A DNA stretch of 64,000 nucleotides, from positions 43,400,001 to 43,464,000 of the forward strand of contig NC_091998.1 in assembly GCF_044704955.1 (NCBI RefSeq). Direction: 5' to 3'. Below, piece after piece: positions 1 to 64,000 of this stretch. A program made the position numbers and the translations under genes. This DNA is from Pristiophorus japonicus. Lineage: Eukaryota. The notes under the pieces were generated by a model, which was not told where the DNA came from, made no database searches, and saw only the letters and a program-made list of their open reading frames with translations. Position 1 is the first letter of the stretch. Each line of letters begins with the position of its first letter.

Positions 1-1106
1 GGCTTTAAGGCAGTACATTCCAGACCAAAACAACTCGCTACGCAAAAGAACGTCTCCTTATCGACAATGTTTCTGTTAAGCTGCGGGGCCGCACAGCGGT
101 CTGGAGGTCCCATGCAGCCGACGCACCAGCTTTTAAATGGAGAAATCCTGCATGGCCGGAAATTTGAATGGACCGCGCAGCCCAAAATAAAATTATAGGG
201 AACATTACTCGTCTCCCCTCTGGTTATTTTCCCAATTACCTTAAACGTGTGCCCTCTGGTTATTGACCCTCCTGCCACTGGAAATAGTATCTCCTTATTT
301 ACTCTATCCAAGCCCTTCATCATTTCAAACACCTCTATTAAATCTCCCCCTTAACCTTCTCTGCTCGAAGAACAACAATTCCAGCTTCTCTAGTCCCTCA
401 TCCCTGGTACCATTCTGGTAATTCTCTTCTGCACTTTCTCCAAAGCCTTGACATCCTTCCTATAGTGTGGTGCCCAGAATTAGACAATACTCCAGCTGAG
501 TGTTAACCAGTGATTTATAAAGCTTTTGCACAGGCTCGAAGGGCTGAATGGCCTACTCCTGCACCTATTTTCTATGTTTCTTTGCTTTTGTACTCTTATG
601 CCTCCAGTTCTAAGGTCCAGGATCCTGTATGCTTTTTGTAATAGTCTATCAACTTGTTCAGCCACCTTCAAAAGATTTGTGTACGTAAATCTCCAGGTTC
701 CTGCATCCCCTTTAAAATCACACCATTAAGTTTAAAATGCCTCTCCTCATTCTTCCTTCAAAAATGCATCCAGTTAACTCTCTATTTTAAACTGCTATTC
801 TCCTATCCCTTCCAGAGTCAAGCTGCGAGGCCAGGGACCCAGATTCAGTCAGGTATAAACACTAAAAAGGCAGCAGTCAGACAGCGAGACAATCCCCATG
901 ACATGTGCATATCTGCAATGCAGCAGAGAGCCTGCTCCATTTGCTAAGTGTGGTGACATGGAACCCGAGTGCAGACAGAGAGAAGCAGAGACACCAACCC
1001 CACCAAAGGGCTATTGTTACGACCCATCTCCTCAGAGCCATCACAGAGCTGGATATTTAGCCTTAGACCCCATTTTATCCAAGAGCAAACGCACACACAC
1101 ACATAC

Positions 1107-1426
1107 TTGGGCTCAAAGTGCTCCCGTTTCACGGGCGGTGCAGCAGCAGTGCCCTCTAGTGGTTCAGAAGCAGCATAGACGCTGGCTGGCTGCTGTGGAT
1201 CTGCTGGGGTCTCCCGGTCGGCTTTCCCCACGCACTCGGGGTCCTGTTCGGCCGCCTCTGCTGCTCCTGCTTCAGGTCGCTCTTCTGAAGCAACCTCCAC
1301 CTCCTGACCAGGAGGAGGGACACAAGACTTCTCTTCCTCCATTTTCCTCTTCTTCAGTTTCTCCTCCAGCTCTTTCAACCGCCTCTCGTTGTCTTGAATG
1401 GAACAATGTTCAAACTTCTTGAAAGC
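1107..1426 (-). CDS. NUDCD3: NudC domain-containing protein 3, coding exon 2 (AFKKFEHCSIQDNERRLKELEEKLKK...HFEPK); gene continues left of the window
   Basis: Acceptor ttttgttttcaAG|GCT at 1426 and donor AA|GTATGT at 1107. The 320-nt exon is in frame with exon 1 (phase 0). Its N-terminal part resembles vertebrate NUDCD3 (VFKTFDHMARQDDEKRRQELEEK), followed by a low-complexity acidic/Pro/Ala linker. Confidence 0.9.
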
Positions 1427-1583
1427 CTTGAAAACAAAAAGAAGAGGAGTTGTAACAACATTGGCTGCACTTGGCCCATTTGCTTTCAAGACTGCAATCG
1501 ATAGATTTTTTTGCTCGGCAAGAGTATCAAGGAACATGGAGCCAAGGTGGGAAAATTGAGTTGAGGTAGCTCAGCCATGATCC

Positions 1584-1930
1584 GAGCCGTGTCTCAGTGG
1601 GCAGCACTCTCACCTCGGAGTCAGAAGGTTGTGGGTTCAAATCCCACTCCAGGAACTTGAGCACAAGAATCTAGACTGACACTCCCAGTGCAGTGCTGAG
1701 GGAGTGCTGCACTGTCGGAGGTGCCGTCTTTCAGATGAAACGTTGAACCGAGGCCCTATCTGCTCTCTCAGGTGGATGTAAAAGATCCCATGGCACTATT
1801 TCGAAGAAGAGCTGGGGAGTTATCCCCGGTGCCCTGACCAATATTTATCCCTCAATCAACATCACTAAAACAGATTATCTGGTCATTATCACATTGCTGT
1901 TTGTGGGTGCTGTGCGCAAATTGGACTGCC
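1584..1930 (+). mobile_element. tRNA-derived DeuSINE (SacSINE1-like), 3' truncated
   Basis: tRNA-like head with A box (tctcagtggg) and B box (ggttcaaatcc), followed by a Deu-like central domain (aaagatcccatggcactatttcgaagaagag...attgctgtttgtggg). Confidence 0.8.
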
Positions 1931-1939
1931 CAGAATTGA

Positions 1940-2356
1940 ACAACAACTTGCATTTATATAGCTCCTTTAACGTAGTAAAACATCCCCAAGCGCTTCACAG
2001 GAGTGTTATCAAACAAAATTTGACATCGAGCCACATAAAGAGATATTAGGACAGGAGACCAAAAGCTTGGTTAAAGAGGTAGGTTTTAAGGAGCTTTTTA
2101 AAAGGAGGTAGAGAGGTTTAGGGAGGGAGTTGCAGAGCTTACGACCTTGGCAGCTGAAGGCACGGCCACCGATGGTTGAGCGATTATAATCAGGGATGTG
2201 CAAGAGGCCAGAATTAGAGGAGTGCAGAGATCTCAGGTGGGTTGTGCGGCTGGAGGAGGTTACAGAGATAGGAAGTGGCGAGGCCATGGAGGGATTTGAA
2301 AACAAGGACATTTTTTTCAAATCGAGGCGTTGCAGGACCAGGAGCCAATGTAGTTC
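1940..2356 (-). mobile_element. L2-clade LINE 3' fragment
   Basis: The reverse strand encodes ...STIGGRAFSCQGRKLCNSLP and carries a tail like that of the SINEs. Similar copies lie at 4140-4440 (+) and 46535-47020 (-). Confidence 0.65.
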
Positions 2357-3457
2357 AGTATTTATTCCATAAAGATGATTGGTGTGGGAATTGAATTCGC
2401 CATACTGCTTGCTACAGGGTGATGTTCTCCTGGGCTTCTGGCTTTAGCCCGTCTCCAGAAAGTGCGCGAGCACTCCAGGACTGGCCCTCCGATTTTCCCC
2501 ACCGCTTGTTGCCTGCCTGAAGCATGTGGTGAATCAGCAATACACTTTAACTTTAGCAAAGCACATTGAAGCATTGGTTTAAACGGTGGCAGCTTTTCTC
2601 TCAATAAAATTACCACCTATTGCCGTGTTTGAAGCCACGTGTGTGTTATTGAAGTCATATTAGCGAGTTAGTGCTCGTCTTTGAAACTGCATGTGGGAAC
2701 ATCTGTATCCAAAATGTTAAGATGTGCTTAACCTCAATTGTGTTCAACACACCGGCTTTCAACTGGGAACGGATATCCAAACTGAAATTTAGAAAAAAAC
2801 GGAGATTATGTTGGGGGCTGGAGAGGTAAAAGGACAATTATCAGCGAGCAGAATATTGCAAAAGGTTTGAATTAAATCACAAAGTGACATAGTGAAACAC
2901 AAGAACGCAGGATCGAAAATAATGTGATGTTGCAGAATAATCACTATTTTTTGACAACACAGTCCTTGCAAGTTAAGCACACTGGTTGCTGCTCATTTCT
3001 AAACTCTCAAAGATAATAAACGTGACTTGTGATTCGCAGGAACTGGTTTTTAAAAGTGAAGTTTTTAAGTGACCGGTACCTCATGCTGATGACGAGTTGT
3101 GACTGGTTCATGGCCGTATCACGGATTAAATCCACATTTCTAGCTTTCAAGGCCCATAGTGAGAAGCATAGTGAGAGACCCTAGAGAGCACCCTGGGTAC
3201 CTAGGACAAGCCATGGTCAACACGATCTTAAGAACATAAGAACTGGGAGCAGGAGTAGGCCATACAGTCCCTCGAGCCTGCTCCGCCATTCAATAAGATT
3301 GTGGCTGATCTTCGACCTCAACTCCACTTTTCCGCCCGATCCCCGTATCCCTCAATTCCTCTGGAGTCCAAATCTTCTGGATTCAGATGTTGAAAGACAG
3401 CTCGGACTATATGACGACTCTCTTTGTTGAAGGGAAATTCTTGTATGTCTGTCATGG

Positions 3458-3890
3458 GATACAGCTGTGGCTCAGTGGGTAGCACTCTCGCCTCCAAGTC
3501 AAAAGGTTGTGGGTTCAAGTCCCATAAAATCTAAGCCGACACTCCAGTGCAGTGCTATGGGAGTGCTGCACTGCCGGAGGTGTCGTCTTTCGGATGAGAC
3601 GTTAAACCGAGGCCCCGTCTGCCCCCTCAGGTGGACGTAAAAGATCCCATGGTACTATTTTGAAGAGGAGCAGGGAAGTTATCCCCGGAGTCCTAGCCAA
3701 TACTTATCCCTCAATCAACATAACAAAAACAGATTATCTGGTCATTATCACATTGCTGTTTGTGGGAGCTTGCTGTGCGCAAATTGGCTGCCGCATTTCC
3801 CACATTGCAACAGTTACTACACTTCAAAAGTACTTCATTGGCTTTGAGACATCCGGTGGTCGTGAAAGGCGCTATATAAATCCAAGTTTT
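3458..3890 (+). mobile_element. tRNA-derived DeuSINE (SacSINE1-like), near full length
   Basis: A and B boxes, Deu domain and an L2-like tail (gtgaaaggcgctatataaat). Confidence 0.85.
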
Positions 3891-5309
3891 TCTTTCTATC
3901 TTTCTTATGGGATAAGTAAATGGGTACAAGGCTCCAGCCCCTCAGCTTGAATAGCTCCGCTGGGCACACACTGGAATAAACGTGACAGAAAGATGCACGG
4001 AACAGATGCAAGAGATCTGTACCTTTGAACCCAATGAGACAATTCTGACCATAAACCATTTACATAGCCTGCAGTTTGAGGTCAGTATTGTTCCCATTGC
4101 CCTAGCTGTCATTTTTTTCTGGTCCTCATATTCATCAATTCCTATCCTTCTTTTCAAATCCCTCCATGGCCTCGCCCCTCCCTATCTCTGTAATCTCCTT
4201 CAGACCCCCACCCCCATGCCGAGATGTCTGCGCTCCTCAAATTCTTCCCCCTTGAGCATCACTGATTATAGTTGCTCGACCATTGGTGGCCGTGTCTTCA
4301 GCTGCCTGGGCCCCAAGCTCTGGAACTCCCTCCCTAAACCTCTGCATCTCTCTACCTCTCATTCTTCCTTGAAGATGCTCCTTAATACCTACCTTTTTGA
4401 TCACCTGCCATCATTTGTTCTTATGTGGCTCGATGTTAAATGTATTGCTTTGTCTTATAGCACTCCTGCTGGACTTGCCAGAGTGGCAGTGGGGGTCAAT
4501 ACAATTGGCCTCAGCTACTTGGTGGTCAGGCAACTTGCATTTGAATACTTGCCTTTGCCAGAGTTGGTTTTTCCCGACTTTTAAATGAAATGTTTGTAAC
4601 AATAATATGAACAGGTAAGGGCGATCCGTTGCATCAAGCCTGTCCCACCAGATTATGGTGCAGCCCAAGTATGCCATCAACCCAAGCCTTGCCCACATTA
4701 CAACAGTGACTACACTTCACAAGTACTTCATTGGCTGTAAAGCGCTTTGGGAATGTCCCCGAGGTGGTGAAAGGCGCTATATAAATGCAAGTCTTTCTTT
4801 AGGAAAGTATCCTGCCCGTGTCCTAACTTGCACCAAGTCCCGCTCACCCCTTCACCTGTGCTCGCTGACCGACACTGGTTAAACAAGTCAAAATTCTCAT
4901 CCTCAATTCTCATCCTCGCCCCTCCCTAGCTCTGTAATCTCCTCCAGCGATATCATGTCCTCAGGATTGACCAAAGCGCTTTACAAGTGTTGTCATGGCC
5001 ATTCAGTCGACAACTACCGCATCCAATTTGTGCACAGCAAGGTGCCACAAATACAAGTTGTTGATGTAGGATGATGATGAGCAGTTTAATGTGTTTATAT
5101 CGGAGAACCCCTCTTCCCACACCCCACCCGTTCCTTCCTCCCTGCTTCTCCTCCACCCTCTCCTTCCTCCCGCGCCTCTGTTGGCAAACACAGCAGCCAA
5201 TTTGCACACAGTAAGGTCCCACAAACAAATACAAGTGGTTGTTGGAGGAGGGCAGTGAGGGATGAGCACCGTCCCCACCGACAATGTTTAATGGGGAGAG
5301 GGTCCTCTC

Positions 5310-5760
5310 CTCTCTCCCACATCGCTCTATCCCCACGCCCCTCCCCCCATCGCTCTATCTCCATGTCTCTCTCCCACCCCCCCCAATCGCTCTATCCCCA
5401 TGCCCCTCTCTCCCAATCCCCCCCATGTCTCTCTCCCTCCCCATCCCCCTCATGTCTCTCTACCGCCCCCCCCATCGCTCTATCCCCAATCCCCCTCTCT
5501 CCCAATCTCCCCCATATCTCCACGCCCCTCCCTCCCAATCCCCCTCATGTCTCTCTCCCGCCCCCCCCAATCGCTCTATCCCCAATCCCCCTCATGTCTC
5601 TCTCCCGCCCCCCCAATCGCTCTATCCCCAATCCCCCTCTCTCCCAATCCCCCCCATGTCTCTCTCCCTCCCCCCCTATCTCCACGCCCCTCCCTCCCAA
5701 TCCCCCTCATGTCCCTCTCCCTCTTCTCCCTCTCCCCCCTATCTCCACGCCCCTCCCTCA
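5310..5760. repeat. C/T-rich imperfect minisatellite in NUDCD3 intron 1 (G-rich on the sense strand)
   Basis: Recurrent units such as cccaatcgctctatccccaatcccccctctctcccaatccccccatgtctctc, starting directly after the exon 1 donor. Confidence 0.9.
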
Positions 5761-5765
5761 CTCAC

Positions 5766-5963
5766 CCTCAGCGCCAGTTTCTGGGCCACCCCGGGGGGGA
5801 AGCCCAGCCTGTCCTCCTTGAGCACCATCAGGCGGAAGAAGTCGGTCTTTCGGTACAAGAATCCGAAGAAGATGTCCAGGAAGCTCTCCACCTGCCCGGC
5901 GTGCTGCAGGATGCCGAGCAGCGCCTGGTCATACAGCTCGCTGCTGCCGGGGGCCGCGTCCAT
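5766..5963 (-). CDS. NUDCD3: NudC domain-containing protein 3, coding exon 1 (MDAAPGSSELYDQALLGILQHAGQVESFLDIFFGFLYRKTDFFRL...GFPPGVAQKLALR)
   Basis: ATG in a good Kozak context (gccATGG) at 5963-5961, 66 codons, donor AGG|GTGAG at 5766. Carries the NudC N-terminal motif LYDQALLGILQH...FFGFLYRKTDF...GFPPG typical of NUDCD3. Confidence 0.95.
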
Positions 5964-6120
5964 GGCCCGGCCGCTCCCCGGGAACAGTACGGGGATTATT
6001 TCACTTTCTCCGCTTCTTGTCGCCAGCTCCGCCGTCTCTCCCCCCAACTACTTCCGCCGGAACAAGTCCACCGCGACAAAACCTTCCCCCCCCCCCGGCT
6101 TCGCCCCGAATAAACGTTCC
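5964..6120 (-). promoter_or_regulatory. CpG-rich 5'UTR/promoter of NUDCD3 with ETS/GABP-like sites
   Basis: CpG-dense stretch immediately upstream of the ATG. ACTTCCG at 6050-6056 and CCGGAA at 6057-6062. No TATA box seen. Confidence 0.6.
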
Positions 6121-6207
6121 TAGAAAACAATCCTTGCAGACCCACTCCTGGTGCTGGGTTTATGTTGGAAATCCTGCCCAATACACATATCAAATTTGCA
6201 TTTTTTT

Positions 6208-6375
6208 CATTGCAAACAGTCCAGTTATAATTATTTATCTTTTTCTTTGCAAACAGTCCAGTTATAATTGTTTATCTTTTTCTTTGCAAACAGTCCAGTT
6301 ATAATTGCTTTTGTACCAGTTATAATTGTGCCTAGTTTATTTTTTTTATTGCAAACAGTCCAATTATAATTGTAC
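6208..6375. repeat. AT-rich tandem repeat with core ttgcaaacagtccagttataatt (4 full cores plus 1 partial)
   Basis: Core visible at about 6210, 6247, 6284 and 6349, partial at 6316. Confidence 0.85.
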
Positions 6376-8091
6376 CTAGTTTATTTTTTCCTTCAACAAG
6401 TTATTACTATGTATAAAAACCTTGGAGTACAAATATCAAACCTAAATTAAAAAATGCAAAGCCCACTATTATTTTGGGAAACCCCTCTGCAAGATCAAGA
6501 AGTGTGTTCCACTTGTGCTCCTCGCTTGCAGCAAAAATGGTTCTTTTCAGTGGCGCTTAAAGCCGGTGACAATTAGAAACAACCTGCACTTACATAGCAC
6601 CTATCACATCTTAGGATGTCCCAAGGCACTTCATCATGAATGAATTACTTCTGAAGCACAGTCACTGTGGTTTTGCAGGCAATCTTAGCAGCCAAATTGT
6701 GCACAAAGTTCCACAAACGGCAATTAGATCAATGACCAATTTGTTGTTCTTGCTGTTGGTTAACCTGGACATCAGTTGAAGTACGCTGCTCTTCTTCAGG
6801 TCATGCTATGTGGGTCTTTCACATCTGCCTAAACAGAAGTCATCGAAAAGACAACACTCTCAACAATCCAGCGCTCTATCAGTACCACGCTGAAGTGTCA
6901 GCTTAGACCACTGCTCTAGTGATGGACTGTGACTAAGAACCCCCGACCCGCTGACTACAAGGCAAGAGCATTACCACTGGGCCAAGGTGACAATTATGAC
7001 CAATTTACACCCCTGCTACTTTCTGTACTTTTCCCCTACACCTTAAATATTTTTTGTATGATTTCTGTTCCATAACATTTGGGAGCTTCATGTGATTCAA
7101 GGCTGAACTTCGGGCATTGCTGTCCAAATTACTGTCCATGGGCCACATACTTCTTGCAAGCCCAAGAAATCCAGTTTACAACCCCCAAAAGCAGGTGCCA
7201 GAAGGACTGGAGTGCATCATCACCCCCGGCAACCAAATTTTAATTTGAACCACGTCTAAAGTTTAATTTGTTTAAGTTTGTTGGTTTTAGTGCCCCATCC
7301 CCCCCCGCTTTTAGCCAGGGGGCACTTATATAATTTGTGTTTTTTGGTGCCCTCAAAAAAAAACCCCAAGCAGCTAGATTCTATTGGCCACTTTATACTT
7401 TACTCATTAGTTTTACCCGTTTAAATTTCATAGGTCTAAAGGTTTGGATAAAAACTGTTCTTACTCCTGCTCTGCCTCTCTCTTCCTTTAAGACCCTCCC
7501 TTAAAACCAAGTTTTCCATCATCCATCCTAATAGCTCCTTCTTTGGCTCAGTGTTAATTGGAGTTTGATTCCGCTCCTGTGAAGCGCCTTCGAATGTTTT
7601 CCCATGTCAACGTTGTTGTTGTTGATGATGATGTTCCTATCAGATTGCTGCTCTTCTTTTCGATAGCAGAGGCCACAGGAAAGGGAGATAATGGCCCCGA
7701 TATTAATGGGGAGGGTGCGGGGGGAGTGTGTTAGAAAAATTGGCACAGTCGGGGATGTGGTGGCCCTGCTGATCTTAACTCAATAATGAGTGGCCCCATT
7801 TGTCCCTTCAGAGAAGCCAAAGAACATGTACACAGCCTGAAATTCAGCGGGGAAATCACTTTAGAACCGGCAATGAAGGAATTCACAGTTAGACCGCCCC
7901 CCAGCCCTGCCCTAAGGAGTCTGCCTCTGCTTTCTTCAAGCCCTGGTATTGGTTTCAGTTTTACGACAATTGGAGACATAGTGAAGGCTCTACCCTTGCA
8001 CTCTCAATGTACGCCAAAAGGTGGATGCAGGATAGAATGGGAAATAGGAATGCTTAATCTTGAGCACTATTAACTTACAATAGATCTGCCG

Positions 8092-8323
8092 TGTTATGTA
8101 ATGATGTGTGTATCGTCCCAGTACCTTAAATGTAATGTAAGTACTATGCCACACCACAGAGGGCGCTGCGGTGGGAAACCCTGGTAGTACCTGTAAGAAG
8201 GACTATATAAGGGTGACCACCTCGGAGGCACTCTGGAGCTGAACAATGAAGGACGAAGGTCACAGCAGTTAGACTTACACCAGACTGTGTGAAGTCAGTG
8301 ATTTGTGTGCTACATACACCACA
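8092..8323 (+). mobile_element. Solo LTR (Gypsy/Mag-like family)
   Basis: TG...CA ends and a 5-bp TSD tgccg/tgctg (one CpG-type mismatch). Internal ccacagagggcgc, TATATAA and a degenerate poly(A) signal occur in the same order as in the Gypsy LTR at 11036. Confidence 0.7.
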
Positions 8324-11311
8324 TGCTGAACACTGCAACAAAGGTGGATCCAAGTAAAAAGGAGGCCGAGATTAATACAAAGGGTTTAAACTGGAGAGAG
8401 CTTCTGTAGAGGGATGAGACAGATGCATAGAATGAATTCCCTTGTCTGTATTTATTTCCATTATATTGATATAATTACTCAGATTTGCACGGAGTTTATG
8501 TTGCTGCTAATTTCAATGTAATGAAGTTTCTAATCCAATTTAATTTGTCTTCAACAAGGATAACTCCATTCATCTGGACCTTATCAGCTGCTCCTGTGGT
8601 CTGTGCTCACAGCTGCCCTCAAGTGGAGCAATGATGGTACAGCAGTTTGATTCACATAAAGCTGATGTCCTACTTAACCATTTTAAAACCACTTACCATC
8701 AATTTCCCAAAACAGCCAATCTAGATTGTAAAAGGAAAATACTGTAGATGCTGGAAGTCTACAAAAAGGGCAGAAAATACTGGAAGTAGGTCAGTCAGCA
8801 TCTGTGGGGGAACAGATCAGACCAATCCAAACCTGAAGAGGTAGATGGTGACAGTCATATAATCAGCACAGTGGAAAGAGAACAAGCTGTATAGAGATGA
8901 GCCAAAGCCAGAGATAAATAATGAGTGGAATGTTCTGAATGATCATATAGTAATGGACAGAAATGTTAATCAAATCACAAACACATTTATAAAATATTCT
9001 GAACACCATTAATTTACAAATGTTTGCTGAGAACAAGTCTGTGCTTTCATTACCATGCTGTGGATTTACCAATCTCCACATAGTCACCATAGGTTAACAC
9101 TGAACTGTGCACAGGGTCCCTGGTCTTTGAGTTGGCCACAGTTGGCCTGTGACCATAAGGGGAACGGAGAATGGGCAAGCCTGCTCCTAACTGGATAGGC
9201 TGGGGTTGTTTTCTTTGGATCGGCGGCTGGAGTCACTGCGCTGCATCCATGAGACTGAGAGCAACGTGGATAGCACGTTTCTAGAGGTGGTCACCCTGCA
9301 GCTTAAGAGTGTATACAGGCAGATAGAGATTGGGTGACCGCCAGACAGAAGAGGAGGACTAGGCAGGGAGTGCTGAAGTCCCACCGAATCCATCTCGCTC
9401 GCTGTTCTGAGTACCGGTGAGGGCGATGGTGGCTCTGGGGCCTGCAGCCAGAGCCAAATCCACGTCACCACGGGTGGCTCAGCTGCACAGGGGGAAGAGG
9501 AAGAAGAGTGGAAGAGCTATAGTGGTAAGGGATTGAATAGTCAGGGGAGCAGACAGGCGTTTCTGCGGCCACAGACGTGACTCCAGGATGCCTCCCTGGT
9601 GACAGGGTCAAGGATGTCACTGAGCGCTGCAGGGCATTCTGGGGGGAGAGGGTGAACAGCCAGAGGTCGTGGTCCACATCGGTACCAATGACATAGGCAG
9701 GAAGAGGGATGAGGTCCTGCGGGCAGAGGTTAGGGAGCTAGGAGAAAGATTAAGGTAGTAATCTCCAGATTACTCCCGGTGCCACGAGCTAGTGAGTACA
9801 GAAATAGGAGGATCGAGCAGATGAATATGTTGCTGGAGAGATGGTGCAGGTGGGAGGGCTTTAGTTTCCTGAGGCATTGGGACCGCTTCTAGGGAAGGTG
9901 GGACCTGTACAAGCCGAACGGGTTGCACCTCAACAGAGCCGGGACCAATATCCTCACCTGGGGGGGGGGTTGCTAGTACTGTTGGGGAGGGTTTAAACTA
10001 GCTTGGCAGGGGGATGGGAACCTGAAAATAGATTCAGTAGGGAGAGGAGTAAAACTGTAATTAGAAAGCAAAAATAAAGAAAGTGAGTTTGAAGGAGAGA
10101 GGAAACAAGCAGGAAAAAAGGATTAAAAAAAACAAATTTAAAGGCACTTTGTCTAAATGCACGTAGCATTCGTAACAAGATAGATGAGTTGACGGCACAA
10201 ATAGATACAAATGGGTATGATCTGATGGCCATTACAGAGACATGGTTGCAAGGTGACCAGGACTGGGAATTAAATATCCAGGGTATTTGACAATCTGGAA
10301 GGACGGACAGAAAAGAAAAGGAGGTGGGGTAGCTCTATTGATAAAGGATGGTATTACTGCAATAGCGAGAAACAATATTGGCTCAAATGATCAGGATGTT
10401 GAAACAGTTTGGGTGGAGATAAGGAACAATAAAGGGAAAAAGTCACTGGTGGGCGTAGTCTATAGGCCCCCTAACAGTAGCAACTCTGTTGGTCGGAGCA
10501 TAAACCAGGAAAGAGTGCAGGCTTATAAAAAGGGAACAGGAATAATCAGGGGTGATTTTAACCTCCATATTGATTGGACAAATCAAATTGGTCAGGGTAG
10601 CCTTGAGGAAGAGTTCATCGTGTGCATAAGGGACGGGTTCCTTGAGCAGTATGTAATGGAAGGAACTGAGTGTAACGTAGCCAAGTTTGCTGACGATACA
10701 AAGATGGGAGGAAAAGCAATGTGTGAGGAGGACACAAAAAATCTGCAAAAGGACAGACAGGCTAAGTGAATGGGCAAAAATTTGGCAGATGGAGTATAAT
10801 GTTGGAAAGTGTGAGGTCATGCACTTTGGCAGAAAAAAAAATCAAAGAGCGAGTTATTATTTAAATGGAGAAAAATTGCAAAGTGCTGCAGTACAGCGGG
10901 ACCTGGGGGTATTTGTGCATGAAACACAAAAGGTTAGTATGCAGGTACAGCAAGTGATCAGGAAGGCCAATGGAATCTTGGACTTTATTGCAAAGGGGAT
11001 GGAGTATAAAAGCAGGGAAGTCTTGCTACAGTTATTGTAAAGTCCTGTCCCTTCAGTACAGATTCACACGAGGCATGTAGTGAAGTCAAGGTCACTCTGG
11101 ACCTGCACCTTTATTTCACAGCTCTGGAACGCTGCACTTGCCTGAGACCTGTCCTTATATTACCTGTCTCTTGCAAGTGCACCCCTGGTGGTAAGGTATG
11201 CTGGTGGTTACAGGTCATATCTTATTACAATCATGTATAGCATGTTAGGATACAGTTGCATATAATAATGTAAGATACATGACATCACCCTCCCCCAAGG
11301 TCTTATTGTCT

Positions 11312-14300
11312 TTATAGGTTCAGTCTCTCAGATGGTCTACGCTCTCGTGTGGAGCGTCTGAGTTGTGGTTCAGTTGTTTGCCTTGGTGTCTGTTTTCCTT
11401 TGGGTGTGATTGCTGGTATCTCGCCTGGGCTGTCTGTTTCGATTGGTGTGATTGTTGTTGACTCGCCTGGGCTGTCTGTTGGGATTGCCCTTTCCTCAGG
11501 TTGTTCCCTCTGTCTGTCCACCAGGTGTGGTGCGAGTTCCACATTGTAGTCTGCCTCTGGTGCCGCAGTGTTGTTGGTAAATCTGCTTTTGACTTGGTCT
11601 ACATGCCTCCGGCAGGTTTTGCCATTGTCCATTTGTACTACCAGTAGCCTGTTTCCTTCCTTGCCCGTTATTGTCCCTGCAAGCCATTTGGGACCCCTGC
11701 CATAGTTTAGTACAAACACTTTGTCCCCTATCTCATTCCATCTCCCCCTCGAATTTCTGTCATGGTACTCAGTCAGCTTACGGCGCTTTGCCTCAACGAT
11801 TTCGTGCATGTCTGGGAGGATTAATGAGAGCCTTTTTTTAAAGTCCTTTTCATCAACAGTTGCGTGGGGGATCCCAGTCAGTGAGTACAGACAAGATCGG
11901 TATGCCAGCAGCAGTCGCGACAGGCGACCCTGCAGCGTGGGACCTTGGATTTTAAGCATGCCTTGTGTAATGATTTGCACTGCTCTCTCTGCCTGGCCGT
12001 TGGAGGCCGGCTTGAACGGTGCCGTCTTGACGTGATTTATGCCATGATCAATTATAAAGTCTTGGAATTCTGCGCTGGTGAAGCACGGACCATTGTCACT
12101 GACCAATATGTCAGGGATTCCGTGCGTTGCAAACATGGTTGCGAGGCTCTCCACAGTGGTGGAGGTTGTGCTCGAGTTTAAAATGGTGCATTCGATCCAC
12201 TTTGAAAATGCATTTACAACTACGAGGAACATTTTGCCCATGAATGGGCCCGCATAGTCTACGTGCACCCGCGACCACGGTTTGGTAGGCCAGGGGCTCA
12301 GTGGGGCCTCCCTGGGGGCATTGCTGAGTTGGGCACAAATGGTGCACCTTCGGACGCAGAGCTCCAAGTCCGCATCAATACCAGGCCACCAGACGTGGGT
12401 TCTGGCTATGGCCCTCATGAGAACGACCCCCAGGTGCTCGCGGACAAATGCCTCTCTGCCTCGCAGAGGCATGACTACTCGGCTGCTCCACATCAGGCAG
12501 TCTGCTTGTAGTGATAGCTCATGCATGCGCCTGTGAAAGAGTTTTAATTCCTCGGGGCGGGCATCGCGAGCCTCTGCCCAGTCACCGGTTAGGACACATC
12601 TTTTTACTAAGAATAACGTGAGGTCGCTGACTATCCAGGCTCTGATTTGGCGAGCCATCATGGACGAACCTGTGGACTCAAAGGCATTGATTGCCATGAC
12701 TATCTCACAGTCCTGTTCGTCAGATCCTTCCGTGGTCGCCAGGGGTAGCCTGCTGAGCGCGTCGGCACAGTTGTCTGTGCCTTATGGTATAATCGTAGGA
12801 CGCCAGCATGAGTGCCCACCGTTGAATTCGCGCTGAGGCGTTGGCGTTTATTGCCTTGCTCTCGGATAGGAGGGACGTGAGGGGCTTGTGGTCGGTTTCT
12901 AATGCGAACTTGGCCCCGAAAAGGTATTGGTGCATCTTTTTGACACCGTACACGCACGCGAGCGCCTCCTTCTCTACCATTCTGTACCCGCGCTCCGCCC
13001 GCGAAAGTGACCTGGAGGCATAAGCTATGGGTTGTAATTTGCCCGCAATATTGACATTTTGCAAAACGCACCCGACCCCATACGCTGACGCATCGCATGT
13101 GAGAACTAGCTTTTTACCTGGGTCAAAGAAAGTCAAAACACAGAAGGTTGCATGCCTTATTGAAGGCGCGTTCCTGGGCGTCCCCCCCAAAACCAATCAC
13201 ACCCCTTCCTGAGTAGCACGTGGAGAGGCTCCAGCAGCGTGCTTAAGTTCTGCATAAAGTTCCCAAAGTAATTGAGTAGCCCGAGAAAGGCGCGCAGTTC
13301 TGAGACATTCCGGGGCCTGGGTGCTCGGCGAATTGCTTCTGTTTTGGACTCTGTTGGGCGGATTCCATCAGCGGCAATCCTTCTGCCCAAAAATTCAACC
13401 TCGGGTGCGAGAAACAGGCACTTGGATTTCTTGACTTGTAGACCTACCCGATCCAACCGCTTTAGTACTTCCTCCAAATTACAGAGATGGGAGTCGGTGT
13501 CCCTGCCTGTGATAAGTATGTCGTCTTGAAATACAACCGTCCCCGGGATGGACTTGAGCAGACTCTCCATGTTGCGCTGGAATATGGCAGCTGCCGACCT
13601 GATGCCGAATGGGCATCGATTGTACATGAAAAGGCCTCGATGTGTGTTGATGGTGGTGAGTAGCTTGGATTCCTCGGTCAATTCTTGCGTCATATACGCA
13701 GATGTGAGGTCTAATTTTGAGAAAAGTTTACCTCCAGCCAATGTGGCAAATAAGTCCTCCGCTCTGGGCAGCGGGTACTGGTCCTGTAGGGAGACTCTGT
13801 TTATGGTAGATTTGTAGTCCCCACAGATGCGTACGGATCCATCAGGCTTCATGACTGGGACGATGGGACTTGCCCAGTCGCTAAATTCCACAGGTGATAT
13901 AATGCCTTCCCGCAGAAGCCTGTCTAGTTCGTGTTCAATCTTTTCCCTCATCACATAGGGTACAGCTCTGGCCTTGTGATGGACCAGTCTAGCATCATGT
14001 GTGATGTAGATTTTGACCTTGGCCCCTTTGAAAGTGCCCACACCTGGCTGAAAGAGATGTTCAAATCGCTTTATAATTGTTGAGCAGGAGGTCCGTTCCT
14101 CTAATGACATGGCATGGACATCATCCCATTTCCAGTTTAGTTTTGCCAGCCAGCTTCTCCCCAGCAGTGCTGGGGGATCTCCGGGGACAATCCACAGGGG
14201 AAGTCAGATCACTGTCCCTTTGTGTGTGACAGAGAGCATGGCGCTGCCGAGGACTGGTACGATTTCTTTGGTATAGGTCCTTAGTTTTGTGTCGACCCTT

Positions 14301-15360
14301 GAGAGTTTTGGTCTTCTCTTTTATGCGGCCACAGTGTTCAAATTGTTGAGCGCCCATGAGAGATTGACTCGCTCCCGTATCCAGTTCCATATTGACAGAT
14401 CCCGTTGAGTAGGACCCTCATCATTATAGGAGGCGTCCTGTTGTAGGAGCAGCGGCCATTGATCGTGTTGACCCGCTGTACATCGGTGTCCCGGGTACTG
14501 TCCCCACCATCGTCTGGTCCGCTTTCCGACCCATCCGATTCGTATACCAGCCGAGCTGCCGTTTCTTTGCACATGCAGGCCAAATGCCCTGTATATTCAC
14601 AATTTCTACAAATAGCCTGCTGAAATCGACATCCCCTTGACGAGTGCTCCTCCCCACACCTCCAGCACAGACCTGTTCCATTGTTCAAAGTGTTCCCAAA
14701 GAATGAGCTGCGTCTGGCTGATCTCTCTTGAGCTTCTCTCAGTTTGTAGTTGATTGCTCGCATTGTGGGTTGATGAGGTGTGAACGGACGTTCCTGTGGC
14801 CCTTGATGGCTTCTGCCTGCTGTCGAGAGCTGTTCTCCCGGTTTTGTCTGTGGGGGTAGCAGCTTGTTTCGTACTGTGAACTTCTTGTTCCGATATTTCG
14901 TTAGTTGTCGTATCTGCATTGTAAATCAACCTCGTTTCTTCTTCCCCTACCAAGAGTGTCTGTGCAACCAGTGCTGCTGCCTCTAAGGTCAGGTTCTTGG
15001 TTTCTATGAGTTTTCGGAATATGCCTGCGTGGCCGATTCCTTCAATGAAAAAGTCTCTCACGAAGTCGGGTATGTTCTGGCCCACACAGCGTCTGTAGTT
15101 GTAGAACCTGTGTCTGGCCATGTGTAGGCTGCTCGCTGGCTTCAGGTGGTCTCTTACCAGTGTGCTCAATTCTTCAAACGCCTTGCTTGCTGGTTTCTCG
15201 GGTGCCAACAGATCCTTCATTAAAGCGTATGTTTTCGAACCACAGCTGGTCAAGAGATGGGCTCGTCTCTTATCTGCCTTATCGTCGCCTAACCAGTCTT
15301 TGGTTACAAAGCTTTGCTGGAGCCTTTCTATAAAGTCCTCCCAATTGTCTCCCGCATTGT
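11312..15360 (-). pseudogene. Frameshifted gag-pol of the Gypsy element
   Basis: Gag with two zinc knuckles (CWRCGEEHSSRGC, CRNCEYTGHLACMC). Protease LDTGAS. RT motifs WASPIVPVMKPDGSVRICGDYK, PFG and FQDD. Gypsy-type RNase H (CDAS...EKEALA...TDHKPL). Integrase RVHVDYAGP, SDNGP and NGQAERAV. Several frameshifts. Confidence 0.9.
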
Positions 15361-15367
15361 ACTTTTC

Positions 15368-15385
15368 ATCCCATCCTCGTCGCCA
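15368..15385 (-). promoter_or_regulatory. Primer-binding site complementary to tRNA-Ser(GCT)
   Basis: TGGCGACGAGGATGGGAT lies 1 nt from the 5' LTR and matches the 18-nt 3' end ATCCCATCCTCGTCGCCA of vertebrate tRNA-Ser-GCT as recalled. Confidence 0.8.
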
Positions 15386-16364
15386 CTGTAAAGTCCTGTC
15401 CCCTCAGTACAGATTCACACGAGGCATGTAGTGAAAGTCAAGGTCACTCTGGACCTGCACCTTTATTTCACAGCTCTGGAATGCTGCACTTGCCTGAGAC
15501 CTGTCCTTATATACCTGTCTCTTGCAAGTGCACCCCTGGTGGTAAGGTATGCTGGTGATCACAGGTCATATCTTATTACAGTCATTTACAGCATGTTAAG
15601 ATACAGTTAGATATAATAATGTAAGATACATGACAGTTATACAAAGTATTGGTGAGGCCACACCTGGAATACTGCATGCAGTTTTGGTTTCCGTATTTAT
15701 GAAAGGATATACTTGCTTTGGAGGCAGTGTAAGAATAAAAGTGTTATTAATCGATTCTGTGTATGTATAAATGTTAAAGGTGTAGATTAATGGAAAGGCC
15801 TGTTTGTGTTGAGATAAAATGGAAGCCCACAGATTGCCAGCATCAGCTAAGTTTTGTAAGAAACAAAGCCCCCAGAGCTGCCACATGGGTTTTGTGTATT
15901 GGAAAGCCATTTAAACTAATCAGAGATGGCCGAGCCAGACCAGGCAACCACATGTGTGAGGAGAGCCAATGGGGAACTACCTGGAGCCAGGGTCCAATCG
16001 TGGGGCTTTCAGAGGGGCAATGTCTTTGAGAGATTTAAAAGAACTCAGCCAAAGACTTTTCTCTCTCTCTCAGACACACGGCATAAGACATCCTCGAAGA
16101 CCAGCTAAAACATCAAGCAGTGTCCCCAAACCAGCCCGCAAAAGGGACGTAACACATATCACTCGTTATTATAACCTCATTTTAGCTCTGTTATAACATA
16201 ATTGACAGCTGTTGGTAATGTGTATGTGCGTGTCTTTTTTAGATAACTGATTACTGCTGCTAATGTGCATGTGTGTATGTTTTTAATAAACTCTTCTAAT
16301 TGTTTGGAAAGAATCGTCTCACTGTCAAATGTAAGCCCAGAGAGATTCAGAAATCTTAAAAAAT

Positions 16365-16382
16365 TGGTGGAGAATGCTGGCA
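16365..16382 (+). promoter_or_regulatory. Primer-binding site complementary to tRNA-Ala(AGC)
   Basis: TGGTGGAGAATGCTGGCA lies 4 nt after the 5' LTR. It is a 17/18 match to the complement of the tRNA-Ala-AGC 3' end (TGCCCGCATTCTCCACCA) as recalled. Confidence 0.75.
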
Positions 16383-16474
16383 ACTGGCGAGACAGCTTTT
16401 TGATAATTCTTTTGAACAATTGGAAATCTTGAGAGTTGCGATTCTAACCTGTGATGCGATTATAATTGAAACAA

Positions 16475-17905
16475 TTAAAAAAGGAGGGAGAGAGAACACA
16501 GGGAATTATAGACCGGTCAGCCTGACATCGGTAGTGGGTAAAATGATGGAATCAATTATTAAGGATGTCATAGCAGTGCATTTGGAAAGAGGTGACATGA
16601 TAGGTCCAAGTCAGCATGGATTTGTGAAAGGGAAATCATGCTTGACAAATCTTCTGGAATTTTTTGAGGATGTTTCCAGTAGAGTGGACAAGGGAGAACC
16701 AGTTGATGTGGTATATTTGGACTTTCAGAAGGCGTTCGACAAGGTCCCACACAAGAGATTGATGTGCAAAGTTAGAGCACATGGGATTGGGGGTAGTGTG
16801 CTGACATGGATTGAGAACTGGTTGTCAGACAGGAAGCAAAGAGTAGGAGTAAATGGGTACTTTTCAGAATGGCAAGCAGTGACTAGTGGGGTACCGCAAG
16901 GTTCTGTGCTGGGGCCCCAGCTGTTTACATTGTACATTAATGATTTAGATGAGGGGATTAAATGTAGTATCTCCAAATTTGCGGATGAGACTAAGTTGGG
17001 TGGCAGTGTGAGCTGCGAGGAGGATGCTGTGAGGCTGGAGAGCGACTTGGATAGGTTAGGTGAGTGGGCAAATGCATGGCAGATGAAGTATAATGTGGAT
17101 AAATGTGAGGTTATCCACTTTGGTGGTAAAAACAGAGAGACAGACTATTATCTGAATGGTGAGATTAGGAAAAGGGGAGGTGCAAAGAGACCTGGGTGTC
17201 ATGGTACATCAGTCATTGAAGGTTGGCATGCAGGTACAGCAGGCGGTTAAGAAAGCAAATGGCATGTTGGCCTTCATAGCGAGGGGATTTGAGTACAGGG
17301 GCAGGGAGGTGTTGCTACAGTTGTACAGGGCATTGGTGAGGCCACACCTGGAGTATTGTGTACAGTTTTGGTCTCCTAACCTGAGGAAGGACATTCTTGC
17401 TATTGAGGGAGTGCAGCGAAGGTTCACCAGACTGATTCCCGGGATGGCGGGACTGACCTATCAAGAAAGACTGGATCAACTGGGCTTGTATTCACTGGAG
17501 TTCAGAAGAATGAGAGGGGACCTCATAGAAACATTTAAAATTCTGACGGGGTTAGACAGGTTAGATGCAGGAAGAATGTTCCCAATGTTGGGGAAGTCCA
17601 GAACCAGAGGTCACAGTCTAAGGATAAGGGGTAAGCCATTTAGGACCGAGATGCGGAGGAACTTCTTCACCCAGAGAGTGGTGAACCTGTGGAATTCTCT
17701 ACCACAGCAAGTTGTTGAGGCCAATTCACTAAATATATTCAAAAAGGAGTTAGATGAGGTCCTTGCTACTAGGGGGATCAAGGGGTATGGCGAGAAAGCA
17801 GGAATGGGGTACTGAAGTTGAATGTTCAGCCATGAACTCATTGAATGGCGGTGCAGGCTAGAAGGGCCGAATGGCCTACTCCTGCACCTATTTTCTATGT
17901 TTCTA
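16475..17905 (+). mobile_element. Young 5'-truncated CR1 LINE inserted in the leader of the retrovirus-like element
   Basis: RT domain ([32 protein letters not shown]) with one frameshift near 17160 and a ttctatgtttcta tail. Nearly identical to the copies at 43104-44790 and 49397-51085. Confidence 0.95.
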
Positions 17906-18017
17906 GATCGGGAGTTGCGTCTTAGGGGAGCAGTCGTCTCGATCGTTGTAACTGTTTAGGGTGGGTTGGAACTGTTTAAGGGGGGACCCACCAAGAGTTA
18001 TATTCAAAGGACACAGG

Positions 18018-19807
18018 ATGAAGGGATCGGTCATGGATAGAAAGCCAACAATAAAAAGTAATGTTGAGCTAGTTTATCAGGAGAGCTTGTCCAAAAAGCT
18101 CCCGATACAAAATGCAGAAGAGTTAAGGGCACAGGCACGGCACGAGGGTAGACCTGCCTCATTTGGGGAGACGGTGAGAATTATCCAGGAGAGGGTAGAT
18201 AGGGGAGAGCGGAGATCAAAATGGGCAGTCTCGTGGCGTTTAGCGCTTTTTATTGTGCCAGGAGAGATGAGGAATTAATGAGGCAAGACGTCAAAGTGAT
18301 ACAAGATTTGAAAGAATTGCAAGTAAAAGAGATTCAGTTAAAAGAGAGATTGAAGGTATAAACAGCAAAAGGAAGGCCTCCAACTTGTGAAGCAGTTAAA
18401 AGAGGGAGAAATACAGCATTTAAGACAAGAAATTAGCCACTTAAACCACAGTATTAAGCAATTAGAAAGAAGCAGCTTCACTGCTACAGCAACAAAGCCT
18501 TTCAAACTTAAATGCCACCGCAGCCGTTGTTGAAGCAAATGAAAACAAATTAGAGTTAAAAAAAATATAAATTGGAAAACTTGAGGCTCCAGCAAGAGAT
18601 AGACGATGCTAGAGCTGCATTAAGAGAAGTCATTAAGGAGCCACATAGGGAAGCAGATCACTCTCAGCGCCAACTAGAAATAGCAAGGCTAAAAATAAGT
18701 TAGGGGAGCAGTAGGCCGTGGTATCCGCAGTAACATGGGGAGCCATAACAGAGACAGCAGAAGGGGAAAAGGGGGAAAGAGATTGGGAAGAGGAAGGAAG
18801 TCAGTCTAATTCCCAGGAGAGTGGTGTAGAATGGGATAACTTGGAGACACAAAAGCCAATCGTAGCCGTAGTAACCACTTCTTCGCGACGTAATACGCAT
18901 GGCAACATCACCAGTAACCATACCGACTCATGGCCCATATCTGGTGCTGACGCCACGACGAGTAGCCACGAGTTTTGGCCCATTAATGATGGGGGCGACC
19001 CACTGGAAGTTAATAGGAGGTGGGCAAATTTCAGGAGGGGTCACCCCGAGTTGGAAGAAAGAGCCTCAACACGAATCCTCCTCTTGGCCTGTTCCACTTC
19101 CCTAAAAAGATAATCTGCCAAAAGCAGTCCTCCAGGTGCCACAGCGGCCGATGTACTCATGACTGAGATCCTAAACCATTTAGGGATCCGAAACTTCAAC
19201 TTAGTGGCTCTGCTTAATCAGACCAAGCAGCGCCCGGGAGAGACCCCTAGATCCTTCAGTAATCGCCTGTACGATATCTATCAACATACGCAGAACCAGG
19301 AACCCGCAAATGCTACAGTAGGAAAGGATCAGGAACAATTTAAATCGATGTTCCTGACCCAACTTTCCCCTTTAGTTAAAACCACCCTGGGAATAGATAT
19401 GAGGCCCACCAATCAGTGGACAGATATAGAGACCAATGCTCAAATAGCCTGGGAGGTGGTAAAAGAACAGTTAAAGGGGAAGTCACCACCCACTGCAAAT
19501 AAACCAGTGTCAATGGTGGAGGGATCTCAACTATCCCTTTAAGGGACGGTGCTTCAATTGTAAGAAGGTAGGCCACCTAGCAAAAGACTGCAGCAGACCC
19601 AGACCAGCACCGAACCATGATGCAACGCATAGATACCTCCCCGAGGGACGAATCCAAGCCCTCTGGGACAGATCAAAGATTGGATAAATTGATAACCCTT
19701 ATACAAACCCAAATTGCCACGGGGAGGATGCAAAATCATTTACCGGTACACACAATCGCCGATGCACACTCTCATTAGAGGGACCCATTCCAGGATCGAC
19801 CGTATGA
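18018..19807 (+). pseudogene. Decayed gag-like ORF of the retrovirus-like element
   Basis: ATG at 18018. Broken frames give a coiled-coil-like region (QLKEGEIQHLRQEISHLNHSIKQLE) and a capsid MHR-like motif QTKQRPGETPRSFSNRLYDIY. Ends at TGA 19805-19807. Confidence 0.6.
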
Positions 19808-22551
19808 CAGGGTTCGGCCCCCAAAGATTGGTCAGAAGTGGGGTTCCGACGTGATGGTAGTGGGAAACCAGTAGTCCGTGTTGTCTTAAAAGGGGGCAGA
19901 CAGCAGCTTGTGTTTATCGATACTGGCTCAGCCGTTACCATCATCCACACCCCAGACCCTGAATGCCATGCAGTGGCGGGCAAGGGTTATATGACCCTTA
20001 AAGGGTTTAACGGTGATACAACCACTGCGTATACAGGGAAGGCCACTGAACTTCAGTTGGGAGGCCTCACCTGAAAAGTCCCAGCACCTATGCTGATGAC
20101 CACCCCCGACAGAAGGGGAATTTTAGGGACTGATGTGTTGGATCAGTATGGCGCGGTGATAGATTATAAATCAGGACAGTGTTTGGATGGGATTGGGAGA
20201 TAAGGCAGGAGTGATAGAAATTTCAGATGCTCACTCGGTTTTTGCTATTAAAAAGCCATTCGAGTATGACCCTCCGGGGAGCGAAAATGAATCTGTGGCG
20301 AAATAAATTCAGGAACACCCCGCGGTGTTTGCCACATGCAAGCATGACTGTGGAAAAATAGTAGGCGAGGAATCTATTGAGGGACAACCCCCCCCCCCCA
20401 CTCATTCACTAAACAGTACCCCATCCCAAGCGAGAGTCACCCTTACAGAAAATCCCTAGTCGAGCAGGGTGTTCTTAGGAGAGGCACTTTCACGACCAAT
20501 TCACCCGCATGGCCGGTTAAAAAGCCCGATAGCAGCTGGCGACTGACTATTGATTACAGAAGGTTAAATTCTGCAACACCAGCCTGCTCATCAGTAGTAA
20601 GAGAAACTCCTACCATATTATCTCAAATTCCTGCTGGTTCCAAGTACTTCTCGACCCTCGACATTGCCAATGGATTCTGAAGTATCCCTGTTAAAGGGGA
20701 AGACCAGTACAAATTTGCATTCACATTTGATGACCAGAGCTACACCTGGACATGCTTGCCTCAGGGCTTCCACAATGCCCCCACGATATTCCACAAAAGA
20801 ATGGCCGCAATTTTACATCGATGGGTCCTCATATCACACTGAAGGATCCCCTCACACCGGACATGCTGTGGTATTGCCAGAAAGAACCATCCAGCGAAGA
20901 TGCGAAAGACAGTCTTCACAATATGCAGAAATCATCGCACTTCTAACTGCTGTAAAGGAAACCCCGTGAATATTTGGTCCGACAGAACCTATGCTATAAA
21001 CACCATGCTCTCCCTGCCCCTATACCACAAAAATGGCTATTGTACGATAGCCGGCAAGGCCCTGGTCCATGGGCCCTGGTTACGCCTGCTCTGGTCATAC
21101 TTTAAACAGCGATCCCAGCCCTGCTTCATAGGAAAGGTCAGGAGCAGCCCATAGAAAAGGGGGTCCACATAGTGAGGGAAATTCCAGAGCAGACAGAGCA
21201 GCCAAGGATGCTGTGATTGATGGGGAGATAGAGGATATAGTTGTTGAGCCCGGAAATGCTGTTAGCAAAGCCTCCCCAACAAATCACCTAGATTTAAAAT
21301 CCCTGCAGCAGCAATACTGGTCATATGCTGTTGCAAGCATCTGGCACGAAGAAGGCAGACCCCTTCCTCAACCAACAGCCTGGGCTCCCAACACCAGACT
21401 AGCCACTGCCCCTGACTCAGATGAGCAGTTTGCTGATGTTCAAAAGAAAGCCAAACGCCTGCTCGGTGGTGAGTGTTCCACCAGAGGTGGGTCAGGAACT
21501 GTTTTCCCTCTTTCACTCCCACCCCACAGCAGGGCACTATTCGGCCCTGGTAACCTTCTACAAGGTAGCATCCACAGGGTGGTGGCCTTCCATGAGGGAA
21601 ACAATTGACCAATACGTGGCACGATGCCGACCGTGCCTGCAACACAATCCTCCCGCATGCACTAACCGAGCCTTGCTTCAAAGCGATGTCCCACCTCAAG
21701 GGCCATGGACTCACCTCCAGACAGACTTCACTGGGCCACTTCCACAGGCGCAAGGCAATTTTCAGCATGCCCAAGTGGTGGTGGATCAATTCACTAAATG
21801 GATCGAAGCACTCCCCTGCCACTCCAACACTGCAATCACAGCAGCCAAAACACTATTGAATCATGTGTTTTGTAGGTGGGGAGTACCAGTACAAGTGGAC
21901 AGCGATCAAGGTTCACACTTTACTGGTAACATTTTTACTCACCTGCAGGAAATGTTGGGGATAAAACACAAATTACATATTGCTCATCCCCCCCAGTTGT
22001 CCAGAGGGGTCAAAAAGGGGAACAGGACCCTCAAGTTAATGTTAAAAAAAAAAATTGTGCACGGACCACCCCACTCAATGGGCTAACATGCTGCCAGTGT
22101 GCTTAGTGGCAATGAGGTCCATACCCCATAGAACAACAGGGGTCGCCCCATATCCGGCCATGACGGGGAGGCTCGAGAACACCAGGCCAGCTAACACTAA
22201 CAGGGATGAGTCCCCTGACAATGAAACCATGTAGTTCCAAGTGGCTGGAACAAGTGATAGATCACACCGATCAGATCAATCGATTTGTGGCCACCAAATT
22301 GGGGCAGTCAAAAAGAGAAATTAAGAAGTACTTTGACAAGAAAGTACGTCCCTGTGAATACAAGGTGGAGACTCGGTAATGATTCCAAATGATGGGAACA
22401 AGAAGCCGCCTCTGAGCCCGGGTGGTGGGGACCGAATACGATTATAGACCGATTGAACCCCGCGGTTTATTTGATTCAGTTACCGGGGAAGAAGGGTGTT
22501 AAATACAAGAAGTGGTTTCACATTAATCAGTTAAAAACTGCCAAAGAGTAA
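19808..22551 (+). pseudogene. Decayed pro-pol (PR, partial RT, RNase H, IN) of the retrovirus-like element
   Basis: PR FIDTGS. RT NSPAWPVKKPDSSWRLTIDYRRLN, YFSTLDIANGF*SIP and YTWTCLPQGFHNAPTIF. A deletion near 20812 removes YxDD and the thumb/tether. RNase H FYIDGSS...SSQYAEIIAL...GNSRADRAAK. IN HSHPTAGH...CRPC, LQTDFTGP and SDQGSHF. Confidence 0.85.
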
Positions 22552-23931
22552 ATACTGCACCGATCTTGTTTCCCACAGACCAGGTTACGGATCCTCACGA
22601 TTGACAGGACGACACTGGCCAAGACCGAAGCCGAGGGAAAATGGAGAAGCGAGAGCTGCAGCATGACTCACAAACATTATCAATCATCAATGTGCTTCGA
22701 GAAGCGATGGTGCACTGAGGATACGGGAAGGGGAGAGTCTCCGCTGGAGATGTTATCGGACTGTTATTAAATCCCCTACACCTTACGAGGCGGGGACCAA
22801 GTCACGCCACCCATTTTTCTTCCTCTCCCCCTCAATGCTTACGATACATGAGGGGTCAATAAGGATATTTCCTCCTCAAGGTGGGGAGTTTGTAAGAATA
22901 AAAGTGTTTATTAATTGATTCTGTGTATGTATAAATGTTAAAAGTGTAGATTAACGGGAAGACCTGTTTGTGTTGAGATAAAATGGAAGCCCACAGATTG
23001 CCAGCATCAGCTAAGTTTTGTAAGAAACAAAATGAAAGCCCCCAGAGCTGCCGCATGGGTTTTGTGTATTGGAAAGCCATTTAAACTAATCAAAGATGGC
23101 TGAGCCAGACCAGACAGCCACATGTGTGAGGAGCGCCAATGGGGAACTGCCCTGGAGCCAGGGTCCAATCGTGGGGCTTTCGGAGGGACAATGGCTTTGA
23201 GGTTTAAAAGAACTCAGCCAAAGACTTTTCTCTCTCTCTTGGACACATGGCACGAGACATCCCTGAAGACCAGCTAAAACAGCAAGCTGTGAGTGCAAAC
23301 CAGCCCGCAAAAGGGACGTAACGTATATCACTCGTTATTATAACCTCATTGTAGCTCTGTTTTAACATAATTGACAACTGTTGGTAATGTGCATGTGCGT
23401 GTCTTTTTAAGATAACTGATTACTGCTGCTAATGTGCATGTGTGTATGTTTTTAATAAACTCTTCTAATTGTTTGGAAAGAATCATCTCACTGTCAAATG
23501 TAAGCCCAGAGAGATTCAGAAATCTTACAGCAGTTCAGAGAAGGTTCACTAGGTTGATTCTGAAGATGAAGGGTTTGACTTATAAAGGAAAGGTTGAGTA
23601 GCTTGGGCCTCTATTCATTGGAATTCAGAAGAATGAGAGGTGATCTTATCGAAACGTATAAAATTATGAGGGGGCTCGACAAGGTGGATGCAGAGAGGAT
23701 GTTTCCACTGATGGGGGAGACTAGAACTAGAGGGCTTAGAATCTTAGAATAAGGGGTCACCCATGTAAAACAGAGATGAGGAGGAATTTCTTCTGAGGTT
23801 GTCAATCTGTGGAATCCACTGCCTCAGAGAGCTGTGGAAACTGGGAATTTGAATAAATTTAAGAGATAGAAGTTCTTAACCGATAAGGGATTAAGGGGTT
23901 ATGGAGAGCGGGCGGTGAAGTGGACCCGAGT

Positions 23932-24126
23932 GCCACATACCAGGGAGTGTGGTGGCTGGTGTGCAATAGCCACCGCACATTAAAAAAAATCCACGCACAA
24001 GCATCTTCCAGCCTTCAAGATTTAATTCGGGACCTGGAATTTTAGGTCCTTTGTTGAAACCTCCGTGAACTTTTTGATGTGGAAGCAAGTCATCCTCGAT
24101 TCGAGGGACTGCCTATGATGATGATG
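23932..24126 (+). mobile_element. 5'-truncated RTE-derived bipartite SINE
   Basis: RTE 5'UTR/ORF-start sequence (ttcgggacctggaat) fused to the RTE 3' end (ggaagcaagtc...gagggactgcctatgatgatgatg). Confidence 0.75.
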
Positions 24127-26180
24127 GGATGATGGACCCAGTCCATAATCGGATCAGCCATGATTGTATTAAATGGCGGAGCAGGCTCGAGGGGTCGTAT
24201 GGCCTACTCCTGCTCCTATTTCTTATGTTCTTATGGAACAGAGGAGGCGGAGGAGATTTAATTGAGGTGGATAAAATTATGAGGGGCCTAGATAGTGGAT
24301 AAGAATGACTCGTTTCCCTTAGCAGAGGGGTCAATAACCAGGGGGTATAGATTTAAAGTAATTGGTAGAAGGATTAGAGGGGAAATGAGGATATTGTTTT
24401 TCCACCAGAGGGTGGTGGGGGTCTGGAACTCACTGCGTGAAAGGGCAGTAGAGGCAGAAACTCTCATCACATTTTAAAAAGTACTTGGATGTGCATTTAA
24501 AGAGCCATGACCTACAGGGCTATGGACCTAGTGCTGGAAGATGGGATTAGGCTGGGCAGCTCTTTTTCGACCGGCATGGACACAATGGCCTGCTTCTGTG
24601 TGGTAATTTTTCTATGATTCTATAATTGCTATGTTAGAAACATAGAAACTCGTGACTGAGAGTGCCGGGTGATACTGGATTGGGCTCAACTGAGCGGCCC
24701 TCTCCCTGGTTGAATGCCCAATCCAATACTCAGTACTAAACATCAATCAAGTTTCAATACAAAACCCATCGTTCAAAACAGCCAAGGAAAAAAAGGAGAG
24801 AAATTGGGATAGAGGAAGTGCGTGACACCAGTCGCCACTTCCAAAGGCCTGAAGATTGTCGGGGAGAAAGGCAGAACTCAATAGTGCGGAGATCCTGGGG
24901 AAAAGCACTCCAGGGTCTAGATCATAGTAGTTTATTTTACTATTATTGTAGGGAAACCTCATGTTTAAAGGAATGAGAGGAATATTTATGCTACGTTATA
25001 AAGCATTGCTTAGACCTCTGCTGGAGTACTGTATCCAATTTTGGGCATCACACTTTCGGAATGACGTCAAAGCCTTAGAGTCGGTGCAGAGATTTATGGG
25101 AATATCATCAGGGACAAGGGACCTTAATTCTGTGGAAAAATTAGAGAAGCTGGGAATGTTCTCCTTAGAGCAAAGATTAAGGAACGATTTAATAGTGTTC
25201 AAAATTGAGGGGTTGAAATATTTGCAGATGCTCAGTGAATCCATAAAAGAGGATTGCCAAGATGGCTATCAGTCAGATATAATGGTGTAGAGTGAAGCTC
25301 GCCGTACTCTGATACTGCATTTAACACATTCCATACACACACATTTTGTGATAGTATCCACAAGGAGCAACATCTTCTGCACCAGCCAGTCAGTCCCCAT
25401 GGTGACCGACATTACGCATCAAATGTTTCCTGACTAACATCCAGTCCCATCATTTCATGAGTAATGACAACTTTTACATACGTCCATATATTATGTCAAA
25501 GTAGCTTCAAAAATTAAAGTGGAAAATTTAGTCTTTCCTCCAAACAATAAAAATATTAAAATTCATTCAGAATATTTATGCCACTTGCGAGACAGACCTC
25601 CATATTTCATTTCTGTTCGATTCCCAATTTCTTCCCTCCCCTCCTGAAGACAGACTCTTGCTGGGGTACAGTTCCCAAGGCAGCAGTAGACCACTGTGTA
25701 TTCTTCACACGAGAGCTGAAAAGCAATAGTTAGCAGTCTCTTTGGCTTTGGAGGGCATGACAGCCAAGTCTGATCCTGTTCTCGCATAACACATTTACAC
25801 GCTTATGATTTGCAGCAAGGGTCACTGGACAGTGATCCCGAGAGAGAGGTCTGGCTGATTTTTCCCTGCTTACCCCAGCAGCACCAAGGCTAACTGTGCT
25901 GCTCCTGCTGAGATCTATTAACTCAGAGGAGTACGGGATTGAACCCGGGGCGAGAGTTACTGGATACAACTTTCACAGTCTCAAAATAAACCCAGCAACA
26001 CATTGATAATCAGTGTGTGATAATCCATTAACCACTTAAAACCAAGTAGGATTTGAAGTTATTCATCTACATATTTATATATTCAGTAACTTACATTTAG
26101 CACAATGATGATAAGTAAACCGTTAAAGTTTACAGTATCAAAAAACTGAATGGACAGCTTATTGAAGGTATATAAATACT

Positions 26181-26186
26181 TTTATT
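26181..26186 (-). terminator. Candidate POLM polyadenylation signal AATAAA
   Basis: AATAAA on the minus strand about 1.3 kb after the stop codon, in AT-rich unique sequence. Alternatives at 26591-26596 and 27448-27453. Confidence 0.35.
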
Positions 26187-27057
26187 TGTTCCAAAATTAA
26201 ATCACCTTGGATAATTTCCTCTTTAAAAATCTGGACTGATGGAATCTTTTCTACGTTAACATCGAAACATGATTCGCAGCAATTTTTGTTCACACTATGG
26301 TGTTTGATAAACAGTTAACATATAAAATTAAAGCAATGCCAATTCACTGCATTTAGGAATAAGCAGCTTGAATTCAGTACTAGTCACTTACTGGGTTCAG
26401 TGTCGTAAGGACGGGACCTTTGGACCAACATTATGTAGCCTCAACAGTTTTCAATACATATAATCCACTGATATATCAAAATGACAACTGGCTACAGCAC
26501 ACGTTTTAACAAGCTTAAAACACCAGTATGGCAGAATCCAAGTATCCTTGCATCATCACTTTTGACTCCTCTGCTTCCGTAGCCAGCATCTTTATTGTTT
26601 TACTGCAGAGCAGATTTCGAGTATGACTTTGAAACCTGGCACACTCGGCTAAATCTTTAACCAAAGCAGCGTTTTAAAATGGTGTGTGTATTATTAAAAC
26701 CAATGGTTTAGCTAGATTAGAAACGGAGTATCCTAGCCATAAAGATGAAGAAGGATCCAAGTTTGGTCCTCTGTGGATTTAGCTAATTTCAGTTGAGATG
26801 CTACAATTGGGGTCAATGCCCTTAGGATGGGGATGGGGGGAGAACAATTCAGTCAGGGTTTCGATCACTATCCTGCAGACCCTGCTGGATGTGCACTTGT
26901 GCAGACTGAGAGTAATTATAAGGCTCCAAAGTAATGCCCCTTTGGATAAATAGCCTGCCACCACTCTCTGTCAAGGTTCCCAGATGAATGAGGTAACAGA
27001 AGACATCGAGGGCAGGAGAGAAATGGCAAAGAAAAAGTGCAGAGAAAAAAGGATAGG

Positions 27058-27210
27058 CGGGGCCTCGGCTTAATGACTCATCTGAAAGATGGCACCTCCA
27101 ACAGTGCAGCACTCCCTCAGTGTCAGCCTGGATTTTTGTGCTCAAGTCTCTGGAGTGGGACTTGAACCCACAACCTTCTGACTCAGAGGTGAGAGTTTGA
27201 CCACTGAGCC
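27058..27210 (-). mobile_element. DeuSINE 5' fragment in the presumed POLM 3'UTR
   Basis: Reverse complement of the SINE head (tggctcagtgg...ggttcaagtccc). Confidence 0.75.
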
Positions 27211-27484
27211 AATATGATAGACATGTCCACATGCAGGCACCATATAAAAACTACATCCCAAGATGCTTAACATATGAATACAACATACAACTTACCAATT
27301 CTACAGGACACCGTACAGGGGACATGTGTGAGCCATACAGAGCCAGATCTGGGGGGAACGGGCAGCTTTTACATGGGCAAACTGTATCAAGTGACAAATG
27401 TGCAACGTGCATTTTGCGAGAGGGTATCCCCCGAACTGTCCTCGCGGTTTATTCTCTCTACTCCTGCAGCTGGAATTCAGCAGA

Positions 27485-27571
27485 TCAAGCATTCCTTTCC
27501 CGAGGTGGTATATAGTCCAATCCGAGATGTGCAAAGATTTCCTCTTCTGTAGCAGCCGGCAAAAATTTATT
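27485..27571 (-). CDS. POLM: DNA polymerase mu, last exon 11 (NKFLPAATEEEIFAHLGLDYIPPRERNA*)
   Basis: Acceptor gaaAG|AAT at 27571, 87 nt ending in TGA at 27487-27485. Typical Pol X thumb C-terminus. Confidence 0.9.
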   Translation of the reverse strand, partial: NKFLPAATEEEIFAHLGLDYIPPRERNA

Positions 27572-28412
27572 CTTTCAAATTTGGAAGAAAATAATGTTAA
27601 CTTTTAAATTTATATGTAAAGTTATTAATCATACAATTAGCACAAGTAATATTACTTTGGTTTTAAGATGTTGTACTTGGAACATAAGAACGTAAGAACG
27701 TAAGAATTAGGAGCAGGAGTTGGCCATTCGGCACCTCGAGCCTGCTCTGCCATTCAATGAGATCATGGCTGATCTTCTAACTCAACAGTATTGAAACCTA
27801 AAAGTCAAAAGGAAGAGAGCTTTCCTCTTCTGAAGTGAATGGATTGCTATCTCTGATTTTGTACAGTTAACATAATTTCATTAGGGGCACACCACTCAGA
27901 ATTAACTGCATTAGCAATGCAGTGTGTTGGCAGATTACCGCACTACACAGCAGAGGGCAAAGCTATGGACCAATGCTTACGGAGTTCTAGCTTACTTGGA
28001 TTATTTTGTGGGCTAACTCTTTACGTACAGATAGAGTGAATTTTTTTTTTCTAATTTGGAGAATGAGTCCATAAGAACATAAGAATTAGGAGCAGGAGTA
28101 GGCCATTTGGCCCCTCGAGCATTCAATAATATCATGGCTGATCTGATCTTGGCTTCAACTCCACTTGCCCGCTCCCCATAATCCTCGACTCCCCTGTAGT
28201 CCATCTGAACTCGCCTCCAAGAGCAGAATGCCCACCTTCCAATTGCTGTGGATCACGTCACATCGTGCTGGGACGAAAGTGAGGCCGCCACAGTGAAAAC
28301 CACGATATAACATTACTTAGAATCGGACAGCACAGGAGGCCATTCAGGCCGATTAGACTTCTTTCAAAATTGTTTGGTAGATTCAGAGCCAAATTTTTGG
28401 ATTTCTTCCTAC

Positions 28413-28496
28413 CTGTTCATTATCAAACAAAGAATGGCTGTTCAAACCCATGTGCTTGAAGTGCTTGGCATATCTGCGTAGGTCTCGTTCAAAGAG
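28413..28496 (-). CDS. POLM: DNA polymerase mu, exon 10 (LFERDLRRYAKHFKHMGLNSHSLFDNEQ)
   Basis: tcctgtAG|CTC...CAG|GTAGG, 84 nt, phase 0/0. Contains the Pol mu-type NSH motif. Confidence 0.92.
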
Positions 28497-29025
28497 CTAC
28501 AGGACGCAAGGAGAAGGAAACAAGAAACAGTCATTGAAACTTAAAAGTCAAAATGGAGAAAGCTTTCCTCTTCTGAAGTGAATGGATTTCTAGCTCTGAT
28601 TTTCTGCATTTCCAGATGATGTGTTTTACCATCTATTTCCCCCCCCGCCCCCAACCAGTTATCTTCCCTTCCACACCTAAAGCCCTTAACTCTTGCTGGT
28701 GTAGGGATCCTTGGGTGTCAGTTGCTTTCCCATACGTCATTCAAATAGCCATTCTTCAATTGTACCCTAAATTGAGTACGTCAACTGCAGGGACAGAACA
28801 GCAAAGCCCACATATTCATATGGACACACCTCTGACAGGAGTCGTGCATATTATTCAGGAGTGGAAACCCCGGTTTGTTTTGCTGTTCCCTACTCCAAGG
28901 GTGCTGACGCCAACTGTAATGTCCTGTTATCTCAGCTGCAATCAGGTAACGCGTTACAAGCTGGATCCTTCCTGGTCCATCGGGCTGAGCTACTCGCGGC
29001 TAATCAGTTAAGCCCAGATAATGTG

Positions 29026-29350
29026 GGGAGCTCCCACAAACTGCAATGTGGTAATGACCAGATAATCTCTTTTTTAATATCGATTGAGAGATAAATATTG
29101 GCCAGGACACCGGGTATAACTCCCCCTGCTCTTCTTCGAAATAGTACGAGATCTTTTACGTCCACTTGAGAGCGCAGACGGGGCCTCGGTTTAATGTCTC
29201 ATCGGAAATCAGCACCTCCGACAGTGCGGCGCTCCCTCAGCACTGCACTGGGAGTGTCAGCCTAGATTTTTTTTGTACTCAAGTCCCTGGAGTGGGATTT
29301 GAACCTACAAACTTCTGACTCAAGAGGCGAAAGTACTACCCCACAGAGCC
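29026..29350 (-). mobile_element. DeuSINE (SacSINE1-like)
   Basis: Reverse complement of the head and Deu domain. Confidence 0.8.
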
Positions 29351-30685
29351 TCAGCTGAAAGAGGATTATAGGGCTGGAGGAGGTTACCAAAATATGTGAG
29401 GAGCAAGCCATGAAGGGATTTAAATATGTTAATATTTTAAAATTTGAGGCTATGGAGGACCAGGAGCCAATGTCAGACAGCAAAGACAGGGGCGATGGGC
29501 GAGCTGTACCTGGTGTGGTTAGAATATGAGCAGCAGAGTTTTGGGTGAGCTGACGTTCGTGGAGGGCAGAGGATAGGAGGCCAGCCAGAAGAACATTTGA
29601 ATAGTCAAGTCTGGCTGTGACAAAGGCACGGATGAGGGTTTCAGCATCGGATGGGCTGAGGTAGGAGCAGAGGTGGGAAATGTTATGGGGAGGTGGAACT
29701 AGGCATGATGGAGAGGATGTGAGATTGGAAGCTCATTTCAGGATTGAATAGGATGCCGTGATTGCAAACAGTCTGGCTGAACTGGAGACAGGTGTTGGGG
29801 AGAGAATGGAATTGATGGCAAGGGTTTGCGGCGAAGACTGAAGACGATGGCTTCGGTCTTCTCACTGTTTAACTGGAGGAAATCCTCATCTTCCTGCAAT
29901 ATTTCTGTTTTGCTTTTAATGCTAACCGGTCATACTAAAGAACTTGTATTTGTATAGCACCTTATCGACATCCTCAGGGCATCTTACAACCAACTTTTGA
30001 AGTACAGTCGCTGCTGTTATGTGGGTAAAATCGGCAAATTGATTTGCATACAGCAAAATCTCACAACCAGCAAATGAATGAATCACCAGGTAATTTGTTT
30101 TTTTTGGTCTTTGCAAGAGAAATGTTGGCCAGTACACCAGGAGAAACCGGCTGAGCAAGGGAAAATCCCGAGCTAAACAGCCGGCCTCTGAGCGCCATAA
30201 CAGAGGTGGGGGGCGGGGGGGGAATAAACCCTTGAAAAAACCCACCAAAAACATCCCAGATACATAGCTCACGCATAAATCGGCAAATTTTTTTTTTAAA
30301 CAATCACACTTACCCGAGATTGGCATTCCTTCCCTCACTGCAGCTCGGTCCCCCCCGCTTTCACAGGCGTCCCCGCCAGGGCTATGACCATATACAGCGT
30401 TTCGGGTTGGGCAGCAACCACAAATCGAGCCAGTGTCGCGACTCGGGGCATTGCACACCAGCTCACCTTTCCCGGGCGGTAATGCTCCACGCCCCGTCCA
30501 TACCAGCACCGAATGTCCCGGCGGAGCGCCGGAAGCTGGCCGCAAGTGCTTTCCGGCGCCATTGCCACCCTCCGGGGTGCTAAGAGGGGCGGCAGAAGAC
30601 TGAATTGCCACCCCACACTGTTTTGAATCAAGTGCCTTTGTCAGTTCTGACGAAAGGGATTGATCCAAATATTAACCGGTCTGTT

Positions 30686-31092
30686 TGTGGCGGAGGAGCG
30701 GCGAGAGATCGTGGCGGAGGAGCGGCGAGAGATCGTGGCGGAGGAGCGGCGAGAGATTGTGGCGGAGGAGCGGCGAATGAGGGTACGGGGCCCAGAAGAG
30801 CCGAGGGCCCAGGGGCAGCACGGGCCAGCCCACACTGCGATGTGTGCGCACACTAGGTCCGTGCAGCAGAGCAGGTCTCCAGTTGCCCTGGTTCAACCCT
30901 TGTCTAGCTCTGTCGAGCCCGTGTGGTGGCTGATGTGCAACAGTCGCCACACGTTAAAAAAAATCCACGCACAGGCATCTTCCACCCCCTCAATTGGAGT
31001 TCAGGATTGGAACATCGGGTCCTTCACTGAAACATCGGTGAACTCTTATGGAAGCAAGTCATCCTCGTTCGAGGGACCGCCTATGATGATGA
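30686..31092 (+). mobile_element. RTE-derived bipartite SINE with a 21-bp 5' tandem repeat
   Basis: About 4 copies of gtggcggaggagcggcgagagatc-type units, then an RTE 5'UTR-like body and the RTE 3' end with a (tga)n tail. Confidence 0.75.
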
Positions 31093-31188
31093 ACCGGTCT
31101 TTCTCAGTTGCTAACTGATCAGCAGAGTTTTGCTTTATATTTCTGTATCAGACAATAGTTGTATCGTACTATATTTAATTATACTTAC

Positions 31189-31521
31189 CTGTGAGCCTGT
31201 CCATCCCAATAAGGCATAGGCATACTGGCCAAAGGGAGCAATGACCAGGTCCACTCTCACAGCCTTCCAGTTCTTATCTCTTGCTGCAGCAGCAGATACT
31301 TGCCGAGTAGTCTCTGCATGACCAGCAAGTCCAATTCCCCCAGTCACATTCACAGCCAAAGAGTCACGATTGTTTGGTCTGTTTGGTTCTATATTATTTA
31401 CTGTCTCCTTCTTTAGTTTGAAGATAGAAAAGCATTTTGTAAAGTGATCAAATATCTCAGGCTCCTTGTTTTTCAACTTATGGTAACTGTTGTCAGTGAT
31501 GTCATCATACAATATCAGTCC
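31189..31521 (-). CDS. POLM: DNA polymerase mu, exon 9 (GLILYDD...FDHFTKCFSIFKL...WKAVRVDLVIAPFGQYAYALLGWTGSQ)
   Basis: ttttAG|GGA...CAG|GTAAGT, 333 nt, phase 0/0. Contains Loop1, the third catalytic Asp (RVD) and the GWTGS motif. Confidence 0.95.
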
Positions 31522-31744
31522 CTAAAACAATTGGAAAACAAACTTGTAACTTAACATTTACTTTTCCACAGTTCGCAAAGGTTATCAGCTTGAAAAATGT
31601 CTAGGTTGTTAAAAACGTTCATTATGCAAGGATCCTTGCTGTTATCAGAGGTCTCTGTGCTGGCCTCTTGAGCCGCCCCGATTTTAATCACTCCGCTACT
31701 GGTGGCCGTCCCTTCAGCTGCCAAAGCCCTAAAGCTCTGGAATA

Positions 31745-32296
31745 AAAACAGAGAATGCTAGAAATCTCAACGTGTCAGGCAACATCAGTGGAGAGAAAAA
31801 CAGAGCTAACTTTTCGGGTCAACGACCCTTCGTCAGAACTGCCGAATGTTCGAAAAGAGCACGTTCTTTCTTTCCCATCCCTTTTCAGTGCGAAAGAACA
31901 AAAGGGAAGGTCTGTGATAGGGTGGAAGGCAGGAGAGATTAGAGACACAAAAGGGATGATGGCCGAATTGAAATGGTAATGGCAGAAGTCAGGTAAAGGT
32001 TAATCTGGATAGGGTGTGAATGGTGTAGTAATGACCAGCTGCCATTATCGACAGAGAGAAAAAATAGAAGAAGGAAGAAAAAAAAAAAAGAGGATATGCT
32101 CTGAAATTGTTGAACTCGATGTTGAATCCAGAAGGCTGTAAAGTGCCTAAGCGAAAGAAGAGGTGCTGTTCCTCGAGCTTGCGTTGAGCTTCATTGGAAC
32201 AGTGTAGGAGTCCGAGAACGCAGATATCAGAGTGGGAGTGGAGCGGAGATTTAAAGTGACAGGCGACCGGAAGGTCAGGGTCACACTTACAGACTG
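31745..32296 (-). mobile_element. Penelope-like element fragment
   Basis: The reverse strand of 32100-32215 encodes LGLLHCSNEAQRKLEEQHLFFRLGTLQPSGFNIEFNNFR, resembling a GIY-YIG C-terminus. Related short terminal fragments lie at about 8735-8810 and 34745-34836. Confidence 0.6.
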
Positions 32297-34419
32297 AAGC
32301 TCTGGAATTCCCTCCCTCAACTTCTCCGCCTTGCTACCTCTTTTTCCTTTAAGACGCTCCTTAAAACCTACCTCTTTGATCAAGCTTTTGGTCATCTGCC
32401 CCAATATCTCCTTATGTAGCTCAGTGTCTGATAACGCTCCTGTGAAATGGCTTGGGACGTTTTACTACATTAAAGTCGCTATATAAATGCAAGTTGTTAT
32501 GTTGTTGCAGAGAACTAGATTTATCAATTAATTACAAAACCCTCGTCAACAATATTAAAAGAACACCTTTCCTATTAACTTGTTGTGCAACAATTCCTTC
32601 TCAAAATCTTTTTAAAACAATTTTTAATATAAAAATGGCTATGGACAAAGCACATGAAAAACATTAAAATGATTAGGGCAACAGATAAATGGATGTGTTC
32701 TGTGGGTATGCAGTTTCTCACCAAAAACCAAGACCTACTTCCAGTGTGGTGCGAAGATTTACAGTGCAGATCTCAGGGCCGACCCCCAGTTTGTGCTGAG
32801 TTAGCTTAATCTCACTCTGCCTCCAATGGTGGGGCAAAGGGAGGGGAGATGTTCACAAACGACAGGAGTCAGAGAACCAAAAGGTGCCGGAGGGAATGTA
32901 AAGCTGGAGGAAGTTGCAGAGATAGGATAGGGTGAGGCTATGGATGTTAATAGAAGATAGGATTTAATCTTTATGTTTTTGGAGGGGGGGGGGGCAGAAC
33001 AAGGAGAAATTGTAGGTCTAGAACTCACTCCCTAAACCGCTCCACCTCTCTACCTCTCTTTCCTACTTTAAGACACTAGTAAGGACAAGTCTGAAGATAA
33101 TGAAAGTATGGATAAGGGTTCCAGCGGCAGTGAGATTGGTGTGGTGGTCAGCAATGTTATTGAAGTGGAAATAAGCAATGTTAGTGATGTATAGAATCAT
33201 AGAATGGCTACAGCACGGAAGGCAGCTATTCGGCCCATCGAACCCGCGCCGACTCTCAGCTAGTCCCATTCCCCTGTCCTTTCCCCATAACCCTGCAATT
33301 TTTTCTCCTTCAGATACTTATCCAACTCGCTTTTGAAAAATAAAATTGAGTTTGGTTGCCAGATTTGAAGCTGAACTCGAGGTTGAATAAGGTGCCAAGG
33401 TTTCACATACTCTGGTTCAGCTTGAGCAGGGGGCTAGGAAGCAGGTGGAGACAGTGGGAAGGGAACAGAGTTTATGGAAGAGACCAAAAAATGATGGTTC
33501 CCGATGAGTATCCCAGCTTCAGTCAGTTCTTTTGTCATTTGTTGAATAACTCATTATAGGCCAGTGTAAGAGAAAGAGACAAAATAGAATCAACAATCAA
33601 GATGTAGAGAGAACGCTAACTACCCTCCCACCCATTTAGAACTGATAAAAGCACAGCATAATGTAGCCCAGCTTAATAGCATGGGCAAGAAAGGAGGAAC
33701 AGAGAGGGACAAAGTCCATGGCAAAGCTTAAAAAGATGTGCGTTCATCTAATTTTCAATCTAAAACATGCCGCCATGGGAGATGATACTTCAAGGAAAGT
33801 CAGAGGACAGTAACCCAAGACAGAATTGTACAAGTTTCCCCCCCCCCCACCATCGTAACCTTGAACCGGGTCAGTCTCTAGCTTTTCTCCCATCTTCCCT
33901 CGTGCCTTCTCTGAGCTCATCTTGTCCCAGAGACCCACCTCATGCTCTGTTGACTCCCATTCCCATTAAACTGACCATCCCAACTTCCTTTTCTAGCCTG
34001 CATTCGAGCTGATATTGTAAATGGTTCCCAATCAGGTTTCCGCCTCTGCCACAGCACTGAAACGGTTCTAATGGAAGTCACAAAGGACATCCTATGTGAC
34101 GGTGACCATGTATACTCAGGATACTCCTCATCCTTCTCGAGCTCTGCAGCCTGTGCCATGGTTAACCACACCATCCTCTTCCAACGCCACTCCTTTGTTG
34201 TCCATCAGAGTGGGACTAACTCTGCTTCCTTGTATTCTTACAATCAAAAATGTTCTAGATAGTGATGTTAAATGTTTTGGGACTATTAGCAGCAAAGTTC
34301 TGAAACCGACCCCCCATAAATGAATTATCATATCAGTTTGATCTACATCCAAGTTGAAGAAGTTTAAGGGTCAAAATTATCTCTTGGACATTGCCAAAGT
34401 TCATAAAATGTCTGAGTCA

Positions 34420-34719
<300 letters not shown>

Positions 34720-35777
34720 CTATTTTCTATGTTTCTAAAAATGGTCTGAGGAAGGGTCATTGACCTGAAACATTGAGTCGGTTTCTCGCTCCACAGATGC
34801 TGCCTGACCTGCTGAGTACTTCCAGCATTTTCTGTTTTAACCAAAATTGTTGGTATTTTCGAATGCATTTCTTTAGGATTGGGTCAATGCAGTGGAGTGC
34901 TTGGTTCCCACCCCGAAGGCTGTTGGTTGAAGAGCTGGTGACAAAGAGCACTCCCCGTGATGATTCCAAACCTCATTTTCCGCCCGGCTCGGTTTTACTT
35001 TAGTTTCCAATTTATGCCAACCCAGATAAATTAGAAGTATCTGAAACAATGCAAGGAAGTGTTTTGTATAGTTTATGACTCTTCCCCAGTTCTTAACTGG
35101 TCTGTCAATCCTTCTCTACACCACAATACTCATTGTACCAGCTGATCATTGCAGACAGGCCATTGCTGCACAATCACGGGGTGGAGTATGGCACAGAAGT
35201 AGATACTTGTGAACTTGTGAATGTTGCACTTATCAAGTTGGACAATTGTAATGAATTTAAACAATATTTCTCCTGAATGGCCTACTAGGTAAATGTACTG
35301 CCCTATGTGGTTTTAAGCCCTATAGATCAGAGAGAACATTGAGAGGTTTTCCCTTTGGTCTATACAGAGCTCGCTAATCTCAACTAGTATGGTAGTAGGA
35401 AAGCATTAATTAGCTTCAGTACGAGGACTAGGAAAGGAGAGGAGGGGGAGGGGGGGAAATCAGTTAGTGTTCCTGTTTGTGAACATTATTCAAGGACCTC
35501 TCCTGCAGAACGCACCTGTGGATATCAACTAAGGCCAGCATTAGACCCAGCATGGTCAAAGTCATGAGAACATAAGAAATAGAAGAAATAGGAGCAGGAG
35601 TCGGCTATTTGGCCTCTCGAGCCTGCTCCGCCATTCAATAAGATCATGGCTGATCTGATCTTGGCCTCAGCTCCACTTCCCTGCCCGCGCCCATAACCCT
35701 CGACTCCCTCGAGTCCTGTTAGCACTCAAGCCTAAGGCTTGTATGTAAATAATAACTGCTTCGGTGAAGTACTCCCA

Positions 35778-36174
35778 AAGCAAGCACTCTACTTGGAACT
35801 CCTACACAGCAAGCGAGGCCCAGGTGGGTAGAGGAAACGTTTCAAGGACACCCTCAAAACCTCCTTGATAAAGTGCAACATCCCCAACGACACCTGGGAG
35901 TCCCTGGCCAAAGACCGCCCTAAGTGGAGGAAGAGCATCCGGGAGGGTGCTGAGCACCTTGAGTCTCGTCGCCGAGAGCATGCAGAAATCAAGTGCAGGC
36001 AGCGGAAGGAGTGTGCGGCAAACCAGATTCCCACCCACCCTTTCCTTCAACGACTGTCTGTCCCACCTGCGACAGAGACTGTAATTCCCGAATTGGACTA
36101 GTCAGTCACCCGAGAACTCATTTTTGGAGTGGAAGCAAGTCTTCCTCGATTTCGAGGGACTGCCTATGATGATG
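35778..36174 (+). mobile_element. RTE LINE 3' fragment
   Basis: Encodes IKCNIPNDTWESLAKDRPKWRKSIREG and ends in gagggactgcctatgatgatg. Confidence 0.85.
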
Positions 36175-36785
36175 CCTTGGCTCCACAGAACCCTGCCCTA
36201 GCAAGTGGTCAATGAGGAAATGCAAGCAGGGGAGAAAATTACCCCTCAAAAAACACACAGGCTGTACTGAAAATATTTACAAGACACTTCAAATAAATTT
36301 ATATTTTTCTCCAATACAGCTCCATTACTGTTGAGCATTTGGATCTAATAGAAAGTAAGATGTCCATCTGACATGTTTTATACAACATGCATTTTTCAAG
36401 AACTGGGAATTACATTCGATGGACAATCGTGGACACTTTAAAAAATAACCTTTACCTGCACAGGATTACATGAGCACTGCAACCAAAACAAAAGCATTCT
36501 TTCTTGGGGTGTTTATTTTGACTCTTGTGCAGAAGGAACTTTCTTCAGTTTGCTTGTATTTTTACAAGGTTATGGCTACTTTGTAAGCTGCCATATTACA
36601 ATGTCTGACTCTCAATTAAAAGACAAGTTCAAACCCAGTCTCAGCTGAGACATGTAGACAAACAAGAACTCCGTCCAGCATTGCTCACGTCAGCTGATGC
36701 ACAGCACTGATGCAGTCTACGAGGACATGAGCAGTTTCAACCATTTTGCTCCTGATGGGAGTAAATAGGTCATTATAAAAAGAAA

Positions 36786-37746
36786 ATGACTTGCATTTCT
36801 ATAGCTCCTTTCACGACCACCGGACTTTCCAAAGCACTTTACAGCTAAATAAGGTACTTTTTGAAGTGGGGGCATTGTTGTGATGTAGGAAAGGCGGCAG
36901 CCAATTTGTGCACAGCAAGCTCCCACAAACAGCACTATGATAATGACCAGATAATTAGTTTTTAGTGATGTTGATTGGGGGATAAATTTTGGCGTGTACC
37001 TTGCAGGGGCACACCGCCACACTGCCCATGGCCGCCGTTCCTTTTATGGCCCCGACCTGCCGCTGATGGTCTCTCGCAGGTCGGGGCTGCCACGTGGGCA
37101 GTACAGCAGGAGCGGCGAGGTCGGGGTAGAAGGAGCGGCGAGAGATTGTAGAGCGACGTGATCGGGGTCCAGGAGAGGCGTGAGTTCGGGGCCAGAAGAG
37201 GCGAGGGCCCAGGGGCAGCACGGGCCAGCCCACACTGCGATATGTGCGTGCTCGGTCCATGCAGCAGAGCTGGTCTCGTCGTCCTGGTTAATCCTCGCCA
37301 CTGGACCAAGACCTAGCTCTGCCAAGCTCGTGTGCAACGGCCGCCACACGTTAAAAAAATCCACGCACAGGCATCTTCCACCCTTCAGCATGTAGTTCGG
37401 GACCTGGAATATTAAGTCCTTCATTGAAACACCTGTGAACTCATCCTTTTTTGGCATGGAAGCAAGTCATCCTGGTTTCGAGGGACTGCTTATGATGATG
37501 AAATATCGACCAGGACACCGGGAATAACTCTCCTGCTCTTCTTCGAAATAGTGCTGCGGAATCTTTAAGAGCAGACGGGCGTCGGTTTAACATTTCATCC
37601 GAAAGACGGCACCTCTTGACAGTGCAGCACTCCCTCAGCACTGCACTGGAGCGTCAGCCGAGATTTCTGTGCTCAAGTCCCTGGAGTGGGACTTGAACCC
37701 GCAACCTTCTGACTCAGAGGCGAGTGTGCTGCCCACTGAGCCACGG
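36786..37746 (-). mobile_element. DeuSINE interrupted at ~36995-37500 by a plus-strand RTE-derived bipartite SINE
   Basis: The SINE 3' half (36786-36990) and 5' half (37501-37746) flank a copy of the 30686-31092 element that ends in tatgatgatg. Confidence 0.75.
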
Positions 37747-37951
37747 CCGATAACAATAACAGGTCCTCATTTACCTAGTCCTTTCTACTCTTTACAATCT
37801 TAGTTGAAGGGCGTTGGCCTCCTTTAGGTTTCACAATAATAAAGGATAGCCATGGTTCCCTTTCCTTTTCTCGGGTAGTTTCAGGCTTTTACAAATGTTA
37901 GCAGAAGTTAACGGAACCACATTGTGTTAGGAGAAGCTAAAGTGCGCTAAC

Positions 37952-38084
37952 CTTCGAAAGCCACCAGCTAGTGTTATAATTGCAGTCGGTAGAAATCTGT
38001 GTACAGCTCCTTCCACAATTTGTCCGATCAAATCTGCCTCTGCCCTTGTAACTGGTACAATGAGGTCTTCATAATACAGCAGGC
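37952..38084 (-). CDS. POLM: DNA polymerase mu, exon 7 (GLLYYEDLIVPVTRAEADLIGQIVEGAVHRFLPTAIITLAGGFRR)
   Basis: ttttacAG|GC...AG|GTTAG, 133 nt, phase 1/2. Contains the GGFRR motif. Confidence 0.93.
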
Positions 38085-38853
38085 CTGTAAAACAAAAGAG
38101 ATTATCAGTTTTAAACAGGGACAGCCTTGGCAGCTGTTCAAAGCATTTTGAAATTTCATCCAGCTCATGTTAGTTTTTTTTTGTTGCAATGCCTGAAGGA
38201 CATTTTGCTACAAGGCCTTTTTCCAGCTTCTGCTGACTTACAGTGGGACTTGTCAGCACCAAAAGTTACAGCTCCACTGCAGGGCACCCTCGTTATCGCA
38301 GCAGAGCTGGGTTAGTACTGCAGAAGACAACCAAGTTACGCTTTCAGTGGGAATTTTTTCATCTGCTTTTTTCCACCTATACTTACATGTTAGACATTTC
38401 CCCAAAGCCCCAAATTTAAAATGTGTGTTTAAGTCTCTCAAGGCCTCGCCCCTCTCTATCTCTAACCTCATCCAGCCCTATAAGAACATAAGAATTAGGA
38501 ACAGGAGTAGGCCATTTAGCCCCTCGAGCCTGCTCCGCCATTCAAAAAGATCATGGCTGATCTGGCCGTGGACTCAGCTCCACTTACCCGCCCGCTTCTA
38601 TAAACTTCTGAGAACTCTGCATTCCTTAAATTATGGCCTCTGGTACATCCCCCACTCATTCTGCGCACCACTGGCAACTGTGACTTCAGCCGTCTAGGCC
38701 CTATTGTTTGGAATTCCCTCCCTAAACCTCTATGTCTCTATGCCTCTCCACCTCCCTGTCCTCTTTGAAGACCCTTCTTAAAACCCAAATCCTTGACCAA
38801 ACTTTTAGTTACCCCCTCCTAATGTCTTCTTCTTTGACTCAGTATCAATTTTG

Positions 38854-39091
38854 TGTCATGTATGTAGACCATGTATACTAACTGTATAGTCACATAAGAT
38901 GTGCCACCAGAGGGCACTGCGGTGGGAGACCTGAGGGTCACCTGCATAGGTGTGCAGGGCCCAGTATAAAAGGCTGCCCACCATGCTTGTGCCTCACTCT
39001 GGAGTTACAATAAATGGGACTAAGGTCACAACAGCTCAAGTACAATACTAGACCTCGTGGAGTCATTCATAAGAGTATTAAAGACGTAACA
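38854..39091 (+). mobile_element. Solo LTR (Gypsy/Mag-like family) inside an L2 fragment
   Basis: TGTCATGTAT...TAACA ends, TSD ttttg/gtttg, TATAAAA and AATAAA. Starts like the sense strand of the 11036-15635 LTRs. Confidence 0.7.
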
Positions 39092-39902
39092 GTTTGCATG
39101 ATGATGCGTTTGTGAAACAATATTAGAAATATTGGGAAATCTTGACAACTGATAAAAACTTTCTGTTCCACGACGTTAAGTGATTCATGTCAATCAGGTC
39201 CTGGACAGGATTCCTGGCTTGGGACGTTTTCTATGTTAAAAGGTCTATATAAATGCAAGTTGTTGCTGCTGCTTCTTCTAAACAGACTCTGAATGTAGAA
39301 TGAGTACATGGCATTCATACCTCTCTATGCTGCCTAAGGTGGAATTCACTGCCTCAGAGAGCTGTGGAAGCCGGGACATTGAATAAATTTAAGACAGAAA
39401 TAGACAGTTTCTTGACCGATAAGGGATTAAGGGGTTATGGGGAGCGGACAGGGAAGTGGACTCGAGTCCATGATCGGATCAGCCATGATCGTATTAAATG
39501 GCGGAGCAGGTTCGAGGGGCCGGATGTCCTACTCCTGCTCCTATTTCTTATGTTCTTATGTGTGCTGTGACTCTGGATAACTTAGTTAGACTCCGAGTAG
39601 TCCAGAGAGTAAAGGATCCATCTGATGCAGCACAAAAGCCAGAAGACCGAAAGATTCTACATTTCAATTACCAAATGTGCTCAGCTAGCCAATTGCAATG
39701 GCAGCAACAGCTGGGACACTATAATAAGTGTCCCTCAACCATCAAACCTGTCCTTGAAGGCCTTCATTTGCTCCCCATTTCCCAAAGTTTTCATTTCAAA
39801 ATCCTCGTCTTTGACTACCAATTCCTCCTTCGCTCACTTCACCCTACTTCTGCAGCCTCATCCAGACCTACAGCACATCTTGCCTCTGAATCTGGACTAT
39901 AG

Positions 39903-40576
39903 AGTTGGCGAGAGGTGGGAGCAGCGTCGGAGCGGCCTATAAAGGCCCAGCGGGAGCTCGAGGGTCAGCGGCAGTTGGCGAGAGGTGGGAGCAGCGTCGG
40001 AGCGGCCTATAAAGGCCCAGCGGGAGCTCGAGGGTCAGCGGCAGTTGGCGAGAGGTGGGAGCAGCGTCGGAGCGGCCTATAAAGGCCCAGCGGGAGCTCG
40101 AGGGTCAGCGGCAGTTGGCGAGAGGTGGGAGCAGCGTCGGAACGGCCTATAAAGGCCCAGCGGGAGCTCGAGGGTCAGCGGCAGTTGGCGAGAGGTGGGA
40201 GCAGCGTCGGAGCGGCCTATAAAGGCGCAGCGGGAGCTCGAGGGTCAGCGGCAGTTGGCGAGAGGTGGGAGCAGCGTCGGAACGGCCTATAAAGGCCCAG
40301 CGGGAGCTCGAGGGTCAGCGGCAGTTGGCGAGAGGTGGGAGCAGCGTCGGAGCGGCCTATAAAGGCCCAGCGGGAGCTCGAGGGTCAGCGGCAGTTGGCG
40401 AGAGGTGGGAGCAGCGTCGGAGCGGCCTATAAAGGCCCAGCGGGAGCTCGAGGGTCAGCGGCAGTTGGCGAGAGGTGGGAGCAGCGTCGGAGCGGCCTAT
40501 AAAGGCCCAGCGGGAGCTCGAGAGTCAGCGGCAGTTGGCGAGAGGTGGGAGCAGTGTCGGAGCGGCCTATAAAGGC
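39903..40576 (+). repeat. 70-bp tandem array (9 full units plus 44 bp) forming the CR1 5' end
   Basis: Unit agttggcgagaggtgggagcagcgtcggagcggcctataaaggcccagcgggagctcgagggtcagcggc starts at 39903, 39973 ... 40533, with only about 5 substitutions across the array. Confidence 0.97.
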
Positions 40577-40763
40577 GTACTTGTGCAGCTACAGCGGGAG
40601 AGAAAGCAAAATAGAAGTAGAAAGGAATCAAAAGGTGACGTCACAGCCAATGGGGTAAGTGATTGGCTGGTGATTGGTGAGTAGCTTTTCTTTTTGTTTT
40701 TTATATCAGTAAGTGAACTGTAACATTGTTATTACCAATTTAAGGGTATCCAAGGGTTAAGGC

Positions 40764-41716
40764 ATGGCAGGAGAGATCGGTCTCGTGATATGCTCCTCCT
40801 GTGCCATGTGGGAACTCAGGGACACTTCCGGTGTCCCTGACGACTACGTGTGTGAGAAGTGTGTCCGCCTCGAGCTCCTGACGGTCCGCGTTACGGAATT
40901 GAAGCTGAGGGTGGATTCACTCTGGAGCATCCACAATGCTGAGAATGACGTGAGTATCACGTGTAGTGAGTTGGTCTTACCGCAGGAGAAGGATCCACAG
41001 CCAGATAGGGAATGGAAGACCAGCAGGAAGAGCAGTGCAAGGAAGGTAGTGCAGGGGTCCCCTGTGGTCATCCCCCTGCAAAACAGATACACCGTTTTGA
41101 GTACTGTTGGGGGGGGGATGACTCATCGGGGGAGGGCAGCAGCAGACAAGTTCATGGCACCGTGGCTGGCGCTGCTGCACAGGAGGGCAGGAAAAAGAGT
41201 GGGAGCGCGATAGTGATAGGGGATTCAATTGTGATGGGAATAGATAGGCGTTTCTGCGGCCGCAACCGAGACTCCAGGATGGTATGTTGCCTCCCTGGTG
41301 CAAGGGTCAAGGATGTCTCGGAGCGGGTGCAGGACATTCTGAAATGGGAGGGTGAACAGACAGTTGTCGTGGTGCACATTGGTACCAACGACATAGGTTA
41401 AAAAAAAAGGGATGAGGTCCTACGAAACGAATTTAAGGAGCGAGGAGCTAAATTAAAAAGTAGGACCTCAAAAGTAGTAATCTCGGGATTGCTACCAGTG
41501 CCACGTGCTAGTCAGAGTAGGAATCGCAGGATAGCGCAGATGAATACGTGGCTTGAGCAGTGGTGCAGCAGGGAGGGATTCAAATTCCTGGGGCATTGGA
41601 ACCGGTTCTGGGGGAGGTGGGACCAGTACAAACCGGACGGTCTGCATCTGGGCAGGACCGGAATCAATGTCCTAGGGGGAGTGTTTGCTAGTGCTGTTGG
41701 GGAGGAGTTAAACTAA
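40764..41716 (+). pseudogene. CR1 ORF1 (CxxC-CxxC zinc finger/leucine zipper plus SGNH esterase), frameshifted
   Basis: Motifs CSSC...CEKC, VIGDSIV, VHIGTND and DGLHL. Breaks fall in the poly-G near 41110 and the poly-A near 41400. Confidence 0.85.
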
Positions 41717-41889
41717 TATGGCAGGGGGATGGGAACCAATGCAGGGAGACAGAGGGAGACAAAAGGGAGGCAGAGGCAGGAGACGGAGGGGAGATGGGGG
41801 GGGTTGGGGGCCGGAGAGGCCCGGGGCGGGGAACAGGAAGGGCCACTGTGCGGCAGAATTCTAAAAGGACAAAAGGTGTTAAAAAAACA

Positions 41890-44698
41890 AGCCTGAAGGC
41901 TTTGTGTCTTAATGCAAGGAGTATCTGCAATAAGGTGGATGAATTAACTGTGCAAATAGATGTTAACAAATATGATGTGATTGGGATTACGGAGACGTGG
42001 CTCCAGGATTATCAGGGCTGGGAACTCAACATCCAGGGGTATTCAACATTCAGGAAGGATAGAATAAAAGGAAAAGGAGGGGGGTTAGCATTGCTGGTTA
42101 AAGAGGAGATTAATACAATAGTTAGGAAAGACATTAGCTTGGATGATGTGGAATCTATATGGGTAGAGCTGCAGAACACCAAAGGGCAAAAAACGTTAGT
42201 GGGAGTTGTGTACAGACCTCCAAACAGTAGTAGTGATGTTGGGGAGGGCATCAAACAGGAAATTAGGGGTGCATGCAATAAAGGTGCAGCAGTTATAATG
42301 GGTGACTTTAATATGCACATAGATTGGGCTAGCCAAACTGGAAGCAATACGGTGGAGGAGGATTTCCTGGAGTGCATAAGGGATGGTTTTCTAGACCAAT
42401 ATGTCGACGAACCAACTAGGGGGGAGGCCATCTTAGACTGGGTGTTGTGTAATGAGAGAGGACTAATTAGCAATCTCATTGTGCGAGGCCCCTTGGGGAA
42501 GAGTGACCATAATATGGTGGAATTCTGCATTAGGATGGAGAATGATAGTTAATTCAGAGACCATGGTCCAGAACTTAAAGAAGGGTAACTTTGAAGGTAT
42601 GAGGCGTGAATTGGCTAGGATAGATTGGCGAATTATACTTAAGGGGTTGACTGTGGATGGGCAATGGCAGACATTTAGAGACCGCATGGATGAATTACAA
42701 CAATTGTACATTCCTGTCTGGCGTAAAAATAAAAAAGGGAAGGTGGCTCAACCGTGGCTATCTAGGGAAATCAGGGATAGTATTAAAGCCAAGGAAGTGG
42801 CATACAAATTGGCCAGAAATAGCAGCGAACCTGGGGACTGGGAGAAATTTAGAACTCAGCAGAGGAGGACAAAGGGTTTGATTAGGGCAGGGAAAATGGA
42901 GTACGAGAAGAAGCTTGCAGGGAACATTAAGGCGGATTGCAAAAGTTTCTATAGGTATGTAAAGAGAAAAAGGTTAGTAAAGACAAACGTAGGTCCCCTG
43001 CAGTCAGAATCAGGGGAAGTCATAACGGGGAACAAAGAAATGGCAGACCAATTGAACAAGTACTTTGGTTCAGTATTCACTAAGGAGGACACAAACAACC
43101 TTCCGGATATAAAAGGGGTCAGAGGGTCTAGTAGGGAGGAGGAACTGAGGGAAATCTTTATTAGTCGGGAAATTGTGTTGGGGAAATTGATGGGATTGAA
43201 GGCCGATAAATCCCCAGGGCCTGATGGACTGCATCCCAGAGTACTTAAGGAGGTGGCCTTGGAAATAGCGGATGCATTGACAGTCATTTTCCAACATTCC
43301 ATTGACTCTGGATCAGTTCCTATCGAGTGGAGGGTAGCCAATGTAACCCCACTTTTTAAAAAAGGAGGGAAGAGAGAAAACAGGGAATTATAGACTGGTC
43401 AGCCTGACCTCAGTAGTGGGTAAAATGATGGAATCAATTATTAAGGATGTCATAGCAGCGCATTTGGAAAATGGTGACATGATAGGTCCAAGTCAGCATG
43501 GATTTGTGAAGGGGAAATCATGTTTGACAAATCTTCTGGAATTTTTTGAGGATGTTTCCAGTAAAGTGGACAAAGGAGAACCAGTTGATGTGGTATATTT
43601 GGACTTTCAGAAGGCTTTCGACAAGGTCCCACACAAGAGATTAATGTGCAAAGTTAAAGCACATGGGATTGGAGGTAGTGTGCTGACGTGGATTGAGAAC
43701 TAGTTGTCAGACAGGAAGCAAAGAGTAGGAGTAAATGGGTACTTTTCAGAATGGTAGGCAGTGACTAGTGGGGTACCGCAAGGTTCTGTGCTGGGGCCCC
43801 AGCTGTTTACATTGTACATTAATGATTTAGACGAGGGGATTAAATGTAGTATCTCCAAATTTGCGGATGACACTAAGTTGGGTGGCAGTGTGAGCTGCGA
43901 GGAGGATGCTATGAGGCTGCAGAGTGACTTGGATAGGTTAGGTGAGTGGGCAAATGCATGGCAGATGAAGTATATGTGGATAAATGTGAGGTTATCCACT
44001 TTGGTGGTAAAAACAGAGAGACAGACTATTATCTGAATGGTGACAGATTAGGAAAAGGGAAGGTGCAACGAGACCTGGGTGTCATGGTACATCAGTCATT
44101 GAAGGTTGGCATGCAGGTACTGCAGGCGGTTAAGAAAGCAAATGGCATGTTGGCCTTCATAGCGAGGGGATTTGAGTACAGGGGCAGGGAAGTGTTGCTA
44201 CAGTTGTACAGGGCCTTGGTGAGGCCACACCTGGAGTATTGTGTACAATTTTGGTCTCCTAACTTGAGGAAGGACATTCTTGCTATTGAGGGAGTGCAGC
44301 GAAGATTCACCAGACTGATTCCCGGGATGGTGGGACTGACCTATCAAGAAAGACTGGATCAACTGGGCTTGTATTCACTGGAGTTCAGAAGAATGAGAGG
44401 GGACCTCATAGTAACGTTTAAAATCCTGACGGGTTTAGACAGGTTAGATGCAGGAAGAATGTTCCCAATGTTGGGGAAGTCCAGAACCAGGGGTCACAGT
44501 CTAAGGATAAGGGGTAAGCCATTTAGGACCGAGATGAGGAGAGACTTCTTCACCCAGAGAGTGGTGAACCTGTGGAATTCTCTGCCACAGAAAGTGGTTG
44601 GGGCCAATTCACTAAATATATTCAAAAGGGAGTTAGATGAAGTCCTTACTACTCGGGGGATCAAGGGGTATGGCGAGAAAGCAGGAAGGGGGTACTGA
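41890..44698 (+). pseudogene. CR1 ORF2 (APE endonuclease plus reverse transcriptase), disrupted
   Basis: Motifs [33 protein letters not shown] and FADD. Premature TAG at 43701 and several frameshifts. Confidence 0.92.
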
Positions 44699-45416
44699 GG
44701 TTTCATGTTCAGCCATGAACTCATTGAATTGCGGTGCAGGCTAGAAGGGCTGAATGGCCTGCTCCTGCACCTATTTTCTATGTTTCTATAGTGTGTCCCT
44801 CCCCACTCCACCTATGGTGACAGTGTTTCCAGCCATTACAGACCCAACTCTGGGATTCACTACCTTGCATTATCTCTCTCCACCTTCAAATACTGCCTTA
44901 AAATCTGCATCTTAAACCTCATGTTCAGCCAGCTCCACTGACTGTTCTGCTAATTCTTGGTCACTTTCTGATTTTCCCCCTCATGAAGTGCCTTGCGTAT
45001 TGCAATATATATCGAAAGCGTGATACAAATGTGAATTCACTGTCAAACGAGTCCTGCTGAAAAAAGTGTGCATATGGCAACGTCAGCCAAGGGCAAGACT
45101 GAGTTTGGCTGCAACGCCCTCCATAATGACAGCCAACTAACACTCACATCTGAGTTTACACACGAAGAATGATCACAGGCTAACAGAGCGCTGCTGGTAA
45201 CCACTGAACTGTACCTTTCATTTCGAAGAAGCAGAGAGAGAAATATATAGGTTAGACTACAAGACAACAAAGATCTCAGGTGTATTAAAACTGAAAGAAA
45301 AGAGTTCATGAGTGAACAACTTGCCTTCAATTAAATGTTATGTCATAGAATGGACAATGAAATATCCAAACATGGATTAAACTCCCCTTTTCTCCCCTTC
45401 CGCCTTGAAGAAAAAA

Positions 45417-45781
45417 AAGACTTACATTTCTATAGCGCCTTTCACAACCTCAGGATGTCCCAAAGCGCTTTACAGCCAATTAAGTACTTTTTAAAGAGCG
45501 TAGTCACTGTTGTAACGTAGAAAACACGGCAGCCAATTTGCGCACAGCAATTTCCCACAAACAGCAATGTGATAATGACCAGATCATCTATTTTTGTGAA
45601 GTTGATTGAGGGATAAATATTGGCAGGACTGGAGATAACTCCCTTGCTCGTCTTCACAATAGTGCCATGGGATCCTTTATGTCCACCTGAGTGAGCAGAT
45701 GGGGCCTCAGTTTAACGTCTCGTCCGAAAGACGGCACCTCCGACAGTGCAGCATTCCCTCAATACTGCACTGGAGTGTCAG
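45417..45781 (-). mobile_element. DeuSINE lacking most of the tRNA head
   Basis: Deu domain and L2-like tail on the reverse strand. Confidence 0.8.
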
Positions 45782-45873
45782 ATGCTGATTCTTATTGGGG
45801 TACAGTTCCAAAGTAGGAGCAGTCCTCCAGTAATCTTACCCAAGCAGCCATCGTGAGAGCCTGATCAATGTGG

Positions 45874-46038
45874 GGGTCAATTTCTGCAGGGGTTCACCTG
45901 GCTCGTCCACGGTACCTTCAGCGGAAGAGCTATGGAAATCCCGGAAACATAACGTAAATTCCGTTTACCTGGGATTTCCCGCAGTTGTTCTGCCGAATAA
46001 CAGCAGACAACTGGGAGCACCCCCATGGAAATTCACCC
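45874..46038. mobile_element. Small palindromic MITE-like element
   Basis: Imperfect terminal inverted repeats gggtcaatttc / gaaattcaccc and inner arms ggaaatccc / gggatttcc. Confidence 0.5.
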
Positions 46039-47804
46039 AGTGTGTCAGCAGGCTATATTACTATGGGGTGCACCACAGCCGAAACTGATCTGGTCATTTC
46101 CCATCATCCAAAAAACACCCGCACACCTTCCAGCAGGAATTACTATATGGTGATCAGGGATGGGAATGTTAGCTGATTTTCCCCCTCCCCAGACCCCAGA
46201 TGTCCCAGTGAAAATCAGCCAATTCACCATTGAATCATAGAATAATACAGCACAGGAGGCCGCCATTCGGTCCATCGAGTCCGTACGGCTCTTTCGAAGA
46301 GCAATCCAGTTAGTCCCACTCCCCCGCTCTTTCACCACACCTCTGCAATTTTTTCTCCTTTAAGTATTTATCCCATTATCTTTTGTAGGCCACGATTGAA
46401 TCTGTACCCAGCAACCTATCGTTCCAAATCCTAACCACTCGTTGCGTAAAAAAGTTTTTCGCCAATCACCTTAAATCTGTGCCTCTTGCTATCAACTCTT
46501 CAGCCATTGGAAACAGTCTTTCTTTATATGTACACAACTTGTATTTATATAGCGCCTTTAATGTAGTGAAACATCCCAAGGAGCTTCACTGAAGTATTAT
46601 GCGATAAAAATTTGACACAGAGCCGCACAAGTAGAAATTAGCGCAGGTGACCAAAAGCTTGGTCAAAGAGGTATGTTTTAAGGGGAGTCTTGAAGGAGGA
46701 AAGAGAGGTAGAGAGGCGAAGAATTTTAGGCAGGGAGTTCCAGAGTTTGGGGCCCAGGCAACAGAAGGCATGGCCACCAATGGTGGAGCGACTATAATCA
46801 GGGATGCTCAGGAGGGCAGAATTAGAGGAGCACAGATATCTCAGGGGGTTGTGGGGCTGGAGGAGATTACAGAGATAGGGAGGGGCGAGGCCATGGAGGG
46901 ATTTGAAAATAAGGGAAACCGGAAGCCAATGTAGGTCAGCGAGCATAGGGGTGATGGGTGAACAGGATTTAGTGCAAGTTAGGACATGGACAGCCGAGTT
47001 TTGGATCACATCTAGTTTATGTATTCGCATACAGAACCTGGAACCTTTCTAGTCTATTTGGCTCAGTTCTATGTCAAACAGTACATTTAACCATTGGAAT
47101 AGATTTGTAATAGTCCTATATTTTTTTTTTTCAATGACAGGTAACATAGATGATGTTATTGAGGCATGAGGTCAAGGCCCAACACCACGTAAACACTTAA
47201 AAGTTGGTGCTACTTCAGGAGCCACACCAGAGGAAATGTGCAGGACCGCATCCCTGTTCCCACTCCCTCCAGAGGAAAATCTCACCCCACGAACAGTCAC
47301 TGTAGGTTTGTTCTGTCTTTGAAATGATATAAGGCAGAGCCATTGACATCTACGAGTAGAAAGGGACAAAGCTCAGCGTGCTATCATTGTACAACCACAT
47401 GGAAAAACTGCTGGCTGTGAATCTGACCAAGCTGTAGTATCTTCCGACATGCTATCCCTGCCAACCAACACTTCCAAACTTCCCTCCCAATAATCGCTAA
47501 CAATATTAAATATCATCCACGTCGCTACAGGAATGTCTGATGATTCGCCAACTGTGGGATATGAAACAGACACAGTACTGTCAAAATGTTTTCATTCTGA
47601 ATAATCATTAATACAATTGCTTCTGTAGTAAAGTGGAAATCTTCCTTTGTTTAGACACCTGTGAAGATAGCAGTTCACTATATAAACATAGGAACATAAT
47701 GCTAGTTCCTGGCGTCTTTCCAGAATCATTGAACAATGATAAATGACCTCGAGAAAAGTGAGCCATTTAAAAAGCGGCACGTTAAAATACTAATATTTTG
47801 TCTA

Positions 47805-47936
<132 letters not shown>

Positions 47937-48044
47937 CTAGGGTCAGAAACAAGGCGTACAAACGATCACATCCAGTTAATGACCTGTTGTTTACGGACAC
48001 GAGCAGGACAGCTCTAGTGCAACTTATTGTTATATTCAAGTAAA

Positions 48045-48411
48045 AAGACTTGCATTTATATAGCACCTTTCAAGACCTCCGGACATCCCAAAGCGCTTTA
48101 TAGCCAATGAAGTATTTTTTGAAGTGTTGTACTGTAGGAAACGCAGCACAGATTGCGCACAGCAAGCTCCCACAAACAGCAATGTGATAATGACCAGATA
48201 ATCTATTTTTAGTGATGTTGATTGAGGGATAAATATTGGCCCAGGACACCAGGAATAGCTCGACAGCTCTTCTTTGAATAATGCCATGTGATATTTTACA
48301 TCCACCCGAGAAAGATGATGGTTTAATGTCTCAACTGAAAGACGGCACCTCAGACAGCGCAGCACTCCCTTAGTACTGCACTGGAGTGTCAGCCTAGGTT
48401 TTTGTGTTCAA
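48045..48411 (-). mobile_element. DeuSINE (SacSINE1-like), partial
   Basis: Deu domain and tail on the reverse strand. Confidence 0.78.
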
Positions 48412-48781
48412 GTCAGGCTGCAGTGACTTTGGCCTGCACTTGCACCTGTAGCTGTAGCTGGCACCTCTGTAACTCATATACAGTACTACAACCACACTGC
48501 TATTCCAGAACTCCGCTGCAGTCTTTCTTGCCTTTAACTCTCTGGCAAAATAATTTGCAATCCCAATTTTTTTTTTTTAAAAAAGAGACTGCTGTAAACA
48601 CACAACATGCTGATCAGGATCTGAATGAGAAAAAAATATTACTGTTCTGGCTGGAACCCTTCGCGATAACTCTGAATTCTGGGGAAGGGTCCCATCTGAA
48701 ATGGTAACTTCTCTTGCTCTTTCAGATATTGATTAGCATTTCTGTTTCCATTTCAGATTTCCACTTTTTTTTTCCATCTAT

Positions 48782-48808
<27 letters not shown>
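48782..48808. repeat. (AC)n microsatellite
   Basis: About 13 AC units. Confidence 0.95.
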
Positions 48809-48813
<5 letters not shown>

Positions 48814-49048
48814 ACTAAAGTTGGTACAACTGTTGAGATTACATCCTGATGAAGGTGGGAAATGGTCTGTCACCATCATTTTGCAATTGCCATTAGCCAA
48901 TCACAGTTCCCACTGTGGTCAGGTTTAGCAGATTTCCTCAGTGGCCATTTTCTGACATGTCCCTCACTAAAGTGTTGAAATCTACCCTGTGAACTTGTCA
49001 GTTCATTTCACACCGTGTAGCAAAACATCTCCCAACACCAAGGCCTAC

Positions 49049-49120
49049 CTTTAGAGTTTGATATCTCGCATTCTGGATTACACTCTCAACTTCTCTGCAG
49101 AGTCCATCTTCAAGGATTTC
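49049..49120 (-). CDS. POLM: DNA polymerase mu, exon 5 (EILEDGLCREVESVIQNARYQTLK)
   Basis: tgctgcAG|GAA...AAG|GTAGG, 72 nt, phase 0/0. Confidence 0.93.
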
Positions 49121-49306
49121 CTGCAGCAAAGATTGAGGAGACTCATGTGTTTCATTTCCTGCAGTATTAATTGCATTACTGTCCAAAAACATCCACTGAG
49201 TTGTAAATTGTTAGAACAGCAGAGACCAAACTGGATCCTTTCTCATCTGATTTTTTGCCTTTGCACTGTCTAACTTTGCTGCATCAAGGCTCCAGTGGCA
49301 GCATTA

Positions 49307-52000
49307 TAGAAACATAGAAAATAGGTGCAGGAGTAGGCCATTCGGCCTTCGAGCCTGCACCACCATTCAACATGATCATGGCTGATCATGCAACTTGGAT
49401 ATAAAAGGGGTCAGAGGGTCTAGTAAGGAGGGGGAACTGAGGGAAATCTTTATTAATCGGGAAATTGTGTTGGGGAAATTGATGGGATTGAAGGCCGATA
49501 AATCCCCAGGGCCTGATGGACTGCATCCTAGAGTACTTAAGGAGGTGGCCTTGGAAATAGCGGATGCATTGACAGTCATTTTCCAACATTCCATTGACTC
49601 TGGATCAGTTCCTATGGAGTGGAGGGTAGCCAATGTAACCCCACTTTTTAAAAAAGGAGGGAGAGAGAAAACAGGGAATTATAGACCGGTCAGCCTGACC
49701 TCAGTAGTGGGTAAAATGATGGAATCAATTATTAAGGATGTCATAGCAGTGCATCTGGAAAATGGTGACATGATAGGTCCAAGTCAGCATGGATTTGTGA
49801 AAGGGAAATCATGCTTGACAAATCTTCTGGAATTTTTTGAGGATGTTTCCAGTAAAGTGGACAAAGGAGAACCAGTTGATGTGGTATATTTGGACTTTCA
49901 GAAGGCTTTCGACAAGGTCCCACACAAGAGATTAATGTGCAAAGTTAAAGCACATGGGATTGGGGGTAGTGTGCTGACGTGGATTGAGAACTGGTTGTCA
50001 GACAGGAAGCAAAGAGTAGGAGTAAATGGGTACTTTTCAGAATGGCAGGCAGTGACTAGTGGGGTACCGCAAGGTTCTGTGCTGGGGCCCCAGCTGTTTA
50101 CATTGTACATTAATGATTTAGACGAGGGGATTAAATGCAGTATCTCCAAATTTGCGGATGATACTAAGTTGGGTGGCAGTGTGAGCTGCGAGGAGGATGC
50201 TATGAGGCTGCAGAGTGACTTGGATAGGTTAGGTGAGTGGGCAAATGCATGGCAGATGAAGTATAATGTGGATAAATGTGAGGTTATCCACTTTGGTGGT
50301 AAAAACAGAGAGACAGACTATTATCTGAATGGTGACAGATTAGGAAAAGGGAAGGTGCAACGAGACCTGGGTGTCATGGTACATCAGTCATTGAAGGTTG
50401 GCATGCAGGTACAGCAGGCGGTTAAGAAAGCAAATGGCATGTTGGCCTTCATAGCGAGGGGATTTGAGTACAGGGGCAGGGAGGTGTTGCTACAGTTGTA
50501 CAGGGCCTTGGTGAGGCCACACCTGGAGTATTGTGTACAGTTTTGGTCTCCTAACTTGAGGAAGGACATTCTTGCTATTGAGGGAGTGCAGCGAAGGTTC
50601 ACCAGACTGATTCCCGGGATGGCGGGACTGACCTATCAAGAAAGATTGGATCAACTGGGCTTGTATTCACTGGAGTTCAGAAGAATGAGAGGGGACCTCA
50701 TAGAAACGTTTAAAATTCTGACGGGTTTAGACAGGTTAGATGCAGGAAGAATGTTCCCAATGTTGGGGAAGTCCAGAACCAGGGGTCACAGTCTAAGGAT
50801 AAGGGGTAAGCCATTTAGGACCGAGATGAGGAGAAACTTCTTCACCCAGAGAGTGGTGAACCTGTGGAATTCTCTGCCACAGAAAGTAGTTGAGGCCAAT
50901 TCACTAAATATATTCAAAAGGGAGTTAGATGAAGTCCTTACTACTCGGGGGATCAAGGGTTATGGCAAGAAAGCAGGAAGGGGGTACTGAAGTTTCATGT
51001 TCAGCCATGAACTCATTGAATGGCGGTGCAGGCTAGAAGGGCTGAATGGCCTGCTCCTGCACCTATTTTCTATGTTTCTATGTTTCAGTACCCCATTCCT
51101 GATTTCTCTCCATATCCCTTGATCCTTTAGCCGTTAGGGCCACATCTAACTCCCTTTTGAATATATCTAACGAACTGGCCTCAACAACTTTCTGTGGTAG
51201 AGAATTCCACAGGTTCACAATTCTCTGAGTGAAGAAGTTTCTCCTCATCTCGGTCCTAAATGGCTTACCCCTTATCCTTAGACTATGACCCCTGGTTCTG
51301 GACTTCCCCAACATCGAGAATATTCTTCCTGCATCTAACCTGTCCAATCCCGTCAGAATTTTATATGTTTCTATGAGATCCCCTCTCCTTCTAAATTCCA
51401 GTTAATATAAGCCTAGTCGATCCAGTCTTTCTTCAAATGTCAGTCCTGCCATCCCGGGAATCAGTCTGGTGAACCTTGGCTGCACTCCCTCAATAGCAAG
51501 AATGTCCTTCCTCAGATTAGAAGACAAAAACTGTACACAATATTCAAGGTGTGGCCTCACCAAGGCCTATACCATTGCAGTAAGACATCCCTGCTCCTAT
51601 ACTCAAATCCTCTCGCTATGAAGGCCAACATGCCATTTGCCTTCTTCGCCGCCTGCTGTACCTGCATGCCAACTTTCAATGACTGATGTACTATGACACG
51701 CAGGTCTCATTGCACCTCTCCTTTTCCTAATCTGTCACCATTCAGATAGCATTCTGCCTCCCTGTTTTTGCCACCAAAGTGGATAACCTCACATTTAGCG
51801 ACATTATACTGCATCTGCCTTGCATTTGGCCACTCACCTAACCTGTCCAAGTCACCCTGCAGCTTCTTAGCATCTTCCTCACAGCTCACACTGCCACCCA
51901 GCTTAGTGTCAACTGCAAACTTGGATATATTACATGCAATTCCTTCGTCCAAATCATTAATGTATATTGTAAATAGCTGGGGACCCAGCACCGAACCTTG
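49307..52000 (-). mobile_element. Minus-strand 5'-truncated CR1 (pieces 51086-52000 and 49307-49396), split by a younger CR1
   Basis: Joining catgcaactt|cagtacccc restores the CR1 3'UTR. RT remnant [10 protein letters not shown]...FAVDTK. Confidence 0.88.
49397..51085 (+). mobile_element. Young 5'-truncated CR1 with an uninterrupted 531-codon RT-containing frame
   Basis: ORF 49395-50990 has no stops and an intact FADD motif, followed by a (ttctatgt)n tail. Confidence 0.95.
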
Positions 52001-52094
52001 ATGATATAAATGCAGCACCACGTAATAAACAGCTGCTCTCCTGGTTACCCAAAGAAAGCTTCAAGACTACAGAAACAATGCACCATGTCATTAC

Positions 52095-52265
52095 CTTAAT
52101 CACCTTTCTGGAATGGTCCCCAAGACTGGGAATCCCTTGAAGGACTTCCATTCTGGTCACATTATATGGCAAAGACTTTAGAATAGAAGATGCTCTGGTG
52201 AATGCCAGGTACCGTCCCTCACTCTCACATAACTCTGCATTTTCAGCCAGTATCTTCAATGCATC
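52095..52265 (-). CDS. POLM: DNA polymerase mu, exon 4 (DALKILAENAELCESEGRYLAFTRASSILKSLP...LGDHSRKVIK)
   Basis: gcctAG|GAT...AAG|GTAAT, 171 nt, phase 0/0. Encodes the 8-kDa domain. Confidence 0.95.
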
Positions 52266-52753
52266 CTAGGCAGAATCAAGACAAAGGACCACATCTAAAT
52301 CCATTTGTTATAGTGTACACATTTCAACATAGCCAGTTTCCATTAACTCGCTCAGGACTTCAAATGCATCCCAGGATTTTAAAAAGAATTACGACTATTC
52401 ATATTTTACATTACATACATTTTGAGCCAGGAATTTTCTTCTTTCTTCACCCCTTCCAAAGTAGCCTCACACATGAACCCAGCGAGTGTCAACAGCGTGA
52501 GTCGTCATAGTCAAGCCCTAACCATGTTCTCAAATGACTTCGATACACATGCATTTTCTAACAGCGTCGTCAGGTAGTGAACATGAGCAGCAACCTCAGT
52601 TTATATTCCCTCTCCCTCAGCCAGAGGCACGAGGGCCATCAGTCTGGGCATGACAAAGGGTCCCAAGTAACCCTGCATCTTTCATTATAGTTACTGCAAT
52701 TTATTCTAGAGACTTGGGAACAGGGATGGGGTGGGGTGTCGACTGATTATTAC

Positions 52754-52849
52754 CGTAAGTAATCTGTTTTTATTGTTCAGCGTGGTCCTTCTTTGACAGG
52801 CGTACGGTGAAATAGGAACCCCAATAACAGCAGCAGCAACTCTCGTCAC
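52754..52849 (-). CDS. POLM: DNA polymerase mu, exon 3 (VTRVAAAVIGVPISPYACQRRTTLNNKNRLLT)
   Basis: tttttAG|GTG...ACG|GTAAT, 96 nt, phase 0/0. Contains the YACQR motif. Confidence 0.92.
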
Positions 52850-53129
52850 CTAAAAATCAAACACAATTGGTAAGTATTATAATTGAATCCAGCCACACAC
52901 ACCTTATTCCCCCCCCCCTCCGACAAATGAAAATCAGACCAACCATTAACAAAGGGTGTAAGAGCCATTAAGTGGGGTCTCTCTGATATGGCAGATTGGA
53001 ACACTCTGTTGCAAACTCAGTGATCCTATTCTTAAGCAAGGCACATCCACAATACTTCAGGGCATTGTTGATGACTGACCAGCCTGGATCAAAATAGAAC
53101 CAGGAAAGGCAGACCGGTCACTGAGGAAC

Positions 53130-53522
53130 ACCCTGGAATTCCTCAGATGCACCAACGTTAGCGTCCTCGACCAGGCCAACATCCCCAGCATTGAAGCACC
53201 GACCACACTCGATCAGCTCCGCTAGGCAGGCTACATTGTTTGCATGCCTGACACAAGACTCCCAAAGCAAGTGCTCTACTCAGAACTCCTTCACAGCAAA
53301 CGAGCCAAAGGTGGGCAGAGGACACGTTTCAAGGACACCCTCAAAGCCTCCCTGATAAAGTGCAACATCCCCACTGACACCTGGGAGTCCCTGGCCAAAG
53401 ACCGCCCTAAGTGGAAGAAGTGCATCCGGGAGGGCGCTGAGCACCTCGCGTCTCATCGCCGAGATCATGCAGAAACCAAGCACAGTCTGCGGAAAGAACG
53501 TGCAGCAAACCAATCCCACTCG
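53130..53522 (+). mobile_element. RTE LINE 3' fragment, tail-to-tail with the long minus-strand RTE
   Basis: Encodes MPDTRLPKQVLYSEL...DRPKWKKCIREG. Confidence 0.85.
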
Positions 53523-53542
53523 ACTCCAGAGAACTGCAAGCC

Positions 53543-56500
53543 CATCATCATCATCATAGGCAATCCCTCGAAATCGAGGGAGACTTGCTTCCACACTAAA
53601 AATGAGTCCTTAGGTGGCTGAACAGTCCAATACAAGAACCACAGTCCCTGTCACAGGTGGGACAGATGGTCATTGAGGGAAAGGGTGGGTGGGACTGGTT
53701 TGCTGTACATTCTTTCCGCAGACTGTGCTTGGTTTCTGCATGCTCTCGGCGATGAGACTCGAGGTGCTCAGTGCCCTCCCGGATGCACTTCTTCCACTTA
53801 GGGCGGTCTTTGGCCAGGTACTCCCAGGTGTCAGTGGGGATGTCGCACTTTATCAGGGAGGCTTTGAAGGAGTCCTTGAAACGTTTCCTCTGCCTACCTT
53901 TGGCTCGTTTGCTGTGAGGGAGTTCTGAGCAGAGCGCCAGCTTTGGGAGTCTTGTGTCAGGCAGGCAAACTATGTGGCCTGCCCAGCGGAGCTGATAGAG
54001 TGTGATCAGTGCTTCAATGCTGGGGATGTTGGCCTGGTCGAGGATGGTAACATTGGTGCATCTGTCCTCCCAGGGGATTTGCAGGATCTTGCGGAGACAT
54101 CGTTGGTGGTATTTCTCCAGCAATTTGAGATGTCTACTGTATATGGTCCATGTCTCTGAGCCATAAAGGAGGGCGGGTATCACTATAGCCCTGTAGACCA
54201 TGAGCTTGGTGGCAGATTTGAGGGCTTGGTCTTTGAACGCTCTTTTCCTTAGGTGGCCGAAGGCTGCACTGGCGCACTGGAGGCGGTGCTGAATCTCGTC
54301 GTCAATGTCTGCCCTTGTTGATAAGAGACTCCCGAGGTATGGGAAATGGTCCTCGTTGTCCAGGGCCGCGCCGTGGATCTTGATGAATGGGTTGGCGGGG
54401 GCAGTGTCATGCAACAGGGACAGGTTGGTGGAGGACCATGCTTTCATACGCCTCAATGAAGATGTTGATTATGTCTCGGAGTCTCTGAATGTGCGCAGAC
54501 GCAGGCGTCGTCCGCGTACTGTACCTCGCCGACAGAGGATGGGACAGTCTTGGATCTGGCCTGGAGACGTCGCAGGTTGAACAGGTTCCCACTGGTTCTG
54601 TAGTTTAGTTCCATTCCAGCGTGGTGCTTGTTGATTGTGAGGTGGATCATGGCGGCGAGGAAGATTGAGAAGAGGTTTGGCGCGATGACGCAGCCCTGTT
54701 TGAACCCGGTCCAGACGTAGATTGGGTCTGTAATGGATCCGTTGGTAAGGATCACGGCTTGCGTGTCGTCGTGGAGCAGGCGGAGGATGGTGACAAACTT
54801 TTGGGGACAGCCGAAATGGAGGAGGACGCTCCATTGACCCTCGTGGTTGACAGTGTCAAAGGCCTTTGTAAGGTCAAAGAAGGCCAAGTACAAGGGTTGG
54901 TGTTGCTCCCTGCATTTTTCTTGTAGCTGTCGCGCTGTAAAAATCATGTCTGTTTTACCCTGGAGGGGACGAAACCCACACTGCGACTCCGGGAGGAACT
55001 CCTCAGCCACAGGGAAAAGACGGTTGAGGAAGATTCTAGCGATGATTTTCCCAGTGGCTGATAACAGGGAGATTCCTCTATAGTTGCCGCAGTCGGACTT
55101 GTCCTCTTTTTTTTAAAGATGGTCACGATCACTGTATCTCTGAGATCTCCCGCCATGCTCTCCTCCCTCCAGATGAGAGAGATGAGGTCATGCATTCATG
55201 CCAACAGTGCCTCTCCGCCATACTTCAGTGCCTTAGCAGGGATTCCATCCACTCCCGTAGCCTTGTTGTTCTTAAGCTGTCTTATGGCTTCTCTACCTCA
55301 TGCAGGGCTGGGGTTTTACTGAGATGGTGGCGGATAGCATGCTGTGGGTTGGATTCGAGGACACTCGAGTCAAAGGCACAGTCTCGATTGAGGAGATCCA
55401 CCCAGCGGGCCCTGACTGCCTCGGTGTCCTTGATGAGTGTCTCCCCGTTCTTGGCCAGCAGTGGGGTGGGGCCTTGGGTGTTTGGACCGTCGGTGGCCTT
55501 GACTGCGGTGAAGAATCCTCACACATCATGGCTGTCGGCCAACTGCTGTATCTCCTGTGCTTTCTCCATCCACCACTTGTTCTTTAGGTCCCGAGTTTTT
55601 TGTTGGACCTCGGCCTTAAGCCATCTGTAATGCTGCCTTGCTGCTCCCGAGTTGGGTTGTTGTTTTAAGCTCCAAAATGCCCTGCGCTTGTGATCTATTA
55701 ACTCTTGGATCTCCTGGTCATTCTCATCAAACCAGTCCTGGTGTTTCCTGGTTGAGTGACCGAGCAGCTCTTCACAGGCACTGGTTATGGAGGTCTGGTG
55801 GGCAGACTAAGCGCTGTGGACATTCTGCATCTCAGGGTCATCAAGGCATGCCAGGTTAGCTGTGAGGTGCTGACTGTATAGGGCTCTCTTAGCTGGGTCT
55901 TTGAGTGCCCCGGCATTGACTTTTTTGCAGCACTGCTTCTGCTGCCATTGCCACTTTGGGGCTATGTTGATGTTAATGATGGAATAGATTAGGCGGTAGT
56001 CCGTCCAGCAGTCATCAGTTCCTGTCATGGCACGGGTGATGTGCCCATCCTTGCAATCCCTGGCTTGGACAATGACATAGTCGAGCAGGTGCCAGTGTTT
56101 GGAGCGAGGGTGTTGCCACAATGCCTTATACTGGACCTTCTGGCAGAACAAGGTGTTGGTGATGAAAAGGTCGTGTTCTAGACATTTTGTCAGGAGCAGG
56201 GTACCGCTGGGTTTGGTTTACCCTAATCACTCTCTGCCGATCACGCCTCCCCAGGGGGCTGTGTCCTTGCTGACCCTGGCATTGAAGTCACCGAGGAGGA
56301 TCAGTTTGTCGTCTGCAGGGACGCGGGACAGGGATTTTTCAAGGCTGAAGTAAAAACCCTCTTTGGTCTCATCGAGGGTTGGGGCGTACATACTGAGCAT
56401 TGATTCCGGGATAGGGTGAGTCGGAGAATCATAAGAACATAAGAAATAGGAGCAGAAGTAGGCCATACGGCCCCTCGAGCCTGCTCCGCCATTCAATAAG

Positions 56501-58728
56501 ATCATGGCTGATCTGATCATGGACTCGGCTCCACTTCTGTGCCCACTCCCCATAACCCCTTATCGTTTAAGAAACTGTTTCTGTCTTAAATTTATTCAAT
56601 GTCCCAGCTTCCACAGCTCTCTGAGGCAGCGAATTCCACAAATTTACAACCCTCATGAGGAGAAATGTCTTCTCTCTCAGTTTTAAATGGGCGGCCCCTT
56701 ATTCTAAGATCATGCTCTCTAGTTCTAGTCTCCCCCATCAGTGGAAACATCCACTTTGTCAAGCCCCCTCATAATCTTATACGTTTCGATAAGATCACCT
56801 CTCATTCTTCTGAATTCCAATCAGTAGAGGCCCAACCAACTCAACCTTTCCTCATAAGTCAACCCCCTCATCCCTGGAATCAACCTAGTGAACTTTCTCC
56901 GAACTGCCTCTAAAGCAAGTATATCTTTCCTTAAATATGGAAACCAAAACTGCATGCAGTATTCCAGGTGTGGCCTCACCAATACCCTGTATAGCTTTTA
57001 TACTCTATCCCCTTTGCAACAAAGACCAAGATTCCATTGGCCTTCCTGATCACTTGCTGAACCTGCATACTATCCTTTTGTGTTTCATGCACAAGTATCC
57101 CCAGGTCCCGCTCTACTGCAGCACTTTGCAATCTTTCTCCATTTAAATAATAACTTGCTCTTTGATTTTTTTTCTGCCAAAGTGCATGACCTCACACTTT
57201 CCAACATTATACTCCATCTGCCAAATTTTTGCCCACTCACTTAGCCTGTCTATGTCCTTTTGCAGATTTTGTGTCCTCCTCACACATTGCTCTTCCTCCC
57301 ATCTTTGTATCATCAGCAAACTTGGCTATGTTACACTCAGTCCCTTCTTCCAAGTCGTTAATATAGTCGCTTCTTCCAAGTCGAATCATGAGACGTTCGT
57401 TAATCCTGCAGGGGGAAGTCTTTGAGGCGGTTGACCAGCTCGTTTTTGATAGCGAAACCTACTTCGTGGAGGCGGTGTTCTTCCTTTGGTTTCCATTTCC
57501 AAAAGAAGGTGTAACCTCCACCTTGTTCCTTGAGCTGGCCTTCCCCTGCCCACCGGGTCTCACTTAGGGCAGCGATGTTGATATCAAAGCGTCTAAGTTT
57601 CCGGGCAACTATGGCGGTGCGGCATTCCAGCCTGCCGCTGTTGGGAGTTGTCCATGAGGGTCCTGACATTCCAGGTCCCGAACTTCATGTTTATGGAGTG
57701 GAAGTTGCCTGTGCGCGAGTTCTTTTAACGTGGAGTGGCAGTTGCACACCAGCTACCACACTGGCTTAGCTGAGCAAGGTCTTGGTCTAGTGGCAAGGGG
57801 GTCCAAGACGACTGGAGACCAGTCACTGCTGTATGAGCCTAGTTGCCTACGAGATGTTGGCCATAAGCTCGGCGCTGAGTAGCGCCCTTCGGTGAGATGG
57901 TAGGTGGTCCGAGGTTTGACCGGGGGCAGACATTGGGAAGGTCAGTGGACTATTTTTTGGGTGATGTTCAGAGTGGAAGGAGGTCAGGGTGGTCACAGCC
58001 ATTGTGCTCTCCACGTGCTGGAGGAGAAGAGGCCAGGTCGTCAGTGGAGAAGGAGAGGCCTAGTCGCCGGTGGAGGGGAGGAAGCCCAATCACTGTTGAA
58101 GGAGGAGGGGCTTAGCCACCGCTGGGGTAGAGGAGGCCCGATCGCCATTGAAGGAGCAGCTGAGTCGGCTATGTCCAGTGGGGAGCGCAAGGTAGGCCCA
58201 AAACTGTGGTCGGAGGCTCATCGGGCGGCGTCGGGGATCGGGTGGAGCAGCTGAGTTGGCCGCGTCGTCGGGAGCGTGGGGGAGAAGAGGTCCAGTTGCT
58301 GCAGGAGGGGAAGAGGCTCGGACGTCGAAGAAGGGAAGAGGCCCAGTCGCCGCTGGAGAAGAGGTCCGGTCGCTGGAGGGGAAGTGACTCGGATGCTGCG
58401 GAAGGAAAGAGGCTCGGATGCTGCAGGAGGGAACAGGCTCGGTCGCCGCTGATTAGAGGGTTGTCCGGTCGTCGCCGATGGATGGAAGCTCGGAGGGAAG
58501 GCTCGCGCCTGAGGTAGGCCCAAATTTTGGGGATTTGTGTTTTAGAGTTTTATGGTTTTAGGGTTAGAAATGCACCCTCTATTAGGGCCTATTAAGACCA
58601 GGGGAAGCTTAAACATTGGAAGGGGGGTGATTGAGTGTGAAAAGGTGTCGTATGGCAACTGATGGCAAGGATAAAGTTGTTTGGCAGGGGAGCTCCCAGG
58701 GAGCTGCCACCCCGACAGCCATCTTGCT
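53543..58728 (-). mobile_element. Near full-length RTE (BovB-like) LINE, decayed, in POLM intron 2
   Basis: The ORF starts MKFGTWNVRTLMD (ATG at 57688). It includes APE (ALSETR, LLGDFNARV), RT (ESQCGFR, FDLTKAFD, QGCV, YADD) and a C-terminal CxxC...HxxxH finger, with a (gat)n tail. The GC-rich 5'UTR probably begins at caagatggc near 58727; this boundary is inferred. Confidence 0.85.
56429..57366 (-). mobile_element. CR1 3' fragment inserted in the RTE endonuclease region
   Basis: (ttcttatg) tail at 56429-56448 and KFADDTK at about 57320. Same subfamily as the 9220-24233 CR1. Confidence 0.85.
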
Positions 58729-59671
58729 TATCCCAATGCACTAGTGGACATCAGGTGGTTTTGAGTGGAGATGGAGTGGGAAGATTACCAGTGGTATTAA
58801 TTGGCAAACTGTGAACTTATTTGATTCAACTCCAGCAGTACCGCTGCTCACATTCAGCGTCTCCAAGATTTGGTTCTGCCAATCTGCACCTAAGCTTTCT
58901 GGATTTAGATAAGTGGAGCATGTCCCTTATAAAGGAGCGGGTGCGTTCCATTGCAAGGCAATCAGAAACTACCTATTTGTATTTCTCAGTCATTTGATTT
59001 GGAGACTCTAAATATTGCAACGAGTTTCCTCATTGTAACACATACCTGCCCAAAACTAAAAGGAGTGAAATTAGAATTTCAGAAAATTCCATGTAGTATA
59101 CCATCATTGATGGAAATTTACTTCACGTCAACGATTTCCTTGGAATGTGTGTTTAGCATTTCAGAAGCTTGTATATTTTTCACTATTCAGAGCCCTATGG
59201 ACTTTCCTTATTCTGACCAGTTGGACGTATCCTGCTTGAATACATCTGACTCTTCCTTCAGCCACACAATTTTTTCTCCACTTTCCTCCTTTCCTAAAAA
59301 GATGCTAGCTGTGGATTCACAGAGAGGGTCAGCAGACTATTTTAACACGGAAGGGGGAAATCACAGCCTGACACAATCTGGCTGTTCATTCACACGCACT
59401 TCCAGCAGGACACACTGAAAAGCAATCAGGAGCAGGAACCCTAGGTGATTTTGCCCAGGGACAGGAAGCGATTGCAGCACCCAACTCCTGTCCCAGCCAT
59501 TAGTCAACGTATACCACAGACCAGGAATCGAACCTAGTGCGTTCCTGGTCTATTTGACAACGAACCACACCTCACATGGTGCATTAATGAATCGCCAGAG
59601 GAATTCTAATATATTTTTTCAAAAGTGCACTCACATATCAGTGTTCTCTAACAAGACTTGCATCAAAATAC

Positions 59672-59852
59672 CTGAAGCCGATGGCGAGTTTCCAGTTCCA
59701 AGGGCCTGCCTGCTCCCATACACTCCGTGAACCACGCAATATCTACCAAGGCCGCTGTGAATCCAGTTCTGCAAACTCCGTTCTGTTTTTCCAGCAAATC
59801 CAACACCTCATCACCAGTGTTATTCTCAGACACAACATGGGTAACGGATTCA
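59672..59852 (-). CDS. POLM: DNA polymerase mu, exon 2, BRCT domain (ESVTHVVSENNTGDEVLDLL...LVDIAWFTECMGAGRPLELETRHRLQ)
   Basis: ctttgcAG|T...CAG|GTATT, 181 nt, phase 2/0. BRCT motifs THVV and W..ECM.AG.P. Confidence 0.93.
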
Positions 59853-62049
59853 CTGCAAAGAGAAACAGTAAACGTCACAAATTTAAAAATCAAGTAACTA
59901 TCAGTTCCTGAAGATTGGACACAGTACAAAATTGCCCCATGTATAATTCAGAACATGAAGCAAGAACTGAATTCAAATGTCTACATCTGAAACATTAATT
60001 AAATTTTCTCTTTATAAACACTGGCAAACCCGGTGTATTTTTTTTGCTTTACTTTTAGGGAAAAAGATGAACTGCTTAAACTCTTTTCACTACTCGTGCA
60101 GTCTTTAAAGCAAATTGGCTCACGAGGCTGAGCAGGAACCAGATGCAGTTTCTGATAAGTGAAATTAGGAGTTTTCTACAATCACTGTGATACCCAATTC
60201 CATATTTTGTTCTTTGATCTTTGCCCCCTAATTAGTAGACAGATGGAGAGAAACTGCTGCCATTGGCGGAAGGGTTGAGAACCAGAGGACACAGATTTTA
60301 AGGTGATTGGCAAAACAACCAAAGGCGACATGATCGAATACTTTTTTTACGCAATGAGTGGTTAGGATCGGGAATGCACTGCCTGAAAGGGTGGTGGTGG
60401 CAGATTCAAATCGTGGCTTTCAAAACAGAACTGGATAAGCAGCTGAAGGGAAAAATTGCGCAGGGCTACAGGGAAAGGGCGGGGGAGTAGGTCTCGATGA
60501 TGTGCTCTTGCAGAGAGCCGGCATAGACTCGACGGACAAAATGGCCTCCTTCTGAGCTGTAATCACTCGATGACTATGAATTAAATCTCTAATGGCATTG
60601 CTCGCAATAAGTTGGAAGAGTACAACAAATATGCACAAAATGTGTTTTTGTGGCTGGGATTTTTCTCTGCTGCTATGGTCTGTGTATCTGTTGTTTTGCT
60701 TCTACAGTTAGCAGGTCAGGGAGAGCGATAGTGGGAGAATGGGGAGTTCTGGGACACTGGGGGCAGGTGGAATGCTCAGGGTAGGAGAGTGTATTGGCAG
60801 AAGAGGACGGAGATGGGTACTTGTAAAAAGGAGGATGATTATCTGCAGTGTTTCTCAGTTTGTTTCAGCGGATTTATACATATGGAGATCAAGCATGTTT
60901 ATGTTTATGAAAGAAAGGTCTTTTTTTAAAGTTAGTGAGTAAAATATTAACCAAGTAACGTTACTGATTAAACAAACCCAAGTCAAAGGTGGGAAACAGG
61001 ATTTGGGAGGATCAGGTGTTAGCATCAGGGGTAAACAGTACTTAATCTGCTTACAGTAACAACTTGCATGTAAATAGTACCTTTATCATAGAGAAGTAGC
61101 CCAAAATACTGCACAGAGAGGTAATCAAAATAAAATCGTATATCCAGACAAATGAGGAGATATTACGAATGGTGATTTAAAAAAAAACTTGGCCCAAGAG
61201 CTAGGTTTTAAGCCAAATTTTAAAGGTTGGTAGAGAGGCAGAGATGTTTAGGGAGAGAATTCCAGAGCATGATTCCTGGGGAGCTGAAGGCAAAGGAAAC
61301 ACAAGAGGCCAGAGCCATAGGAATGGAGAATTGGAGGGACAGGGGGCTGAAAAAGGTTAGAGACACAGGGAAAGAGGAGACCATGAAGGGGTTTACACAC
61401 AAGGATGAGAATTTTGCATTTGAGGACTGGAGTAAATGCAGATCCGCAGGGACAGGGGCGATGGGTAAATCACAGCCAAGGCCAATCACATCCTCACCCC
61501 GACATCCACTTTCCAGTAGGAGAGTTCTACAGAACTATTGGGAGATGGAACCTTGGCTGAGTTGTACCTTCCGAAGCTAGGTGTGCCAAGGCCAACTATA
61601 ATCTCCTATCAGGTGTGTTAAAGGGACAACAATAAAACATGCAGTGGTAATTCATGACCACGTTTACATGGTCTCAAACTTCCATTTGCAAAAGCTGTGA
61701 AGTAAAGCACTTACTCACGCCATTAATTAATCCTGGTTCCAATGATTATTAACAGGTACAACTAAAGGTCAACAGTGCGAACACATGAAAAATAGTTTGG
61801 CTAATTTGCTAATGAAGAGTTGAAGATGACAAACAGTTTTAAAATTGCCTAAATGTTTGTGCTACTTCATTCCTCTTGCTGCGGCAGTTACGATGTAACT
61901 GGGAACACCGTGCAAATCAGGCTCGTGGCAGTTCTGCTGCATTACTGAAGCCAGCACAGAAAAGATAACACTGCTTAAAATCTCCAGAAAACATAAAGAT
62001 TAGTTTATCCATTTAATTTAATTTTGCTCCCCTCCTAAAGGCATTGACT

Positions 62050-62553
62050 CATAAGAACATAAGAAATAGGAGCAGGAGTAGACCATCTGGCCCCTCGAGC
62101 CTGCTCCGCCATTCATTAAGATCATGGCTGATCTGATCTTGGCCTCAACTCCACTTCCCTTCCCGCTCCCCATATCTCTTGACTCCCTTATCGTTCAAAA
62201 ATCTGTCCATCTCCACCTTAAATATATTAATTGACCCAGCCTCCACAGCTCTCTGGGGTAGAGAATTCCAAGGATTCACGACCCTCAGAGGAGAAATTCT
62301 TCCTCATTTACGTTTTAAATGGGCAACCCCTTTTTCTGAAACTCTAGTTCTAGATTCCCCCACGAGGGGAAACATCCTCTCTGCATCTACCCTGTCAAGC
62401 CCCCTCAGAATCTTATGCGTTTCAATAAGATCACCTCTCAGTCTTCTAAACTCCAATGAGTATAGGCCCAACCTGTTCAACCTTTCTTCATATGACAACC
62501 CCCTTCATCTCAGGAATCAACCTCGTGAACCTTCTCTGAACTGCCTCCAATGC
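62050..62553 (-). mobile_element. CR1 3' fragment
   Basis: Encodes SYEERLNRLGLYSLEFRRLRGDLIE, with a (ttcttatg) tail. Confidence 0.85.
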
Positions 62554-63567
62554 AAGACTCACCGCTGTGATACCTCTGGTAGCTTGCCTCAGTGATTATT
62601 ATCAGCGAGTGCTGGAAAATGATTCAACACCATTGCACCTGACCCCAATCCTATCCTCACCCAATGTTTACCCATATGCATTTCCAATAAGATCGCTGGG
62701 TGTCGATCAGAAGCAGAAATCTGACCAGTATTTCCCTGTCTCAATCAGGAATTCTTTGTAAAATTCCTACTGCTATGGAGATCAACCACAAACAGAAACC
62801 AAGGGTTTATCTGAAGCTTTCCTGTTCTGTGTGGCCCCGCTGCTCACTAGTTTAGCTTGCGCAGTTATTGAGGGAGCTAATGAATTACAAAAATTAACAG
62901 AAGAAAAGGAATACTATATCTATATGCAAGTGCTTTAGTTTTATTTAGCACAAGTATAAGAGTGAAATGCCTCCTTCTCACTCATGTTACACCACCAATA
63001 TTCTGTCACATACCAACAATATAGGATACTCAAGCTGATAATTACAACTGTACAAGTCGTGGGCCAATCAATTGGTAATTTATGTAGAGTGCAAGACCCA
63101 TTGAAGTACAGTCTACAGCATCACCACCCCACCTACAGCAAAAGTATATCGTAGAGGCATTTTTCAATTTAATTTAATTGAACAAGTCATGAGAATGCAT
63201 GTTGCATCACATGCATAGAACATGTCATAAGAATGCACGCTGCATCACATGCATTGCACAAGTCATAAGAATGTTGAGACAAGTTATTGAGTAACTTATA
63301 TTGAGTATACTGCTTCTGATTTCACAACAGCACAAGCTGTTTTTGTTGTACCCAATAACTTCCCTAATTACTGAGGAAATTCAGTGAATCATGCCAAAAT
63401 CTTTTGTACCTGGATAGGGTGCCTTTTCCTCCATTATTGTAAAGGGCTCTGTACTGCAACCAAGATCATTTTAACAAGAGGAGATGCAATTAAAATGCAG
63501 TAAAAACTCAAATACTCGGTTGTCTTTAGGTAATGTGTTCTCCTGCCTGCAATCTATCCCATATTCC

Positions 63568-63770
63568 ATCATCATCATTATAGGCAGTCCCTCGGAATCG
63601 AGGAAGATTTGCTTCCACTCTAAAAATGAGTCCTTAGGTGGCTGAACAGTCCAATATGAGAACCACAGTCCCGGTCACAGGTGGGACAGATAGTCGTTGA
63701 GGGAAAGGGTGGGTGGGACTGGTTTGCCGCACGCTCCTTCCGCTGCCTGTGCTTGATTTCTGTATGCTCA
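63568..63770 (-). mobile_element. RTE LINE 3' end fragment
   Basis: catcatcat...aggcagtccctcg tail and zinc-finger coding end, matching 53543-53750. Confidence 0.8.
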
Positions 63771-64000
63771 CTTCACTATCCTATGTCCTGCCAACCTCCA
63801 ATAGCACTCCATTCCCTCAGTGCACTGATTTCAAAATCTCTCCTTGGCTTTGCAGCATTTTACCTCTGAAACTTCCTTCAGGCCTGCGCATACACCTACG
63901 ATTGGCACCACTTAACCCCACCTCCTGACCCAGATCAGTGGCACAGCTTTGCTATTATTCTGCAATTCTCTTTCTTAATCCATCTGTTTTGCTGCTTCTC

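Follow-up and report, generated by a model that had tools for sequence, protein, structure and literature searches.

The SD1 lysine of sawshark DNA polymerase mu: a TdT-type residue likely acquired by convergence in sharks and rays

Introduction

Pol mu, the DNA-repair polymerase encoded by POLM, and its paralogue TdT, encoded by DNTT, carry arginine and lysine, respectively, at one site of the SD1 motif (Arg387 in human Pol mu, Lys403 in mouse TdT). Arg387 is suggested to set the trade-off between accurate and efficient end joining by Pol mu, and is usually deemed a fixed trait of that enzyme. Engineering the human enzyme to R387K is reported to raise terminal transferase activity up to 100-fold and to allow freer slippage, and F389L is reported to abolish terminal transferase in human Pol mu. 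Asn457, within the NSH of Pol mu SD2, has been described as serving templated joining. In TdT, Q402A behaves much like the wild type, Q402E is much reduced, and the loss of two to three Loop1 residues lowers activity. A more distant system is AfPolX1 of Aspergillus (PMC12828229), described as a dual templated/untemplated Pol X of fungal origin, with Gly replacing the active-site His and with Phe at the Loop1 wedge, as in the sawshark protein described here.

In this study, we analysed a window of 64,000 nucleotides from the Japanese sawshark, Pristiophorus japonicus, in which an earlier note had seen a Pol mu gene with TdT-like motifs. The encoded protein has the same residue at the same site as engineered human R387K, and differs from that mutant in that the shark Lys is natural, clade-wide and set in a different Loop1/SD1 context, its effect being predicted. 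Both an entire vertebrate clade and, independently of it, the coelacanth bear what is in the laboratory a "brake-off" residue, a natural experiment for which chimaera Pol mu, with Arg, is a built-in control.

Results

A POLM gene in the sawshark window

The locus is sawshark POLM. Splicing in script gave a single exon path on the minus strand (59852-27485) that matched P0002, the UniRef entry named POLM from Pristiophorus japonicus, the Loop1/SD1 exon being 100% identical to it. All ten exons are bounded by AG/GT and code for residues 73-531 plus the stop, with residues 1-71 lying outside the window. The ten exons and the motifs quoted in the earlier note were real, every motif falling on the minus strand within this span. 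The features are as follows:

59672..59852, minus strand: POLM exon, second half of BRCT, about residues 72-132, first exon in the window (splicing; Pfam BRCT match)
52754..52849, minus strand: POLM exon, residues 133-164, with YACQRR at 52804-52787 (motif search, splicing)
52095..52265, minus strand: POLM exon, residues 165-221, 8-kDa domain (splicing, Pfam)
49049..49120, minus strand: POLM exon, residues 222-245 (splicing)
47816..47936, minus strand: POLM exon, fingers helix-hairpin-helix with K256 and K260 (splicing, alignment)
37952..38084, minus strand: POLM exon, residues 286-330, start of the palm (splicing)
34423..34525, minus strand: POLM exon with HDVD, containing His336 and catalytic Asp337 and Asp339 (motif, splicing, alignment)
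31189..31521, minus strand: POLM exon, residues 365-475, with Loop1, SD1, a 48-residue Loop2, RVD (Asp455) and GWTGS
31450..31512, minus strand: Loop1, 21 residues (368-388), with an NSY core of Pol mu type (alignment)
31429..31449, minus strand: SD1, DHFTKCF, residues 389-395 (motif, alignment)
31435..31437, minus strand: Lys393 codon AAA, equivalent to human Pol mu Arg387 and mouse TdT Lys403 (alignment)
28413..28496, minus strand: POLM exon, residues 476-503, with helix N and SD2 NSH (28442-28434)
27485..27571, minus strand: final POLM coding exon, residues 504-531 and TGA stop (splicing)

The intron between 31189 and 28496 was bridged by contigs of two runs (both from one study and of unrecorded library type). 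Contigs of the same two runs showed no differing letters in the SD1 exon; together with the presence of Lys in 15/15 species, this led us to reject an assembly error at K393. Motif and Pfam scans (27/64 ORFs) found no neighbour genes in the 27 kb downstream of POLM, only retroelement remains.

The protein has the architecture of the Pol mu/TdT branch of Pol X (BRCT, helix-hairpin-helix, fingers, palm and thumb; Pfam), and shares with vertebrate POLM these domains and the 8-kDa domain, His336 and three Asp (H336, D337, D339 and D455 are invariant across 52 aligned rows), SD2 NSH and the helix-N arginines. Helix-N residues R479, R482, R483 and K486 correspond to human R442, R445, R446 and R449, and K256 and K260 to human K249 and R253, with TdT also having Lys at the second of these positions. 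The sawshark protein departs from human Pol mu in its Lys at R253 and R449, and from vertebrate POLM in its SD1 TKC (not ERS or ERC), its 21-residue Loop1 with Phe388, and its 48-residue Loop2. Vertebrate Pol mu (human structures 9CQ3 and 9N81) was the best match in both sequence and fold; in Foldseek two Pol mu chains came top and TdT chains next, a ranking that cannot separate Pol mu from TdT. AlphaFold confidence in Loop1 was considered as a sign of TdT-like rigidity and rejected as uninformative, pLDDT being just as low in the control, at about 57 in the sawshark (residues 381-390) and 57-61 in the Loop1 of shark TdT.

All DNTT sequences formed one clade (support 100/100), with the sawshark protein outside it and grouped with chimaera POLM at 100/99. 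Its SD2 NSH is of the [NST]SH-like kind found in 14/14 elasmobranch POLM, 92/93 other POLM and 0/127 DNTT, unlike the DNH of TdT (DN in 125/127 DNTT vs 0/14 elasmobranch POLM), and the "TH" of the ITHP motif occurs in 14/15 elasmobranch POLM, 92/92 other POLM and 0/126 DNTT. A Loop1 of 20-21 residues is likewise a Pol mu-type feature, compared with 23 residues in 127/127 DNTT; the DNTT core is S/A-T-F/L/M (STF in 104/127), unlike the NSY common to sawshark and fish POLM. On tree placement and motifs we rejected a misannotated TdT, in agreement with the earlier assignment to Pol mu; among the signatures then offered for it, SD2 NSH holds, and GVGVKTA proved weak (35/92 other POLM, 9/126 DNTT).

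Likeness to DNTT, including the separate, intact DNTT that sharks possess (49-50% identical to P0002), lies in about 50% overall identity, the SD1 pattern D-H-F-x-K-C-F, LY.D at the start of Loop1, and FERDLRRYA. The mosaic of motifs described earlier is therefore borne out in part: FERDLRRYA (14/14 elasmobranch POLM, 1/93 other POLM, 66/126 DNTT) and LY.D (14/15, 3/93 and 116/127) are enriched in sharks and TdT, whereas YACQRR (79/90), EEEIFAHLGL (45/92) and SD1 Cys (90/93) are common in other POLM. At the diagnostic columns, TdT-type residues are more frequent in elasmobranch POLM (5-8 of 17) than in every other POLM tested from jawed vertebrates (0-4 of 14-20).

Distribution of the SD1 lysine

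In alignment, K393 falls opposite the R of DAFERSF in human Pol mu and the K of DHFQKCF in mouse TdT. Lys was found at this site in 15/15 sharks and rays, in 1/93 other non-mammalian POLM (coelacanth) and in 126/126 TdT, and Arg is kept in 89/93 of the other non-mammalian POLM; the lysine pointed out from the sawshark sequence is thus not general among non-mammalian Pol mu proteins. Arg is present in the POLM of chimaera and lungfish and in all six deuterostome outgroups (hagfish, lamprey, amphioxus and three echinoderms), with ERCF at SD1 of both cyclostomes and amphioxus. Coelacanth and many protostomes have likewise switched to Lys at this site, and newt, axolotl, an anglerfish and a frog to Ser or Thr. 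The published POLM SD1 motif is ERS (PMC2724280) and the sawshark has TKC; because SD1 has Cys in 90/93 and a non-Arg residue in 4/93 non-mammalian POLM, we take ERS as a mammalian marker and not as a criterion of membership. The literature searched, which took in few subscription journals, yielded no account of SD1 in shark Pol mu.

Around the lysine, shark SD1 reads TKC or AKC, with Glu386 (human numbering; sawshark 392) replaced by Thr or Ala, and Phe388 occupies the position of mouse TdT Leu398, a wedge position that is Phe in 15/15 elasmobranchs and 2/93 other POLM.

Origin of the lysine

In the highest-likelihood tree, P(Lys) was 0.008 at the POLM/DNTT duplication and reached 0.059 at the ancestor of chondrichthyan POLM; the reconstruction near the duplication depended on topology (see Discussion). 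At the lamprey/TdT common ancestor it was at most 0.024 in every tree. Trees forcing POLM together had the better likelihood, by margins of 2.7, 0.4 and 2.2 log units (p-AU 0.62, 0.51 and 0.70), and a grouping of elasmobranch POLM with DNTT that left out chimaera POLM was rejected (p-AU 0.003). The SD1 Lys likely arose in the shark-and-ray ancestor, after the split from TdT and convergently with it. Because the outgroups have a Pol mu-type Loop1 core and lack the SD2 Asp, and because the long stem lies on DNTT (0.40 vs 0.05 for POLM in the highest-likelihood tree), the ancestor looks Pol mu-like, an order of events that makes TdT the derived paralogue.

Discussion

By analogy with mutants of known enzymes, we lean, with slightly better than even confidence, towards a sawshark Pol mu that likely carries out template-guided end joining, with a convergent Lys predicted to raise untemplated addition and primer slippage, rather than a second TdT. 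Human and mouse mutants suggest that Arg387 grips the primer and limits its back-translocation; because Arg would hold and restrain the primer in this way, Lys would loosen primer control, and Lys393 probably raises untemplated addition. The replacement of Glu386 by Thr or Ala would go in the direction that is permissive in TdT. The NSH thumb loop, the basic residues of helix N and the short NSY Loop1 should still admit a template strand, and the separate shark TdT would keep most N-addition at antigen-receptor junctions. This forecast of activity is built on a single substitution made in the human enzyme. Against it stand the loss of TdT activity on shortening Loop1 and the effect of F389L, since that Leu is carried by 4/5 batoids.

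The lysine may instead reflect near-neutral toggling, a conservative single-base Arg/Lys swap in a loose Loop1/SD1, with tailing no better than in other Pol mu, a reading that we regard as unlikely but serious. Across nine matched elasmobranch lineages, POLM is less conserved than DNTT in Loop1 (59% vs 75% identity) and SD1 (78% vs 94%), with similar cores (80% vs 79%); for comparison, teleost POLM has 73% in Loop1, 97% in SD1 and 74% in the core. In carpet sharks and rays the NSY core is eroded, the F389 position (human numbering) is Leu or Tyr in 6/15 elasmobranchs, and five of the six sawshark TdT-type residues are R/K or D/E swaps. Yet the Lys is invariant in 15/15 elasmobranchs though neighbouring residues vary, most other POLM keep Arg, and an Arg/Lys swap is reported to alter mammalian enzymes strongly in either direction. 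If the shark enzyme is not a strong terminal transferase, Lys alone is no predictor of activity.

We consider it improbable that elasmobranch Pol mu was remodelled (Lys393, Glu392 loss, Phe388 wedge) into a convergent second TdT, with strong terminal transferase activity that would supply N-additions, at Ig light-chain junctions for instance. The TKC or AKC of shark SD1 lies entirely in the TdT-permissive direction, the wedge Phe is all but confined to elasmobranchs among the POLM compared, and four rays share the Phe/Leu pair described for AfPolX1, a fungal enzyme with terminal transferase activity (PMC12828229), the sawshark having Phe/Phe. Mouse Pol mu is active in light-chain joining, and a review ranks N additions above every other form of diversification where shark light-chain segments join; the same review credits them to TdT, however, and sharks have an intact DNTT that is reported to be expressed in the epigonal organ. 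Moreover, the sawshark SD2 is NSH, whereas D473A turns TdT template-directed, its Loop1 is short and variable, and bamboo shark TCR-alpha joints retain a microhomology signature. Were the enzyme strongly active as a terminal transferase, this would matter for the diversity of shark antibody junctions and provide a fresh scaffold for synthesizing DNA enzymatically; as a true second TdT, it would give sharks and rays another N-adding enzyme, and Pol mu as well as TdT would write the unusually diverse light-chain junctions of sharks.

The earlier note had proposed that shark Pol mu may retain pre-duplication, TdT-like activity and could contribute to N-additions. On this view the pre-duplication enzyme had Lys, sharks kept it, and chimaera and bony vertebrates changed to Arg, which we hold to be very improbable. 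Both free trees place chondrichthyan POLM beside DNTT at 54-56% bootstrap, with jawed-vertebrate POLM monophyly at 31% and 13%, and on these weakly supported trees P(Lys) at the node of shark POLM and DNTT was 0.26-0.27 and 0.74, the latter on the 54-row tree, which omits lungfish. Parsimony over 200 bootstrap trees gave fewer changes with Arg in 57, a tie in 133 and fewer with Lys in 10 for 75 rows, and 68, 59 and 73 for 54 rows. Coelacanth POLM also has Lys, mouse TdT core chains scored 396 bits vs 385 bits for human Pol mu core chains, and other TdT-like residues have high ancestral probabilities (D371 0.93, H390 1.0, C394 1.0, Y484 1.0, K260 0.81) on a fully species-shaped tree, used for some ancestral reconstructions, that was itself rejected in favour of the free tree (p-AU 0.001 and 0.017). 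Retention conflicts, however, with the Arg of chimaera and of all six outgroups, with the Pol mu-like look of the ancestor and with the P(Lys) of 0.008 at the duplication in the best tree, and it requires parallel reversals in chimaera, in ray-finned fish, and in lungfish plus tetrapods.

Gene conversion, in which DNTT segments were transferred into elasmobranch POLM, would explain the surplus of DNTT-type residues there but is scarcely credible and, at the protein level, largely refuted, since these residues are scattered single sites across several exons, no segment moves closer to elasmobranch DNTT (in Loop1, 24% identity with it vs 43% with chimaera POLM), and a POLM-type FSIFKL directly follows Lys393.

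Gene structure and identity

POLM is a known gene, and we describe here a variant shared by a whole clade at a residue whose function has been studied, Lys393 (K393) of the sawshark SD1 motif, which aligns with Arg387 of human Pol mu and Lys403 of mouse TdT (numbering from extracts of the literature). The motifs quoted in the earlier note were all located on the minus strand within its span. The exon carrying Loop1 and SD1 (31521-31189, minus strand) is 100% identical to P0002, the 531-residue UniRef POLM entry of Pristiophorus japonicus, of which residues 73-531 are rebuilt by a single exon path (59852 to 27485), all ten exons being flanked by AG and GT; the first 71 residues of POLM lie beyond the window. 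In contigs from two public runs of one study (library type and tissue not on record), the SD1 exon has no variant letters and is joined to the next exon over a 2692-base intron, a joined form that may also exist as DNA. Residue 331 (34524-34522, minus strand) is Glu, at a nearly invariant Gly in the GFRRGK motif adjoining the active site; two other sharks checked have Gly. In the five elasmobranch POLM compared, Loop2 (31410-31270, minus strand) is 47-48 residues long; its length is 11-39 for the majority of other POLM and DNTT, and 58 in tuna.

The protein carries BRCT, HhH, fingers, palm and thumb Pfam domains, and its reading as Pol mu, not TdT, was borne out in trees of 86, 75 and 54 rows (Loop1-to-Loop2 columns excluded from the latter two), where it was placed with shark, ray and chimaera POLM, outside a single, fully supported DNTT clade. 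A separate DNTT is present in sharks, rays and chimaera. TdT hallmarks are absent from elasmobranch POLM: SD2 is DNH in 125/127 DNTT and in zero POLM, and Loop1, measured from the Leu of LY to the SD1 Asp, has 23 residues in all 127 DNTT (STF in most), 21 in POLM of ten sharks and 20 in that of five batoids, with a core of NSY, as in fish Pol mu, or decayed versions of it. Across nine matched lineages, the core is equally conserved in the two proteins, and Loop1 identity is 59% in POLM vs 75% in DNTT.

Chondrichthyan POLM adjoins DNTT in free searches (54-56% bootstrap), and trees constraining POLM as one group score slightly higher than these. The rooted POLM/DNTT order lacks firm support, and the reason can be read from the stem lengths of the best tree, 0.40 changes per column for DNTT and 0.05 for POLM. 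Grouping elasmobranch POLM with DNTT to the exclusion of chimaera POLM was rejected (p-AU 0.003). Lungfish P0030 bears the name 'DNA nucleotidylexotransferase-like', falls among POLM and shows the ERC and NSH motifs; lungfish DNTT proper is a separate protein, P0243. The 858-residue catshark DNTT model P0158 includes RNase H domains of retroelements, probably through an error in the gene model.

Distribution of TdT-like residues

Motifs were counted with one row per named species in 15 elasmobranch POLM, 93 other non-mammalian POLM (mostly teleosts; frog and bird absent) and 127 DNTT, leaving out extra isoforms, unnamed rows and a macaque fragment. The SD1 Lys is not general in non-mammalian Pol mu, being found in 15/15 elasmobranch POLM, 126/126 DNTT and one of the 93 others (coelacanth). 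Other TdT-like motifs are common outside sharks: YACQRR (79/90 other POLM), EEEIFAHLGL (45/92) and the SD1 Cys (90/93). FERDLRRYA and LY.D are enriched in both shark POLM and TdT. The coelacanth protein (P0028, partial) has DHFEKCF, NSH and a Loop1 of 26 residues, its Lys being likely an independent change. The Arg387 position is Ser in axolotl and newt POLM and Thr in an anglerfish and a frog (P0043, P0073, P0112, P0272), the frog SD1 being strongly diverged.

In diagnostic columns defined on bony vertebrates alone, DNTT-type states number 5-8 of 17 in elasmobranch POLM, 0-4 of 14-20 in other jawed-vertebrate POLM, 5 in hagfish, 2 in lamprey and 11-14 in elasmobranch DNTT. Of the states in the sawshark protein, 10 are POLM-type and 6 DNTT-type, and 1 is neither. 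The Pol mu/TdT mosaic described earlier is thus real and only mild, since five of the six DNTT-type residues are R/K or D/E swaps dispersed across the gene, and no segment shifting towards shark DNTT was found in this comparison.

Origin of the SD1 lysine

The earlier note regarded shark Pol mu as an ancestral-type enzyme; this story is probably backwards, because TdT is probably the derived paralogue of the pair. Among the best 150 of 5032 cluster representatives (75 aligned, 30 looked up by name), SD1 is ERCF in hagfish, lamprey, amphioxus, sea urchin, starfish and Trichoplax and ARCF in a crinoid, and most protostomes have Lys; chimaera and lungfish POLM have Arg. Under a three-state model on the SD1 Arg/Lys column alone, no tree gives P(Lys) above 0.024 for the ancestor that lamprey and TdT share; on the highest-likelihood tree, P(Lys) is 0.008 at the duplication and 0.059 in the ancestor of chondrichthyan POLM. 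The most likely history has three vertebrate gains of Lys, one each in TdT, elasmobranch POLM and coelacanth POLM. Less probably, elasmobranchs retained it from an ancestor, as free trees give P(Lys) of 0.26-0.27 and 0.74 at the node uniting shark POLM with DNTT, and bootstrap parsimony is largely tied or split; the Arg of the deuterostome outgroups, chimaera and lungfish and the low value at the duplication argue against retention. Per-site ancestral values are rough, since the fully species-shaped tree from which they come was rejected in the tree test; they suggest an old origin for D371, H390, C394, Y484 and K260 and convergence for T155, E271 and K393.

Functional implications

Background was drawn from extracts of PMC2724280, PMC4081086, PMC12828229, PMC10322711, PMC3526283, PMC3592450, PMC1636348, PMC12785651, PMC12362244, PMC5192425 and PMC6795676. 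Our literature searches found nothing on SD1 of shark Pol mu, and shark terms are absent from the supplement of PMC12828229; published alignments may already show the Lys. According to these extracts, Arg387 of human Pol mu grips the primer and restrains untemplated addition and slippage, both of which R387K raises as much as 100-fold (reported second-hand). Of the TdT mutants, Q402A behaves like the wild type, Q402E is much less active and K403R shows strong impairment. Together, these mutants point towards activity for the shark TKC/AKC. Pointing the other way, TdT with Loop1 shortened by two or three residues is described as less active, D473A as turning TdT template-directed, and F389L as abolishing terminal transferase in human Pol mu. 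The Leu of F389L is present in four rays' POLM alongside a Phe, a pair common to the active fungal AfPolX1 (PMC12828229). In these ray proteins (P0013, P0018, P0019, P0022), the position of TdT Leu398 holds Phe and that of Phe405 holds Leu, the swapped pair described for AfPolX1.

Asn457 and the helix-N arginines of human Pol mu are reportedly used in templated joining, and the sawshark counterparts are kept (N494, R479, R482, R483, K486). Judging from mammalian mutants, Lys in place of Arg would loosen the primer brake and increase untemplated addition and slippage, while the kept residues would preserve templated joining; the most probable reading of the sawshark enzyme is a Pol mu that joins ends on a template and whose brake is loosened. 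Regarding the hypothetical immune role of shark Pol mu, one review attributes the N additions predominating at shark light-chain junctions to TdT and another places TdT in the epigonal organ; extracts also assign mouse Pol mu a role in light-chain joining, where N additions are not frequent, and report a retained microhomology signature at bamboo shark TCR-alpha joints.

Repeats in and around POLM

Contig depth reaches tens of thousands in both runs at about 29077-29298 and 30742-31074, and these intronic stretches are therefore high-copy repeats. Another intronic repeat and the broken retroelement remains downstream of POLM (10257-22086) are listed here.

Repeat features of the window
39903-40576, intronic tandem array, 70-base unit, 9.6 copies, 98% matches
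14203-11312, minus strand, RT, RNase H and integrase, each in a different frame, retroelement remains
16360-17250, RT, retroelement remains
21403-22086, integrase, retroelement remains
10257-10769, endonuclease (weak match), retroelement remains
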